DNA of 64,000 bases from Mustelus asterias (lineage: Eukaryota), in contig NW_027591885.1 in assembly GCF_964213995.1 (NCBI RefSeq), positions 1 through 64,000 of the forward strand, in the 5' to 3' direction. Each line of letters begins with the position of its first letter. Within the stretch, counting starts at the first letter, position 1. The translations under genes and the position numbers were made by a program. The notes beneath the pieces are model-generated. The model ran no database searches, was not told the origin of the DNA, and saw nothing but the letters and a program-made list of their open reading frames with translations. Shown in pieces: positions 1-64,000 of the stretch.

Positions 1-47
1 TTGGGGCATAACAATCGAGCGATAATACCACTGGCCCTTCGGTTCCT

Positions 48-467
48 ATGTGTGCTTGTGTTCTAATGTCTCGGAGAGTTTGTATGTGTGGGTTTTTGTC
101 CCTCCGCCTCGAGGAGGTTATGGGTCTTTGTTTGTCTCCCTGTGTCTCTATGAATGTTTGTGCGCATGTGTTTGTGTTCCTCTGTCTCCAGGAGAGTTTG
201 TTTGTGTGTGTTTGTGTTCAGTGTCTCTCGCAGAGATTGTGTGAGTGTGTGTGTTCTTGTGTCTCTCGGAGAGTTTGTGTGTGGGTTTCCGTTTCTGTGG
301 GTCTAGGAGATATTGTGTGTGGGTTTGCATTACGGTGTCTCTTGGAAGGTTTGTGGGTTTGTGTTTGTGTTTCTGCGTGAGTGTTTGTCTGTTTGTGAGT
401 GTGCATGTGCTTTGGTGTCTCCAGGAGAGTTTGGGTTGTGTTTGTGTTCTGTGACTCGACGAGTATT

Positions 468-501
<34 letters not shown>

Positions 502-690
502 GCGAGGAAGGAGGGGGGGGGGCGCTGTTCTTGCGCTGCTAGGAGAGTTTGCACCAAGATGTGTGTTCCTGAGTCTCAAGGAGAGTTTGTGCGTGGGTTT
601 GTGTTCCTGTGTCTCTCGAAGAGGTTATGTGTGCGTGTGTGTGTGTGTGTATTTTTGCGTCTTTGTCAACACCACCTCAGTGAAACTGGT
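48..690. repeat. TG-rich degenerate minisatellite with embedded (GA)n
   Basis: Recurrent tgtgtctc(t/c)(c)ggagagtttgtgtgtgggttt units about 40 bp apart; (GA)n at about 485-500. The overlapping C/V-rich ORFs are artefacts. Confidence 0.85.
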
Positions 691-744
691 GATTTCTTCT
701 CCAGCCCGTTGTATGATTTTGTTTTTTATTTCTTTGCCTTCGAG

Positions 745-1766
745 TGAACATGCTCACAATTGTGACGCTGAAGAGCCGGAACTGTGGTCTGTCCAAATGC
801 GTCACTCGATATCTGGTGTCCATGTCATTGGGGGATCTAATGGTCGTTTATCTTGACCTGATACTGAGACATATTCCCATTGTTCATGCGGAACATTTTC
901 AATTCCTGTTGTCCATACCCGTGTGTAACATCCACGCCGTCCTGCTTTATGCAGCCACTGACTGTTCTGTCTGGTTCACTGTCACTTTCACCTTTGATCG
1001 ATTTGTGGCCATTTGCTGTGCCAAGCTGAAAAGTAAATATTGCAGTGAGAAAACGGCAGCTGTGGTTCTGGGAACAGTGACGGTGCTGAGCTGTTTAAAG
1101 AACATTTTCTGGTATTTTATGTTAACCAGTGATTATTGGCTGAAGAACATACCCTGGTTTTGTAGCTCTACATCATATGTTGACTATTCTCTGGCCTGGG
1201 TGGGAATTGTGTTCCTCCACAACATTCTGAACCCATGTGTTCCATTTGTCCTGATTTTGCTGCTCAACGTCTTCACCATCAGACAAATTTTAGTGAGCAG
1301 CAGAGCCCGCAGGAGACTCCGAGCTCATAGCAGTGGGGAGAATCCCAGAGACCCCGAGATGGAGAGTCGAAGGAAATCCATCATTTTACTGCTTTTAATA
1401 TCAGTCAATTTCATTCTGCTATGGTCAATGACCATGGTTTTTACGACTTCTGAACGGCTTTTGTGGTTGGGGTATCAGACTAAACTTTTTCCTGTTTGCT
1501 TTCGGGAATTTGGCTTCATGCTGCAGCTCCTGAGTTGCTGCACAAACACTGCAATTTACGCTGTGGCACAGACTCAGTTCAGACAGCAGATGAAAAATGT
1601 GTTGAAATTTCCTTTCACTAAAATTCTTCAATTCATTAAACTCTGCGGAAAACCCACACACACGGCCTCTCTAATTTCCTATTGGACATTCAAACTTTAT
1701 TACACAAACCATCCTCATACTGATTGGACAGATGAAACAGCACCATCAGCTCTGCTCTGCAACTGA
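745..1766 (+). CDS. GPCR gene A exon 2: class A 7TM receptor, GPR139/GPR142-like (exon 1 not found in the window, presumably upstream)
   Basis: Polypyrimidine tract plus AG at 743-744, phase 1 (g|TG AAC = VN). Motifs CGLSKCVTRYL, DL in TM2, VCNIHAVLLYAATDCSVWFTVTFTFDRFVAICC, VPFVLILLLN, DPEMESRRKSIILL and LQLLSCCTNTAIY. Open to TGA at 1764-1766. Confidence 0.9.
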
Positions 1767-1994
1767 TCACTCCGCCTATCCATCATTGTGGTTCTTGACA
1801 GTGACTGGACAGAAATGGGCCATTCACCATTTCTGCTCTTCCATTTGTCAGCCAAATTGCCCATCGTCACAACCCGTCACCAGCCTCCCAGTGTTTCTGC
1901 CACTTCATTGGCCAGTCAGTATGTTCATCACCTTCATCACTTACAAAGATTGGATCCCAATCCTCCAATCAGGAATAGTGGTTCATGGTTGGCC

Positions 1995-2045
1995 GGGGGT
2001 GGGGGGGGGGGGGGGGGGGGGTGGGGTGGGGAGGGAAGTGGGGGT
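1995..2045 (+). other. G-rich tract with G-quadruplex potential
   Basis: ggggg-t-poly(G)-tggggtggggagggaagtgggggg, just 3' of gene A. Confidence 0.5.
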
Positions 2046-2149
2046 ACGTAAGATGTGAGGTAAATGGGTTTGCACAGGCAGGTGCACTACAGCAGCACCA
2101 GCCACAAGCTGAGCAAGGCCAACTGACTGACCGAGCAAGTGAGGCCAAC

Positions 2150-3862
2150 TACACCAAAAATCAGGAAAAAAGTTAAAAGGAAGGAGAACTCAGGAAGTGT
2201 TAGAATCCAAAAAGAAGGTACAAAAACTAGCATAAGGGCACTTTATCTGAATGGTCATTGCATTCAAAACAAGGTAAATGAGTTGACGGCACAAATCATT
2301 GTGAACGAATGTGATTTGGTGGCCATTTCAGAGACATGGTTGCTGGATGGTCAAGATTGGGAGTTACATGTCCAGGGGTATCAGATTGTTTGGACGGACC
2401 GAGAGGGAGGTGGTGTAGCTCTGATATTTAAGGATGACATCAGGGCGGTAGTGAGAGACGATTTTGGTTCTATGGAACAAAAGGTTGAATCTATTTGGGT
2501 GGAAATTCGAAATAGTGAGAAGAAAAAGTCACTGATAAGCATAGTCTATAGGCCACCAAATAAGGACATCATGGTGGGGCGAGAAATAAACAAAGAAATA
2601 ACTGACGCATGTAAATATGGTACAGCAATTATCATGGAGGTTTTAATCTACACATCAATCGGTCAAACCAAGTCGGCCAAGGCAGCCTTGAGGAGGAGTT
2701 CATAGAATGTATCCGCGATAGCTTCCTTGGACAGTATCTAATTGAACTTACGAGGGAGCAAGCTGTCCTAGATCTGGTCCAGTGTAATGAGATAGGAATA
2801 ATTAATGATCTTGCAGTGAGGGATCCTCTCGGAAACAGTGATCACAGTATGGTTGAATTTAAAATACAGATGGAACGTGAGAAGGTAAAATCCGATACGA
2901 ATGTCTTGTGCTTAAACAAAGGTGATTACAAATGAATGAGGGAGGCGTTGGCAAAGGTAGACTGGAAGCAAAAATGTCATGGTTGGAGAATTGAGCAACA
3001 GTGGAGGACTTTCAAAGCGATCTTTCATAGTGCACAGTAAACGTATATACCCGTGATAAGGAGCGACTGTAGAAAAAGAGATAATCGGCCATGGATATCT
3101 GAGGAAATGAGGGAGGGTATCAAATTAAAAGGAAATGCATACAAAGTGGCAAAGAGTATTGGGAAATTAGAGGATTGGAAAGTCTTTAACGGTTAACAGA
3201 AAGCCATGAAAAAAGCTATAAAGAAAAATAAGATGGATTATGAGAGTAAACAAGCTCAGAATATAAAAACGGATTGCAAACGTTTTCACAACTGTATAAA
3301 ACGAAAATGAGTAGCTAAAGTAAACATTGGTTCTTTACAGGATGAGAAGGGGGATGTAATAACTGGAAATGAGAAAATGGCTGTGGCATTGAACAGGTAT
3401 TTTGTGTCAGTCTTCACAGTGGAAGACACAAATAACATGCCGAAAATTGGTGACAGGAAGTCTCTGGCAAGTGAGGGCCTAGAAACTATCATTATCACGA
3501 AAGACGTAGTGTTGGACAAGTTAATGGGGCTAAATGTAGACAAGTCTCCTGGTCCTGATGGAATGCATGCCAGGGTAATAAAGGAAATGGCGGGAGAAAT
3601 AGCAAATGCACGAATGGTAATTTACCAAATTTCGCTGGACTCTGGGGTTGTTCCCGCACATTGGAAAACAGCAAAAGTGACGCCACTGTTTAAAGAAAAA
3701 GGTAGACAAAAGGCATGTAACTATCGGTCGGTTACCTTAACGTCTTTAGTGGGGAAAATGCATCAATCTATCACCAAGGAAGAAATAGCGAGACATCTGG
3801 ATATAAAATGTCCCATTGGTAAGACGCAGCATGGCTTCATGAAGGGAAGGTCAAATTTGACT
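2150..3862 (+). mobile_element. CR1 LINE internal fragment (APE endonuclease to early RT), degenerate
   Basis: ALYLNGHCIQNK, AISETWL, IVYRPP, KSPGPDG, NYRSVTLTS and QHGFMKGRS, with stops and frameshifts; no 3' end. Confidence 0.9.
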
Positions 3863-3935
3863 GAATGACTGAGCGAGTAATGCAGACTGAATGATAAGTG
3901 AGGCCGACTGACCAACTGGCCGAGTGAAGCTTTTT

Positions 3936-4200
3936 GGGTGGCATGGTGGCAAATTGCTTAGCACTGCTGCATCACAGATCCAGGGACCCGGGTTCGAATC
4001 CCAGCTTGGGTCACAGTCTGTGTGGAGATCGCACGTGCTCCTCGTGTCTGTGTGGGTTTTCTCTGAGTGCTCCTGTTTCCTCTCACATTCTGAAAGACGT
4101 GCTGGTTCGGTGCATTGACCCCAACAGACCCCGGATTGCGGCGACTCGTGGAATTTCACAGTAACTTAATTGCAGTGTTAATGTGACTTGTGACTAATCA
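3936..4200 (+). mobile_element. HE1-related tRNA-derived SINE with alternative 3' tail
   Basis: Head gggtggcatggtggc..ttagcactgctgc, B box ggttcgaatccc, central gggtttt..gtgctcc; tail cacagtaacttaattgcagtgttaatg. Confidence 0.85.
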
Positions 4201-5644
4201 ACAAATGATCAAGCAAGCCAGTGTGGCTGAATCACCGACCAATTGAGTGAGGCTGAATGCTGAGACCGATACATATACCAAGTGAGCGAGGCCGACTGAC
4301 TGACCGAGCAAGTGAGGCCGACTTTCCGACTGATTGAATAAGGCAGACAGGCCAAAAGATAAATGAAGACTGACCAAGCGGGTGAGGCTAACTGAGCAAG
4401 CAAGGCCGACTGACCGACTGAGTGAATAAGTCAGAATGACCAAGCAATTGAGGCCGATCTCCCTCGACAGATTTATGAGAACAACTAAAGTAAAAATTCA
4501 ATGTGCATCATTATCTGGCACGATATCAAAACAAACACGAACATGCACCCCAGGCAATAATATCAAGCTCAATAACGCAATTAATTGCTAAAACATACTC
4601 ATGTGCCTTATCAATCATGCACGCTGCAGCAACAACCTGAAAGTTTATTCAATTCTGTGTGCTTAGAAAGTTTTACATATCCTGATAATTATTGTTTCAT
4701 TTTGCAACTTAGAATTTCGTTTCTCGATTGGAACACAGATTTCTTCACCTTTATATTGGCTATCAAGCTGCTTTTAAATTCATTGTAACAAAAGAAAATT
4801 AACGCAGTGTTACCAGGTCGAATCTAAAATGATCGATAATCTCATACAGCCTGCATTTGTTACACTGTCCAACGTTACAATTAATTGCGAATTGATCATC
4901 GAATTTGCTGTCACAGGGATACATCAAATAACAGAATCTATGTCTGAAAGAGAGCATCACCCTCCATCAACTTTAGCCTTCTGAGTTATGAAGGCACAGA
5001 TCAGTGGATTTTTGATTATGGATTCTGGGCTCACAAGAAAGCTATAGCCATTATGTTTCTTTGTGATTGTGGTCTTGCTCTGTACCGCTTTATTTCCGTT
5101 ATCCATCTCTGTTTCAATACAAAAAAATAGCACGAGTTGTCAAAACTCTTGTTGTGTTTGCTCAATATGGAAAATAATCAAAGCCTCTTATGTTTCCTGG
5201 TCCCGATTTTACTGCGGGAATTTCCATATAGAATTAGATCACTACAAACTGATGGGTGGCGGAAATCACATGACCACAGACAAAGGGTGAATTCAGAAAT
5301 GAAAAACCGCTTTCTTTAATGGGCACGTGCTGCGGGTTGGGGGGACGGGGGCGGTGACTGGAATCAGTGTTGTCCAAATTAAACCCGCTCTCTGCCCCTC
5401 GCACGTGTCACACAGTTCACCGTGATCAAATGGAATGTGCCATCTGATTAACACTTGAATTGGTTGTCACACCCGAAACAAACAACTGCATCCTTTAGGA
5501 AATTCAGCTGGTCAATGGCAGGGTATCATAATCCCAAAGGGAAACTTGAATCAGCTGCCACAAAAGGTGTGCACTCTGTATGAAACGTTGAATCATCTAA
5601 AATCGCAATAAATGCATTTTAAAACAATTATCATGATGGTTTGT

Positions 5645-6360
5645 ATTGATTTGATTTGATTTATTACTCACATGTACTATCATACACTGAAAAAGTATTG
5701 TTTCTTGAGCTATAAACACAAAACCTGCAGCTCATAGAGAAGGAAATGAGAGAGTGCAGAGTGTAGAGTTCCAGTCATAGCAGTGTTGTGGAGAAAGATC
5801 AACTGAATGCAAGGTAAGTCCATTGAAAATTCTGACGGCAGCAGGGAAGAAGCTGTCCTTGAGTCGATTAGTGTGCGACCTCAGATTTTTGTATCTTTTT
5901 CCCGACGGAAGAAGGTGGAAGAGAGAATGGCCGGGGTGCTTGGGGTCCTTAATTATGTTGGCTACTTTGCCGACGCAACGGGAAGTGTGGACAGAGTCAA
6001 TGGATGTGAGACTGTTTGCGTGATGGATTGGGTTGCATTGACCACCTTTTGTACTTCCTTGCGGTATTGGGCAGAGCAGGAGCCAGAACAAGCTGTGATA
6101 CAAGCAGAAAGAATGCTTTTTATGCTGCATCTGTAAACGTTTGTGAGAGTCGTGGCTGATAGGCCAAATTTCCTTAATCTTCAGACGACATAGAGGCATT
6201 GGTGGGCATTCTTAACTATAGTGTCGGCATGGGGAGACCAGGATAGGTTGTTGGTGTTCTGGACACTAAAAACGTGAAGCTCTCGACCCTTTCTACTTCG
6301 TCCCCGTTGATGTAGACAGGGGCATGTTCTCCTTTACACTTCCTAACGTCGATGACAATC
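5645..6360 (-). mobile_element. Rex1/Babar-like non-LTR retrotransposon 3' fragment
   Basis: Minus-strand HPGHSLFHLLPSGKRYKNLRSHTNRLKDSFFPAAVR C-terminus; (CAAAT)n tail at about 5647-5663. Confidence 0.7.
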
Positions 6361-6869
6361 TGTTGTATATTCAAGGTCACAGGTTAATAAAAATGTAAAA
6401 CGTATAACACTTAAAACACGAAACACCTTTAGACAGGTCACATAATGTTCTAAACTTTTCCTGAAGGCTTTTGATTATGTGAGCTCAGATCTTAAATCCA
6501 CTTGAAGGCCTATTGGTGGGGTAGCCGAGTTGACCAGTACTGTCAGGAAATGTCAGACCATAGAACATTCACGAAGCCAGTGTTTCTGTAACAATGACCT
6601 AACTTTATTTAACCAGCAACTGCCAAGTGATCATCAAAGGTTCGAGTCAGCTCTCAACTAGACCAGCCGGACCACCCTGAATAGATCTGATGTTTACAAT
6701 CAAAACAGATCAAAAATAGTTTTCTCATCGATCATTCCTGCCTTATATGATCTTAACAACAATCATTTTACGAGATACTTATCAACAATAATCCCTGACA
6801 TGCACTTCAGCCAATTCTAGTTTCCCATTCAGCATAATGAGGTCTTATTCGTCCATGGAATCCGGTTAG

Positions 6870-9295
6870 AAAGATAGGGTGGTAATCGTCGGAGATTTTA
6901 ACTTTCCCAGCATTGACTGGGACAGCCATAGTATTCGAGGCTTGGATGGAGTGAAATTTGTTGAGTGCATTCAGGAGGAATTTTTCATTCCGTTTGTGGT
7001 GACAGAAGTGTTAGTGAGGGATCACTTTGGGACCAGTGACCATCATTCTATTACTTTTACGAGAGCTATGGACAATGATGGGTCTGGCCCAAAAGTTAAA
7101 ATTCTAAATTAAGGCAAGGCCAATTTTGATGGTATCAGGCAGGAACTTTCAAAAGTTAATTGAGGAGTCTGTGGGAAGGCAAAGGGACGACTGGTAAGTG
7201 GCACGCTTTCAAAAGTGTGTTCATCAGGGTTCAGGATAAACACATTCCTCTTAGAGTGAAGGGCAAGGCTGGCAGAAGTAGGGAGCCCTGGATGACTCGG
7301 GATATTGAGGCCCTGGTCAAGAAGAAGAAAGAGGCACATGACGTTCATAGGCAGTTGGAATCAAGTGAATCCCTTGAAGAGTATAGGGGGTGTAGGTGTA
7401 CAGTTAAGAGAGAAATCAGGAGGGCAAAAAGGGGACACGAAATTGTTTTGGCAGATAAGGCAAAGGAGAATCCAAAGAGCTTCTACAAATATATAAAGGG
7501 CAAAAGAGTAACAAGTGGGAGAATAGGGCCTCTTAAGGATCAACAATGTCATCTATGTGCGGATCCACAAGAGATGGATGAGATCCTAAATGAATAATTC
7601 TCAACAGTATTTGCTGTTGAGAAATGCATGGATGCCAGGGAACTTGGAGAAATAAATAGTGATGTCTTGAGTAGTGTGCATGTTACAGCGAAGGAGGTGC
7701 TGGAAGTCTTAAAGCGCATCAAGGTAGATAAATCCCCGGGACCCGATGAAGTGTATCCCAGGACATTTTGCCAGGCTAGGGAGGAAATTGCGGGTCCCCT
7801 AGCCGAGATATTTGAATCATCGATAGTCACGGGTGAGGAGCCTGAAGATTGAAGAGGGGCAAATGTTGTACCTTTGTTCAAAAAGGGCTACAGGGAAAAG
7901 CGTTGGGAACTACAGGCCAGTGAGCCTCACATCTGTGGTAGGTAAATTGTTGGAAGATATTTTGAGAGACAGGATCTACAGGCATTTAGACATGCCAGTA
8001 CTGATGGGAACAGTCAGCATGGCTTTGTGAGTGGAAAATCACGTCTCACAAATTTGATTGAGTTTTTTGAAGGGGTAACCACGAAAGGAGATGAGGGCAG
8101 TGCAGCTGATGTTGTCTACATGGACTTTAGCAAGGCCTTTGACAAGGTACCGTATGTTAGATTGTTGCATAAGGTTTAATCTCACGGGATCCAAGGTGAG
8201 GTATCTGAATGGATACAAAATTGGCTTTTTGACAGAAGCCAGAAGGTAGTTGTCGAGAGTTGTTTTTCAAACTGGAGGCCTGTGACCAGCGGTGTGCCTC
8301 AGGGATCCACTGTTATTTGTCATTCATATTAATGATTTGGATGAGAATATAGGGGACATAGTTAGTAAGTTTGCAGATTACACTAAATTGGTGGCATAGT
8401 GGAAGTGAAGAAAGCTATCTTCAATTGCAACGGGATCTTGATCAATTGGGCCAGTCGGCTGAGGAATGGTAGATGTAGTTTAATTTAGCAAAATGCGAGT
8501 TGTTGCATTTTGGTAGATTGAACGAGGGCAGGACTTACTCAGTTAATGGTAGGGCGTTGGGGAGAGTTACAAAACAAAGAGATCGAGGGGTACATGTTCA
8601 TAGCTCCTTCAAAGTGGAGTCACAGGTGGACAGAGTGGTGAAGACGGCATTCGGCGTGCTTGGTTTCATCAGTCAGAACATTGAATGCAGGAGTTGGAAT
8701 GTCTTGTTGAAGTTGGACAAGATATTGGTAAGGCCACACTTGGAATACTGTGTGCAATTCTGGTCACCCTATTGTAGAAAGGATATTATGAAACTAGAAA
8801 GAGTGCGGAAAAGATTTACCAGGATACTACCGGGGCTTGATTGATTGAGTTATAAGGAGAGGCTGGATAGACTGGGACTTTTTTCTCTGGAGCGTAGGAG
8901 GCTGAGGGCTGATCGTATACAGGTTTATGAAATAATGAGGGGCACAGATCAGCTAGATAATCAATATATTTCACTAAAGGTAGGGGAGTCTAAAACTAGA
9001 GGGCATAGGTTTAAAATGAGATGGGCGAGCCACAAAATTGTTCAGAAGGGCATTTCTTTCACACAGAGAGTGGTAGGTGTCTAGAGCAAGCTGCCAGAGG
9101 TAATTATAGAGGTGGGTACAATGCTGTCTTTTAAAAAGCATTTAGATAGTTACATCGGTACGATGGGTATAGAGGGATATGGGCCAAATGCGGGCAATTG
9201 GAATTAGCTTAGGGGTTTAAAAAAAATGAGCGGCATGGACAAGTAGGGCCGAAGGGCCTGTTTCAATGCTGTCAACCACTATGACTCTGTGACTA
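6870..9295 (+). mobile_element. CR1 (HER1-like) LINE, 5'-truncated ORF2 relic with intact 3' end
   Basis: VIVGDFNFP, GTSDH, KSPGPDE, NYRPVSLTS, VRPHLEYCVQFWSP and LGLFSLERRRLR; 3' gggccgaagggcctgttt..ctatgactct tail; internal deletion near 6995. Confidence 0.92.
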
Positions 9296-9299
9296 ATAC

Positions 9300-10090
9300 T
9301 GGGAAGGGGGTGAGGGGATAATCTTTCCAGAGTGTGGATGTTTACTCATGAAGACTGCTCAGATGGATGGGATATAAACGGTGGTGGGGGGTGCTGTTTA
9401 GATGGACAGCGTTTGGACAATCTGGGATTCCAAAGGGAGAATGGTTTCATGTCAGTGGGACTTTTCTGAAGGATGAATTTCTCGGAGTACGTGGTGGGGA
9501 TGGCGAAAACGTGCATGACTTAAATGGGATTTTAAGTTGTCGAGCGGTTTCCTCATGGTCAGTGTTCATTTACACGGAGGATCACGGAGATATAGAAGGC
9601 ATGAGTATTCAGCAAAAAGTTATAGATGAAGCGAGTTATTGCAGCAGACTGGAGCGATGTAGATAATGAATTTGTCTGCAGAAAGAAAAAGCTGCTGGTA
9701 TTGTGTGGGTATCTATTAAAAAGGCGCTGTTCAAGGCACATTGAAGAAGAACGAAGACCAACATTTCGAGAACCACACGCAGGCAGTTGTGTTATATTTG
9801 GTTGTCAGCAAGTAACTTGGAAGTGGAATAATTATTTCGATGGGGTTTTTAGCATCTTCTCCTAATTGCGGGCACCCACACGTTTTCCAGTATTCGGGAC
9901 ATATGATTATTATGGGGACATTATTTTGTTGGCTGCAGTTGGCGTTATTTTTTTCTGGAGGCATTATCTGGTGATAGAGAAATACATAGTTGTTTGGAGA
10001 TGCATATTTATTTCAAGGGCTGAAGTGGGCTCCATCATTTTCTGCGCGCTATGTAACTTCCAATATTTACTCCCAGGCACATCACAGGCA
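9300..10090 (-). mobile_element. Very old decayed LINE relic, possibly L2-like
   Basis: Faint resemblance to L2 3' sequence; shares the 17-mer gcagaaaatgatggagc with the region near 63574. Family is uncertain. Confidence 0.3.
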
Positions 10091-10099
10091 AACTTTAGA

Positions 10100-10470
10100 C
10101 ATTTGGGCCTTTATCTATGAGAACATAAATGAGTGACTGGTGATCATTTTCAAACATATAAGATCCCGAGGCAGCTTCACAGGGTGAATAGTGGAATCCG
10201 TTTTCTACTTGTGCAAGAAAATCGGGCCAGTGTGGCACTGTTCAACTTGGAGATGGGAAGATTTATTTTCTCTGTTCTCGGAGAGTGGTAGTGGCTGGGC
10301 CAGTGAATATCATTGAGTTAATATAGTTAAATAGTTTATTGCCTAACACGGGACTCAAAAGGTTATCGGGGATGGCCAGAATGTAGATTTGGACACAAAC
10401 AGATCAGTCATGATCTTATGGAATAATGGATCCGGTTTGAGTGATCTACTCCTCATCTCAATTGCTATGT
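10100..10470 (+). mobile_element. Degenerate CR1 3' fragment
   Basis: aaacatataagatcc..agggtgaat and cagatcagtcatgatcttat..ctactcct, typical CR1 3' UTR motifs. Confidence 0.6.
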
Positions 10471-10599
10471 TTTGACGGAGAAATGTTGTTGCTTTATTTT
10501 GTCAATTTGCCTGTCGTCATCGAATCAAAATAAAAATGTGGGTTATATTTTGAAATCACGACCTGCAATTATATGAATGTCCGTTTGCGTCCATTTATT

Positions 10600-10925
10600 T
10601 CCCATCCCTACATGCCCTTGACATATGTCTCGTGCTTGGCTTTTTCAGAGAGTATTTAAGAGTCAACAAGATTGCTGAGCTTGTGAAGTCAAGTGCGCCG
10701 GAGAAGGTAAAATGGCAGATTTCTGCCTGAAACTGTTGTCAAGGTTTACTGTCAATTGACAATGATTCGTGGACATCATTGGTGTTTATGGCCTGATATT
10801 TATTCCATTCACTTTTCAAATTCTGCCGTGTTGGGATTTGAATCCTGTTTCCTCCTTGAGATATGGCCTGTTTTTCTGCCAGGACGAAACAAGCGATAAT
10901 ACCACAATGTCACCCACTTCCCCAC
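10600..10925 (-). mobile_element. tRNA-derived SINE, second family (same as 40370-41000)
   Basis: Reverse complement gives a B-box-like ggattcaaatcccaacacggcagaatttgaa and gcaatcttgttgactcttaaat. The 5' end cgataataccac also occurs at window positions 20-31. Confidence 0.6.
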
Positions 10926-11874
10926 ATTCGTGAGCTGAAATATGTCTGATCCCAGAATAAATATAAAATTTGACATGATTATATTTGCCCAATATATATG
11001 GTACCAATAATGCTGCAAGCAGTTAATGTGAAATTTGGACGATCGAGTGGGATGGAGAGTGAAATTACTGCAGAGAGAATGCTTTTGTTTTTGGTCAGTT
11101 TAGAACTTAAAGTGTACATGTGAAGTGTACCCCAGTGTCTCCAGCAACTCAACTGAAGCTTTTGAAGTAGGGTGCTGGCTGTTGCTATTTTCCTATCTGT
11201 CTGTGAAGGACGCTCAAACTCTGCTCAGGTTCAGTTCTCCATCTGTTTCTCCTACATCTTTGGCTGCCGCCATATTGGTTAGCACCACCGTGCCAAGATA
11301 TTTTAATGAAGAAGGCGAAAGTAAGAAGCGAATCTTTCAGGATCAAGAAGCAACTGAACTGCGGAGCTACGAGAATGTGGATAATCAAGAAAAAAAAAGA
11401 AGATGCAACGTCAGTTCAAAAGATTGCGAAGTTATGCTTCTGGGGATTGATCCCCCTCTTCTATTTCAACATGGCGCATGACTGATAGAGGCTGTTCCCA
11501 ACCGCAAGTGATTGTGGAAAACTGGACCAGTTTTGCGCCATTACTCACTGGGCCAATTTACTCAATATGTTTCTCCTATTTAATACCCTGTTATTTTCTG
11601 TTGAGAAATAAGGAAATTGATATCACCACAGGACTAAAATATCCCATTCATAGTATTGCCTTTCCTGTGGTGTCCCAATGCATAGTTCAATTGCAAGGGG
11701 TTTGCAAGTTCAATTACTCTAATGCGAATGATTGTCTTGACTTAATTGGCTGCTTGGTTGGTTTCAAGGACAGATAAAACAACGACTTGGGATGTCTCTT
11801 GCAGCTCCACAAGTTTCAGAGTTGCGTGTGACATCTCACGCTTGTGAGCCCTGGGCAGAGAGCAGCATGCGGTG

Positions 11875-12010
11875 TTTAGCTTTCGGAGCGCTGCTCCCTC
11901 GTCAGATGGAGTGGAAATGTGCTCTCAAACAGGGCACAGAGACACACAATCAAGTTGCTACCAAATAAACCTGTTGGACTTTAACCTGGTGTTGTTAAAA
12001 CTCTTACAGA
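11875..12010. mobile_element. Penelope-like terminal repeat remnant with inverted junction and hammerhead motif (- strand)
   Basis: agctttcggagcgctgctccctcgtcagatggagtgg is joined to the oppositely oriented ccaaataaacctgttggactttaacctggtgttg. Confidence 0.8.
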
Positions 12011-13092
12011 AAGCAGCAGCCAGCTTTTCAAGAAATATGGCTTTACAAACCCTGCGCTCCCACTGGTAATCATACACACATTGAGCCATAAAACAGGGAC
12101 TCACTGGAAAGCTGGAACTCTTACCCTGGCCTGCAAAACGTTCTGTTATCTGTTACTGCCCGCAGGGACAGTGTGCCCACTCCAAGGATTTTGGGTGAGA
12201 GGAAAGACATTTCGAACCAAATATTTTTTATGAAAATTTTAATGCTGGAATCTAATGAATGGATTCGCTGGGAGGATTGCCTTCAAAACACAAGTTATCT
12301 GCGGTTGAATTACAGATGTGAATGTATTGAAGTCCGCACGGTTTTCAGTGATGTCTGGGAGTAAATTAATGACTGGAGTGTAGTCGAGGGCTTTTGTTGT
12401 GGGAGACGGATTGCAAAATAGGTTACTGGGTCTATTTGAATGCTGGAATATGATTGTAGGCCTTCAATGGTTCACGTGATCCATTTCATACATATCTAAC
12501 ATCACAAATATCTGAACGTCTTTCTGATTTCATCACACCGATAAAGTTCTGTTATTTCAGAATTGCACTGACTTTGATTTGACAAACACAAGTTCAAAAC
12601 TTTTAACATCGCCATCAGAATCGAGATAATATCGTCATAAATCACGTTTTGGGTACTTTTGGGTACTTTTCCCTCTCCGAATAGTTTTGAGCTTGGGATG
12701 TTTGAAAGCATGTTAACTTAAGTGCTGTATTTTACGTTAATTCTTTCAAACCTCAGGAGTAATGAAGAAAAGTTATTCATTTTAAGTTCCGTTGTGTGAC
12801 CTTACAAGCCTCAGTAACGAAATACATAATCAATTTAACAATGCAGTTTCTGGTGATTCTTACAAACCTAAATTAAGAAATGCCTAAATAGTTTAATCAG
12901 GTAGTTTATGTTGATGCTTACACATTTAAGTAATGATTTTAAAAGCTTTAGGGAAGTTTAATGCCTCAGTTGATGTATGCAAGCCTCCTGTAAGCTGATG
13001 TGAACTATCTCCCTGATGGTTATTTAGAATCCTGTCCAGATTGTAAATCTGGAGTCATGTCCCACAAGTATTGAAACCTCCAGCTATTAACA

Positions 13093-13640
13093 ATGAGTTT
13101 CGCAATCACTAGTACTCTTTTGCGGCTTCAGTGAAGGTGCAGACATCATGAAACACGAGTCAGGCTACATCTTGGCCCGAAGAGAAGGCAAATCAATTAC
13201 CCACCCGTTAGAATGTACAGGCAAAGGACATCATATGAAATGATATCAGAGGAGATGTGTGCCAGGAGACTGCGCTTCAGCAAGGAAGCAATGGGATGTC
13301 GTTTTGAAATGTTGACTGAAGACCTGAAACCCAACGCTAACTGCCGCACTACCTTAACAGTGGAGATGAAAGTCACAACAACAGTGAGGATTTTGGCAGT
13401 TGTGTCCTTTCATGGCAGCAGTGACATTTGTAACATTTCAAAAATGAAAAAGATTCCTGCAACGTGTTGTTTAATGCACAACTATGGCCTTGAGCATGGA
13501 CTCATCCAGAACTTCAATTGCCGACGGAGATGGAGGAGCTGGATGAAGGTAATATGGAGCCTGATGGGGAAGCCGGAGCTCCAGGTGACGCAAGGGCAAT
13601 TCGAGATCGCCTGGCGCTACTGCTTTTGGACAATGAGCTT
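13093..13640 (+). pseudogene. Harbinger transposase (HARBI1-like nuclease) relic with internal deletion
   Basis: YRQRTSYEMISEEMCARRLRFSKE..LTVEMKVTTTVRILA..SDICNIS is fused directly to CCLMHN and an acidic tail ending ARAIRDRL; the DDE core is absent. Confidence 0.8.
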
Positions 13641-14039
13641 TTAAAATGTTTGTTTCGTATGTCCAAACAATCCCCTTCACTCCCTTGCATCCATTCCTCC
13701 CTCCATTCCCCTGACCACCTTGTCTGCAAAAAGGCAGGAACCGTTATGTTAAAGAAGAAAAATAATATTGTCCATGGTGTTAAAGTTATAAACGATAGTT
13801 TAGTGCATTTGTTTAAGTTGAGGTAGTTCAGTTAAATGTCAGCACGAATAAAGTTGTTTAATTATAAAACTATTTTGTCATTTGTTTAATATTTTTCCAT
13901 TTCACTTGACAAAATTGTACAAATTATTTATTCAAATATCAAAATGCAACATTCAAATATGAGGATACTAATTGATTAATTGAAGTAAACGAGGCGGAAA
14001 TATGAACCACAAAAGAATTGGAATAAGCAACTAAAAATG

Positions 14040-15717
14040 GAATATTCATCAGAGGAGAGGGATGCTGAGGGAGAGGTAGCAGTGTTGGAGGGTGGGCAGT
14101 GGGACCCTAATTCTTCCTGCGTCATCCCCGGGCCCTACCCCGTCCACAAGGCGTATCTCCCTGCATCCCTGATGGAGCCGGGTCCTGCCCAGTGGCAACT
14201 GCCTCTGAATGGGGTGGCTCATCCTCAGAGGGTGCAGCAGCAGGTGTCTCGACTTCATTTATGAACTCCAGACGAAACTCATTTTCCTTTCTTAGTCGCT
14301 CATTCTGCTGCACCAAACTCTGTCCCAGTATCTCATTCTGCTGCACCAAACTGTCTCAGCAATTCATTCCGCTGCACTGAACTGACTCAGTGGCAGATTC
14401 TGCTGCAACAGTCTCTTTCTCAGCAGCTCATTCTTCGACACTGAACTCTGTCTCAGCAGCTCATTCTGCTGCAACGAATGATGCTGGGTCAGTAGCTCAT
14501 TTGCAATTTGGAGCTCCGGGGGAGACATCACTCAGCGCTCAAGCCTGTCTCCTTCCAGTTTCAGCATAACCTTCAGCCAACACCATTGGAAGCTCATACA
14601 GTTTATGAATCATCATTTGCTCACTGCCATTGACTGTAAGAAGTTGAGGTTCACGAGGTGCGGAGGCTTCCATCTCCAGCAACGAATTCTCCTCACCTCC
14701 TGAAGGTTCAGGGTGTTCCTCCTCCATTACAATAGCCGTGTCATCACTGGCCTCCCCCTTCCAACCACTTGACAACCCAAAACATCAGTATCAATGTCAA
14801 ATAATTCATCAGGATGCAAGGCGTCCCCCTCATCTGGAACAGATTAAGAGCTTCACTGCTGTGATGTACCAGCTTTTCCTAATCATCACCAGATGGTGTG
14901 GCCTGATTCTCGGTCATGTTCCACTGTGTTGTCATCCTGGCATCTATGAAATTTGAAAAGAGCGCAATTATTTTACTTTCCTAACAACAGTCTTGTGTGT
15001 CTATATTTATAAATAATATATATATATGTATATACTACCTTGACCAAACCCAACATCCCAACCATCCCATAATCCGGGGTTGGAGAAACACAGCATGTCA
15101 CAAGCAAGTCCCTCCTGTTATGTGAGATGCTTCTTGCCCGCCTCCAGTCAGTGAACGCTCTCAGGAATATGTGACTTTTTTGCCTTCAGAAATCAATTCG
15201 AATGTCATTTAAAATCTTGCTATCAACTTGTAGGTCAGTGACAGCTAAAGCCAGTAAGCCGCGGGGCCATGTTCGCAAGCTGCAATGTTTGGAACGAGAC
15301 TGTACTGCTTACACAGCTTCAGATATCATCACTGTTTTTCAATTTTACGATTCTGATGCAAATCTGTGAGGAGACAGAGCTATTGACCATACCCAAAGCA
15401 GACTAAAATCCTGATTTTGAGAACGATTTTGTTTCTGTTATAGATTTTCATCAAAACATCTTGCATAACCTGTTTGAACGCATCCAATTGTTACGTTTCT
15501 TGCGACACTAATCCGCGGTCCTCGACACTTCACTATCTGCATACACCAAGGTTGCAATTTCCTTCCAAGCCACAGCTTAAATTTTCGTTGTTGACTTTGA
15601 TTTTCCATTGCCCAAAATTTGAACATTCCTCTGTTCCACTTCATGCATTAAGTTTTCGAAATCATGGTCAGAGAAATTCTGAGTTCTCTTTTTCCCAGGG
15701 AACGTTTCAGTGGCCAT
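14040..15717 (-). pseudogene. Harbinger Myb/SANT-like (trihelix) DNA-binding partner gene relic, multi-exon
   Basis: From ATG at 15717: MATETFPGKKRTQNFSDHDFENLMHEVEQRNVQILG..KI*AVAWKEIATLVYADSEVSRTAD*CRKKRNNWMR, then a GT donor at about 15469. Acidic and coiled-coil coding remnants at 14040-14780. Convergent with the nuclease gene. Confidence 0.8.
14300..14505 (-). repeat. About 33-bp coding tandem repeat (about 7 copies) in the Harbinger Myb gene
   Basis: cattctgctgcaccaaactctgtcccagtatct units; the minus strand reads as NE(I/L)L(G/R)QSLVQQ-like 11-mers. Confidence 0.75.
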
Positions 15718-15802
15718 ATTGTAAATTAAATCACACAAACACTTACAAGCATGCCACGCATATTATAAAGTTACATAAGAATAATAATACAATGCAGACT
15801 TT

Positions 15803-16260
15803 GGGCGACACGGTGGCACAGTGTTTAGCACTGCTGCCTCACAGCCCGGGTGACCCGGCTTCATTTGTGGCCTTGGGTCACTGTCTGTGTGGAGTTTGGA
15901 TGTTGGCCCCGTGTCTGTGTGGGATTCCTCCGAGTACTCCAGTTTCCTCCCACACTCCAAAATGTGCGGGTTAGATTATTTGGCCATGCAAAACTGCCGC
16001 TTGCTGTCAGGGGATTAGCAACATAAATTCATGAGGTTCCAGGGATAGGGCCTGGGTGGGATTGTTGTCGATGGCTGCTCGATGGGCTGAATGGCCTCCT
16101 TCTGCACTGTCGAGATTTTATGGATGGGATGTTCCGGCCGTGTTTGCTCCAAAACAGGAAAGTCCCGCCTGAGGTCAATGGACCTCTCCATGGTCCACCT
16201 TTCACATGTTACGTTTCCCATGGCGGGTGGATGGGAAAATTCACCCATCCTATGACTCTA
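15803..16260 (+). mobile_element. HE1 SINE (tail interrupted by a MITE)
   Basis: gggcgacacggtggcacagtg..ttagcactgctgcctcacagc head; CR1-like tail gggctgaatggcctccttctgcactgt..tatgactcta. Confidence 0.9.
16122..16250. mobile_element. 129-bp MITE, probably PIF/Harbinger-type
   Basis: Ends ggatggg / cccatcc; 3-bp duplication TAT at 16119-16121 and 16251-16253; related copy at about 50280-50395. Confidence 0.7.
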
Positions 16261-16664
16261 AATCGTAGTTTCACAAATTTGGAGCAAATTAAACATTTGT
16301 TTATTTATACAATTTTAATTATACACAAGTTCAGTAATTAAAATGAATTTGAAAATGACAGTTTGAGTGAACCAATAAGTATTAACTACTTAAAAACAGC
16401 AAAAACAATGAAAAACAAAACCAAATACATACCTTGGGGTCCCTTTGCCAATGCAAAACTGCCTTTTGGAACCTGGAGCTCAATGGGCGTCCCCAGGATT
16501 GCCGCGTCGCCAGGGGGCGTGGTTTGCAATCTCCTGCGACGCGCAAAGGGCTGGTGAGACGGCTTCGCTGTGGGTCCGAGGCGGCTGCAGTCCTCAGTAG
16601 CTTCGGCGGAACAGGTAAGGAAATGTAAACATGCAATTGTTTTCTTCTCGTTCTGGCGCAACAT

Positions 16665-17825
16665 GCCTTTGACAAGGTACCACATGGTAGGTTGTACATC
16701 AGGTTAAATCTCACGGGATCCAGGCGGTAGCCAAATGAATACAAAATTCGCTGCTGACAGAAGACAGGGTGCTTGTAGAGGGTTGTTTTGCAAAATGGAG
16801 GCCAGTGACAAGCGGTGCGTCTCAGGGATTGGTGCTGGGTCCACTGTTATTTATCATTTATGTTAATGATTTGGATGAGAATATAGGAGGCATAGTTAGG
16901 AAATTTGCAGATGACACCAAGATTGGTGGCATAGTGGACAGTGTAGAAGGTTATCTCGGATTGCAACGGGATCTGGATCAATTGGGCCTGTAGGCTGACA
17001 AATGGCAAATGGAGTTCGATTTGGATAAATGCGAGGTGATGCATTGTGGTCGTTTGAACTAGGGCAGGACTTATTCACTTTATGGTACGGCGTTGGGGAC
17101 AGGTATAGAAGAAAGAGATCGAGAGGTTCAGGTTCATAGCTCCTTGAATTTGGCGTCACAGGTGAACAGACTGGTGAAGAAGGCATTTGGCATGCTTGGT
17201 TTCATTAGTCAGAACATTGAATGCAGGAGTTGGGACGTCTTGTTGAAGTTGTACAGGACATTGATAAGGCCACAGGTGGAATACTATGTACAGTTCTGGT
17301 CACCCTATTATTGATAGAATATTATTAAACTCGAAAGATTGCAGATAGAAATGCTAGGATGCTACCAGGACATGATGGTTTGAGTTATAAGGAGAGGCTT
17401 GATAGACTGGCACTTTTTTCTCTGGAGCAATAGAGGCTGAGGGGCTGATCTGATAGAGATCAATAAAATAATGAGGGACATCGATCATCTTGATAGTCAA
17501 TGTCTTTTCCCAAAGGTTGGGGAGTATAAAACTAGAGGGCATAGGTTTATTGTGAGAGGGAAGAGATACAAAAGAGTCCAGAGGGGCACTTTTGTCGCAG
17601 GGGGTGGTGAGTAACTGGGACAATCTGCCAAAGGTAGTGATAAAGGCGGGTACAATTATGTATTTATAAAAAAGACATGTTGACAGTTGCATGGGTATGA
17701 TGGATATCGAGGGATATGGGTCATACACGGGCAATTGGGACTAGCTTAATGGGAGAAACAGCGGCATGAGAAGTTGGGCTGAAGGGCCTGTTTCCAACCT
17801 GTAAACCGCTGCGACTCTATGACGC
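16665..17825 (+). mobile_element. CR1 LINE RT and 3' end, degenerate
   Basis: AFDKVPH, SGASQGLVLGPLLF, KFADDTK and RPQVEYYVQFWSP; tail gaagggcctgtttcc..gactctatga. Confidence 0.92.
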
Positions 17826-18400
17826 TATTGCAATTTTACAGGGCCTTGTTGAGATCACAACTGCTGTACTACGTGCAGCTTTGGTCTCTCTACCTAGGAA
17901 ATGCTATACTTGTTATTGAGGGACTGCATCAGAGGTTCACTAATCTGCTGCTAGGTTTGGCGGAATAGTCCTATGAGAGGAGACTGTTTCGACTGTGTCT
18001 TTGTTCGCGCTAGTTCTGAAAGGTGAGAAGAGATTTAATTGACTGTACTAGACAGACTAGATGCAGGGTGGATGTTTTCCCTGGTTATGGAAACTAGTCC
18101 CAGGCCACGAAATATCAGGATATGGGATTGAACATTTCGGACTGGGATGAGAAAAGAAAATCACTCATAGGGTAGTGATCCATGGGAATTCTGTACCACA
18201 GAGGGCTGTGGAGGCCATGTCAATTAATGCATACAATAAAATATAGTTCCTTATTTAGATTTTAATTTCACCGAGGTACCTGAGGGCTGAGGCATATATG
18301 ACACTAAGATCGAGGGTCAACAATAAATCATATTGAATGGCAGAGCAGACTCGAAGTGCCGAAGACCTACTCGAAGATTCGATATTTCTCTCTCATTCTT
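17826..18400 (+). mobile_element. Older CR1 3' fragment of a different subfamily
   Basis: gtactacgtgcagctttggtctc, tcctatgagaggagact and attgaatggcagagcagactcgaag. Confidence 0.7.
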
Positions 18401-18654
18401 GACTATGTTCCATAGTGACTCCAGCCACTTGTCCATATGCAAAACGTAAAATTTGAGATACTGCAGCTGGAGACACTTCCTAAACAGATGGTGCCACTTG
18501 CCTCCAGAAGTGTCACTGACTTAATAAATGGCATGGAAGGTGCTTTTGAAGTGACAGAGCTACCGGCGATGAGTTTCCCTTCAATTACTGCCTACAGTGT
18601 GTTTGTGAGATCTTGAGCGAAACGTTACATTTAGTTTTGCGCCTATCTTAGTGT

Positions 18655-19145
18655 TTCAATTAACAGTAAGTTTAGTATTCGGATTACTGTTAGGCATAGG
18701 ATCAGTGTTACACTTGCCATGACTGTGAGGGGTGCAGTTTGCGATGAAGTTAGCATTAGGTTTATGGTTGAGTCCAGGGTATGTTTTGGACCTTCCTTCC
18801 TTTTTTGGAAATTATTTTTATGTTTACACTGAGAGACAGGCTTCAATTTTGTTTTAGTGTTAGTGTTTGCGTTCCATTAGGTTTCTGGTGAAGATTAGTA
18901 TTTGTGTTAATGAGCTATGTTTAGGATTGGATTCATGGTTAGAATGGAATTTCGACATCAGAGATGGTTCAGATCATAAAGTGTGAATTTCAGCTCTGGT
19001 AATTGCGTTGCCATTTACTTGTGGGTCGTCTGCCTTTTCTAGTTAGGAATAGAGTTACACGAAAGATTACAGTGGATTTTGAGTTAAGCTTAGGTTCAGT
19101 TTTGCGTTTGGGTTTTGTTTACGTTTCAGTTATGCTTTAGGTGAG
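18655..19145. repeat. Degenerate hexamer-period satellite resembling (GTTAGG)n
   Basis: gtttagtattcggatt, gttagcattaggtttatggttgag, gttttagtgttagtgttt and gttaagcttaggttcagttttgcgtttggg. Confidence 0.5.
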
Positions 19146-19185
19146 AATATATTTATGGCAGATGATAAGAAAGATAAAGACAATT

Positions 19186-19389
19186 NNNNNNNNNNNNNNN
19201 NNNNNNNNNNNNNNNNNNNNNNNNNNNNNNNNNNNNNNNNNNNNNNNNNNNNNNNNNNNNNNNNNNNNNNNNNNNNNNNNNNNNNNNNNNNNNNNNNNNN
19301 NNNNNNNNNNNNNNNNNNNNNNNNNNNNNNNNNNNNNNNNNNNNNNNNNNNNNNNNNNNNNNNNNNNNNNNNNNNNNNNNNNNNNNNNN
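19186..19389. other. Assembly gap (204 N)
   Basis: N run. Confidence 1.
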
Positions 19390-21526
19390 AGCCAAATTCT
19401 ACATGGAGTTCGAAAATGAAGCCATCTCCTTAATACTTGGGCAATGATTAATTCGGGCCTGGGAAAAAGGATATAATCAGCAGTTCACAAATCGTTGTGG
19501 GTGTTAGAAGACAGTTGGAGTGGGTGCAATACAAGTTTGTGCATTTTGTAAAAAGGATGCATTATATGACTGGGAGCCAAATTTGGTCAGGCAAAGGTTA
19601 ACCCGCGCTTGATCACAGTAATCTTCATTACATAGAGGTAGAGATGGCTGACGTGAAGGAGGTGGAAATTGTCCACTTCATGATTTCCAGGTTTTGCGAT
19701 GAAATGCGCTGGGAGGGCAACGGGAGTTTTCTTTGCAGGTGATATCTTACTTTGAATTCTTTAATAAAAAACAGGAGTAAACTGTCTCAACTATTGGAGA
19801 AATGAAGAATGAAGACGGTGTAGTTAAATATTCCAAGGAGTGGGGACAGGAGGAGAAGGAATAACGAGTAGCACTCACCCTTCGGCATGAAGGATGCAAC
19901 TTCCGACTGTGATAAGAACCGCTCTGACATTGTGGTAAGGCAGCAATCTGATGGGCGAGACTCAAAGACAAAGTTCAGGGAAACACAAGAACCAACTTCG
20001 AAGGAGAAAACATGATCAAAGACTCTGGAGATGGAAGTGGCGATGAGGTTGGATGATAGTTTGCAAGGTCAAAGGAGACCTATTTGTTTGTGTTACTGCA
20101 AAATTGTGTGAGATATAAAAAATAAACCCGAGGAGAGAAGACATTAGCTGATATTGCAAAACGAAAGATAATCGGCCCCATCCATTCCATTTGCCATCCA
20201 CTTGAGGCGTTGGTCAGCCCTGCAGTATTCCCTCTCCCTGGTCCCTTTCTCCTCGCTTAAGTACTCTGGTTAGGTTTTTCCACAATGAAAACCATGCTGC
20301 CAATAATTGTATGCCTTGGAGGGAGCAGATGGAAGGAAGGGAGAGGGAAGAAGGGAGTGAGAGCGAGAGAGAGAGATAAAGAGCGACTGCACTGACCATG
20401 TAGAAGGAGTGGACGAGAAACAGACATAAATAAAGTGTGTCAAAGAAAATGTAATACTCAGGCAGATATACTATTTTAGATCATTGCTGATTATCTTTCT
20501 GAACAGGTGTAAGACAATGATATTTGGACGAATGGAAGTGGAGGCGACACTGTGGATGATTTTATTTCATATCCTGTATACTGAAGAAGAGCGATCACAA
20601 TCCTAATATTCCCTTCTATCGCACCAATCGCAGCCAGCCTCCTCTCCCCTTTCTGACCGCTGCTGGTATTTGGCGAACCATTTCGATTCAGCTAATTGTT
20701 GGAGACTAGTGGGTAAATATTCAAAAGATGAACTGACAACACTGGGAGTCACAACGGAAATCTTTGCAGATATTTTGTTTATTAATCCGATGTGTATTTA
20801 ATCTATACAGAATTTTCGTCACGCTGTTCAAATGCCCTCTGAACGTGGCCCGAATCATCCCAAAATAATTGTGTTCACAAACAATTTATATTTTGCATCA
20901 TACTGAAACCTTTTCCAAATCTAAATTCTGAACAGCTGAAATGTATGGATTTGTTCCTACAATTTTATCAAATAAGAATGATATCCCAGCCTGCCTCTTT
21001 CTCTCTCTCTCCATGAGAACAATCATTCTGAACCTCATTTGACAGTTTTCACCTTTCACTGTCTGCGTTTTAATTTAATGAAAGGCCCCACTGCTCCTTA
21101 AGAAAACTGAGGGCATATAATTTTCCATTTCTGCCCCCATCTATCGGCTCAGATGCACTCTCATGCTTGAATCTGACAGTCATGTTTCTTGGCTGATGTA
21201 ATTTTCGTCACTGGCTTCAGCATTTCTGGGAACGTCAACAAAAACAGTAGGAAAATACAATGCTTTTCTGTTTCACGCTTTATATTTTACCCTGGTCATC
21301 TTTCTATATCTTCAGCACATGCGATCGACAACTATTTCAACTCATGTCTATGGGACTTCCAGTGGCCAAACATTAACACATCAAAGACACTATCAAAACT
21401 AACCTGCTAAGCCCTTCAGAGAGAGAGAGTACAGAATCCGATCTAATTTCACCACTAGCACAGTGAAAATCCATTTGACGATTTTCAAAGCATTGGATTC
21501 CTCTGTCGGAGGGGCATCGTCGTGTG

Positions 21527-22428
21527 TTATGTTTTTGCTAATTTAGAAATAAGTGTGAAGGGATATTTCACCATATTATTTATCTGTGCTCTGAATTTAG
21601 TCTGTGTCACGGCATAAATACAGGTGTTTGTGCAGCAACTCAGGAGCTGCAGCATATATCCGATGAGCAGTACATAATATGGGATGTAAACACGCATATG
21701 TCCTACATAATAAATGCGATACCATATAAAATAAATCATATACACTGCCCATAACAGGATAAAATTACCAGAAATAGAAAAGAGTAAAATTATTGATTTC
21801 CTTCTGCTCTCCATCTCTTGGTCTCGGGAGCTGTCCCTATGGCTCTGAAGGCAAAGTCTCCTTCTTGCTCTGCTGGCTGCTAAAATGCTTCTGACGGTTA
21901 AAACATTTAGAAGCAGAATGAGAAAAAATGGCAACCCCGGCGTGAGAAGATAATGGATGATCTCAATTGTCGACCATATTATTGAATAGCTGACATCTCG
22001 ATAGGCATGGCAAAGCCAGGGACCGAGATTCAATGAATATTCATCCAATAACATGAAGTACCAGAATATATTTTTCAAACAGCACAGCACAGTCAATGTT
22101 CCCAGAATCACAGCAGCATTTCTCTCAGTGCAATAGTTGGTTTTCAGCTTGGGGCAGCAAATGGCAACATGTCGATCAAAGGTGAATGCGACAGTGAACC
22201 AGACGGAACAATCAGTTGCTGCATAAAGCAACACGGCGTGGATGTTACACACGGGAATGGATCTCAAGAAAAAGAACTCTCTCCAATACAGAATCGGTAT
22301 CTGCCTCCATACCAGATCCAGAATAACAACCAATAGATCGGCTGTTGCCATTGCGACAAGATAGCGAGTCACACTTTTGGAAAGGCCACATTTACCACGA
22401 GATAGAATCACAATTGTGATTAAGTTAA
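21527..22428 (-). CDS. GPCR gene B exon 2 (GPR139/GPR142-like)
   Basis: Acceptor cctatctctcAG at 22430-22429, phase 1 (g|TT AAC TTA = VNL). GKCGLSKSVTRYLVAMATADL, VCNIHAVLLYAATDCSVWFTVAFTFDRHVAIC, DQEMESRRKSIILL and LQLLSCCTNTCIYAVTQTKFR; TAA at 21529-21527. Confidence 0.92.
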
Positions 22429-22531
22429 CTGAGAGATAGGACAAAAGGGCAATAATACATATTAGCATCTTTAAAAAAAACTGATACATTGATGAAACTT
22501 CAATTGAATGTATTACTATCACACTCATGCA

Positions 22532-23312
22532 ATCATCAGGTGAGTGGAGGTAGATTCACAACTACTGCATATATAGGCAAATACACAATTGCAAGATAAT
22601 TGCAACTGGGAATGTGAACAATGGTTGGAATGCGATTCTTTACAGGGAATAATCATCACAGTGAGAACACCACTTCCCAGGTACACGGTACACACTCATG
22701 CAATGCAGCCAACATTGTCTACCTCATACGTTCCAGGAAAGATTATCCAGAGGTGTGGCACCAGCGAAACCATGCAGAGGGATAGAAGCCACGCGACAAT
22801 CGCCAGGCAGGAGTGTTCCCTTCCAGTCGGGGAACGCTTCAGTGTTCAAGGACATTCTGCCTCTGGTCTTTGGGTAAGCATCATCCAAGGCGGCTTTCAA
22901 GACGCACAACAAAGCAGACTTGCAGAGCAGAAACTGATAGACAAGTTCTGCATGCATAAGGATGGCCTCAGGCGGGATCTTTGGCTCATGCAACACTGCA
23001 TGTAACCCCACCATTCCTGGATTTGCAATATCCTACAACTGTCCTGGCTTGAAACAATTGACACCTTTTTAACCTATGATTATCCCTCTGTCCATTCACA
23101 CTGCTTGTACCTGTAAAGAGCTGAATACATGTAAAGACTCACATTCCAGCAATTTTTCACATTCCAAACTGTACTTATCTTGCAATTGTGTCGTTCCCTG
23201 CGTATGTCGTGTTTGTGAACCTATTTACACTCACCTGATGAACAAAACGCTCTCCAAAAGCACGTGATTCCAAATAAACTTCCTGGACTTGCACATTGTG
23301 AGACTTCTTACT
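22532..23312 (+). mobile_element. Penelope-like element: inverted terminal piece, GIY-YIG C-terminal relic and terminal repeat
   Basis: 22532-22660 is the reverse complement of the element's 3' repeat. It is followed by ANIVYLI.., SLPVGERFSVQGHSAS..AEQKLIDKF and a degenerate ctgatga..ccaaataaac end. Confidence 0.85.
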
Positions 23313-25459
23313 GTTACCTCAGTCAAGCAGATTAGGGGAAGCACATTCCAACATACAGAAAACGCTATTCATATGAGGATGTTAGAATAGGTTCCTAATG
23401 TTCATGGTTACCAGCCATTTTCATTTTGTGCACAGTCAAACATTGTCGCAATTATTTAGGAAGCATCCCTTGCACAGTGTTGTATGCACGATGTTGTTGC
23501 ATGAGGTATATCTTAAATTTCATATTTTTTTCGTGTAATTTCTTTCATATCATCCATGCATGCAATTTCATATAAGTCTGAATAATTAGTTTAACATTAG
23601 CTTCCATTCACTGCACTGCTGCAAAATAAACAGTTGACTGCTCCAAGAATTTTCTCTTTTTATTTAAGACCTACAATATCGTGGAATTCGGTTGATCATT
23701 AATACATTCATTGTGCAAATCACCCTCGGTTCCAACTGTTGACAATTATCCAATGACTCTTCGTCAATGGGTGAATTGACACCGATCAGTCTCCCAATCG
23801 ATTCTCCATGATGGAGCTTTGCAAAGTGGAGATTGACCCTGAATCCCTCTCCCAATTATTATGAATTTCTAATTGGGTTCATTTGACGAAGCGACTCAGG
23901 TCAAAACTCTGAACGATAAGCTATTACGAAGTGTGTCGGTGGAGAAGTCGCCATAAATTCCTGCTCCCAAACATTTCACGAAGACGTGGAAGTCGGGCGC
24001 AAATCTGCTCTTGATCATACGGAGTGACACTTGATTAGCATGGAACGCTTGTTCTTCAACCTCACATTGCACTATTTCTCCCAGTTCGGACTGGGGAGTG
24101 AGGCCAGTTTCCAGTTATTGCTAATCACGTCGCCATCCACAGTCAGAAGGGGGAAAACATTTTTAAGCTTTGCGGACACACTGTCATGTTCAGAGGCTCG
24201 GACTGCGATTCAGGTTCTTATCTTCAGTCATTGAAATGAAATTCTTCACATTGCCCTCGGAGAGTGCATTATCATAAGGTAACAGCCCAGATTTCTGCGC
24301 CTGATCTTTATGCATTGTGGAAGGCATGCATTCTTATTCGTGATCATCAGCAGGTGATGTGGTGGTAGTTTGAGGGTATTCATTTCATACTCCTGCATCT
24401 TAATCTTTTCCTGTGTCACTTCTGTGGCATTATTCCGATTTCGAGTCAATATGTACATATATTGGCCAGTGAATTAAATAAAAACACTATCCAACTAATT
24501 TCGAATAAATCCCCAATTGGAAAAACAAATAGGAAGTGAATTATGTCCAGAGTTTAGCTGTTAGTCCTTGGTCGGACTCTGCACTGACAAATACATTTTT
24601 CCGGTGTTTGGTTCATGTGGGTTGATGGAATCAGAACAGTATAACTCAAATTCCAGCATTGAAAAAAAGAGTTTCATAAACCATCAGCAATAGACAACAT
24701 TGCCGGCCAATATCAAAAAGAATGTCAAGTCCAACACATCTGTGGAAGCTATTGGCGAATGGAATAGCGCAACCGAATTGTGTCTGGGGCAACGTCATGT
24801 CTGATGGATATTGCGAATAGCAGAATACCCCACTGGACCAGAACAGAGCAGAAGATCACCCTTGAAAATGAGAGAAGTAACTTTGAAAGCATATTAAAAT
24901 GACGAACTGATGACATTTTGCTTCTTAAGATTTTCTTCATTTTGCGATCAATTGAGTGCAAATAGTATTGTGAAATATTTAGTTCGCCGAACATTCTGTC
25001 AATAAGGCGAAATGGATGTTCAACTTTCAGTTGAAATACTTGTAGTAATGGTGATGAATAATTTTGTGGTCCTCCATTGCGATGTCGTTGTCCCAATGGT
25101 GACAAGAGAATAGACTTCCAATGGGTGCAGATGGCCGACATCTACAATGCATGAGTGAAGTCGAACATCACAGGTACTCTCGCAAAAGTGTAATGGTGAA
25201 AGCACAGAAGTGACTCGTTGGCCCATCGAAGATGCTGATTGATAACTGAAGGGAAATTCATGGAATTCCACTATGCAGTTCCTTCGTAAATTCCCTATTT
25301 TCCTACTTCAGGCTTTTCTCTAAATTCCACGTGCGATCTCATTTCAAATGCCTGTCTGTTGCTCTGCATATGTCATGCAAAGTTGTTGCCTTATTTTTTG
25401 GCACATTTGTTTCTTTCGTCAATTAAATTAAACCCATTTCTTCTAGGTCTCCTTCTTTC

Positions 25460-25865
25460 ATGATGTGGAGGTGCCGGCGTTGGACTGGGGTAAACACAGT
25501 AAGGAGTCTAACAACACCAGGTTAAAGTCCAACAGGTTTATTTGGGAGCAAACGACACTAGCTTTCGGAGCGCTGCTCCTTCGTCTGGTGAGTGGGAGAT
25601 CTGCTCACAAACAGCAAACAGGGCAGAGAAAGACACAAACTCAATTTACAGAATAATGAATAATGATTGGAATACGAGTCTTTACAGCTAATCAAGTCTT
25701 AAAGGTACAGACATTGTGAGTGGAGAGAGCATTAAGCACAGGTTAAAGAGATGTGTATTGTCTCCAGACAGGACAGCCAGTGAGATTTTGCACATCCAGG
25801 CAGGTTGTGGGGGTTACAGATAGTGTGACATGAACCCAAGATCCCGGTTGAGGCCGTCCTCATGC
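25460..25865 (-). mobile_element. Penelope-like terminal repeat (3' end) with mutated hammerhead core
   Basis: gatgtggaggtgccggcgttggactgggg..ccaggttaaagtccaacaggtttatttgg..gctttcggagcgctgctccttcgtctggtg..cccggttgaggccgtcctcatg. Confidence 0.88.
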
Positions 25866-26689
25866 CTCAGCTCATCTTTCAATCACGGCTCAATTTACAC
25901 TGTTGCTTTTTTCATGAGAAGTGTACATTCATGGCAAGGCCAGAATCGCTTGGACATTCATTTTTGCAATTGACGAGACGGTGCTGAGCACGTTTCGTGA
26001 AGTCCTGATATCCATGTGGCGCTGTAATACCCAGAGTGATTTTCAGAACAGAGTGCCCATGCACAGCAACGGAAAGACAAAATTATTCCAGGACAAGGGC
26101 TGTTTGTCAATTGGGGGAAAAGTTACCGGAAAGGGGGTTTCCATGAATCTTTTCCATTTGTGCTTCATAGCTGGAGGCAGAGAATGTGCAACAGGAGAAG
26201 TCTTCCTACGGTGATCTGGTGCATCTTACATTTTACATTATGTACTAGAGTGGGGAGTGAAATTTTAACCTCTCGTATCGGATACCGCTTATGCAGATTG
26301 CTTCGTTCTGTAATGTGGCAGTCGTATTATGGGCTGTTGGAGCTTTAAAGTCCTTAAATTCTTTTTAGTTCGAATATCCAATTAGAATTTCCGACCTCTG
26401 AGAAGAGGAACACGTGTTTTTTTTTCCAGTCCATGCACTTCACGGTTTCCCATGATCTATTGCTATAAAGCAGAGGTTGATCCCCCCCCTCAGAGAACTA
26501 ACCACGAACAACTCAACGAGGAATTCCTCGCTCGATAATCTCTAAAAAGTGAATGTAAATTGGTGCAATCTGCTCTTCAGCAACTTTTACCTGTCAAATC
26601 AAACACGAGCTTTTGGAATTCTGGACGAATACTTCCCCGGAGCAGATTACTTCATCCAGTAATTCCCTGGAGCACAGGAACTACGACAT

Positions 26690-27633
26690 ATTTTTCAAAA
26701 CCTTCAACATGTCATTGATAACGATGGACTGCTCGCCAAGGCCAACCCCACAACCCCACTACTTGCTTTCAAAGAACCGCCCAAACTCAAATAGACCATT
26801 GTTCTCAGCAAACGACCCAGTCCTCAGGAGAACAGCGACCACGAGACCACACAATGCTTCCGCGGCAACATCTGCAAGTTGTGCCGGATCATCGATATGG
26901 ATACCACCATCCCACGTGAGAACACCACCCACCTGGTACACGGTACATGTTCATGTGACTCGGCCAACGTTGTCTACGTCATATGCTTCAGGAAAGGATG
27001 TCCCGAGATGTGATACATTGCTGATACCATGCAGACGCCAGGACAACGGATGAACGGATACCGTGCTACAATACCCGGACAGGAGTGTTCCCTTCCAATC
27101 GGGGAGAGCTACAGCAGTCAAGGGCATTCAGCCTCCGATCTTAAAGTAAGCGTTCTCCAGGACGGCCGTCAAGACACTGGGCAACACAGAATCACCGAGC
27201 AGAAACTGATAGCTACGTTCTGCACACATGAGAACAGCCCCAAGCGGACTCTTGTGTTCATGTCAAACTACTTCTAACCTCCACCATACTGTCTGGGTTT
27301 GCAAAATCCTACTAACTCCCCTGGCTTGAGACAATTCACAAGTATTTAACCTGTGATTATCCCTCTGTCCATGCACACTGTGAGCACCTGTAAAGACTTG
27401 ATTACCTTTAAAGACTCGCATTCCAACCATTCTTCACATTCTGACCTGTAATTATCTTTCAATTGTATTTTTGCGTATATATGCCATGATTGTGAACCAA
27501 TCTCCGTGCATCTGATGAAGGAGCTGCATTCCGAAAGCGCGTTATTCCAAATAAACCTGTTGGACTTTAAGCTGGTGTTGTGATACTTCTTACTGCGCAC
27601 ATCCCTGTCAAACGCTGGCATCTCCACATCATG
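26690..27633 (+). mobile_element. Penelope-like element 3' part (GIY-YIG endonuclease relic and terminal repeat)
   Basis: ANVVYVICFRKGCPEM*YIADTMQT..QRMNGYR and EQKLIATF; ctgatgaaggagctgcattccgaaa at 27512; ends catctccacatcatg. Confidence 0.88.
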
Positions 27634-27639
27634 AAATCA

Positions 27640-30600
27640 ACAGGAGACAATGTATTAATCTAACTAAGCGTGAACACAAAATTATTAAGAAACCGAAAAA
27701 TAAACAAAACTCGAATGGTATGCTGTTCCAACAAATATAATTCCCACTCATTAACAAATAAATACAATTTTAGTCGCTCCCTAAATTACAACCGGGTTTT
27801 ATATTCTTGTAATATCCTGGGCTTTCTCTGCTGATTCTTCTTTCTTCTATTCTCTTCCTTATTGGGTACCTTTGCTGTCAAGGCTTTGAGCTAAGAACTG
27901 TGAGCTGTGGCAGGTGGCAGTTCTTCTCTGTCGTTGTTCCACTGCCCCCTTTCTTTTATACCCCTGATGACATATCAAAATCCCCCACAATCGGACTATT
28001 CCGAGGTTGCAAAAACCATCAGAGCAAAATTTAGTTCGTTGTTGGTATTTAAGTGACCAATTGAAATTTATTGCTGAATTCAAAAGCCTGTTCTGATGCA
28101 AATTGATTGGCTAAATTCAAAAGCCTGTTCTCTTGGTTTTTCGATATAATGTTTCAGTTTGGGCACTCGATGTGCTTGCCATTTTTAACTCTAAACACAA
28201 AAGAAAACGCCACCTTTGAACAGAACCATGCAATGTTTTCTTCTTTTGCATTTTACAATTTTACAAATACCAAATTCTACGTCCTACTTTTCAATGTACC
28301 GTTAGACTTATCGACTTTGCAACACCACACCCCCCCCCCCACCAAGAAACAAATGAACCATCGTCATAAAAAATATGGCTTCACTCTTTTTTTAACCTTC
28401 AGTTCATTATGTTGCGAGATCCATAGTTCATTAATCCAGAGTTTCATGTTTCATAATAATTCTATTTATATATAACATTGAACTCTAGCATTTCTATCAT
28501 ATATAAACATTTTTCATTTAAACTCGTGATAAAGCATCCACGTTAATATTTTCACGACCCACAGCATGTACAATCTGTAAAGTAAATGGGTGTTACGGTG
28601 GTACAGTGGTTACCACTGCTGCCTCACAGCACCCGGGACCCGAGTTTAATTCCAGCCTTGGGTCACTGTCTGCGTAGAGTTTATGCATTCTCCCCGTGTG
28701 CGTGAGTTCCCTCCTGTACTTCAATAATTCGCGGGTTAGGCTGATTGGCCATGGAAATTCCCCCCTTATTGTCTGGCAGACGAACAGGGTAAATTGTGGG
28801 GTTACTGGGATGTGGTCTGGTTGGGATTGCCGTCGCTTCAGGCTCTATGGGCCGAATGGCCTTCTTCTGCACTGTCGGGATTCTATGATTCTCAATGCTT
28901 TTAACATTAGACTCCAACAAAATTATCTGGTATTATTTTCCTCAAATATTTCCAGAAATATCAAACGATGGTGTACACCGTCTCTGATGCATTGTTTGCA
29001 AGGTGAACATTAAAATGTTTTAAGGCTATTACCAAATTCAATATCACTTTTTCAATGTTTGAATGTTTTTTCTGGTGGATGTTGAAGTTTTTTCTTGAAA
29101 AATAACCGATTGGTCTTTTAATTCCACAATCATACTCCTGTCACAGCACAGCTCCAACATCCACATCGCTGGCAACGATGGCGACTTTGAAGGGTTCCTG
29201 AATGTTTCGCGTGACTAAAACGGGTGTGGGAGTTAACATTGCTTCAAATTGTCAAATGCCTCCTGGCATTGTTCTGTAAGAATCATTTTCATGTTTTTAT
29301 TAACATATCTATCAACGGTCTCACTACACTCCTGAAGTTTGATCCAACTTTCTTGTAGAATCGTTTCAAAGCTAAAAATCGTAGCACTTCCTGCCGCGAA
29401 GTTGGTCTTGGAAATATCTCGATGGCATTCATCTTCATGTTTCTCGATGACATCCGTCCGTATTCAATCTTTTCCCCGAAGAATGTCACTTCCACATTCG
29501 TAAATTCGGTTTTTGCCAAGTTTATCACTAACTTTGCCTCCCGCAGTTTCCTGAACAGCTCCGCCAGATGCTTCATGTGTTCTTGTATGAATGGTTGAAG
29601 ATCACTTAGTCATCCATATAGGCAGCACAATTCGTCCACCGTGCAGCAACTTTGTTCATAAGCCTTTGAAAAGCGACTGGTGCGTTTTTCATCACAAAAG
29701 GCATTACTTTAAATTGTTGTAGCCCATTTAGGGTTACAAAAGCAGAAACATATTTTGCTCTCTCTGACAAAGGTTGTTGACAATAACCGCAAAGTACGTT
29801 GATCTTTGTGATATGAGAGTCTTGCCCTACTTTTTCACCCAATCCTCCAGCCTTGGAATTGTGTATGAATCAGATTTGGTCAAACGTTTGCATTCCGATA
29901 AGTTACGCAGAATTGTTGAGTACAATCAAATTTGGGAACCAACACAATGGGCTTTGATTCGGCTCTACAATTTCTTCTTCTCGCATCGCTTCCACTTCCT
30001 TCTAAACTTGTGCTGCTTTGAGCAGATTAAACCGATAGGGGTATTGTTTTATCGGAACAGCATTACCTCTGCCAACGTCATACACTGTGGCATTAGTCTT
30101 CCCCGTTCTATTTCGACATAGTTCTTCATAGCACTGCAACCAGTGGTTCAATTAAATTACCTGTTCCTGGGGCAGATAGCTCACTACCCTATTCCATTCC
30201 TTGAGGAATTCTTCATTATTCAATTTATGCTGAGGCACATCAAAATTCAAATCGTCTGGATGTGATGTCTTACTCTTATTGGCAGTAACTAATAACTGTT
30301 TCTGCAGTTCCCTTTCACTGTCATAGTTCTGTTTCAGTATGTTCACATGACATACCCTGTCTTTTTTTTCCTAAGTGGCATCTTTACCAGACAATTAGCC
30401 TGACTTAACTTCTTGTCAACCTGATAAAGACAACTAAACCTCCTTTTGAAAGGATCTCCTACCACTGTTAATAGCGCCAAATCATTCTAGCCACAGACAA
30501 ACGTACAAATTTTAGTTTTTGTATCTGCTTCTTGCTTCATTCGGTGTTGTGTCACCTTCAAATTCTGTCTACCTGATTCACCTACTTTGGTTAATCCTTC

Positions 30601-32085
30601 TCTCAACTCAGATACATAATCCAACTGTGTGATCCCTGACTTATGACCTACCAACATTTCCCTAATTAATTTTTAAAACCCTCTTAGTTCATGACCAAAT
30701 ATCAATTGAAATGGAGTAAACTTAGTCGATTCATTTGGCGCATCTCTAACAGCAAATAATATAAATGTGATACCTTTATCCCAGTCATTTGTGTAATCCT
30801 GGCATTCAGCCTTTCAGCTGGTGTTTAGGGTCTGATGCTACCTTTCCAATGTTCCCTGCAATTCAGGATGTTACGCATTCGATGTAAAGTGTCTGATACC
30901 TAAAATTTCCATGGCTTACTTAAGTAATTTGGCAGTAAGTTTGGACCCTTGGTTTGACTGAATCACACTGAGTAAACAATAATGTGTAAAGAAAGCAAGC
31001 TTTCCTTGACATTCTGCAATGGAATTGCCTCTGGAAATCTAGTAGACACACCCAATACGGTTAGGAAATACTGATCCGCATTTTTCGATTTAGGGAGAAG
31101 ACCTTCAAAATCCAATTTTAGTCGTTTAAATGTTTCTTCAAATGTGGGAATTTGCATAAAAGGCGCTCGTTTTATCACTGCTTGTGGCTTTCCTACCATT
31201 TGACACATATAACAGATTCGGCAAAATTCAACTACATCTTTATTTAATCCAGGCCAGAAAAAAATGCTTCTCTATCTTAGGCTGAGTGTTCCTCACTCCT
31301 GGATGACCTCCTTCAGATAATTCGTGTGCTACCCGCTATACTTCGTTTTTGCATGTTAAAGGCAACACAATCCAGAGAATTTCCGCCCATTTCTCAAATG
31401 TGCTAACCTGCCAAACTCTCCATTTCCACTTCAGATGTTTTCCTTAAGGCAATAGCGTTCTGGAATGCACTCCGATTGCTTTTCCATGTAGGCTACATGA
31501 TACAAATCCTTTATCGCCTCATCTTTTTGTTGCAACACCATTAATCTTTCAGATCTGAACACCTCTGCCTGATCCTCTACCTGCTTAGGTTTTTGCCGTT
31601 ACCATCTTATCAAACGGAGTGTCAGCGAAGTGGACCTCATCTTTTTCATCGTTTTCTTGTGTTCTGTCTTCCTGTTTTAGTGTATGGCAGTGGGATCTTG
31701 TCACCACACTGTCCGAAAGAAAATCCAAGATTTTTTTCTTTTAACTCCTCTGTTCCCTGGTTTACTTTTCCACGACAACCACTCCCACAATATCATTTCC
31801 AAGAACAAACTGTATTCCTGGAATAGCAGAGTTTTACATCATTTCCACTATCACTTTGCCGGCCTTGATTGGACTTTCTTGCCTTAAATTACACAGGGGT
31901 GCCGTAGTCCTTTCTCTATTTAATCCCCAGATTATTATTCTCTCAGGCAATATTTCAGAAGGAGTGCAAATATTTTCATCTCTTACTATGAGAGACAGAC
32001 TAGCTCCCATATCGTTCAAGAAAGTTTTTAACTACTTTTCCTACTCCCCCTGTTCTGTCTGAGTAACTCCTACGGACAAAGCTGA
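27640..32085 (-). mobile_element. Gmr1-like Ty3/Gypsy LTR retrotransposon relic (PRO-INT-RT-RH order) with probable 3' LTR
   Basis: On the minus strand: DMGASLSL protease (about 32010), H..GH.G..HFFWPG..C..C integrase zinc finger (about 31320-31200), STRFPEAIPL, CHVNILK, FKVMPFVMKNAP/YMDD RT (about 29700-29606), ASDVDVGAVL RNase H (about 29170), then a poly-G PPT at about 28330-28340 followed by TG. Confidence 0.85.
28588..28892 (+). mobile_element. HE1 SINE nested in the Gmr1 element
   Basis: ggtggtacagtggttaccactgctgcctcacagc head; gggccgaatggccttcttctgcactgt..ttctatgattct tail. Confidence 0.9.
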
Positions 32086-33378
32086 AATCTGATCAAGAAA
32101 ATAAAATCACATGGGAACCAGGGTGGTCTGGCTCAATGAATACAGAAGTGGTTTGGCCCTAAAAGACAGAGAGTAGCGATTGAAGGATGTTTTGCAGAAT
32201 GGAGATCTGTAACGACTGGTATTGCGCAGAGATCAGGGCCTCTGTTCCTTTAATATAAATAAATGATCTGTAGGAAAATGTGGGTGGTCTGATTGTTACG
32301 TTGTTAGATGATACGAAGATTTGTGGAGTTGCTGATATTTCTGGGGATTGTCAAAGGATACAACAGGATACAGATAGACTGGAGACTTGGGCACAGAAAT
32401 TGCAGATGGAGTTTAATCCGGAGAAATGCTATGTGTGCATTTTGGAGGTTCAAATTTAGGTGTGAATTATGCGATAAATGCCAGAACTCTCAGATCATAA
32501 ACACACAGAAGGATGTGGGCGTGCAGGTCTACATTTCCTGAAAAGTTGAAACACAAATAGTCAAGTTGATTGAGAGGGTATGTGGCATGCTTGCCTTCAT
32601 CAGCCAGGGCATTGTGTGCAAGTGTTGGGATATCATGTTACAGCTGCATTAAACCGTGGCTAGACCGCATTTGCATTACTGCCTGCAGTTCTGGTCACCA
32701 CACTACCAGAAGAACGTTAAACATTTGGAGAGAGTGCCACGAATGTTCCCCAGGATGTTGCCTGGTTTCGGAGAGAGGTTGAATAAACAACAAATGTTTT
32801 CCCTGGAAAGATGGAGGCTGAGGGGAGACCCGATGGAAGTCATAGACCGTTGTGATAATCAGTGACGTTTTCGCAGTGTGGAGGTGTCAATTACAACTGG
32901 ATACAGGTTCAAGGTGAGGGGGAAATTGTGCGGGGAAGTTTTCCATGCAGAGTGTGGTGGGTGTCTGGAACGCGCTGCCAAAGGAGGCGGTGGAATCCGG
33001 CATGTTAACAACATTTAAGAGGCATCTGGATGGGTACATCAATAGGAACGGAATAAAGGGATAAGGAGTGAAGGGTCAAAACAAATCTTCTTTCCGTTTG
33101 CGTTTAGCTTCACTGGAACATTGCAGTAGGCCAAGGACAGACACGTAGGGATGGGAAGAGGATAGTGTCTTAAACTGGCAAACAACTGGAAGTTCAGGGT
33201 CCTGATTGTCTTACAGATGCTGCCAGACCTGTTGAGATTTTCCACCATTTTCTCTTTGGATAAAGGAATACGGATCAAGTAAGGGCTAAAGGTTACTTAT
33301 AGTTTAGTTGGGGCATCATGGTCGGCACAGGGCCGAAGGGCCTCTTCCTTTGGTGTACTTTCTTTTGTTCTTTGTTCG
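32085..33378 (+). mobile_element. CR1 LINE RT-to-3' relic interrupted by a Penelope-like fragment
   Basis: RPHLHYCLQFWSPH and MFSLERWRLRGD; tail ggcacagggccgaagggcct..(ttgttct)n. Confidence 0.85.
33080..33258. mobile_element. Penelope-like fragment of a second family inside the CR1 3' UTR
   Basis: cagatgctgccagacctgttgagatttccaccatttt terminal motif, flanked by the imperfect duplication gaataaagggataagg / ggataaaggaatacgg. Confidence 0.55.
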
Positions 33379-33699
33379 CATCTTGGACAGTATTGCATCG
33401 GCCTTGTACTTGCTGGAAACCCTGCCTATCTCGGCCGCCTACATTAAGTTGTGGACAGATGGAGATGTATGCCGATCGAAGGTCAAGAAAATAATGCTGA
33501 CAGGGTGGCACTAAGAAAAGGCAGCGCAAATGCAATCATAGTTCCAAGCAGCGAGGAGAGAACCTGTGAAGTTGGGGTTCTATTCAGTGGGGGCCGTCTC
33601 ATAGTGGAATGGTGGTGGTGACTGTAATTGTTTCAATAGGTATATGATGTCCACCCACCTGAGCGCGGAATAACGAGGATGGTTTGAGGCATGAATCGA

Positions 33700-34735
33700 C
33701 CATGATGACGTGAAAATATTACTGAAAGGAAAGACAGTGGACAGGCAATGGCAGGCATTTACAAACGAATAGATCCAAAAGTTGTGCATTCCTGTTTGGC
33801 GCAAGAGTGCTCAGGGAATTGTGGACAATTATGGCTTACCAGGGGAATTATGATAGTATCAGATTCAAGAAAGAAGCATACACATTGAAAAGAAAATGAA
33901 ACAGGCCTGAGGATTTGGAGCAGTGCAAAATTCAGCAAAGGAGGACCAAGGGATTGATTAAGAATGGAAAATAGGGTATGAAAATTAACTAGCGAGCAAC
34001 ATCAAAACTGACTGTAAAAGTTTCTATGTATGTAAAAAAAAAAGATTGACAAAAAACAATGTAGACCCCATACATTCCGAAATGCGAAAATTCATAATCG
34101 GGAACAAAGAAATGGCTGGTGAATTAAATTTGTACTTTGCTTCAGTCTTCACAAAGGAAAACATGAATAATATAGCAGAAGTGCTGAGAGAAACGTGTTT
34201 TAGTCAGGATGTGAAGGATATCAACATGAGTACAGAAATGGTTTTGGGGAAACTGATGCGATTTAAGGTGGATAAATCTCCAGATGCTGATAATATTTAC
34301 CCCAGAGTACTTAAGGACGCGGCCCTGGAAATAATTGTGCAATTGAAGTTTATTTTCCGAGATTCTTTGTGCTCTTGAGTGGTTCCTACAGATTGGAGGT
34401 TCGCTAATATAAGCCCACTATTCAGAAAGAGAGGGAGAGAGAAAACATGGAACTATAGACCAGTGAGCCAAACGTCGGCACTGGGAAACATGCTGGAGTT
34501 TGTTATCAACGATTTCATAACTCCATGTGTTGTAATCAGAGAAAGTCAGCATGGATTTACCAAAGGAAAATCATGCTTGACGGATCTATTGTTTTTTTTA
34601 AGGATGTTACCAGTAGAGATGACCGAGAAGAACCAGGGGATTTGTTTTTTTTAGACTTGCAGAAGGCTAATGACAAGGTCTCACATAGCAGACTGTTATG
34701 TAAAGTTAAAGCACATGGTAATGGAGGCACGCCCC
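33700..34735 (+). mobile_element. CR1 ORF2 internal relic
   Basis: EMAGELNLYFASVFT, VDKSPDAD, NYRPVSQTS and ESQHGFTKGKSCLT. Confidence 0.85.
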
Positions 34736-34739
34736 TTAG

Positions 34740-35450
34740 AAAAAGTATCATGTGGACGACCTTGTCATGGGAAGGAGATTGTGTGGTGGACCAGACCAGG
34801 TACCAGGGAGATTTGTGGAGATGACACAGCAGTCCTCACTGTGCCGTCGACTGAAGAGGCATGTTGATTCCTTACACAAGAAAGTGGAACCAAGCCCCTG
34901 GCGACAAACAAATAGGTCGCAGGTTCAGTTTGTATGTATTAGCAACTGCAACAGATATTCTGCAGCCTGTGATGGGGCTACGGCCACACCTGGCTTTGGT
35001 GGCGCAGGTAGAGGATGGCGCGGGCAAGAGCCTAGTTCCTGTGGTGTTAGTACATCTCTTCCATCAGTGCATCCTGTGCCGTTGGCTCTTGTTTGAAGAA
35101 ACCCCGACACAGTTCTGACATGCAACAAATGTCCAGGAGTCTCTGAACTGGCTGATGTTATAAACTTACTTTCCTTGCTGGTCCTCCTGCAATGTTGTTG
35201 CTTAACTGCCTATGTATTAAGTGTTTTACTTTGCGTTTTACTATGGATAGTCGAAGGGATTAGGCAGAATGGAGTGTGGAAGTGTTCACGGTTTAAGGGG
35301 CGATGCTTCGTGGGCCTCTTGAATGGTCTGGAATCAATGGTGCGAGCGCATGAACTTTGCAGTATCAGAAGCGAGGACGCACATCCTCAGTGCTGCAAGG
35401 CCTGTTAGGAGCAGACCTATAAAGATGTGCTGTTGAACACGTGGTTGCAT
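34740..35450 (+). mobile_element. Possible L1/Tx1-like 3' relic
   Basis: Degenerate PLATN..C..C..H zinc-knuckle-like region; weak. Confidence 0.3.
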
Positions 35451-36884
35451 ACATTTTTTTTTTCTCAAACAATAAATCATTTAGTTTGTTACTTGCGGCA
35501 TTGTGTTGTTTCCAATTATTATAGTAATTAATAACCGTGAAGATTCCTGCCAGTGAAATAAAAAACAGATATTCTCTTCAATGATTGTTTTTATTACTGC
35601 TGCCAAAACATGTTTTCAATGTCCTGCGGCACTATTAGTCCATTTGTGTCCAATGTAACATATGGCTGTTTATGTTAAACCGTTTGGAAATAAAGGCTGG
35701 CAGAATTTCATCTGTTTTACCTTCTACTCCCTTTGTCCCAGCTCATTGTATAATACAGAATCATTGCTTTTTCCAAATACAGTTTGCGTCAATAAAACAA
35801 TATTGGTCCTCTCTTTGTATCCGTTATTATGCTAAATGCCACGATCTTTTCATCTGGAGTTTTGTTTCATACAGTAAATTGCTTTCTGCTGCACCAGACT
35901 GCCCATTATTGTACATTATCTGACATTTTTTAATCCAGCAGTCATTCAGAACTTGCTGCATCCAGTCAAAACTAAAATATTGTGGACAGAATGTTAGCCA
36001 TCCCTTTCGCAACAGCGAATCCCCACCGGCCACCCAACCGCCACCCCTCACAACTTGCTGTCGTTTGAAAAGTCTGGCTTTTTGAACGTACTTATGCTTT
36101 CATCTGTTGCACTGTTCTAACAAAGTCGTTTATTCCGTCCCATTGTAAATAAGTACTTCCAGAACACCCATGCAAACTACCCATTTTACTCGTTAGTCAC
36201 ACATTTTAACTCAACCAATGGCTCTTTCAATTGACCCCTTCTCAACCTCTCCACACCTGTCACATAACTTCCATGTTAATACGATTAAAGGTGGCATTTA
36301 GCTTCTATTTTACAATTACATTTTACCTACCCTGCAATTATTCTCTTCACTGCTCTTTGTTTAACATTTAGCATCGTGTTGCGTTGTGTGAACTAACTGA
36401 CACATGACCCGTGAACTCTTTCTTTGATATTTACTGTTCGCTATCTCGTTTCACAACAAGGGAACGCCTGCTGCTGCGAGCGCCACCTATTCCTTCCTCC
36501 TCGTCTGTGGCCGAATAAGATCGAGATGCCTCAATGGAGATGCTTATTAGAAAGGACAGTTGGAAATGGAAGAATGCTCTTTCTTCGACCAACTTAGATA
36601 TTCAATCGGTCATGCCAGATCACCCTGTAATTTGATCATTTTTCACAAAAAAAACGCGATCATAGAACGCTGAATATTGATGCATAAACGAAGCTTACAC
36701 TTCAGACCATTAAGATTGAGTTTCATCAAACAACGTGAAAAGGAACATTCGTGTCATTTGAGAAATACGGGAAAGTGAACGTTAAACCTGCATTTGGATT
36801 CGGAACCAGAGCAAATCAGATTCGATACAAGGCAAAATTGTCAATTATATACCATTAATAATAGTTTGAGAAAGATATACGTAG

Positions 36885-37490
36885 TGTAGATAGATAGACA
36901 GACAGGCGGACAGACAGACAGTTTGACGGAAGGACAGACGGGCNNNNNNNNNNNNNNNNNNNNNNNNNNNNNNNNNNNNNNNNNNNNNNNNNNNNNNNNN
37001 NNNNNNNNNNNNNNNNNNNNNNNNNNNNNNNNNNNNNNNNNNNNNNNNNNNNNNNNNNNNNNNNNNNNNNNNNNNNNNNNNNNNNNNNNNNNNNNNNNNN
37101 NNNNNNNNNNNNNNNNNNNNNNNNNNNNNNNNNNNNNNNNNNNNNNNNNNNNNNNNNNNNNNNNNNNNNNNNNNNNNNNNNNNNNNNNNNNNNNNNNNNN
37201 NNNNNNNNNNNNNNNNNNNNNNNNNNNNNNNNNNNNNNNNNNNNNNNNNNNNNNNNNNNNNNNNNNNNNNNNNNNNNNNNNNNNNNNNNNNNNNNNNNNN
37301 NNNNNNNNNNNNNNNNNNNNNNNNNNNNNNNNNNNNNNNNNNNNNNNNNNNNNNNNNNNNNNNNNNNNNNNNNNNNNNNNNNNNNNNNNNNNNNNNNNNN
37401 NNNNNNNNNNNNNNNNNNNNNNNNNNNNNNNNNNNNNNNNNNNNNNNNNNNNNNNAGACAGGCAGACAGACATGCAGTTAGGTAGACTGT
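36885..37490. repeat. (GATA)/(GACA)n microsatellite spanning a 512-N gap (36944-37455)
   Basis: tagatagatagacagacag on the left and agacaggcagacagac on the right of the N run. Confidence 0.9.
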
Positions 37491-37619
37491 CACATAAAAT
37501 ATTCAAGAAATATGCATATGGTATTTATAACTACATTTTAACGTCCAAAGAAAGAACATTATCAATACAGATAAATTTATTTTATTTGACACAGCGGCAG
37601 AGAAAAAATTGTAAGTGAC

Positions 37620-38400
37620 AAATTGTGTTCTCAATGAGCACGGCATAGAGCCAAATGTTAAATGTAGCAGTGGATGTAGGAAGGGGGAGCGCTTTGGAGG
37701 GCATAGCGCCAAGGCAGCTGATCGTGCGTCTGCAAATGGTGGAGCAATTAAAATCCCGGATGCACATGAGGTCACTGTTGCAGCACAATAAATGTCTTAA
37801 CTGCACTATTATTGTTGGTTGTTCCACAGATGAACAGGAGCCATGCCTGTGGGATTGGGGAGCAATAATGGGGATGTTAAAATGCCTGTCATGCAGGGTA
37901 TGTGTGTCACCATGAAAAACAGTGATGAGTGAACGGAATGTGGAGCAACTGACAATACTGTTTTTGGAAGAACACAAACTGTTCTTCAGGAGGATTCAGT
38001 TCGGTCAGCAGAGCATAGGGATGTCCTCACTGGTAACAGAAATATGGACGGACCTTTTGGCAGATGTCGGTTGCTGCTGGGTTGCGAAAGTCTGTTCCTG
38101 CCAAGGATGTTGTTCGAGGGTTTTGCATAATGGAATTGGTATTAGTGGCTCAGCAAAGGGTAAAGTACAATTCTGATGTTGTGGGGCATTAGTTTCATCC
38201 TCAATCTATGCCTATGGACATCGATGTCGCCTCTGGCTAAGGATTCAAGCGGATCCAAATATTAACTTTCAGTTTTGTGATCCTTCCCCATACTTAATCA
38301 ATAGCAGGAGTCGCCCGATTATGCATCACAGAACTTGGAACATGTTGTGATGATTCGTGTACTTTCAGCAGCCTTGGGCAATCGGAGCTAATGGAAGGCA
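37620..38400 (-). mobile_element. Degenerate L2 LINE 3' fragment
   Basis: Minus strand tgtgcatccgggattttaattgctccaccatttgcagacgcacgatcagctgccttgg resembles the L2 3' coding end. Confidence 0.55.
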
Positions 38401-38597
38401 GAAACTTTCAGTTGTGCACAAGAGATAATTTGGCAAGTCTGAATGTACATTAATTAAATATGATTTAAACATATCACACAGAGTAAAACCATTTAGCTGA
38501 ATGCATGTAACAGCTTGATGTTCATGATGTATTTAACAACTGTTGTAATGGAGCAAAACACGATTCAAAATGTTATTAATTGAACGAGGAAACTCAC

Positions 38598-38694
38598 CAG
38601 GTACAGCAACAGCAGCGAGAACTGGATAGTAGATTTTTTGTATATTCCGAATAGAAAAAAGTATTCTTGCCACTGATTGATGATCTCTTTCCAT
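38598..38694 (-). CDS. GPCR gene B exon 1
   Basis: ataATGG start with an in-frame TGA upstream; MERDHQSVARILFSIRNIQKIYYPVLAAVAVP+G then donor GTGAGT (38597-38592). Phase 1 matches exon 2; 97+902=999 nt gives 332 aa. Confidence 0.88.
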
Positions 38695-38789
38695 TATTGT
38701 AGTCTCTTTCGCAATCTCTGTTCATCGGGTTAGTCCAGTTCATGTATGAACGTTCTCGTTGACTCTATGGAACATCACAGTGAGCTGAT

Positions 38790-38955
38790 TCCTTTAATAT
38801 ACGTTGTGAGATGTCTCTGCAGACACATCTTGACTCCATGGATACACTGATTAATTACAGCCACTGAGCAAACAGGCGGTGTTAACTCATTCTTCAAAAA
38901 TGACTGCTGAATTAGAGATCAAAATTGCACGCAAATTAAATAGGCATGAATAAAG
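38790..38955 (-). promoter_or_regulatory. Putative proximal promoter of gene B
   Basis: TTATTCAT, TAATTAAT (38857-38850), TCCATGGA (38842-38835) and TATATTAAA (38801-38793); the block is shared with the upstream region of gene C. Confidence 0.55.
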
Positions 38956-40369
38956 TTAACAGATCTCTGAATATTATCGACAAATATCTCAGCAAGCATA
39001 AATAAAATGTTAAGAGTGGTGTGACGTACAGACCATATATTTTCGTACAATTTCACGAAGACACGGTTCTTCACGCCAGAGTCAGAAAATACATTTTTAT
39101 GTCCTAAAAATCAAAATAAATGAAAAGTTTGGGACAGTTCGTACTGAGAGCGACACCTGAGTAAGATTCATCGTTCTGTTCTGCACACGCAGAAACGTCA
39201 CACTGCACTAATAGAATGAATGTCAATATATTATTCGCATGACAAGTGAAAGAGTGGTACAGATGTCACTGACATTGCAGCCCTGGATTCACATGTTCGT
39301 TCTTCACATGTATGTCCTCGCATTAACTGCATGGAAGAATCATGGAGTGTTTATATAATAATGGGTCGTGTCACCGAATGGAAATGTTGTTACAGAGACT
39401 CAAAGTTGGTGGTTGGTTCAAAGCATTGGAACAAAGCTGGAACAAAGCATTCATGGATGGAGACACATAGAGAATCTTTGCTTTCAGAAACAACACACAA
39501 GCCATAAATGTCATCTTTTCCATTAACCAGGGCACGGGTTAGGGGCAAGCTACTGCCTGGTAATTGGATGTTGCCATTTAGATGCATAGAAGGGAAATTA
39601 TTTTCCGGGATGATATATTTAAAGGAGTTACTTTCAGTATGAATGAAAAATAAATTACCTGTGCAGAACACCGCAAACATGCAGTCATTGAGCAGGGAGT
39701 AAATAGTCCCCATAAAGGGAAGGTACGTTTGGTGGCAACGTTACTAAAACCAGGAACTGTTGTTTGTTGCTTGCTGGTTTTGTGGTTCTTTGCAGATAGT
39801 TATTCAAGGATCAGTCAGATGACTGCGTCTCTGAGCACTTCCCGGCAGCACAATGCTGATGAAGTGATTCTCGTGAAAACACGGACTACAAATTTCTTCA
39901 AGCATTCGGAACTAAATATAATGAAACGTTCCAAGCGAGATCCAGCCAGGAGAAGACACAATCCATCCCTGGCCTTCACAGTGGCAGCTGCAATATCTAA
40001 GTGACACGATTGCCTTTCAGAAATGCAAATACTTCAGTAAATATGCATCAGAGAAGAATGCACATTTAACATTATTCACTGGTTCAAACAACTGACGAGT
40101 CAAATGTTGGAGTCGGGGTCAGTTTCTTATTCAAACCCACATTCTGACTGGAGAGCCTAATTAATATTCCCACAAGGGAAAGTTGCAAATTTACTTCATT
40201 TCTGGCAGGCAAAATACAATATTTTTCCATGCAGTGATAGAGAAGGAGAATCGCTGAGTAGAAAAAAAGGACATTTTTCAAAGCGATGTTCTCAGAACTC
40301 AAAGTTCCATCCTTTGTTCGAGTAAAAAGATGCAAACAAATATTTAAACGGCGGATGCAGTGGCATACC

Positions 40370-41000
40370 AGTGTTGCCACTAGAATAGCCATCCAGAGAC
40401 CCAGGCTATCTTGAAATAAATCTTAGAAACCCTACAGCACAGAAAGAGGCCATTCGGCCCATCGAGTCTGCACCGACCACAATCCCACCCAGACCCTACC
40501 CCCATATCCCTACATATTTTACCCACTAATCCCTCCAACCTACGAATCCCAGGACACTGAGGGCAATTTTAGCATGGCCAATCAACCTAACCCGCACATC
40601 TTTGGACTGTGGGAGGAAACCGGAGAAACCGGAGCAAACTCACGCAGACGCCAGGAGAATGTGCAAACTCCACGCAGACAGTAATCCAAGCCGCGAATCG
40701 AACCAAGGTCCCCGGAGCTGAGGAGCAGCAGTGCAACCCACTGTGCTACCGTGCCGCCCTGGGAGGCTCTGGGACAGTAATGCTCTGGGAACCGTTCTTC
40801 CAATCCCACCATGGTAAATGATGACATTTGAATTAAATAATAATCTGGAATTAAAAATCAAATTAGGACCATGAAAGCAATGTGTTTCAACAGTACCCTT
40901 TCGGTAAGTAAGGAAACATGCTGTCCTTACCAAGTCTACAGCAATGTTGTTGACCTTTAAATGTTGCCATGGACGCCAACATTCCATGAAGGAATAAAGT
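40370..41000 (+). mobile_element. Second-family tRNA-derived SINE interrupted by an HE1 copy
   Basis: atccagagacccagg | taatgctctggg..aatcccaccatgg..tttgaatt..aggaaacatgctgtccttacc..cagcaatgttgttgac. Confidence 0.6.
40423..40759 (-). mobile_element. HE1 SINE
   Basis: Reverse complement gggcggcacggtagcacagtgg.., B box ggttcgattcg, CR1-like tail. Confidence 0.92.
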
Positions 41001-42614
41001 AGAATAATGAAGAAAAAAGTAGCATCTGGCGAACTTAGTAAATCTAGTTTGTATCTGCCGATATGAATGGTTTCAGTAATCAAGAAAAATACACGCCCAC
41101 AACTCTGAATTAGTGCAGCATTTGTGCCATGGGGAAGTCTTCAGATCGTCGTTTGTCCAAATTTTCCTTACAAACTACTTATCTATTTACAATGTGTGTT
41201 TTCTGAAAAGTTGCATATAACACACACCGTTCCGTGTTTCCAATTGTTTGCTATATCACCAGTGAACAAAGGCAAAAGAAAGAAATCCGGCACGGGGGTG
41301 ATTCAAAGTTGCTTCAATTTACCTCCGAACTCGTTTTTCCACATGTTGGGACTTGTACCACTAGAATGACCTTTATTAAATAGTTCTCACCCTTTTTGGT
41401 GCCTGGAATGGACTGATTCTGGTATAGATCAAATTGTGGAACAACAGCAATCTCTGAGTGCTTTGTTGTGCAGTTGTTTTTATCTCATTGTGTGTCTCAA
41501 TATGTGTCCAAATTAATCATGCCCCAGTAAAGTTAAAAATGGCAAAGGTTACGCCAACACGAACAATGGGCAAAAGAGACCCATCACCTGCAGCAAGTGT
41601 TATGCCTGTTGATTTTACTAATTGTTGTAATTATACATTGGTTTATCACGTTGAAAACGTGTTAAAATAATACCACTGAAAAAAATAAAAATATTTTACT
41701 GGCCTCGTAATTAAAATTAAAGTAAACATTCAGAACAAAGGAACATTGAAGCTGAAGCAAGGAATTCGGCAGTCGAGATTTAGATCCCACTCAGGGAGGT
41801 CGTGGCAGATCATGCAGTACATCTTCGACGTTTCCCCACTCATTCCATATTCAGAGATGTCCATTTGATTTAGATTTCTAACCTTTTTATGATTTGAATA
41901 GGACGTTTGAATGACGCACCACTATCTCAGCGAAAAAGAAACATTGTCTGTACCACATTCTTAAATGGCCTGACCCTTATTCTGAGACTCTGACAGATTA
42001 TTTTGGACTCATGGACAAGGGGACGCTCTGTATGCATCCAGCATACATAGCAAAAATGTACTAAGTTTCAATAGGATCACTTCACATTGTTTAGGAATCG
42101 AAAGAGTGTTGTCCGATTTTCCTGGACCAGAGCACGAAACGGTTACAGAAGATTTCGTATTCGTGACGGGTCTACAGGTGTAAGATCCGTTTTTCACAGA
42201 AGCTGTACCCCCGTGTCCCCCCCGCCCCTCCCCCCCCCAACCCCCACCACCATGTTTAATTGTAAGACCCATGATTGGTTCAATGTAGCTTGCTTTTCCA
42301 GTTAATACTGTGGACATGACACCCATGTAATGAACTGCATTCTTCATCAGGAATAATAGCACCCAGTGAACATGAAATATGAATCACGAAACCACACACA
42401 AAACGCACCTTTGTTACACGGGGTTTCCGAAATAAATTGTAAAATAAATGTTCAGCGGGTTTGTGGGTTTAAGATTAATTTTCGTTCCGTGTAAGTACTA
42501 CAAATTATTATTTTGAATCTGGTGGATACAATTATCCTTTGATGGTGAGGAGTGTTTCAGAAAAAAATCATTATTTCTTTGAAATTAAGAATGTTATCAA
42601 GCTTATTACTATCT

Positions 42615-42725
42615 GTAATGAGAACCTGAAAGACTGGGGAAAGAACAGCATCTGCGGCAACATCTGTGAGAAGAGATACATGGTTAAAGTTTCGAGATAA
42701 TTTTCCTCTTCTTTAAAGCTGAGGA
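42615..42725 (-). mobile_element. Degenerate Penelope-like terminal repeat (second family)
   Basis: Reverse complement aagaagagg..ctcgaaactttaac..tctcacagatgttgccgcagatgctg. Confidence 0.45.
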
Positions 42726-43090
42726 GAGGGGGGACTGCGATCGGTTGCATGCAGTTGAACAATGTTGCGTTTTCTGGAGGTCCACGCTGATATGTTGCAT
42801 ACTCTTGAAATGTGATGTGCTGTATGCAACTGAAATGTGATGTGTTGAATGCAGGTGGATTGTGATGGGTTGTATGCGTTTAAATTTTGATATTAGATCA
42901 AAAAAGGTTGAGTACTTGATTCGACTGCACCCCACGTTCACCTGAGCTGAACTTTCAGATCTGAATCTCGCAATGAAAATATTTGCCTCGCGAGATCACT
43001 TGAAATGTTCACTGGGTGAATATTTTCACTGTACTCCATTGATGCTGCCCGGATACAGCGTAAAGTAAAACACAGAAACAACAATATGCC

Positions 43091-46000
43091 TGTTGTGACA
43101 ACGACAGTACTCATCAATAAGTCTAAGCGTGCGGTTTGTGGAGTACCAGATGCCGTATCGAGTGAGTGGAGACTCGCCCAATGAGGAACAGCCAGCCGGG
43201 GATTTTTAGCCTGTAGCTGTGCCCAGATCGGATTTGTAGGTCACGAGTTGAGGATTACATGGCTGTAAACTGTGGGAGCGGTCTTTTCCTTTGGGGCACA
43301 ATAAAAGGTGTTGGGGACGGCATTTGGCTGAAGTATTACATTGGTGTCGAGGAGAAAACAATGCATTTTCCTCCAGCATTCCTTGCAGACAAACTCTAAA
43401 CATCAAGAATTTATCTGGTCAGAAAAAATAATTATGCATCTTTTCGGGAAACTTGAACCCTATCACACCATTGGGGGAAGACTGGGTCCAATACACTGCA
43501 TGCATTATTTCGTCCGTGCTAACAACATTGAAGGAGACAAGAAAAGAAAACTTGACATTGCTAACAGCATGCCGGGCCCCGACTTTCAGTTTAGTAATAC
43601 GCCGAATCTCTCCTGATGCCCCAAATCAAAAAAAAATAATGAACTCGTCGGCCTGATGAAAATCCACGACAACCTGAACTCCCCTTCAATATTCCAGAGA
43701 TATTGCTTCAATATTGCTTGGGGATCCCCTGTGGAATCTGCCACTGAGTTCTTGGCCAGGTGGCAGAAACTTGTTGAACACTGCGGAATTGGATAATCTC
43801 TGAATGAAATGTTGTGGGACAGATTTGTATTTGACATAAAAGACCTAACCACTCAAAGGTCGCTCTTGGCAGAATCCAATGTGGACTTTATAAAGTCCAT
43901 TGAGGTAGCCTTGTCAATTGAACATGCCACACAAGGGGATCAGTAGTTACAAGGGGCATCAGCCAGCTATATCTTTGAGCCGGGGGTAGGCATCACATGC
44001 AAACAGTACTCAATGCAGAGCACTTGTGTCAATCAGGGATGAAAAATACCCATTCATTATCGGAATCTAAAGGCATCACTAGGTAGTCAATGCCAGCACG
44101 AAGAGTATTAAAGAACATGCTCCAAAGCGTTGCACTTGATAGCTGAATCACTGCTGCAAGCGTTGTCGAAGTGCAAAACCACGGTGATGTTTCAGAAATG
44201 GGAAATAAAAATGTGCTGCCTAAGAAGAAAGCCAAAGCTATTCTCTGTATTTAACTTACAGGTATCCCCTTTTACAGAGACAGGGACACTACAACTAAAT
44301 CGTATTATAACAACTGGGAATGGTTGAGTTACGTAAATGGTCATCTCTTGAAGATGAAGGTGGATACTGGCGTCGCAGTCTCCATTATCAGAGAACAGAC
44401 ATGTAAGCACTTCCAATCGGGGATCCAATGCCTGAGTTTGGAAGTTTTGAAGGACCAGCTAAACACCTACACGCGGGAAGATTTACAAATAAAAGGCACC
44501 ACAGTGGCCGCAGTGACATCTAGACAGCAATCAGATCGGCTGCCATTCATTGGTGTCCGGGGGAATGGACAAAGCCTGCCTGAGGTACAATTGGGTCCTG
44601 CAGATTACAGTTGTCTAACCTGCTGAAGATCTGCAGGCGAGGCATGTGGGGACTGTACGATGATATCAGGAGATACCCTGGAGCTTTTCAGGAGGGCCTG
44701 GGGAAAATAGAAAGAGTCAGGGCCAAGATCTACGTTGACACTAATACTCCACCTGGGGTATTTCAGATCTAAACCAATCCCAAAATCCAGGCGAGAGAAC
44801 GTGGAAACTGAACGAACGCGCCTTGAAGTCTTGGGTACAATAAGACCTGTGCAAATTACAGAATGGGCTTTGCCCATCCTACTGCTCTTCAGTTCGTCTT
44901 AATTAAATAACTGTCAATCGGGTATCCAAACTCGTTCTTGTACTCCATGCCCAAGATTGAAGAATTGTACGCCACGTTAACGGGTGGCAAGCTGTCCTGC
45001 AATTTGGACATGAACCACGCCTATCCTCAACTTGAATTGGACGAGTTACCCTGAAATATCTGTGACTTTCAACACACAAAAAGGACTGAACGAATATACC
45101 CGTATACCCTTCGGGATCTCAACAGTATGTGCGTGGGTCCCATCAGCGTGTGTCATCTTCCGAAGGATACTAGTGAACACCCTTCATGGGCGAGACAAAG
45201 CAGCAGTTTCCTTAGATGATTTTTAGGTCACGGGGGAATTAGAAGAGGAACAACTGCCGAACCTAGAAGAAGTATTGCAAGGTTTCCAGAGCGGGAGTAC
45301 GCTCGATGGGGAAGAAATGCGTTTTCCAAACAGCTGAAGTAACCTATTTAGGCAGCCAAGTAGATGGAAGGTGGTTACATCCAGTGGAGGATAAATTAAA
45401 AGCCATCAAGGAAACATCAACCCAACTAACAGCACGGAATTCAATACTTTTTGGAGTAAGTAAATTATTACAGAAAATGTATCCTGAATTTGGCTTCGAT
45501 GCTGCCAACTTGCATACCTTATTCCGAATATATCACAGATGGTCCTTGGAATCTCCGCAGGCAGTGGCTTCGTCTATAGTTAAACGCCAGTTACTGTCAT
45601 TAACATACGGGCCCTTTTTGACCCGAAAAGTTTGATTCTAATTTATCTTGTCACCTCTCCCCATACAGAGTTGGTGCAGGGATGTCAATTGCTGAAAAGA
45701 CAGATGGAGTCGCCCATCGTGTGTGGCTCCTGGACCTGTTGGATGCAGAATGATGATATCCTCAAATTGGGAAGGAAAAGCTGGTGGTCGTTTTTGGTAT
45801 GAATAAGTGCCACCAATGCGTCTTAGGTGAATATTTTATAGTCATCGAACATAACGCCTTACTGGACCTCTTCTAATTGTACCGCACCGCACCGTACACA
45901 ACAACATGTGTGGCTCCAACGTCGCTATTAATGGAATGTCGGTTCGTGAAAGTATGGACTTCCAATTCACAAACGTGGTGGATAGAATATTGTCCCAGAA

Positions 46001-46633
46001 GGAGAATTGAAAAAGAAACTTTGATTCGAAAAGGTCCAAAATAACTTACGCAACGGTTGACCTGATTCATTTAAGGAACTTTCAGCAGGGCCCCGCATGT
46101 ATCCCTGCAATCGTTTGGGTGAAAAAACGATCAGTATCCTAAAAGGCCAAAGTTCAGAATACCAACCGGAAGAAGCACAGAGGCCACCTCATGGTCAGGT
46201 TCTCCATGCGCGAGGCATCCCACCACTGGCCATGGAGATAGGCCTTGCCAATGACTGTCCACAGCTTAAAGGTTACTCCGAGTTCCCACTCTGGATAGTA
46301 ATGGCATGGACTCTGAAATGAGCGCTGAAGAAGTGGGCCTCCAGGCTGAAGTGGAACCTGAGCAGGATGTTACCGAGACCTCAAGGACCCCAGCAGATCA
46401 TCAGTATATATTTCTGTGCGCTTCCTAGAGTCGGAGCTTCCTTATTGAGAGAACTGAGGCTCGCAAAGTGGGGTGCATCCAGCGGGTTTTTGAAACATGT
46501 ACCTTTACCAGGAGCAGGCTTGTAGATGCCGAGGTGAGAGCTGTCTGACTATAAGCTGCAGGAGGAACAATTAACTTTGATACACAAAAAAAATGTTGGT
46601 GACGCTGAACTCGCGTTTGGCTGAATTACGACA
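43091..46633 (+). mobile_element. Ty3/Gypsy LTR retrotransposon relic with two diverged LTRs
   Basis: 5' LTR about 43091-43340 (TG..CA) then PBS-like tggtgtcgagga. gag LFGKLEPY..EDW..YF.ANNI; protease MKVDTGVAVSII; RT EYTRIPFGI/VSLDD; integrase largely deleted. 3' LTR about 46368-46633 is alignable to the 5' LTR. Confidence 0.85.
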
Positions 46634-46639
46634 GTAGCA

Positions 46640-46960
46640 TTCCAATATGTCGTTTTAAGTCTCTTTATGGCCTTGTTCCACCTAGCACTTCACTTCATTA
46701 TGCTTGCCTTCCCTATTACTGCATGCGAGCTTTTTATAATTTATGTACCAATATTCTGAATCTCTCCCTGCTGCAGGTATCTGCAGTCTTTCCTCGTTTG
46801 ATTAATATTCAGTTACTATAATCTTTCTAACAAAGTGTATAACATTACATTTTCCTACATTTCAGTACAACCTCCTGGGTTTTAACGATTCACTTACCCT
46901 GTCTATATGCCTTTGTACACTCTTTGCGCAACCCTCACTACAAGGTATCCTCACCACTTG
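46640..46960 (-). mobile_element. Degenerate CR1 RT fragment
   Basis: acattacattttcctacatt and ctgtctatatgcctttg, matching the reverse complement of the CR1 thumb region. Confidence 0.5.
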
Positions 46961-47299
46961 AATAGATATATAATTGGGAAGTGCTAATGATCAGATAGGG
47001 GTTACAGTGTGTATGTAAGCCTATTTATAACTAACAAATCAATGTTAACTTTTTTTTCTTTTTTTGAAGAGCTTGAGAAAGGGTATTACAGAGATTTGTA
47101 CCTGGGATGGATGCTAGTTGATGGAGAAATGGCAGTGATGGTGTGGGGGTGGCCATGGAGCTAGTTGCAGAAGTGGGGAAATGAGACAATGAAGCTATTG
47201 AATCGTCTATTACATAAATAAAAATGTATCAGAATCGCAGATTTGATACTGGGAAGGAAAGACAATAAAGATGTGATGGTCTGAGGAGGTGTGAGAACA

Positions 47300-49780
47300 C
47301 ACTCTACACACTCTTATGTGATATTTCGTCGAAAGCCTTCTGAAAGTCCAAATAAACAAAAACCACTGGCTTCTCTCATCATCTCCACGTTTTCGAACTC
47401 TATCTCTACTCAAACTGATCTCCTTCAATTGCTCCCTTTCACTAAACCGTGTGCTCCCAAACGTTTCTGATACTCTATTTGTGCCCTCCTTTGTGAAGAC
47501 AGAACAAACGTATGGATTCAGGTTGTCGTCTATTTCTTTGTTTCTCATTATAAATTCCCCTGATTCTATCTGTAAGGGACCTACAATTGTCTTCCCCGAA
47601 ATTTTTCTGCTCATAAACTTGTATAAATATATACAGTTTGATAAAACGTTACCTGACAAGCTCACACTCGTACTCTATTTCACAGTTCTTAACCAGTCCT
47701 TTCGTCGGTATTTGTTGAATTGTATCTGTTCACAATACAAAGAACAAAGAACAATACAGCACAGGAACAGGCCCTTCGGCCCTCCAAGCCCGCGCCGCTC
47801 CCCGGTCCAGGATTGAATCCTGAATCCAGGATTCCCGCCCAATTTTCCAGCCTATCTACATACCAATATCCTATCCACCGAGCTGTCCCCCACAGCTACG
47901 ATGCTTTGTTCATTACAACCTATTAACTCAACCCCACCCCCCGCCCCCATTCCAGACCATGTGATCTCCAGGGAGAGGGCTGCCCTGCAGGGTCTGCTGT
48001 TTTTCTTACCAATATGTCTGCCTCTCCCAGTTTCCCTTGGAAGCCATCGTTTGGCCGCCTCTCCAGTTTTATTTTTCGCCAGAGAGTAATTCGCAATTGT
48101 TGCAGTTTACAAGTGTTCTCCTTGAATGTTTGTCATTGCCTATCACCGTCACCGGTATAAGTCAGGCTTCCTAATCTATCATTGCCAACTCGTGCCTTTA
48201 ATCATTGCAGTTCATTTTTAAAGCGTATGATTTAGGAGCATATTCTCAGCATCAACTAGGTCACTCTTGATCTTATTGAAAATATCTGTCATGTTGTGGT
48301 CGCTTTTCACCAACTGTTCTCTCACAACTAGGTTACCAACTGTTCCTTTATAATTCTACAATGCACAGTCTTGGATGGTCTGTTCTTTAGTTGGCTCCTC
48401 AACATATTGGTCCAGAAAGCATCCCGTATATACTCCATTTATGCCTCTTGTACGGTATTGTGACAAATTTGATTAGCCCAATCTATATGCAGATTAACAT
48501 GACTCATAATAACAAATGTTCCGTTTGTGGATATATCTGTCATTGCCCGTTTAATGTCAGTCCCAACATCACCACAACATTTTGGGGGCTAATATACAAT
48601 ACTTCCTAAGCTTTTTCGCCCACTTATTTTTTCTTAGCTCTATCCATATATCTTTCACATTAACGGAATTAATATCCTTCCTCAGCGTGGTGTTTATTTC
48701 CACTTTAATTAGCAAAGCAAATCCAACGCCTTCACCTTTTTACGTTCCAAAATACTGAATACCCCTCGATGTTCAGTTCCCATCACCCTGTAAGCATCTC
48801 TCCGAAATCCCGAATACAGCCTACCAGTATACATCTATTTGTGCAATACTTAATCACGGTATTGTGAATGCTCCGACATTAAGACACAGCACATTTAGGC
48901 TCGTCTTTTTCACATTACTGTTGGTGTTTGCACTATTTCTCATTGAAGAACTGCTTGAATTTGCCCTTACTTTCTCTGCATATGCTATTCTCACTCCTCT
49001 TCTGTCTTTTTTGTGATTGATTTCCCCTCATCTGACTCCATGCATAGTTCGCATTCCCATAAATTTTAGACTAACTTTTCCCCAACCCCTCTAGCCAATA
49101 CTCCCCCTTGGATATCGTTCCTGACCCTGCCCAGGTATAATCTGTCCTGTTCGTAAAGGTCCCACCTCCACCAGAACTGCTGCAATTTCCACAGCAATCT
49201 GAAACACTCTCCCTCTCACTATCGCTGCAGCCATGTATTCATCCTATATATCCTGTCATTTCTACTCTGACAAGCACGTGGAACTGGTATTAATCCTGAG
49301 ATCACAGGCTTTGAAGTCCGGAATTTTAAAACTTACTTCGTAACTCCATATAATTTGCATTTAGTACCTCATCCTATTTTATCCTATCTAATTGGTACTA
49401 ATGTGTACCAGGAACACTGGTTGTTCACCTTCCCACTCTACAACGTGCTGGAACCGCCCCAAGGCATCCTTAGCCCTAGCACAAGGGAGGCAAAATATCA
49501 TCCTGAAGTCTTGGTTGCGGCCACAAAAACGCCTGTCTTTTCCCCTTACAATTGAATCCCCCATAACGATTGCATTCTCACACTTTTATTCTCCTCCCCT
49601 TTTCAGCAGAACCAACCGTGGTGCAACGAATTTGATGTTGCTGCTTTCCCCTGAAAGGTCGTTCCCTTCAACGGTATCGTTGTTTTTCAGGAGAATGGCC
49701 ACAGGACAATCCTGCACTGCCTCAGACTCTTCCTCTGCCTGCTGGTCACCAATTCCCTCACTGCCTTGGGAGTCTTAACC
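47300..49780 (-). mobile_element. CR1 relic (5' region, APE and linker), internally deleted
   Basis: KTIVGPLQIESGEFIMRNKEI..YVCSVFTKE; the endonuclease region and ORF1-like region lie further right. Confidence 0.75.
47735..47985 (-). mobile_element. Short CR1-tailed element nested in the CR1 relic
   Basis: caaagaacaaagaacaatacagcacaggaacaggcccttcggccc = reverse complement of the (ttgttct)n CR1 tail. Confidence 0.7.
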
Positions 49781-49789
49781 TCCAGTGTC

Positions 49790-50275
49790 GTCTCCTCTTG
49801 TACAGCTATTGCATTTGAAGTACTCACCTATATGTTTATGAAATGTAGTGCGGACTTCCCCTTCACCGCCCTGTGCAACATTGAGTCCCAGACTTTGAAC
49901 ATCCTCAGGGTGAAAATGTTTTTCCTCGATTGCGATTGAAATCCCCTGGCCATTCCCATAATTTATCCCCCCGGTCATGGTCCGGCTACTATGGGAAACA
50001 TTCCTTCCTATTTACTCTATCTATGCCACCCATAATTCTGTGCACCTCGATGATGTTCCTCCCAGCCTTCTCTGCTCAAAGGAAAACAATCCAGATAAGC
50101 TCGCAACACTTGAGAGTGCAAAGTCTCCTGATCACGTTCAACTTGAAACCTGTTGCAGTGCAATCGCATCCTTCTTATATTGTCGCGACCACATTTGAAA
50201 CAAATAATCTTTTGGCACTACATGCAGTAAGATCCACTGCCACAGTCTGTTACCACAAACAGACAACTTATAATG
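49790..50275 (-). mobile_element. Degenerate CR1 3' fragment
   Basis: tactctatctatgccacccataattctgtgcacctc..ccttctctgctcaaaggaaaacaatcc. Confidence 0.65.
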
Positions 50276-50279
50276 TGTG

Positions 50280-50395
50280 ATGGCACAAGGGACTCCCGAA
50301 ACCTTAAACTACCGCCCGAAGTCAACAGACATTTCCATCGTCCACCCCTCTTCCGCTCCGATTCCGTGGCGGGCGGGCCGGTAAACGTCCGGCGA
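50280..50395. mobile_element. MITE copy related to 16122-16250
   Basis: ccgcccgaagtcaacagacatttccatcgtccacc..gtggcgggcgggccggtaaa. Confidence 0.6.
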
Positions 50396-50576
50396 ATCCG
50401 ATAAAGAACAAAGTCACAACAACACAGTCCCATACCCTACTTCACAAAATCGATAAGTAACTGAATGATACTTATTATTTAACGAACAGAAATTGACAAA
50501 ATATGATCTCTGAATTATAAATTAAAACACAATGTTGAGTGAACTTTTTACCTTCTTTTCTCAATTCATGAGACCT

Positions 50577-50915
50577 CATAGAATCATAGAAACCCTACAG
50601 TGCAGAAGGAGGCCATTCGGCCCATCGAGTCTGCACCGACCACAATCCCACCCAGGCCCTACCTCCACATATTTACCCGCTAATCCCTCTAACCTACGCA
50701 TCACAGGACTCTAAGGGGCAATTTTTAACCTGGCCAATCAACCTAACCCGCACATCTTTGGACTGTGGGAGGAAACCGGAGCATCCGGAGGAAACCCACG
50801 CAGACACGAGGAGAATGTGCAAACTCCACACAGACAGTGACCCGAGCCGGGAATCGAACCCGGGACCCTGGAGCTGTGAAGCAGCAGCGCTAACCACTGT
50901 GCTACCGTGCCGCCC
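50577..50915 (-). mobile_element. HE1 SINE, well preserved copy
   Basis: Intact A box (tagcacagtggttagc), B box ggttcgattcc and (tctatgat) tail. Confidence 0.95.
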
Positions 50916-50926
50916 GTAATTTATAT

Positions 50927-51000
50927 TATAACGTATTTCATAACGTATTTTATAACGTATTGCATTTTATATTATAACGTATTTTATAACGTATTGCATT
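50927..51000. repeat. Short tandem repeat (tataacgtatt) x5
   Basis: Read directly from the sequence. Confidence 0.8.
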
Positions 51001-51789
51001 TTTTCCAACAGTAATTATTGTTAATTCCACAAACGGTTTGTTATTTAAACATTGAATTTCACTTGATGCATGGCGAAGCAATCGACTCTGTTTTTTTGTT
51101 ACTGATTTGAAGTCTCATCAGTTATCTTGCTCAGGGATCCTGGTCTCAACGCACCTCAGATTGTCCCTCAAACTTTTTGCCATTGTGCCCTAGAATTAAT
51201 CGCCCCTCTCGTTTTCCTCTACGTCGAACATTTCCACTGGTTTGGGTTAATGCACATGCATTTTCAGTCTCGGTCATCTTACTTCCACTCGATCAACTCA
51301 CTTACTATCTGCCCTCCACCCCCAAAAAGAAGCCCCACACCCCATTTTTAGATGAGCTTTGTGAATGAATGCCTGCGTTTAAGTTTGCGAGCAACCAGAC
51401 ACAGATTCAGCCTGAGTGGCGACATCGGATAGGGCAAGGGGAATGTGAATTGTGATTTTCCGTGGGAGAGGGGACGGGGGGCGGGGGGCGGGGGGACCGG
51501 GGGTCGGGGGAGGGGGGGGGGCGGGGAGTGTGGCAGATGATGGCAGGATGATGCGATGATTCAAATACGCTGATCCCGAATGTGGTTGGCTGTCCAATCT
51601 GATACAGGGAATATACCGTTTTGACTTTCAAATATCAAAGTGGTGACCATGATGTGCCGAGGGAATGTCGGGAGAAAAAAGAGAGTGCGTATTCCGTGCC
51701 ATTCGCTCGGTGCTCCGCTCGGATCAGTGATCAGCTCTCAGCTGTCGATTTGTCTCAGCAAAGCAGGTAATTTGCTACAGTCAAAACGT

Positions 51790-51990
51790 TCGTTATTCAT
51801 AACTATATTAAATAATGTTAAACTCATCGCAGACAGTCAACTGACTATCATTGGTATTGAAGCCGCGGAATCCAAAAATCAAAACAGGTTACTGGAACCA
51901 GTTTGTTTAGCGACAGAAATTAATTTAATTCTCCATGGATTCGTGATAATTATGTCTCATGGGAGGGCATCATTGTTTCAATAAAACGGG
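51790..51990 (+). promoter_or_regulatory. Putative proximal promoter of gene C
   Basis: TTATTCAT 51793, AATTAAT 51918, TCCATGGA 51932, TCTCATGGGA 51955 and AATAAAA 51980; GC/G-rich tract at 51465-51530 upstream. Confidence 0.5.
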
Positions 51991-52059
51991 AGTCACTTCT
52001 ATAAGTTATGAATTGGTAACACCATCAACAGGGAACAGTAGCTCAACTGAGAGTTATTG

Positions 52060-52384
52060 GAGGGATTGGAACAGTAGTTTGAAACATTACAATAATTGAT
52101 CTGTATCTGAGAGCAATAATTTAGAACGGCTCAGCAATGGATGAGAATCTGAGAACAATCGATTGGAATGATAGAACAATTGATGAGAATCTGGGAACAA
52201 TCGTTTGGAATGATACAGCAATGGATCAGGGTCTCAGAACAATAGATTCGAATGTTACAACGTTGGAAAGGGATTTGTTAGAGTAGCTTCAGCTGACACT
52301 GCTGGTTGAATGGGCGGATCGAGTACGCACTTTATGTTATTCAATACCTTTATTATTCTATGCTCACACTGATTGGTATTCCTG
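52060..52384 (+). pseudogene. GPCR gene C exon 1 (GPR139/142-like), disrupted; N-terminal 42-nt tandem repeats
   Basis: ATG 52137 MDENLRTIDWNDRT-IDENLGTIVWNDTA-MDQGLRTIDSNVTT-LERDLLE* (TAG 52284). A different frame reads RIEYALYVIQYLYYSMLTLIGIP+G with donor GTGAGT at 52385. Confidence 0.82.
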
Positions 52385-52754
52385 GTGAGTTTCTCTGTCC
52401 AGTTTTGAAAGGCTTACATAACGATGATCTGTGCTGCTGTTCTTTCTCTATCAAGGAATGAACTACAAATTTATGATTTCTAAATTTGCGAATGATATTA
52501 AGATAGACAGGGAAGTAACTGTGAGGACATTAATGAAGACTGAACATACTGATAGGCAGTTTAAGAGAGGTATCAAAAATTTAGCAGCTGAACTTTCCTT
52601 ATAGGTAAGTTGTGCACGTTGCAGGAAATCAAATCATTATCTTATTCAGGTGGATAGATTGTAGTACTTTGTTGTATCGAGGCATTTCTGCTCCAGTACA
52701 TGACAAAAAAAATTGATAGTAGTTACAGCAAATGACTAGAAAATGATATTGTCA

Positions 52755-53870
52755 TAGAGTCATAGAATCGTCCAACACAGAGAATACCCTTCGGCTCACC
52801 GAGTCTGCACCGACAGTAACTACCACCACAATCGCACTAATCCCATTGTCCAGCGATTGTTCCATATCCTTTCCGTGTTACAATGTATTAAGTGCTCATC
52901 CAAATAGTTTTTAAAGTTTGCAACATTTTCAGTTTCCACTATCTTCCCAGACAGTGCATTGCAGATTTCCACTATCCACTCTGTGAAAGGAATGTTCTCT
53001 GAAATCCCCTGTGAATCTGCTCCACCATACCATAGCACTATGCCGCCTCGTGTTTGGCCCCTCAACCCAAGGGGAACAGCTGCTTCCAATTCATCTTCTC
53101 CATGCCCCTCATAACCCTATGCACCTCAATCTTCCCTCAGACTTCTATGCACTAGAAAAAAGAACATCCAAAAGCATCTGGTCTCACCTTATAGTTCAGA
53201 TGAACCATCCCAGGAAAAATCCTGTTGAATCTCTCCTGTACCCGTCCAGTGCAGTCACATCCACCATTACAGTGAGGTGATCAGAACAGCACACAAAATT
53301 CCAACTGTTTATTTCAAAGTGCATTGAATACAAAAGTAAATGAGTTTGTACCTGTTTCATCGGCCGTCCATGAGAACACATCTGGATGGTTTTGACAGTT
53401 TTAACTATGGTACACGAGGGGAAAAAATTTATACAAATTCTTTTGACGCAGTCCAGGGAAATAATCTCACATATGCAAACAGCGTATCGCCACTTGCTTA
53501 CCAAGAATCTATCCATCTCTACCGTACCATAATTCAAAAGCCGCGGTTCCATCTGCTTTGGAGAAATGTTGTTCCGAAGACCAACGTTCCCCTGAGAGAG
53601 GACAACAATATATTCACCTCTGTCTTAATGGAAGACCTTTAATAGTAACAGTGAACCCTAGTTCTTGCTCCTCCCTTTCGCGAAATACCCTATCCACATC
53701 CATACTGTCGAAACCCCTAAAAATATTTTGTGTTTAAACCAAATCGCCTGCTACACATTTAACCTCCAACAGATGGAGGCACAGTTTGTCCAACCTTTCC
53801 GCCTCAGACACGCTGCACATTCCATGCATTAATTTATTCAAATTTACGTGAACTGATTTGAAAGCAGTAA
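52755..53870 (-). mobile_element. Two degenerate CR1 3' fragments
   Basis: catagagtcatagaatc tail; WIVEICNAL..VETENVANFKNYLDEH; a second copy at about 53450-53870. Confidence 0.7.
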
Positions 53871-54100
53871 AAATTCATAAGCATCATTATAGGGGTAATG
53901 GAATTCACTTACAGATCTGCTGGAAAATTCGGGACTGTTTTAATTGGAGATGCTTTAGTTGAGATTTGATCGTTGTGTTCAATATCATGCGGGGTCAGAA
54001 GACATGACGTTATGGCATCCGATTCACATTTGTGGAGGGAAAGTGATGAAAATGGGGCAGTTCAAACTGCCATCTGACATTGAATATCCTTAGTCTATAT

Positions 54101-56350
54101 CAGTGGTCCCCAAAGGGTGCGGCGGGCCACATTGGTGCGGCGATGGCAATGTGGTGGGAAGATTCAAGGACAATCAAAGAAACATTTAAACATCGACAGA
54201 TATTTTTCCAAAGTGAGAGCAAAAGCATCAATGATGCTGAGGACGATCCGTGTCCACGTTGTGATCCAGAATCGCCGTTCGAACAGAGTGCTGAAGAAGA
54301 GTCGTTTAATTCTACACCAGTAGCAGGCCCAAGCAAAACTCCAAAAAAGAATGTTTGTCGACAATATATGGATAGCTATATGAGTCTCGGTTTCACATGG
54401 ACTGGAGATGGAAACGTACCTCGGCCTTTGTGTTTGATCTGTGGTGAGAAGCTTTCCCAAGCAAGATGAAAAGACATCTGTTGTCAAAACATGGAAATCT
54501 GGCAAGCAAGATGTTCAATATTTTGAAAGGCTTTTGGAGCAGCAGAAATGCCAACGATCAAATTTCGAAAAACGAATGACAGTCTCAGATAAGATGCAGA
54601 TTATATCTTACCAAGTGGCTGAATTGATTGCTCAACAGACAAAACCACATACACGAGCTGAAAAATTGATTCAGCCAACCTGCAGCTTGATTGTGAAAAC
54701 TTTGTTTGGTTTTGATGCTGAGCGAGAAGTTATGGAAATTCCTTTGTCTGGCGATACAATTCGCAGAAGAATAGTTGATAGGTCAACTAATGTTGAGAAG
54801 CATGTTTCCGAAAGTATGAAGAATTCTAAATTTGCCATTCAAGTTGATGAATCGACCGACATTAGTGGAAAAGCACAGTTGCTTGCCTATATCAGATTCA
54901 TTCACAATGACGAAATAGTCACACAGTTTCTATTTTGCAAGGAACTTGAAAAACATACCAGAGGACAAGATATTTTCCAAACCTTGCCTGAGTGTTTGGA
55001 AAAAGTTGAGATTTCATGGGAATCTTGAATTGGAATTTGTACGGATGGAGCGCCATGTATGAAAGGGAATGTGAGAGACTTGGGGGCACTCATCAAACAG
55101 AAAAATCCAGATGTAATATCAACTCACTGTTTTTTCTACAGAGAGGCATTAATCACCTTGTAGCTGATTTGTAGTTGGTTCGAGATCAGACTGTGCGCAT
55201 TGTGAACTTCATCAAAGCAAAACCACTAAAGGTGCGGTTATTTGCTCAACTCTGCAAAGACATGGAATAAAAACATCAATGCCTAATTCTGCACTCGGAG
55301 GTTCGCTGGATGTCCCCCGGAAATGTTTTAAATCGGGTGTTGGAACTGAAGAACGAATTAAGAGAGTATTTGGAACAAGAAGAGAACCCATTGTACCACC
55401 AAGTGGATGACAATGACTGGTGTGCAAATCTGGCATCTTTGGCCGATATCTTTTCCCGGTTGAATGTGCTCAGTGCCAGTATGCAAGGCCGCGATGACAA
55501 TATCCTCACAACTACAGACAAACTAACTGCATTCAAAAAAAAGCTTCAGCTCTGGCTCAGAAGAGCGGTGCGACATAACCTCGAAATGTTCCCACTGGTA
55601 AAAAGTGTTAAAACGAGCAATGAATTGTACGGCCTCATACAGGAGCATCTTGCAACACTGGTAGAAAAGATTGATCATTACTTCCCATCATTGTCGACAG
55701 AAAAATTCGACTGGGTTAAAGACCCCTTTGCGAATTTCAACTGTTCCGGTCTGACATTGGATGAGGAGGAGGAAATGACCTGTATTTCGAATGATCGCAC
55801 CTTGAAAATGAAACACAGGAGTATGCCACTGGACTCTTTTCGGACATACAACCAGAAACAGTATCCACTCATCTCTTCAAGAGCATTAGCTATTATTCTG
55901 CATTTCTCCACGACATATTGTTGTGAACAGGGATTTTCAGCTCTGACAAATATCAAAGACCAGTAAAGAGAAAGGCTTCTTTGTGTTGATGAAGAGATGA
56001 GAGTTTGTTTGTCTCAAATTAGACCATATATATATGAGATAACCTGACAAAAACAAGCTCACACCTCTCATTGAGTTTGCATGCTTACTTAAGGTTACAT
56101 ATGTAAGAGGCTCGCCTATAAGTATATTTTGGGAATGAATCATGTTTTTATGTAGCTGCATTGTTTTATACATTCTGGATGTCCCATGATCATATTATAA
56201 AGTAGTTATGTTCTATGTTATGAATCAAGCACTGCGAGGAGTTTTTTTTTGTTTCTGAATGTTTTTCTTATCAATAAAAAATTTGGTGTTGCGCGAGGAA
56301 ATTTTTATTCCAAACGTGCGGCCCAGTGAAAAAATGTTTGGGAACCACTG
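54101..56350 (+). mobile_element. hAT DNA transposon, Buster/Charlie family (ZBED5/SCAND3-like transposase), inactivated
   Basis: TIRs cagtggtccccaaa / tttgggaaccactg. RQYMDSYMSLGF..PLCLICGEKL BED finger, FAIQVDESTD, GICTDGAP, THCF..REAL, EVRW and TTYCCEQGFS; several stops and frameshifts. Confidence 0.92.
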
Positions 56351-56612
56351 GCTTACATTAACACTGCAATGAATGTACTGTGAAAATACCCTAGTTACCA
56401 CACTCGGGGGCCGGGTATACTGAGGGAGAATTTAGCATAGCCAATGTACCTAACAATAACGTCTTTCAGACTGGAGGATGAAACCACAGCACCCGGAGGA
56501 AATCCACTCAGACATAGGGGGAACGTGCAGACAGTGACCAAATCCAGGAGTCAAACCCGTGTCCCTGGCGCTGTGAGACAGCGGTGCTAACCACTGTGCC
56601 ACTATGCCACCT
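56351..56612 (-). mobile_element. HE1-related SINE with alternative tail (same type as 3936), tail cut at the hAT TIR
   Basis: Reverse complement ggtggcatagtggcacagtggttagc..; tail cattgcagtgttaatgtaagc. Confidence 0.85.
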
Positions 56613-56884
56613 CGAATTAAGAACAATTGGAAACTTCCACTTTGCAGAGGCGGAAAAAAGCAGCACGTGGACAGAGCAAATGACAACAATTTTAGCATCG
56701 CTGAAAATTGCATATGGAGCAAGTAGTTTGATGGATAGACATACCAGGTACCCCAACAATAGCAAGGATGGAATAGTACACGTACTGAATAATGAAAAGT
56801 GCATATTCTAACCGATGTTTTAATAATAACCCATCGTAATATGTAGAAGCATACCAAAGGTAAGACGATAAACTCTTGCCGTTT

Positions 56885-59745
56885 GAACAAACAAAGAACA
56901 AAGAACAAAACAGCACAGAAAACAGGCCCTTCTGCCCTCCAAGCCTGTGCCACTCCGTTGTCCAATCAGACCAATCGTTTGTATCCCTCCATTCCCAGGT
57001 AAATCTTAAACGATGTCGACGTGCCTGCCTCCACCACCCGACTCGACAGCGCATTCCAGGCCCCCACCACTCTCTGTGTAAAAAACATCCCTCTAATATC
57101 TGAGTTATACTTCGCCCCTCTCACCTTGAGCCCGTGACCCCTCGTGCTCGTCACTTCTGATCTGGGAAAAATCTTCCCACCGTTCACCCTATCTATCCCC
57201 TTCATAATCTTGTACACCTCTATTAGATCTCCACTCATTCTCCGTCTTTCCAGGGAGAACAAGCCCAGTTTACCCAATCTCTCCTCATAGCTAAGACCCT
57301 CCATAGCAGGCAACATCCTGGTAAACCTTCTGTGCACTCTCTCTAACGCCTCCACGTCCTTCTGGTCGTGTGGCGACCAGAACTGGACGCAGTACTCCAA
57401 ATGTGGCCTAACCAGCGTTCTAAATAGCTGCATCATCAGACTTTTATACTCTATACCCCGTCCTACAAAGGCAAGCATACCATATGCCTTCTTCACCACC
57501 TTCTCCACCCGTGTTGCCACCTTCAAGGATTTGTGGACTTGCACACCTAGGTCCCTCTGTGTTTCTATACTCTTGATGACTCTGCCATTTATTGTAAAAC
57601 TCCTTGCATTATCTCTTCCAAAATGCATCACCTCGCATTCATCCAGATTAAATTCTATCTGCCACCTCTCCGCCCAATTTTCCAGCCTATTTATATCCTG
57701 CTGTATTGCCCGACAATGCTCATCGCTATCCGCAAGTCCAGCCATCTTCGTGTCATCCGCAAACTTGCTGATAACACCAGTTACACCTTCTTCCAAATAA
57801 TTTATATATATCACAAATAGCAGAGGTCCCAGTACAGAGCCCGGCGGAACACCACTGGTCACAGACCTCCAGCCGGAAAAAGACCGTTCGGACGCTACCC
57901 TCTGTCTCCGATGGCCAAGCCAGTTCTCCACCCATCTAGCCACTTCTCCTTGTATCCCATGAGCCTTAACCTTCTAAACCAATCTGCCATGTGTGACTTT
58001 GTCAAATGCCTTCCTGAAATCCATATAGACGACATCCATGGCCCTTCCTTCCTGAGCCGTTTTTGTCACTTCTTCAAAAAACTCCACCAAATTTGTAAGG
58101 TACGACCTCCCTCTTACAAAGCCATGCGGTCTGTCACTAATCTGATTGTTCCGTTCTAAATGCACATACATCCTGTCTCTAAGAATCCTCTCCAACATCT
58201 TCCCTACCACGGACGTCAAGCTCTAATTTCCCGGGTTATCCCTGCTACCCTTCTTAAACAACGAAACCACATTCGCTATCCTCCAATCCTCAGGGACCTC
58301 ACCTGTGTCCAAAGAAGCGACAAGGTTTTCCGTCAGAGGCCCAGCAATTACATCTCTCATCTCCCTGAGCAGTCGAAGATAGATGCCATCAGGCCCTGGG
58401 GCTTTGTCAGTTTTAATGTCCCCTAAAAAACCTAACACTTCCTCCCTTTTAATGGAGATTTTCTCTAACCGGTCAACACCTCGCTCTGAGTCACTCCCGG
58501 TTAACACGTCCCTCTCCTTCGTGAATACCGATGCAAAGTATTCATTTAGGATCTCCCCTATGCCCTTGGGTTCTAAGCATAATTCCCCTCCTTTGTCGCT
58601 GAGAGGTCCGATTTTCTCCCTGACAACTCTTTTGTTCCTAATGTATGAATAGAATGCCTTAGGATTCTCCTTAATCCTGCCTGCGAAGAACATCTCGTGA
58701 CCTCTTTTTGCCCTTCTAACTCCCCGTTTGAGTTCTTTCCTACTCTCTCTGTATTCCTCCAGAGCTCCATCTGTTTTCTGTTGCCTGGAATTAACGTATG
58801 CCTCCCTTTTCATTTTTATCAGATCCTCAATTTCCCTGGTTATCCATTGCTCTCGAATCCTACCTTTTCTTTCTTTCCTTTTTGCAGGCACATGCCTATC
58901 CTGCAGCCTTATCAATTGTTCCTTAAAAGGCTACCACATGCCAGACGCGGACTTACCCTCGAACATCCTATCCCAATCAACGTCCACCAATTCCTGCCTA
59001 ATCCGGCTATAGTTAGCCTTCCGCCAATTTAGCACCCTGCCCGTAGGACAGCACGCATCCTTGTCCATTACTATCCTAAAGTTAACAGAGGTTGTGGTCA
59101 CTATTGGCCACAGGTTCCCCTACCGAAACTTTGACGACCTGACCGGGCTCATTTCCCAGAACTAGGTCCAGTATAACCCCCTCTCTAGTCGGGCTATCTA
59201 CATAATGTTCCAAAGAACCTTCCAGTATGCATTTTACAAATTCCTCCCCGTCCGGAACCCCAGCTCTAAGCACTTTCCAGTCTATACCAGGGAAAGTAAA
59301 GTCCCCCACTACAACAACTCTATATTTTCTGCACCTATCCAGAATCTCCTAACATATCTTTTGCTCCACTTCCCGTGGGCTGTTGGGTGGTCTGTAGTAC
59401 ACCCCCAGCATAGTGACTGCACCCTTCCTGTTTCTGAGTTCCACCTACAGTGACTCAGTACATGACCCCTCTAAGTTGTCTACCCTCTGCACCGCGGTAA
59501 TATGCTCCCTAACTAATATCGCTACTCCCCCACCTTTTTTAGCCCCTCCTCTGTCTCGCCTAAAACACTTATACCCCGGAATATTCAGCTGCCAGTCCTG
59601 TCCCTCTTTTAACCAAGTCTTCATCACCGCAACCACATCCAAATTCCACATAAGTATTAAGGCCCTAAGTTCATCGGTCTTAACCGTTACCCTCCTCGCA
59701 TTGAAGCAGACGCATTGACACAGACTCCAGACCTCCAGGCCCACT
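56885..59745 (-). mobile_element. CR1 LINE, nearly complete ORF2 with 3' tail, few disablements
   Basis: CVCFNAR, MKTWL, MGDF, NSDHN, KAPGPDG, MDFRKAFDKV, GSVLGPLLF, KFADDTK and RPHLEYCVQFWSP; (ttgttct)n tail. Confidence 0.95.
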
Positions 59746-60234
59746 CAGGTCATCCTTGTTGGGACATTCCAATCGTGTGTTTTCACATTCTGATCCATTG
59801 CTGTAACATTGCAGTCGTGCGTTGTCAGTTTCCGGTACGTTGTTGAAAGATTACAATCCATTATTTTCAGATTATGATCTCCCTTCTCCCTCTATCTGGA
59901 GCACTTGGTCCTTGTTAGTACCTGAGCTGGTCGATCTGCGGACACGATGGGAGAATTTATTGAAATGAATCCCTTATTAATAAAAGAAGGAAAGCTTCCA
60001 GTGGCACCGTTAAGTGCCATGGGTAATGCCATTAATTACAGTCACCAAACAAACAGATTCAGTTAATCTGTTACAATCCGAAGCTTTTTACCCGGTATAG
60101 ATGTGTTGAGTGAGGGTCGGTGATGGAAGTAATTGGGAATAGGGGAGGCCATGGCCCGAAACTGATCCAGTTAATTAATGCAGTAATGGAGAACGTCACA
60201 GTCATACGTATGGTTATTGAAAACGCGTATGAAA

Positions 60235-60378
60235 ATGTTCCACTCCATCTGACGAAGAAGCAGCGCTCCGAAAGCTAATGGTATTTGCTACCAAATAAAC
60301 CTGTTGGACTTTAACCTGGTGTTGTTAAAACTCTTACTGTGTTCACCCCAGTCCAACGCCGGCATCTCCACATCATGA
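60235..60378 (+). mobile_element. Solo Penelope-like terminal repeat
   Basis: ccaaataaacctgttggactttaacctggtgttg..ccccagtccaacgccggcatctccacatcatg. Confidence 0.88.
60245..60281 (+). ncRNA. Minimal type I hammerhead ribozyme motif
   Basis: CCAT-CTGACGA-a-GAAGC agc GCTCC-GAAA-GC-TA-ATGG. Stem I is CCAT/ATGG, the core CUGANGA/GAAA is intact, and the predicted cut follows A60277. Confidence 0.65.
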
Positions 60379-60599
60379 CTTCCATTTATGGACGCATAGA
60401 ATTGCAAATCAAACACAAGATGTTTGTTTTAATGTTTATCTTTAAATCTCCCACTGGCACATTGAGTCGATTTCTGCCCACGCCATTTTTATAAGAAGGC
60501 GAGGGCACGAGATTGACAGGCGTTGTTTTCTTAGGAGTCAGGACATGAACTTCAACCACATGCAGAGACTGGAGAAGCTGTGGTTATTTTCATTAGTGC

Positions 60600-60780
60600 A
60601 GATAGTTGGAAGTGGAGTGAATGCAAAATACTGCAGATGGTGAAAAACAGAAATAAAGAACTGTTTGATATGCTCTGCAGGACTGGCAGCGTCGGTGAAG
60701 AGAACAACCTCGTGACACAATAAACGCACACACACAGAAACACACACACACACAAACAAGCACACGCACACACACGTGTA
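60600..60780. repeat. Degenerate Penelope-like end followed by a (CA)n microsatellite
   Basis: gcaaaatactgcagatg..ctgcaggactggcagcgtc; (CA)n at 60725-60778. Confidence 0.55.
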
Positions 60781-60889
60781 ATTGTGTCCAATGGAGTGGA
60801 ATGGAGAACAGAAAACTCTGGCATACAGATTGATGTGTAACTCTGACCAATAAACTGATATAAAACAGAGAAAACATTTATAGAAGGAT

Positions 60890-61245
60890 AGGATCATAGA
60901 CTTCCGGCAGTAAGGAAGTAGGTTATTCGGCCCATTAAGACTGCGACGACTCTCCAAAAGAGCAACTTACTCAGGCCAACTTCCTACTGTAACCCCGTAA
61001 ACCTGCGTATTTACCAGGTCTACTTCACCAAACCCACACATCTTTGGACATTCAAGGGAAAACTTAGCATGGTTATTCCATCGAAACTGCACATATTTGG
61101 GCTGTGTGAGGAATCCAGATCACCCCGAGGAAACTCATGCAAACACAGGGAGAACTCGCAAACTCCACAAAGACAGTCACAAAAGCCGAAATCTTAGTTT
61201 GATCCCTGGCAGTGTGGCATTTGCATTACAACAGATTGTGTTACT
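60890..61245 (-). mobile_element. Old HE1 SINE
   Basis: ttattcggccc and cacatctttgg..gaggaaactcatgcaaacacagggagaactcgcaaactccaca. Confidence 0.8.
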
Positions 61246-61384
61246 GTGAGAAGCAGAGATACAATTCACAGACGCATTGTCTCCTATGGAAAAGCCGGTT
61301 GCGTCAACGTGGACAAGAAATTGTAATTGAAACGAGATGTTGCCTCGCAGCAATGCTTGTTCCCACATTGTGAAGAAAACTGGA

Positions 61385-62460
61385 ATGGACTGCAGGTATC
61401 TTCGGGAGCACAGCTGGATATGTTATTTTGAACAATGGACAAGAATGCAAAATTAGATGTCCTTCCACAGAGCAGTTTGAGGCCTCAGTCTGAACGTTGT
61501 CTTGCAACACAGAAGTTCTTCTCGAATACTGATGGGCTTGTATTTGTCAGGCTGAAAGTGAAGGCAGAAACGTAGTTCCGGGGTACAGTTGGATCTGTTA
61601 TTATGAGCAAATAATTGGAATGGATTGGAAATGCTCTTCAACAATACTACAGGGTGTGTCTTTGTGAAATAGTTGGATGCGACAAAGGGTGTTCTTCATA
61701 GGAGCTGGATATGCTATTGTAAACTATATTGTAAACCATTTTACTTGGAGCAGTTCTTCTTCTGGATATGTTATTCTGAACAATATTGTGTACTACTGCC
61801 CAGAGGTATTTCAGATGTCAGGACAGTTGGATGCCTTATTCTGCATAGTCAAATGGAATACACCATCTAGTTGATCATATTCAATTCAGATTGATGTGCT
61901 ACTGTTAACAGTAAACTACAATGTAAGACAGAAACGTTCTTCTGCACACAGTGAAATGTGTTATTCCGATCAATCTAATGGATTGGAAAACATAGTTCTT
62001 AATAAGTCCTGTAGCTGGATGTGAAAAAGAAACAGGATTTCATTGTACAAATAAATGCTCCTCTATAGCACAACTGGGGGCGTTAATGCGAACTATGGAA
62101 TGAAAATTTTCACAGAGCTATTGTTCTGCAATACAGCTGAATATGTTAATGTGAACACTAGTGTGGGCTGGAAATGTGGAATGTTCTTCTGCTGGACAAT
62201 TGGATGTGACAGTGTGAACATTGGAGTGGGATCCTGCATAGCGATGTTCTTCGGACTGAAAGCTGGATATGTTATTTTGGTAAACTGCTTGGAATTGAGG
62301 TGTTTGTGCAAACTTACAGTACAACTAGATGTCATATTCTGAGCAATGTAATGTAATATAGGATCGAAATTTTCCGCTGTAGAACAGGTGGAATGGAACA
62401 CAAAGGTGCACTTCTCCGGCTGAGCTGGAATGGTTATTGTGAACAATAGAGCCAACATTT
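61385..62460. repeat. Highly diverged tandem array, about 60-bp period, about 17 units
   Basis: Recurring gttcttc...cagctggatatgttatt(g/t/c)tgaacaat core at about 61410, 61585, 61703, 61762, 62135, 62261 and 62423. Confidence 0.7.
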
Positions 62461-64000
62461 AGCCAATATGCCGTATCTGCCACGTGCATATCCTATTCGT
62501 CCTGCGAATGTGACACCCTTTTATTTACTCTGACGGAATCTATGTTACTTTATTTATTAAACTACTTATTTCGATCAATGACTTTATCCTGCGCTTCCAA
62601 CCAGTGCCATCACTCTCCCCGGTAGGCCTTCCACGGGGAGGTTCACATATAGAGATACACACTCAACAGCTGAGAACGGATTGTCTGTGCTCGTAACAAA
62701 AGCATTCGTTTCCAATATTTTCCCTGATGCCATAATACATCATATAGTTTGGAGTTCATGCTGAGAAATTCGCAGCTTGAACATCTCCACAATGTGCAAC
62801 TTTAGTGGTTCGCTCCTGGTGGGTAAAACTGGGACATTCCATGCAAGGTACGATCCTGTGAGGACGACAATTTTGGAGCTGCACGATACCAGTGCGACCC
62901 TGCCTTTGAATACCCACCCCACCCTCACTGTTAATATGCTGACAGAGTGACCAGAGTGCGAAATGAGACAGGAACAGCAGTGATAAATGCAGCGAGTTTC
63001 ATTCAAATGACTTAAAAAGCATAGTGTCAGTGTGTCATTGCATAGACAAAATCATCCAGAGATCCAAATAACAGGAATTAACATTGTCCTCCATCTGATC
63101 CGCAGGCACTGAATCCCGATTCGGTAGAAAATAAGCTTCCCCAAAAGGACGAAAATTGTAGCACTTTAAAGTCTCTGAACATTATGCGGGAATTTCGTTT
63201 TCCTCTTCTTAATGTTGGTCAGCTCCACAGACTCCATCATTTTCTTAACATCCTGCCAAACAAAATCCAAAAGGATAAATTAATGCCACTACCCAAGAAT
63301 CTGACGGGTCCTCGGCCTAAGAAAGTTGTGACTCGGTAAGCAATTGCTTCTCGTTGCGCTGCTTAACCGAATTGTTTGCACACTCCAAGCGAGCAATGCA
63401 CTTTGTGTGCTGGTGTGCATTGCTTGACATTTGTTTTAGCAATATGCCATTAGCAGCCTTGCCGACAGGTTGCTGTGAACAAAGCTGTGGAATGTCCTCT
63501 GTCATCATATCCCCTTCTCTTCGACTATTTTAAGACAGTCGCCAAATTATCATTTTTGATAAATATTTTTCGAGCAGAAAATGATGGAGCTAACCAACAA
63601 TAGGAGCAACTGTATTTGTGCAAAGTAGCCGAAGTGAGGAGTGCCCATGTTAGGGGCAGCCTGGAACCATGCACTACGTTCCCAGTGTTGTCTCACAAAT
63701 TCATGTGCAGACCAGAGTTGAATCTTGACACAACATATCACGCTTTTAGCGTTGAGAAAACAACGCCCCAGTCTGCCTCCGAGGAACATGTTGGAAATAA
63801 AACTACCAGCGAATCACAAAAACAAGTTTCTGTTAAATGTGGATACAATCTTTTTGGAAGATTTTCGTTTCGAAAAATGGCTTGAAGGAGAGAAGAAAAG
63901 TGATCAGAATGAAGGAGGGTTTTTATGTTCGAGTATGTTACAGACACAGGGAAGAGAGTGCCTGCGGGGGTTTTGAACTGTGCTCGATGATTAAACCACC

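What the first reader, a model, noticed from the sequence alone, without database searches (positions are those of the whole stretch)
745..52384. Cluster of three divergent two-exon GPR139/142-like receptors with mixed orientation and birth-death signature
Seen: A (+), B (-) and C (+) share a phase-1 intron in TM1 (P-G|GTGAGT ... AG|xNx). A and B keep TM3, ICL3 (EMESRRKSIILL) and TM7 nearly identical but differ strongly in ECL2 and ECL3/TM6-7 (for example TSDYWLKNIPWFCSSTSYVDYS vs LDEYSLNLGPWLCHAYRDVSYS). C is disabled. Established: mammalian GPR139 and GPR142 are single-copy receptors activated by aromatic amino acids (L-Trp; L-Phe). Inference: a conserved signalling face with a variable ligand face plus pseudogenisation is the pattern of an expanded chemoreceptor family, possibly sensing amino acids.
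Basis: partly seen in the sequence, partly recalled or inferred. Interest (0 to 1): 0.75.

Follow-up and report, generated by a model that had tools for sequence, protein, structure and literature searches.

The report
Large overlooked shark receptor gene family
These genes belong to a very large family of cell-surface receptors that multiplied in sharks and rays and varies most where it binds its targets, so it may be an overlooked set of chemical sensors, though where it is used and what it detects are unknown.

Summary
Partly confirmed. The window is shark/ray DNA. These are not GPR139/142 orthologues (about 27% identity to human GPR139). They belong to an elasmobranch radiation that RefSeq auto-names 'probable GPR139': 2258 hits and at least 75 distinct members in one Heterodontus proteome. 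Published olfactory repertoires of cartilaginous fishes are 20-62 genes. The nearest bony-vertebrate relatives look single-copy and keep their pocket fixed (0.15x and 0.49x mean divergence). Deep shark paralogues scramble the pocket (1.45x) and keep the G-protein face (0.52x). GPR139's three aromatic pocket residues are kept and its three polar ones are lost, so L-Trp/L-Phe sensing is unsupported. Best reading: a ligand-diversified sensor array, external chemosensory about 0.45, immune/nociceptive about 0.3. No expression data were found. No paper on the expansion turned up in the held library. The scan noted this family before in another genome (e1-7813824).

The parts
745..1766 (+). Gene A, exon 2 (mid-TM1 to stop, 339 codons). 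Open frame, but a weak GAG acceptor at 742-744 and a 49-residue tail after the helix-8 motif (family median 8). Exon 1 is not in the window.
21527..22428 (-). Gene B, exon 2 (mid-TM1 to stop). Model of residues 22426-21530: seven helices plus helix 8, mean pLDDT 92.4.
   Evidence: contigs of the same organism match listed parts with 0 differences
38598..38694 (-). Gene B, exon 1 (ATG to phase-1 donor in TM1, 97 nt). It is the nearest upstream first exon; the pairing is inferred from the open 332-aa splice, not from RNA.
52137..52384 (+). C: first exon only, with in-frame TAG at 52284 and a net frameshift. No second exon up to 64000.
52135..52261 (+). Three copies of a 42-nt (14-residue) repeat in the N-terminal coding part of C. 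Similar repeats with an N-glycosylation sequon occur in many family members.
56745..56884 (-). D: TM1 part of a fourth first exon, with phase-1 donor CCTG|GTATGT.
56885..59757 (-). LINE retrotransposon (RVT_1, E 1.3e-10) inserted inside exon 1 of D.
59758..59861 (-). D: ATG and N-terminal repeat part of exon 1, 70% identical over 122 nt to the matching part of C.

Best explanation
SHOWN. A and B are members of a shark/ray radiation of class A GPCRs in the GPR139-related branch, with a short first exon and one exon carrying nearly all of the 7TM core. The family turns over by duplication and decay: 2 broken first exons lie beside 2 open second exons in this window. Deep paralogues differ most at pocket-lining positions and least at the G-protein face. 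The subclade holding A and B keeps a fixed deep pocket and varies its rim and loops.

INFERRED. Many receptors with different ligand ranges feed one conserved G-protein pathway, which is how a detector array works. The A/B subclade probably anchors a shared, likely aromatic, group on the kept Y/F3.33-H5.42-W6.48 floor and tells ligands apart by rim and loops. Peptides ending in an aromatic residue or aromatic metabolites fit better than free L-Trp/L-Phe.

COMMITTED GUESS. The array detects outside chemicals in sensory cells (nose, taste buds, skin or gill solitary chemosensory cells). The stated confidence is for this last step; family membership and pocket diversification stand at about 0.95.
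For: Family size: 2258 and 2058 clusters at E<=0.001 for B and A. Of the 120 listed for B, 119 carry shark/ray names and 1 is unnamed; for A, 120 of 120 do. 83 Heterodontus-named hits fall into 75 groups at under 95% core identity; 51 Heptranchias hits give 43. In four runs of the window's organism, up to 73 contigs carry another letter at one TM3 site, and 63 contigs diverge from one TM7 site.

Control on 25 pocket positions, relative to whole-protein divergence: subtype Y 0.15x (22 rows), subtype X 0.49x (33 rows), deep shark paralogues 1.45x (35 rows; 0 of 5000 random TM site sets as variable), A/B subclade 0.82x with loops 1.96x (60 of 174 rows, drawn at random). G-protein face 0.52x in both shark sets. 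A and B differ at 10 of 25 pocket positions. Purifying selection overall, dN/dS 0.36.

Context: 20-62 olfactory receptor genes in cartilaginous fishes (PMC10869828, passages). The wider receptor group answers to peptides with aromatic C-termini (PMC8557429, passages). Srw/FMRFamide-receptor-like clusters are the next look-alikes, and such receptors are treated as candidate chemoreceptors in invertebrates (PMC11682238, passages).
Against: No expression, cell-type or ligand evidence at all. The catshark nose is described as relying mainly on V2Rs (PMC10116579 and PMC11979771, passages), and the 50 genes most specific to the brain-and-olfactory library included no GPCR (weak, since V2Rs were not among them either). 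In the A/B subclade the pocket is no more variable than other TM sites (30% of random sets as variable). Loop excess also appears in single-copy subtype X (1.44x). A-B dN/dS is not clearly above 1 in any region (ECL3 1.0-1.5 on 12 codons), so relaxed constraint is not excluded. The same pattern is expected of immune sensor families (recalled: FPR, MRGPR). Pocket positions were assigned by sequence alignment to GPR139, not by superposition. The A/B subclade set is biased to top hits of A and B.
Confidence: 0.45

Rival explanations
1. An internal sentinel array: immune-cell or nociceptor receptors for microbial or damage-derived peptides and small molecules. It would fill the role that MRGPRs and formyl-peptide receptors have in mammals.
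For: It predicts the same varied pocket on a fixed G-protein face. Cartilaginous fishes are reported to lack MAS1 and related receptors (PMC8455134, passage). 80 of 179 members examined have 1-5 N-terminal WNxxT/A repeats, which recalls glycosylated peptide-receptor N-termini (inference).
Against: No expression data. Pocket charge is not distinctive: 3.9 acidic and 2.4 basic residues on average in the A/B subclade, against 3.2 and 3.0 in subtype X. No sequence link to MRGPR or FPR appeared; GPR139 is the top solved match by sequence and by fold.
Confidence: 0.3
2. Receptors for a diversified set of the animal's own peptides (reproductive, social or endocrine signals), derived from a single-copy peptide receptor.
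For: Protostome relatives bind peptides with aromatic C-termini (PMC8557429). After GPR139, the best solved matches are peptide receptors (NTSR1, NMUR, GHSR). The deep pocket of the A/B subclade is nearly fixed (for example D3.37 in 80 of 80, R6.59 in 79 of 80).
Against: No matching expanded peptide family is known to me (recalled), and none was searched for. 35 of 35 deep paralogues have different pocket strings.
Confidence: 0.12
3. Mostly neutral copy gain in a repeat-rich genome: a few working genes and many decaying copies.
For: In this window 2 of 3 first exons are broken, A has a weak acceptor and an overlong tail, and LINE and DNA-transposon remains abound.
Against: A-B dN/dS is 0.36 overall and 0.05-0.10 in TM3. 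Divergent subclades are shared by sharks and rays with open frames. Divergence is patterned, with the G-protein face at 0.52x.
Confidence: 0.08
4. One reading: GPR139-type sensors of aromatic amino acids (L-Trp, L-Phe).
For: GPR139 is the nearest characterised relative. In the A/B subclade 3.33 is Y or F in 75 of 80, 5.42 is H in 76 of 80 and 6.48 is W in 80 of 80.
Against: The polar residues of the GPR139 site (E108, R244, N271; PMC7318219) are replaced: 3.32 L in 77 of 80, 6.51 F/L/Y in 79 of 80, 7.39 F/Y in 77 of 80. Dozens of pocket variants are not needed for two amino acids.
Confidence: 0.05

Closest known systems
GPR139 (and GPR142), class A orphan receptors for L-Trp/L-Phe
   Same: Top solved match by sequence (E 1.3e-10 for B; 7e-30 for the family profile) and by fold (7VUG rank 1, TM 0.68). 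Two exons (PMC7318219). No proline at 7.50. Aromatic pocket floor kept.
   Different: About 27% identity (78 of about 283 columns, hand count; 22% by structure), against 70% for human-zebrafish orthologues. Polar pocket residues lost. P6.50 absent from the top residues of the A/B subclade. Longer, conserved ICL3. Many copies rather than one.
Low-copy GPR139-related orphans of bony vertebrates: subtype Y (amphibians, sturgeon) and subtype X (coelacanth, teleosts, bowfin, caecilian, lamprey, one zebra-shark gene); possibly the GPR210 subtypes of Rinne et al. 2019 (PMC6504862)
   Same: Nearest non-elasmobranch relatives, 30-32% identical to B. One strongly supported branch with the shark family against invertebrate outgroups (100/100). 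Y shares the ICL3-end motif.
   Different: One or two rows per named species and a fixed pocket. Which subtype is sister to the shark family is unresolved: shark+Y has 91/92 support, but AU tests reject neither alternative (p 0.43). The link to GPR210 rests on taxon pattern only.
Vertebrate chemoreceptor families (OR, TAAR, V1R, V2R, T1R, T2R)
   Same: Clustered birth-and-death family, nearly single-exon 7TM core, variable ligand face with conserved signalling face.
   Different: Different branch of class A: only PF00001 matched A and B. Sensory expression untested.
Invertebrate srw / FMRFamide-receptor-like candidate chemoreceptors
   Same: Same wider receptor group. Next look-alikes in the Atlas (scores 0.96-0.98; PF10324 on 16% of one 'GPR139' cluster). 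Lineage-specific expansions are described (PMC11682238).
   Different: An independent expansion in a vertebrate; 25-29% identity to the invertebrate-like rows.
MRGPR and formyl-peptide receptor families (recalled)
   Same: Rapidly expanding class A sensor families with broad ligand ranges.
   Different: No sequence kinship seen; a functional analogy only.

Membership tests
Class A (rhodopsin-like) GPCR | PF00001 above cut-off; seven helices plus helix 8; D2.50, C3.25, DR motif, W6.48, Y7.53 | tested here: met
   61-63 bits against cut-off 30.5; model pLDDT 92.4; motif counts
GPR139 orthologue | High identity to human GPR139 (70% for zebrafish) | tested here: not met
   About 27% by hand count, 22% by structure; benchmark from PMC7318219
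GPR139 orthologue | Single copy per genome | tested here: not met
   At least 75 distinct members in Heterodontus and 43 in Heptranchias among top hits alone
GPR139 orthologue | Hydrophobic agonist site F3x33, H5x43, W6x48 | tested here: met
   In the A/B subclade Y/F 75 of 80, H 76 of 80, W 80 of 80; not kept at 3.33 and 5.42 in deep paralogues; mapped by sequence alignment
GPR139 orthologue | Polar agonist site E3x32, R6x51, N7x38 | tested here: not met
   L, F/L/Y and F/Y instead
GPR139/142-related branch | GPR139 is the best characterised match | tested here: met
GPR139/142-related branch | Placement in a tree with true GPR139 and GPR142 | not testable with these tools
   No true GPR139 or GPR142 sequence was returned as a usable protein; the trees lack them
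GPR139/142-related branch | Intron at the same TM1 position as in GPR139 | not tested
   Two exons per PMC7318219; that the position is the same is recalled only
GPR210 subtypes (Rinne et al. 2019) | Orthology to the named coelacanth Ensembl proteins | tested here: inconclusive
   The paper gives Ensembl ids only; its supplement has no sequences or ids for them; the taxon pattern of subtype X fits
Chemoreceptor family (functional class) | Lineage-specific expansion with pseudogenes | tested here: met
   broken exons C and D
Chemoreceptor family (functional class) | Ligand-pocket diversification against a conserved G-protein face | tested here: met
   Met for deep paralogues (1.45x against 0.52x); in the A/B subclade only loops and rim vary
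Chemoreceptor family (functional class) | Positive selection on ligand-facing sites | tested here: inconclusive
   Only the A-B pair was available as DNA; loops 0.72-0.90, ECL3 1.0-1.5 on 12 codons
Chemoreceptor family (functional class) | Expression in sensory cells and activation by outside chemicals | not testable with these tools
   No RNA run was offered; the catshark expression supplement could not be read

The most novel reading that the evidence does not exclude
Sharks and rays have a seventh vertebrate chemoreceptor family. It has on the order of a hundred or more genes per genome, arose from a GPR139-related peptide-receptor branch independently of OR/TAAR/V1R/V2R/T1R/T2R, and hides under the automatic name 'probable GPR139'. 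It would outnumber their known olfactory receptors and parallel the srw-type expansions of invertebrates.
Probability: 0.4. Interest if true: 0.88.

Novelty: new variant of a known kind. Interest (0 to 1): 0.62.

Why it matters
Cartilaginous fishes are described as having the smallest olfactory receptor repertoires of vertebrates (20-62 genes, PMC10869828) and relatively few GPCRs (PMC8455134), despite large olfactory organs. One shark proteome holds at least 75 distinct members of this family among top hits alone. That changes the GPCR count whatever the function. If the family is sensory, it offers an answer to that mismatch; if immune or nociceptive, it would be a counterpart of the MAS-related receptors that sharks lack. 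The question can be tested at once with public catshark tissue RNA data.

Tried and rejected
Third complete receptor C: searched four ways, no second exon found. Weak + strand hits near 35.9 and 36.3 kb (tblastn E 0.003 against 120 queries; nhmmer E 1.1; HMM E 0.7) were rejected as chance.

Own genome: not held, so no direct paralogue count. Expression: no RNA holder listed. Summed contig depth over TM3 was about 220 times the single-copy level in run X2 (39,013 against 163-182). The tool states this is no copy number, so it is not used as one.

True GPR139/GPR142 rows for the tree: not obtained. Sister group: shark+Y is favoured, but shark+X (p 0.428) and X+Y (p 0.426) are not rejected; one shark-only clade is not rejected either (p 0.586). 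Rows were a chosen subset (77, 37).

My first pocket table set the TM5 anchor three residues too early; one search corrects it, and only searches are used for TM5. An acidic-pocket (cationic ligand) idea was not borne out.

Literature, 10 searches. GPR139+shark, G-protein coupled receptor 139+cartilaginous, receptor 139+shark+genome+expan, GPR139+GPR142+evolution+expansion, GPCR+elasmobranch+expanded+orphan+chemosensory, GPR210 (37), GPR139+chondrichth, a shark chemoreceptor query and coupled receptor 139+shark listed no paper on the expansion, judged from listings. The tenth was on invertebrate srw. Supplements of three shark genome papers had no 'receptor 139' or 'gpr139' (one file cut when stored). 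The white shark and Hara et al. genome papers are not held, and the catshark supplement is unreadable; any of these could mention the family.


Full report
1. What is in the window. It is animal DNA rich in LINE remains, and its relatives are all from sharks and rays. No assembly is held. Two long frames are class A GPCR exons: A (+745-1766) and B (-22428-21527), each matching PF00001, 60% identical. Searches with A and B, with 120 relatives, and with DNA and protein profiles find no third 7TM exon. They do find three first exons, each ending in a phase-1 donor inside TM1. The one at -38694-38598 splices over 16,169 nt to B and gives an open 332-aa protein. C (+52137-52384) has a stop at 52284 and a net frameshift, and no second exon follows it in the window. 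A's first exon lies outside the window. A's acceptor has G at -3 and its tail is 49 residues against a median of 8 in 151 relatives, so A may be decaying. The cluster is real, but it is one complete gene, one second exon and two broken first exons.

2. The family. B finds 2258 clusters (90% identity) at E<=0.001 and A finds 2058. Of the 120 listed for B, 119 carry shark or ray names (51 Heptranchias, 40 Heterodontus, 20 Pristiophorus, 8 others; hand count) and 117 are auto-named GPR139. For A, 120 of 120 are elasmobranch, best identity 75%. An exhaustive search finds 122 clusters at 50% identity with E<=1e-30. Of 19 mid-range representatives looked up, 18 are elasmobranch and 1 is unnamed. The 83 Heterodontus-named hits give 75 groups at under 95% core identity and 67 at under 90%; the 51 Heptranchias hits give 43 and 28. 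These are lower bounds from top-ranked hits. In four runs of the window's own organism, 336-1414 contigs lie on B at 80% likeness, with up to 73 contigs showing another letter at one TM3 site, while listed pieces match B and its flanks exactly. So this genome also holds dozens of paralogues at least. No chimaera name appeared.

3. Relation to GPR139. Human GPR139 is the best solved match by sequence and fold, but at about 27% identity, whereas true orthologues keep 70% between human and zebrafish (PMC7318219, passages). The RefSeq name is therefore a best-hit label. Closer relatives are two low-copy subtypes: Y in amphibians and sturgeon, and X in coelacanth, teleosts, bowfin, caecilian, lamprey and one zebra-shark gene. 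No amniote name is among those 106 rows. Low copy number is read from that listing, not from genomes. They may be the GPR210 subtypes named by Rinne et al. (PMC6504862, section 47 and passages; supplement searched), but ids could not be matched. Trees put A and B in one fully supported subclade (100/100) of a wider shark/ray radiation, with X and Y each a clade. The order among the three is unresolved, and true GPR139/142 are not in the trees.

4. Where the variation lies. A versus B: TM3 32 of 34 identical, ECL2 8 of 22, ECL3 2 of 12, ICL3 12 of 23, TM7 18 of 27. Across 122 rows, loop entropy is 2.0 bits against 0.76 for intracellular loops and helix 8. A-B dN/dS is 0.36 overall, 0.05-0.10 in TM3 and 0.72-0.90 in the loops, which shows purifying selection on the core and no clear positive selection. 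Because loops vary in most GPCRs, I ran a control. Relative to whole-protein divergence, 25 pocket positions vary 0.15x in subtype Y and 0.49x in X, as expected for one conserved ligand. They vary 1.45x among 35 deep shark paralogues, whose G-protein face varies 0.52x. In the A/B subclade the pocket is average (0.82x) and the loops vary 1.96x; X also shows 1.44x in loops. So there are two layers: an old radiation that rebuilt the pocket many times, and a younger, larger one that keeps the deep pocket and changes rim and loops. A and B differ at 10 of 25 pocket positions. Numbering rests on sequence alignment to GPR139 and on the helix limits of the model.

5. Ligand. The GPR139 site has a hydrophobic part (F109, H187, W241) and a polar part (E108, R244, N271). 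The A/B subclade keeps the first and replaces the second with hydrophobic residues. It adds its own near-fixed polar set (D2.57, R2.61, H3.28, D3.37, E5.39, R6.59, E7.36, Q7.42); A has lost E5.39 and B has lost E7.36. GPR139-style binding of free L-Trp/L-Phe is therefore unlikely, but an aromatic group may still dock on the floor. That fits the aromatic-ended peptides of the wider receptor group (PMC8557429, passages). This is inference.

6. How it most likely works. Many receptors with different ligand ranges share one signalling face, which makes a detector array. Whether it faces the outside world (0.45), serves immune or pain cells (0.3), reads the animal's own peptides (0.12), is mostly neutral (0.08) or senses amino acids (0.05) cannot be settled from sequence. 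I favour outside sensing because of family size, turnover, the invertebrate srw-type parallel and the small known repertoire of cartilaginous fishes. Against it stand reports that the catshark nose relies on V2Rs and the lack of any expression data.

7. Novelty. The genes are annotated one by one, but no paper on the expansion appeared in the nine searches aimed at it or in the supplements I could read. A whale-shark paper speaks of a paucity of GPCRs in cartilaginous fishes (PMC8455134, passage). Two shark genome papers and one supplement were out of reach and may mention it. I confirm the expansion independently and add the pocket control, the low-copy relatives in bony vertebrates and the residue test. 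I did not confirm its figure of about a thousand genes or its presence in chimaeras. Papers seen: passages only for PMC7318219, PMC8557429, PMC10869828, PMC10116579, PMC11979771, PMC11682238 and PMC8455134 (plus a supplement search); abstract and outline for PMC6368271; supplement search only for PMC9826928 and PMC7677710; none in whole. Verdict: a real, apparently undescribed variant of a known kind (an expanded class A sensor-like family), interest 0.62.

Noticed in passing
window 56745-59861 (-): Fourth first exon (D), facing C tail to tail 4.4 kb away and split by a LINE. Its only downstream second exon in the window is B's, 34 kb off, so it is either an orphan or a dead alternative first exon of B.
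   Followed up: yes
window 52135-52261; relatives P0004, P0020, P0089: N-termini carry 0-5 copies of a repeat with an N-glycosylation sequon (14 residues in C; 80 of 179 relatives have at least one such motif). Copy number varies between paralogues; function unexplained.
   Followed up: partly
window 742-744 and 1640-1766: Gene A has a non-consensus GAG acceptor and a C-terminal tail about 40 residues longer than the family norm; possible early decay.
   Followed up: partly
window 54050-55966 (+): Broken frames that resemble a hAT/Buster-type DNA transposase (resemblance recalled; only a sub-threshold DUF4371 hit), lying between C and D.
   Followed up: partly
proteins P0263, P0291 (lamprey): Lamprey subtype-X receptor has a long ECL2 insertion of short repeats rich in NxT sequons.
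   Followed up: no
protein P0366 (Stegostoma): A subtype-X GPCR is annotated as 'transmembrane protein 183A isoform', probably a merged gene model; the name could be a synteny lead.
   Followed up: no
proteins P0320-P0380 (amphibians), P0403 (sturgeon): Subtype Y has an almost fixed, basic pocket (5 distinct pocket strings in 22 rows) and showed no amniote or teleost name: an orphan with a likely single acidic ligand (inference).
   Followed up: partly
window 19186-19389 and 36944-37455: Two assembly gaps (716 N in all); too short to hide a whole second exon if their sizes are right.
   Followed up: no
database entries P0007, P0021, P0041, P0061, P0079, P0114 and others: Several RefSeq models of this family begin with LINE-derived sequence in place of the true first exon, so the N-termini in databases are often wrong.
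   Followed up: no

Follow-up and report, generated by a model that had tools for sequence, protein, structure and literature searches.

We identified a 42-nt block ahead of each of the three GPR139-like first exons within a 64,000-nt stretch of Mustelus asterias DNA (contig NW_027591885.1, positions 1 to 64,000, hereafter the window). With a probability of roughly 0.8 this block is a rigid proximal promoter module of an expanded GPR139-like receptor family, kept by selection. The module is real and conserved, yet it is no clear copy of the promoter code of smell receptors. Its promoter function, the classes of factor that would bind it, the putative start site and the proposed co-regulation are deduced from sequence. 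To call the module family-wide is an extrapolation, because the sample consists of three promoters and one close paralog.

Three copies of the block and their genes

The first-pass annotation had reported the block upstream of gene B (38832..38873, minus strand, with GTTTG at 38873, AATTAAT at 38856-38850 and CCATGG at 38841-38836) and gene C (51901..51942, plus strand, with AATTAAT at 51918-51924 and CCATGG at 51933-51938). Both 42-mers were confirmed at these coordinates with 29/42 identical positions, register shifts giving 7-12. A third copy lies upstream of gene D (60013..60054, minus strand, AATTAAT at 60037-60031, CCATGG at 60022-60017), matching B at 28/42 and C at 29/42 positions, while the next-best site in the window reaches 24. 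It agrees with 24 of the 29 positions shared by B and C, a level at which about 2.5e-5 sites are expected and to which the next best comes no closer than 19. The spaced pattern GTTTG-N12-AATTAAT-N8-CCATGG occurs at 3/3 first exons and at no other site on either strand of the 64 kb; since this pattern was derived from B, C and D themselves, the comparison of D with the 29 shared positions is the independent test. For no pair did any of 300 dinucleotide shuffles of the 500-nt upstream sequence yield a 42-mer scoring as high as the one observed. With random pairs from the window the counts were 3, 1 and 1 in 300, these probably being repeats. No dispersed copies were found away from genes in the window, and a transposon-derived element was rejected as a source of the block. 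The third copy, the invariant GTTTG and the breakage of genes C and D were all absent from the first-pass annotation.

Invariance of AATTAAT, proposed from B and C, extends to gene D (3/3). The palindrome is fixed in all three as CCATGG; the longer TCCATGGA is not, because D has CCCATGGC. The surrounding DNA had been described as unalignable by eye, which is not wholly so: the start-codon context is colinear across the three genes, as are a TTA at -12 and a block spanning +73 to +80. The predicted TATA-like box after the block is present and colinear in 3/3 genes, in B with GG-A-TCA (38786..38801, minus strand, ~75 nt after the block start), in C with GGGAGTCA (51981..51995, plus strand) and in D with GGGATTCA (59966..59983, minus strand), and remains a putative element. 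The block lies 179 nt from the start position in B, 194 nt in C and 193 nt in D.

Gene A contributes a second exon (7tm_1, 745..1766, plus strand), its first exon and promoter not being found within the 64-kb window. Gene B has a second exon (7tm_1, 21527..22428, minus strand) and a coding first exon of the short type (38598..38694, minus strand, 32 codons, phase-1 GT donor) whose ending matches the 61 of 120 homologs that parsed. The two would be spliced into an open frame of 332 aa; compared with short- and long-type first exons, the second exon gives mean scores of 1037 and 1024, too close to assign it to either type. The long-type first exon of gene C (52095..52384, plus strand), with 21/42-nt N-terminal repeats, is broken both by a TAG at 52284 and by a frameshift near 52293-52314. 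It is 8 nt shorter than its close paralog and contigs from other species, and at 52095 its degenerate first repeat has ATT in place of the ATG of B and D, the next ATG falling at 52137. Gene C is a pseudogene. The first exon of gene D is split into a 5′ part (59750..59861, minus strand, ATG at 59861, N-terminal repeats) and a 3′ part (56745..56883, minus strand) ending with the family motif and a GT donor, separated by a LINE-type insertion (approximately 56890..59745, minus strand) with a reverse transcriptase domain (RVT_1, E 1.3e-10). Two of the three first exons in the window are therefore broken. Since there are three first exons and two second exons, some first exons may be alternative promoters for one shared receptor body.

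NCBI labels the family, made up of two-exon class A GPCRs from sharks and rays, 'probable GPR139', but it is only distantly related to true GPR139. Members share a 7tm_1 second exon, a first exon ending in YYP-x5-GVP and a phase-1 intron, the intron position being taken from the genes of the window only. The true first exon appears to be absent from many public models (61/120 parsed cleanly). Shark and ray members are very numerous and 38-76% identical to the proteins of the window, bony-vertebrate relatives 32-33%. A quick tree that carried long-branch warnings and left out human GPR139 grouped the shark family with 'probable GPR139' proteins of low identity from salamander, coelacanth and one teleost. 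The closest known receptors are GPR139, GPR142 and, in bony vertebrates, the orphans named GPR210A/B (PMC6504862). Literature searches found neither the family nor the module described, and neither appears in the passages covered of PMC11979771, PMC8455134, PMC6504862, PMC10620051, PMC13100897, PMC11886862 and 10.1101/2025.06.08.657570.

Conservation above neutral DNA

Three-way invariant columns make up 24/42 of the block and 22/38 of coding positions 1 and 2. The neutral comparisons give 5/19 for third positions and 43/267 for the intron, and the flanks beside the block 30/128 upstream and 41/140 downstream. The best 42-column window of 60 shuffled alignments held 16 invariant columns. The first-pass annotation had named two comparisons that bear on its claim, with intronic DNA and with other paralogs: the block is better kept than the intron, and it is present in gene D and in the close paralog of C.

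This close paralog (85-88% identity) was found in 4/4 sequencing runs from three organisms. Among the differences listed it departs from C at 2/42 block positions and 0/24 invariant ones (hypergeometric p 0.044), with no gap within the block, and block against flanks gives p 0.03-0.09, likewise among the differences listed. Its changes at 51900 and 51911 go towards B and D, and those at 51981, 51985 and 51987 shift the TATA-like block of C towards the D sequence. Outside the Mustelus window the block was compared in two other organisms, for C and its close paralog, with an 80% match threshold for reads. No reads of more distant paralogs aligned on the promoter, which reflects the sensitivity of this comparison. 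Read depth piles up solely over the N-terminal repeats (52118-52241). Scans of metagenomes gave 0 matches to the exon-1 ending and 0 to the promoter pattern, which suggests only that the collection is without such shark DNA.

Could the block be a neutral remnant, the least decayed stretch of duplicated upstream DNA? Neutral sites of the paralogs are still 42-51% identical (proxies of 8-9/19 and 38/75), the whole region is weakly colinear and the block was chosen as the best segment; a neutral indel-free simulation gives P 0.30 at 55% pairwise identity, with 0.036 at 50% and 0.002 at 45%. The block however is as invariant as non-synonymous coding positions and 2-3.5 times as invariant as flanks, third positions and intron, its inner spacing is fixed with no indel across 38 nt against many in the flanks, and the invariant sites are untouched in the close paralog among the differences listed, which makes a remnant very improbable. 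The block is conserved above neutral as judged from these alignments, with modest p values.

Elements of the block and candidate factors

AATTAAT fits the LIM-homeodomain consensus given in excerpts of PMC3247239 in B, C and D, in line with its proposed reading as a homeodomain site, and has 1 mismatch to TTAATTAAT in 3/3 (0.049 expected per 65 nt). The EBF site proposed beside it is weak. Scored against the O/E consensus TCCCYNGRGA from the same excerpts of PMC3247239, the best sites have 1 mismatch in C, 2 in its close paralog, 2 in B (in the TCCC core) and 3 in D, with a background of 0.37 sites per 65 nt at ≤ 2 mismatches; against the consensus used in the first-pass annotation, TCCCNNGGGA, C has 1, D 2 and B 3. 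Two letters of the EBF-like site it had placed in gene C (51955..51964, plus strand) differ in the close paralog. The sequence TTATTCAT does precede both originally reported blocks (B at 38953, C at 51793), but at unequal spacings of 80 and 108 nt, and a conserved POU site is not supported, as all that gene D keeps is the core, TATTC. At this position the close paralog of C has TTATTAAT, and a shared 8-mer occurs in 29% of random 150-nt pairs.

GTTTG is invariant in B, C and D. The longer TGTTTGY, which resembles the forkhead consensus, is complete in genes B and D and in the paralog close to C, gene C itself being without the leading T. This candidate forkhead-like site is a better-conserved partner of the homeodomain site than EBF. 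The factor names given to the block elements denote consensus matches. RFX and POU4F readings, judged by eye against their consensuses, were dropped for want of a good half-site and for mismatched flanks.

These elements bear on the proposal that the module follows odorant-receptor grammar (Lhx2/Emx2 with EBF and TATA) and acts in olfactory neurons, which we regard as unlikely. The LIM-homeodomain match with a TATA-like block after it would suit such a grammar. So would two O/E-like sites in C with a single mismatch each, where 0.033 are expected per 65 nt and of which one overlies CCATGG, as well as the TCCC core retained by the close paralog. D however has at least 3 mismatches to TCCCYNGRGA, the 2 of B are at background level, and the best-conserved partner, GTTTG, is not an O/E site; the term 'forkhead' is absent from the main text of PMC3247239 and PMC3247230. 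The nose of the catshark is apparently microvillous, with ORs not expressed, according to portions of PMC10116579. A variant of the proposal reads the invariant T..CCATGG, 5 nt away from the homeodomain site, as a degenerate EBF site, but the TCCC core is broken by an invariant letter and variation falls on two consensus C positions.

CCATGG invites a further reading, in which the block belongs to the 5′ UTR and acts at the level of RNA or translation, for example if its ATG served to initiate an upstream frame. That ATG is invariant, as is the G at +4. The upstream frames of 24, 3 and 42 codons however fall in two frames and share no common peptide, and the TATA-like block lies downstream of the conserved block. 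Nor is there a conserved structure, as the block has no Rfam match and a consensus fold of just -1.96 kcal/mol. We therefore give this reading scant credence. No translated promoter DNA was found in the N-termini of 283 proteins.

In the promoter reading that we prefer, duplication would have passed the block to each gene copy and selection would have retained it. The forkhead-like TGTTTGY, the homeodomain palindrome AATTAAT at 17 nt and the palindrome CCATGG at 32 nt from the block start would form a rigid composite site, bound jointly by cooperating factors. The TATA-like block, 73-80 nt downstream with looser spacing, would set the start of transcription, and all paralogs would be licensed in one and the same cell lineage.

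Cell type, significance and known promoter systems

The family has the traits of a chemoreceptor repertoire, being large and clustered, subject to birth and death and variable on its ligand-facing surface. A hand count gave ~50 distinct 90%-identity clusters in one species among the best 120 matches. Mean entropy across 118 sequences is 1.39 bits in extracellular segments and 0.53 inside; segment boundaries were set by eye and the sequences are related, so that the p value of this contrast overstates the evidence. Such variability is as expected of a repertoire that diversifies its ligands. A chemosensory or chemosensory-like epithelial cell type falls a little short of an even chance, the remainder going to gut endocrine, immune or neural signalling, and the sole basis of the label 'sensory' is the hypervariable extracellular loops.

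That the module is a genuine promoter but acts outside sensory cells, in a gut endocrine, immune or brain lineage, with receptors for metabolites or peptides, is a substantial possibility, at odds with the preferred promoter reading on cell type only. Sites for forkhead and homeodomain factors are common in endodermal promoters, GPR142 and GPR139 are amino-acid sensors of gut/islet and brain, and the closest solved relative is human GPR139 (E 1.2e-11), all of which count for such a lineage. The ~50 clusters among the best 120 matches, the broken copies and the hypervariable extracellular parts suit a repertoire for environmental ligands, but immune receptor families also have many clusters, broken copies and hypervariable outsides.

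More speculatively, and rather doubtfully, sharks and rays may possess an undescribed repertoire of hundreds of GPR139-like chemoreceptors, larger than the known olfactory families, with its own promoter code (forkhead-like, homeodomain and CCATGG at rigid spacing) and not that of Lhx2/EBF. If so, copies with identical promoters would be competing for a single activator complex, leading to the choice of one receptor per cell, and receptor choice would have arisen independently in vertebrates. Cartilaginous fishes are reported to have few olfactory receptors (passages of PMC10116579) and few GPCRs (passages of PMC8455134), a reported scarcity with which the very large 'probable GPR139' family in public annotation contrasts. 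A short specific promoter signature would allow every first exon to be located and live genes to be sorted from dead ones; it would also offer a route to the transcription factors and the cell type, making what the family senses testable. Should the family turn out not to be sensory, the module would be a conserved promoter of an ordinary kind.

The proximal promoters of mammalian OR genes combine O/E, homeodomain and TATA elements, with O/E the most enriched (excerpts of PMC3247239). The shark genes resemble them as clustered class A GPCRs with homeodomain and TATA-like elements within ~200 nt of the start; they differ in that O/E is weak or absent in 2/3, GTTTG and CCATGG are invariant at fixed spacing and the promoter lies directly on the first coding exon. 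In the Greek Island motif, more a feature of enhancers than of promoters, Lhx2 and Ebf sites are adjacent and a 2-nt insertion impairs function (parts of PMC5608512). The shark module would likewise be a composite site whose function depends on fixed spacing, but its elements are 8-12 nt apart and located at each gene. Compared by description, the Greek Island adjacency is lacking, the nearest O/E-like register lying 5 nt past AATTAAT with an invariant core mismatch. V1R promoters show homology within subfamilies or a locus (sections of PMC3247230) and are the closest in kind, being promoters of paralogous receptor genes that are alignable by descent. Unlike them, the shark module has different motifs and joins first exons of the short and long types, whose third positions are 42-47% identical.

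A third copy of the predicted promoter block

The first-pass annotation had described a 42-nt block upstream of two GPR139-like receptor genes, gene B (38873-38832, minus strand) and gene C (51901-51942, plus strand), and the two 42-mers are present as described, identical at 29 of 42 positions. A two-strand scan of the window using either block as the query recovered the other block together with a third copy at 60054-60013 (minus), upstream of a further gene, D, with the next score at 24. Of the 29 positions at which B and C agree, gene D matches 24 (19 at the runner-up site), and 2.5e-5 such sites are expected. For each of the three pairs the observed best score was reached by 0 of 300 dinucleotide shuffles, and, among 300 randomly drawn pairs of real window segments, by 3, 1 and 1. 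The invariant skeleton consists of GTTTG-N12-AATTAAT-N8-CCATGG and further single letters, 24 of 42 positions in all. From block start to start position the distance is 179 nt in B, 193 nt in D and 194 nt in C, the gene C figure being taken to a degenerate first repeat (236 nt to its next ATG). We conclude that the block is real and conserved, a predicted promoter module with support exceeding that first offered.

A loose second AATTAA...CCATGG pair with 15-nt spacing, possibly due to chance, lies upstream of the D block at 60181-60150 (minus). A 25-nt unit repeated three times is found at 42806-42877, approximately 3.9 kb upstream of the B block, and no counterpart of it was found before C or D.

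Selection and leftover homology

Sites taken as neutral give the level of identity that leftover homology would leave: between the paralogous genes, third positions match at 8-9 of 19 and fourfold sites at 38 of 75. All three genes share the same letter at 24/42 positions of the block and at 22/38 first and second codon positions; the corresponding counts are 5/19 for third codon positions, 43/267 for intronic sequence, and 30/128 and 41/140 for the two flanks. In an indel-free neutral simulation, 24 invariant sites in the best window had P values of 0.002, 0.036 and 0.30 at 45 %, 50 % and 55 % pairwise identity, so that this is a good but rate-dependent test of selection on the block. A close paralog of gene C (85-88 %) was present in all four DNA or probable-DNA sequencing runs, from three organisms. 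Its listed differences in the C block are at 51911, to the B/D letter, and at 51927, in the spacer, compared with nine over the 58 nt that follow. The paralog keeps all 24 invariant sites (p 0.044, computed from the 19 differences in X1 record 4), and block versus flank gives p 0.03-0.09. These figures derive from the differences listed, with 146 further rows outside the listing; the list is probably complete for the block stretch since weaker-supported rows nearby were included.

Gene layout and receptor family

Second exons with Pfam 7tm_1 matches were mapped for gene A (745-1766, plus) and gene B (22428-21527, minus), the latter being the sole minus-strand second exon in the window, and tblastn with B exon 2 found no third. 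The first exon of gene B (38694-38598, minus), with an inferred splice, joins its second in an open 332-aa frame. Gene C exon 1 (52095/52137-52384, plus) carries a TAG at 52284 and a frameshift, therefore just one of the two genes originally named is intact. The underlying deletion is real, as two same-species contigs (X1 record 6, X2 record 16) cross the site gap-free while paralog and other-species contigs have 8 additional letters there; from these alignments it looks recent. Gene D exon 1 (59861-56745, minus), absent from the first-pass annotation, is interrupted by a LINE-type insertion carrying an RT domain. The first exons of C (52095-52384) and D are oriented towards one another, and the interval between them lacks a second exon; the genes may be interleaved, the exons may be orphans, or D may once have been an alternative first exon of B. 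N gaps at 19186-19389 and 36944-37455 could conceal sequence.

The presumed acceptor of gene A (730-752, plus) is GAG, not YAG, its frame extends approximately 40 codons beyond the usual family end (1640-1766, plus), and a GT-rich 38-nt tandem array (129-642) lies immediately 5′ of its exon 2. Between C and D, 54050-56068 (plus) holds decayed DNA-transposon-like frames with a weak DUF4371 match (E 2.4e-4, below cut-off) and an imperfect 41-nt palindrome at 55993-56068.

A protein search with gene B exon 2 gave 2411 matches at E ≤ 1e-10 among 3661 candidates. The best 120 all come from sharks or rays, carry the name probable or putative GPR139 and are 54-70 % identical to the query, one species supplying about 50 by hand count; the total of 2411 may take in non-shark proteins. 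An exhaustive search saw identity drop from ~40 % to ≤ 33 % at the group edge, where ten proteins looked up comprised six from sharks or rays, three from salamander, coelacanth and teleost, and one unnamed. A quick tree joined bony-vertebrate proteins to the shark group with support of 100 and a long-branch warning. Because the best solved match, human GPR139, reaches just 47.6 bits, the name is a nearest-neighbour label. Members P0200 and P0162 carry the annotation ‘vasopressin V2 receptor-like’ or ‘uncharacterized’, thus name-based counts understate the family. Mean entropy across 118 related sequences was 1.39 bits in extracellular versus 0.53 in intracellular segments, with boundaries set by eye. 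The homologue P0001 repeats its C-terminal TM6-TM7 part and P0002 and P0004 are of similar length; possibly these are partial duplications or gene-model fusions. In long-type first exons, N-terminal 21/42-nt repeats (gene C, 52069-52261) encode glycosylation sequons, one or more of which occur in 37 of 47 long-type homologs. Contig depth over the gene C repeats (52118-52241) is very high in all four sequencing runs, which suggests many copies with variable repeat number.

Block elements and known receptor promoters

A T precedes GTTTG in B, D and the paralog, giving TGTTTGY, which we take to be a forkhead-type site (background 0.0013 per position). CCATGG is invariant, and in all three genes a TATA-like block with GG-A-TCA after it lies in colinear position at +73 to +80, three paralog differences shifting C’s TATA-like copy towards D’s. 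Because inner spacing is fixed and the distance to the TATA-like block variable, the block elements may act as one cooperative complex, with the TATA-like block a looser core promoter. An RNA role for the block is unlikely, with no Rfam match, a negligible consensus fold and upstream frames of 24, 3 and 42 codons that are unrelated to one another.

The odorant-receptor grammar first proposed fits in part, in its homeodomain and TATA-like features, and less clearly at EBF. The proposed EBF site has one mismatch to TCCCYNGRGA in C, two in the paralog (core kept) and two in B, which is background level (0.37 per 65 nt at ≤ 2 mismatches), and every site in D has at least three. Read on the opposite strand, the CCATGG element has one (C), two (B) and three (D) mismatches, which favours EBF; the core mismatch is itself invariant, which counts against it. 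An EBF site in the module appears unlikely from its sequence. The element TTATTCAT, also put forward as shared, differs in spacing between B and C, is altered in the paralog and only partly present in D; its TATTC core aligns in all three.

The literature searched, mostly outside subscription papers and supplements, held no description of the family expansion or its promoter. The catshark nose is described as relying chiefly on V2R/OlfC receptors, carried by microvillous neurons (PMC10116579), and the top 50 listed for a catshark brain and olfactory library include no GPCR (PMC11979771), which says little as each family member would be rare. Greek Island motifs, described as adjacent Lhx2 and Ebf sites, occur in enhancers (PMC5608512). 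Odorant-receptor promoters are enriched in O/E, homeodomain and TATA sites according to PMC3247239, and AATTAAT has one mismatch to the LIM-homeodomain consensus of its Table 1 in B, C and D. On those accounts the predicted module has homeodomain and TATA-like parts in common with odorant-receptor promoters, and is alike in kind to the alignable promoters common to V1R subfamilies (PMC3247230), a likeness to both classes rather than demonstrated membership of either.
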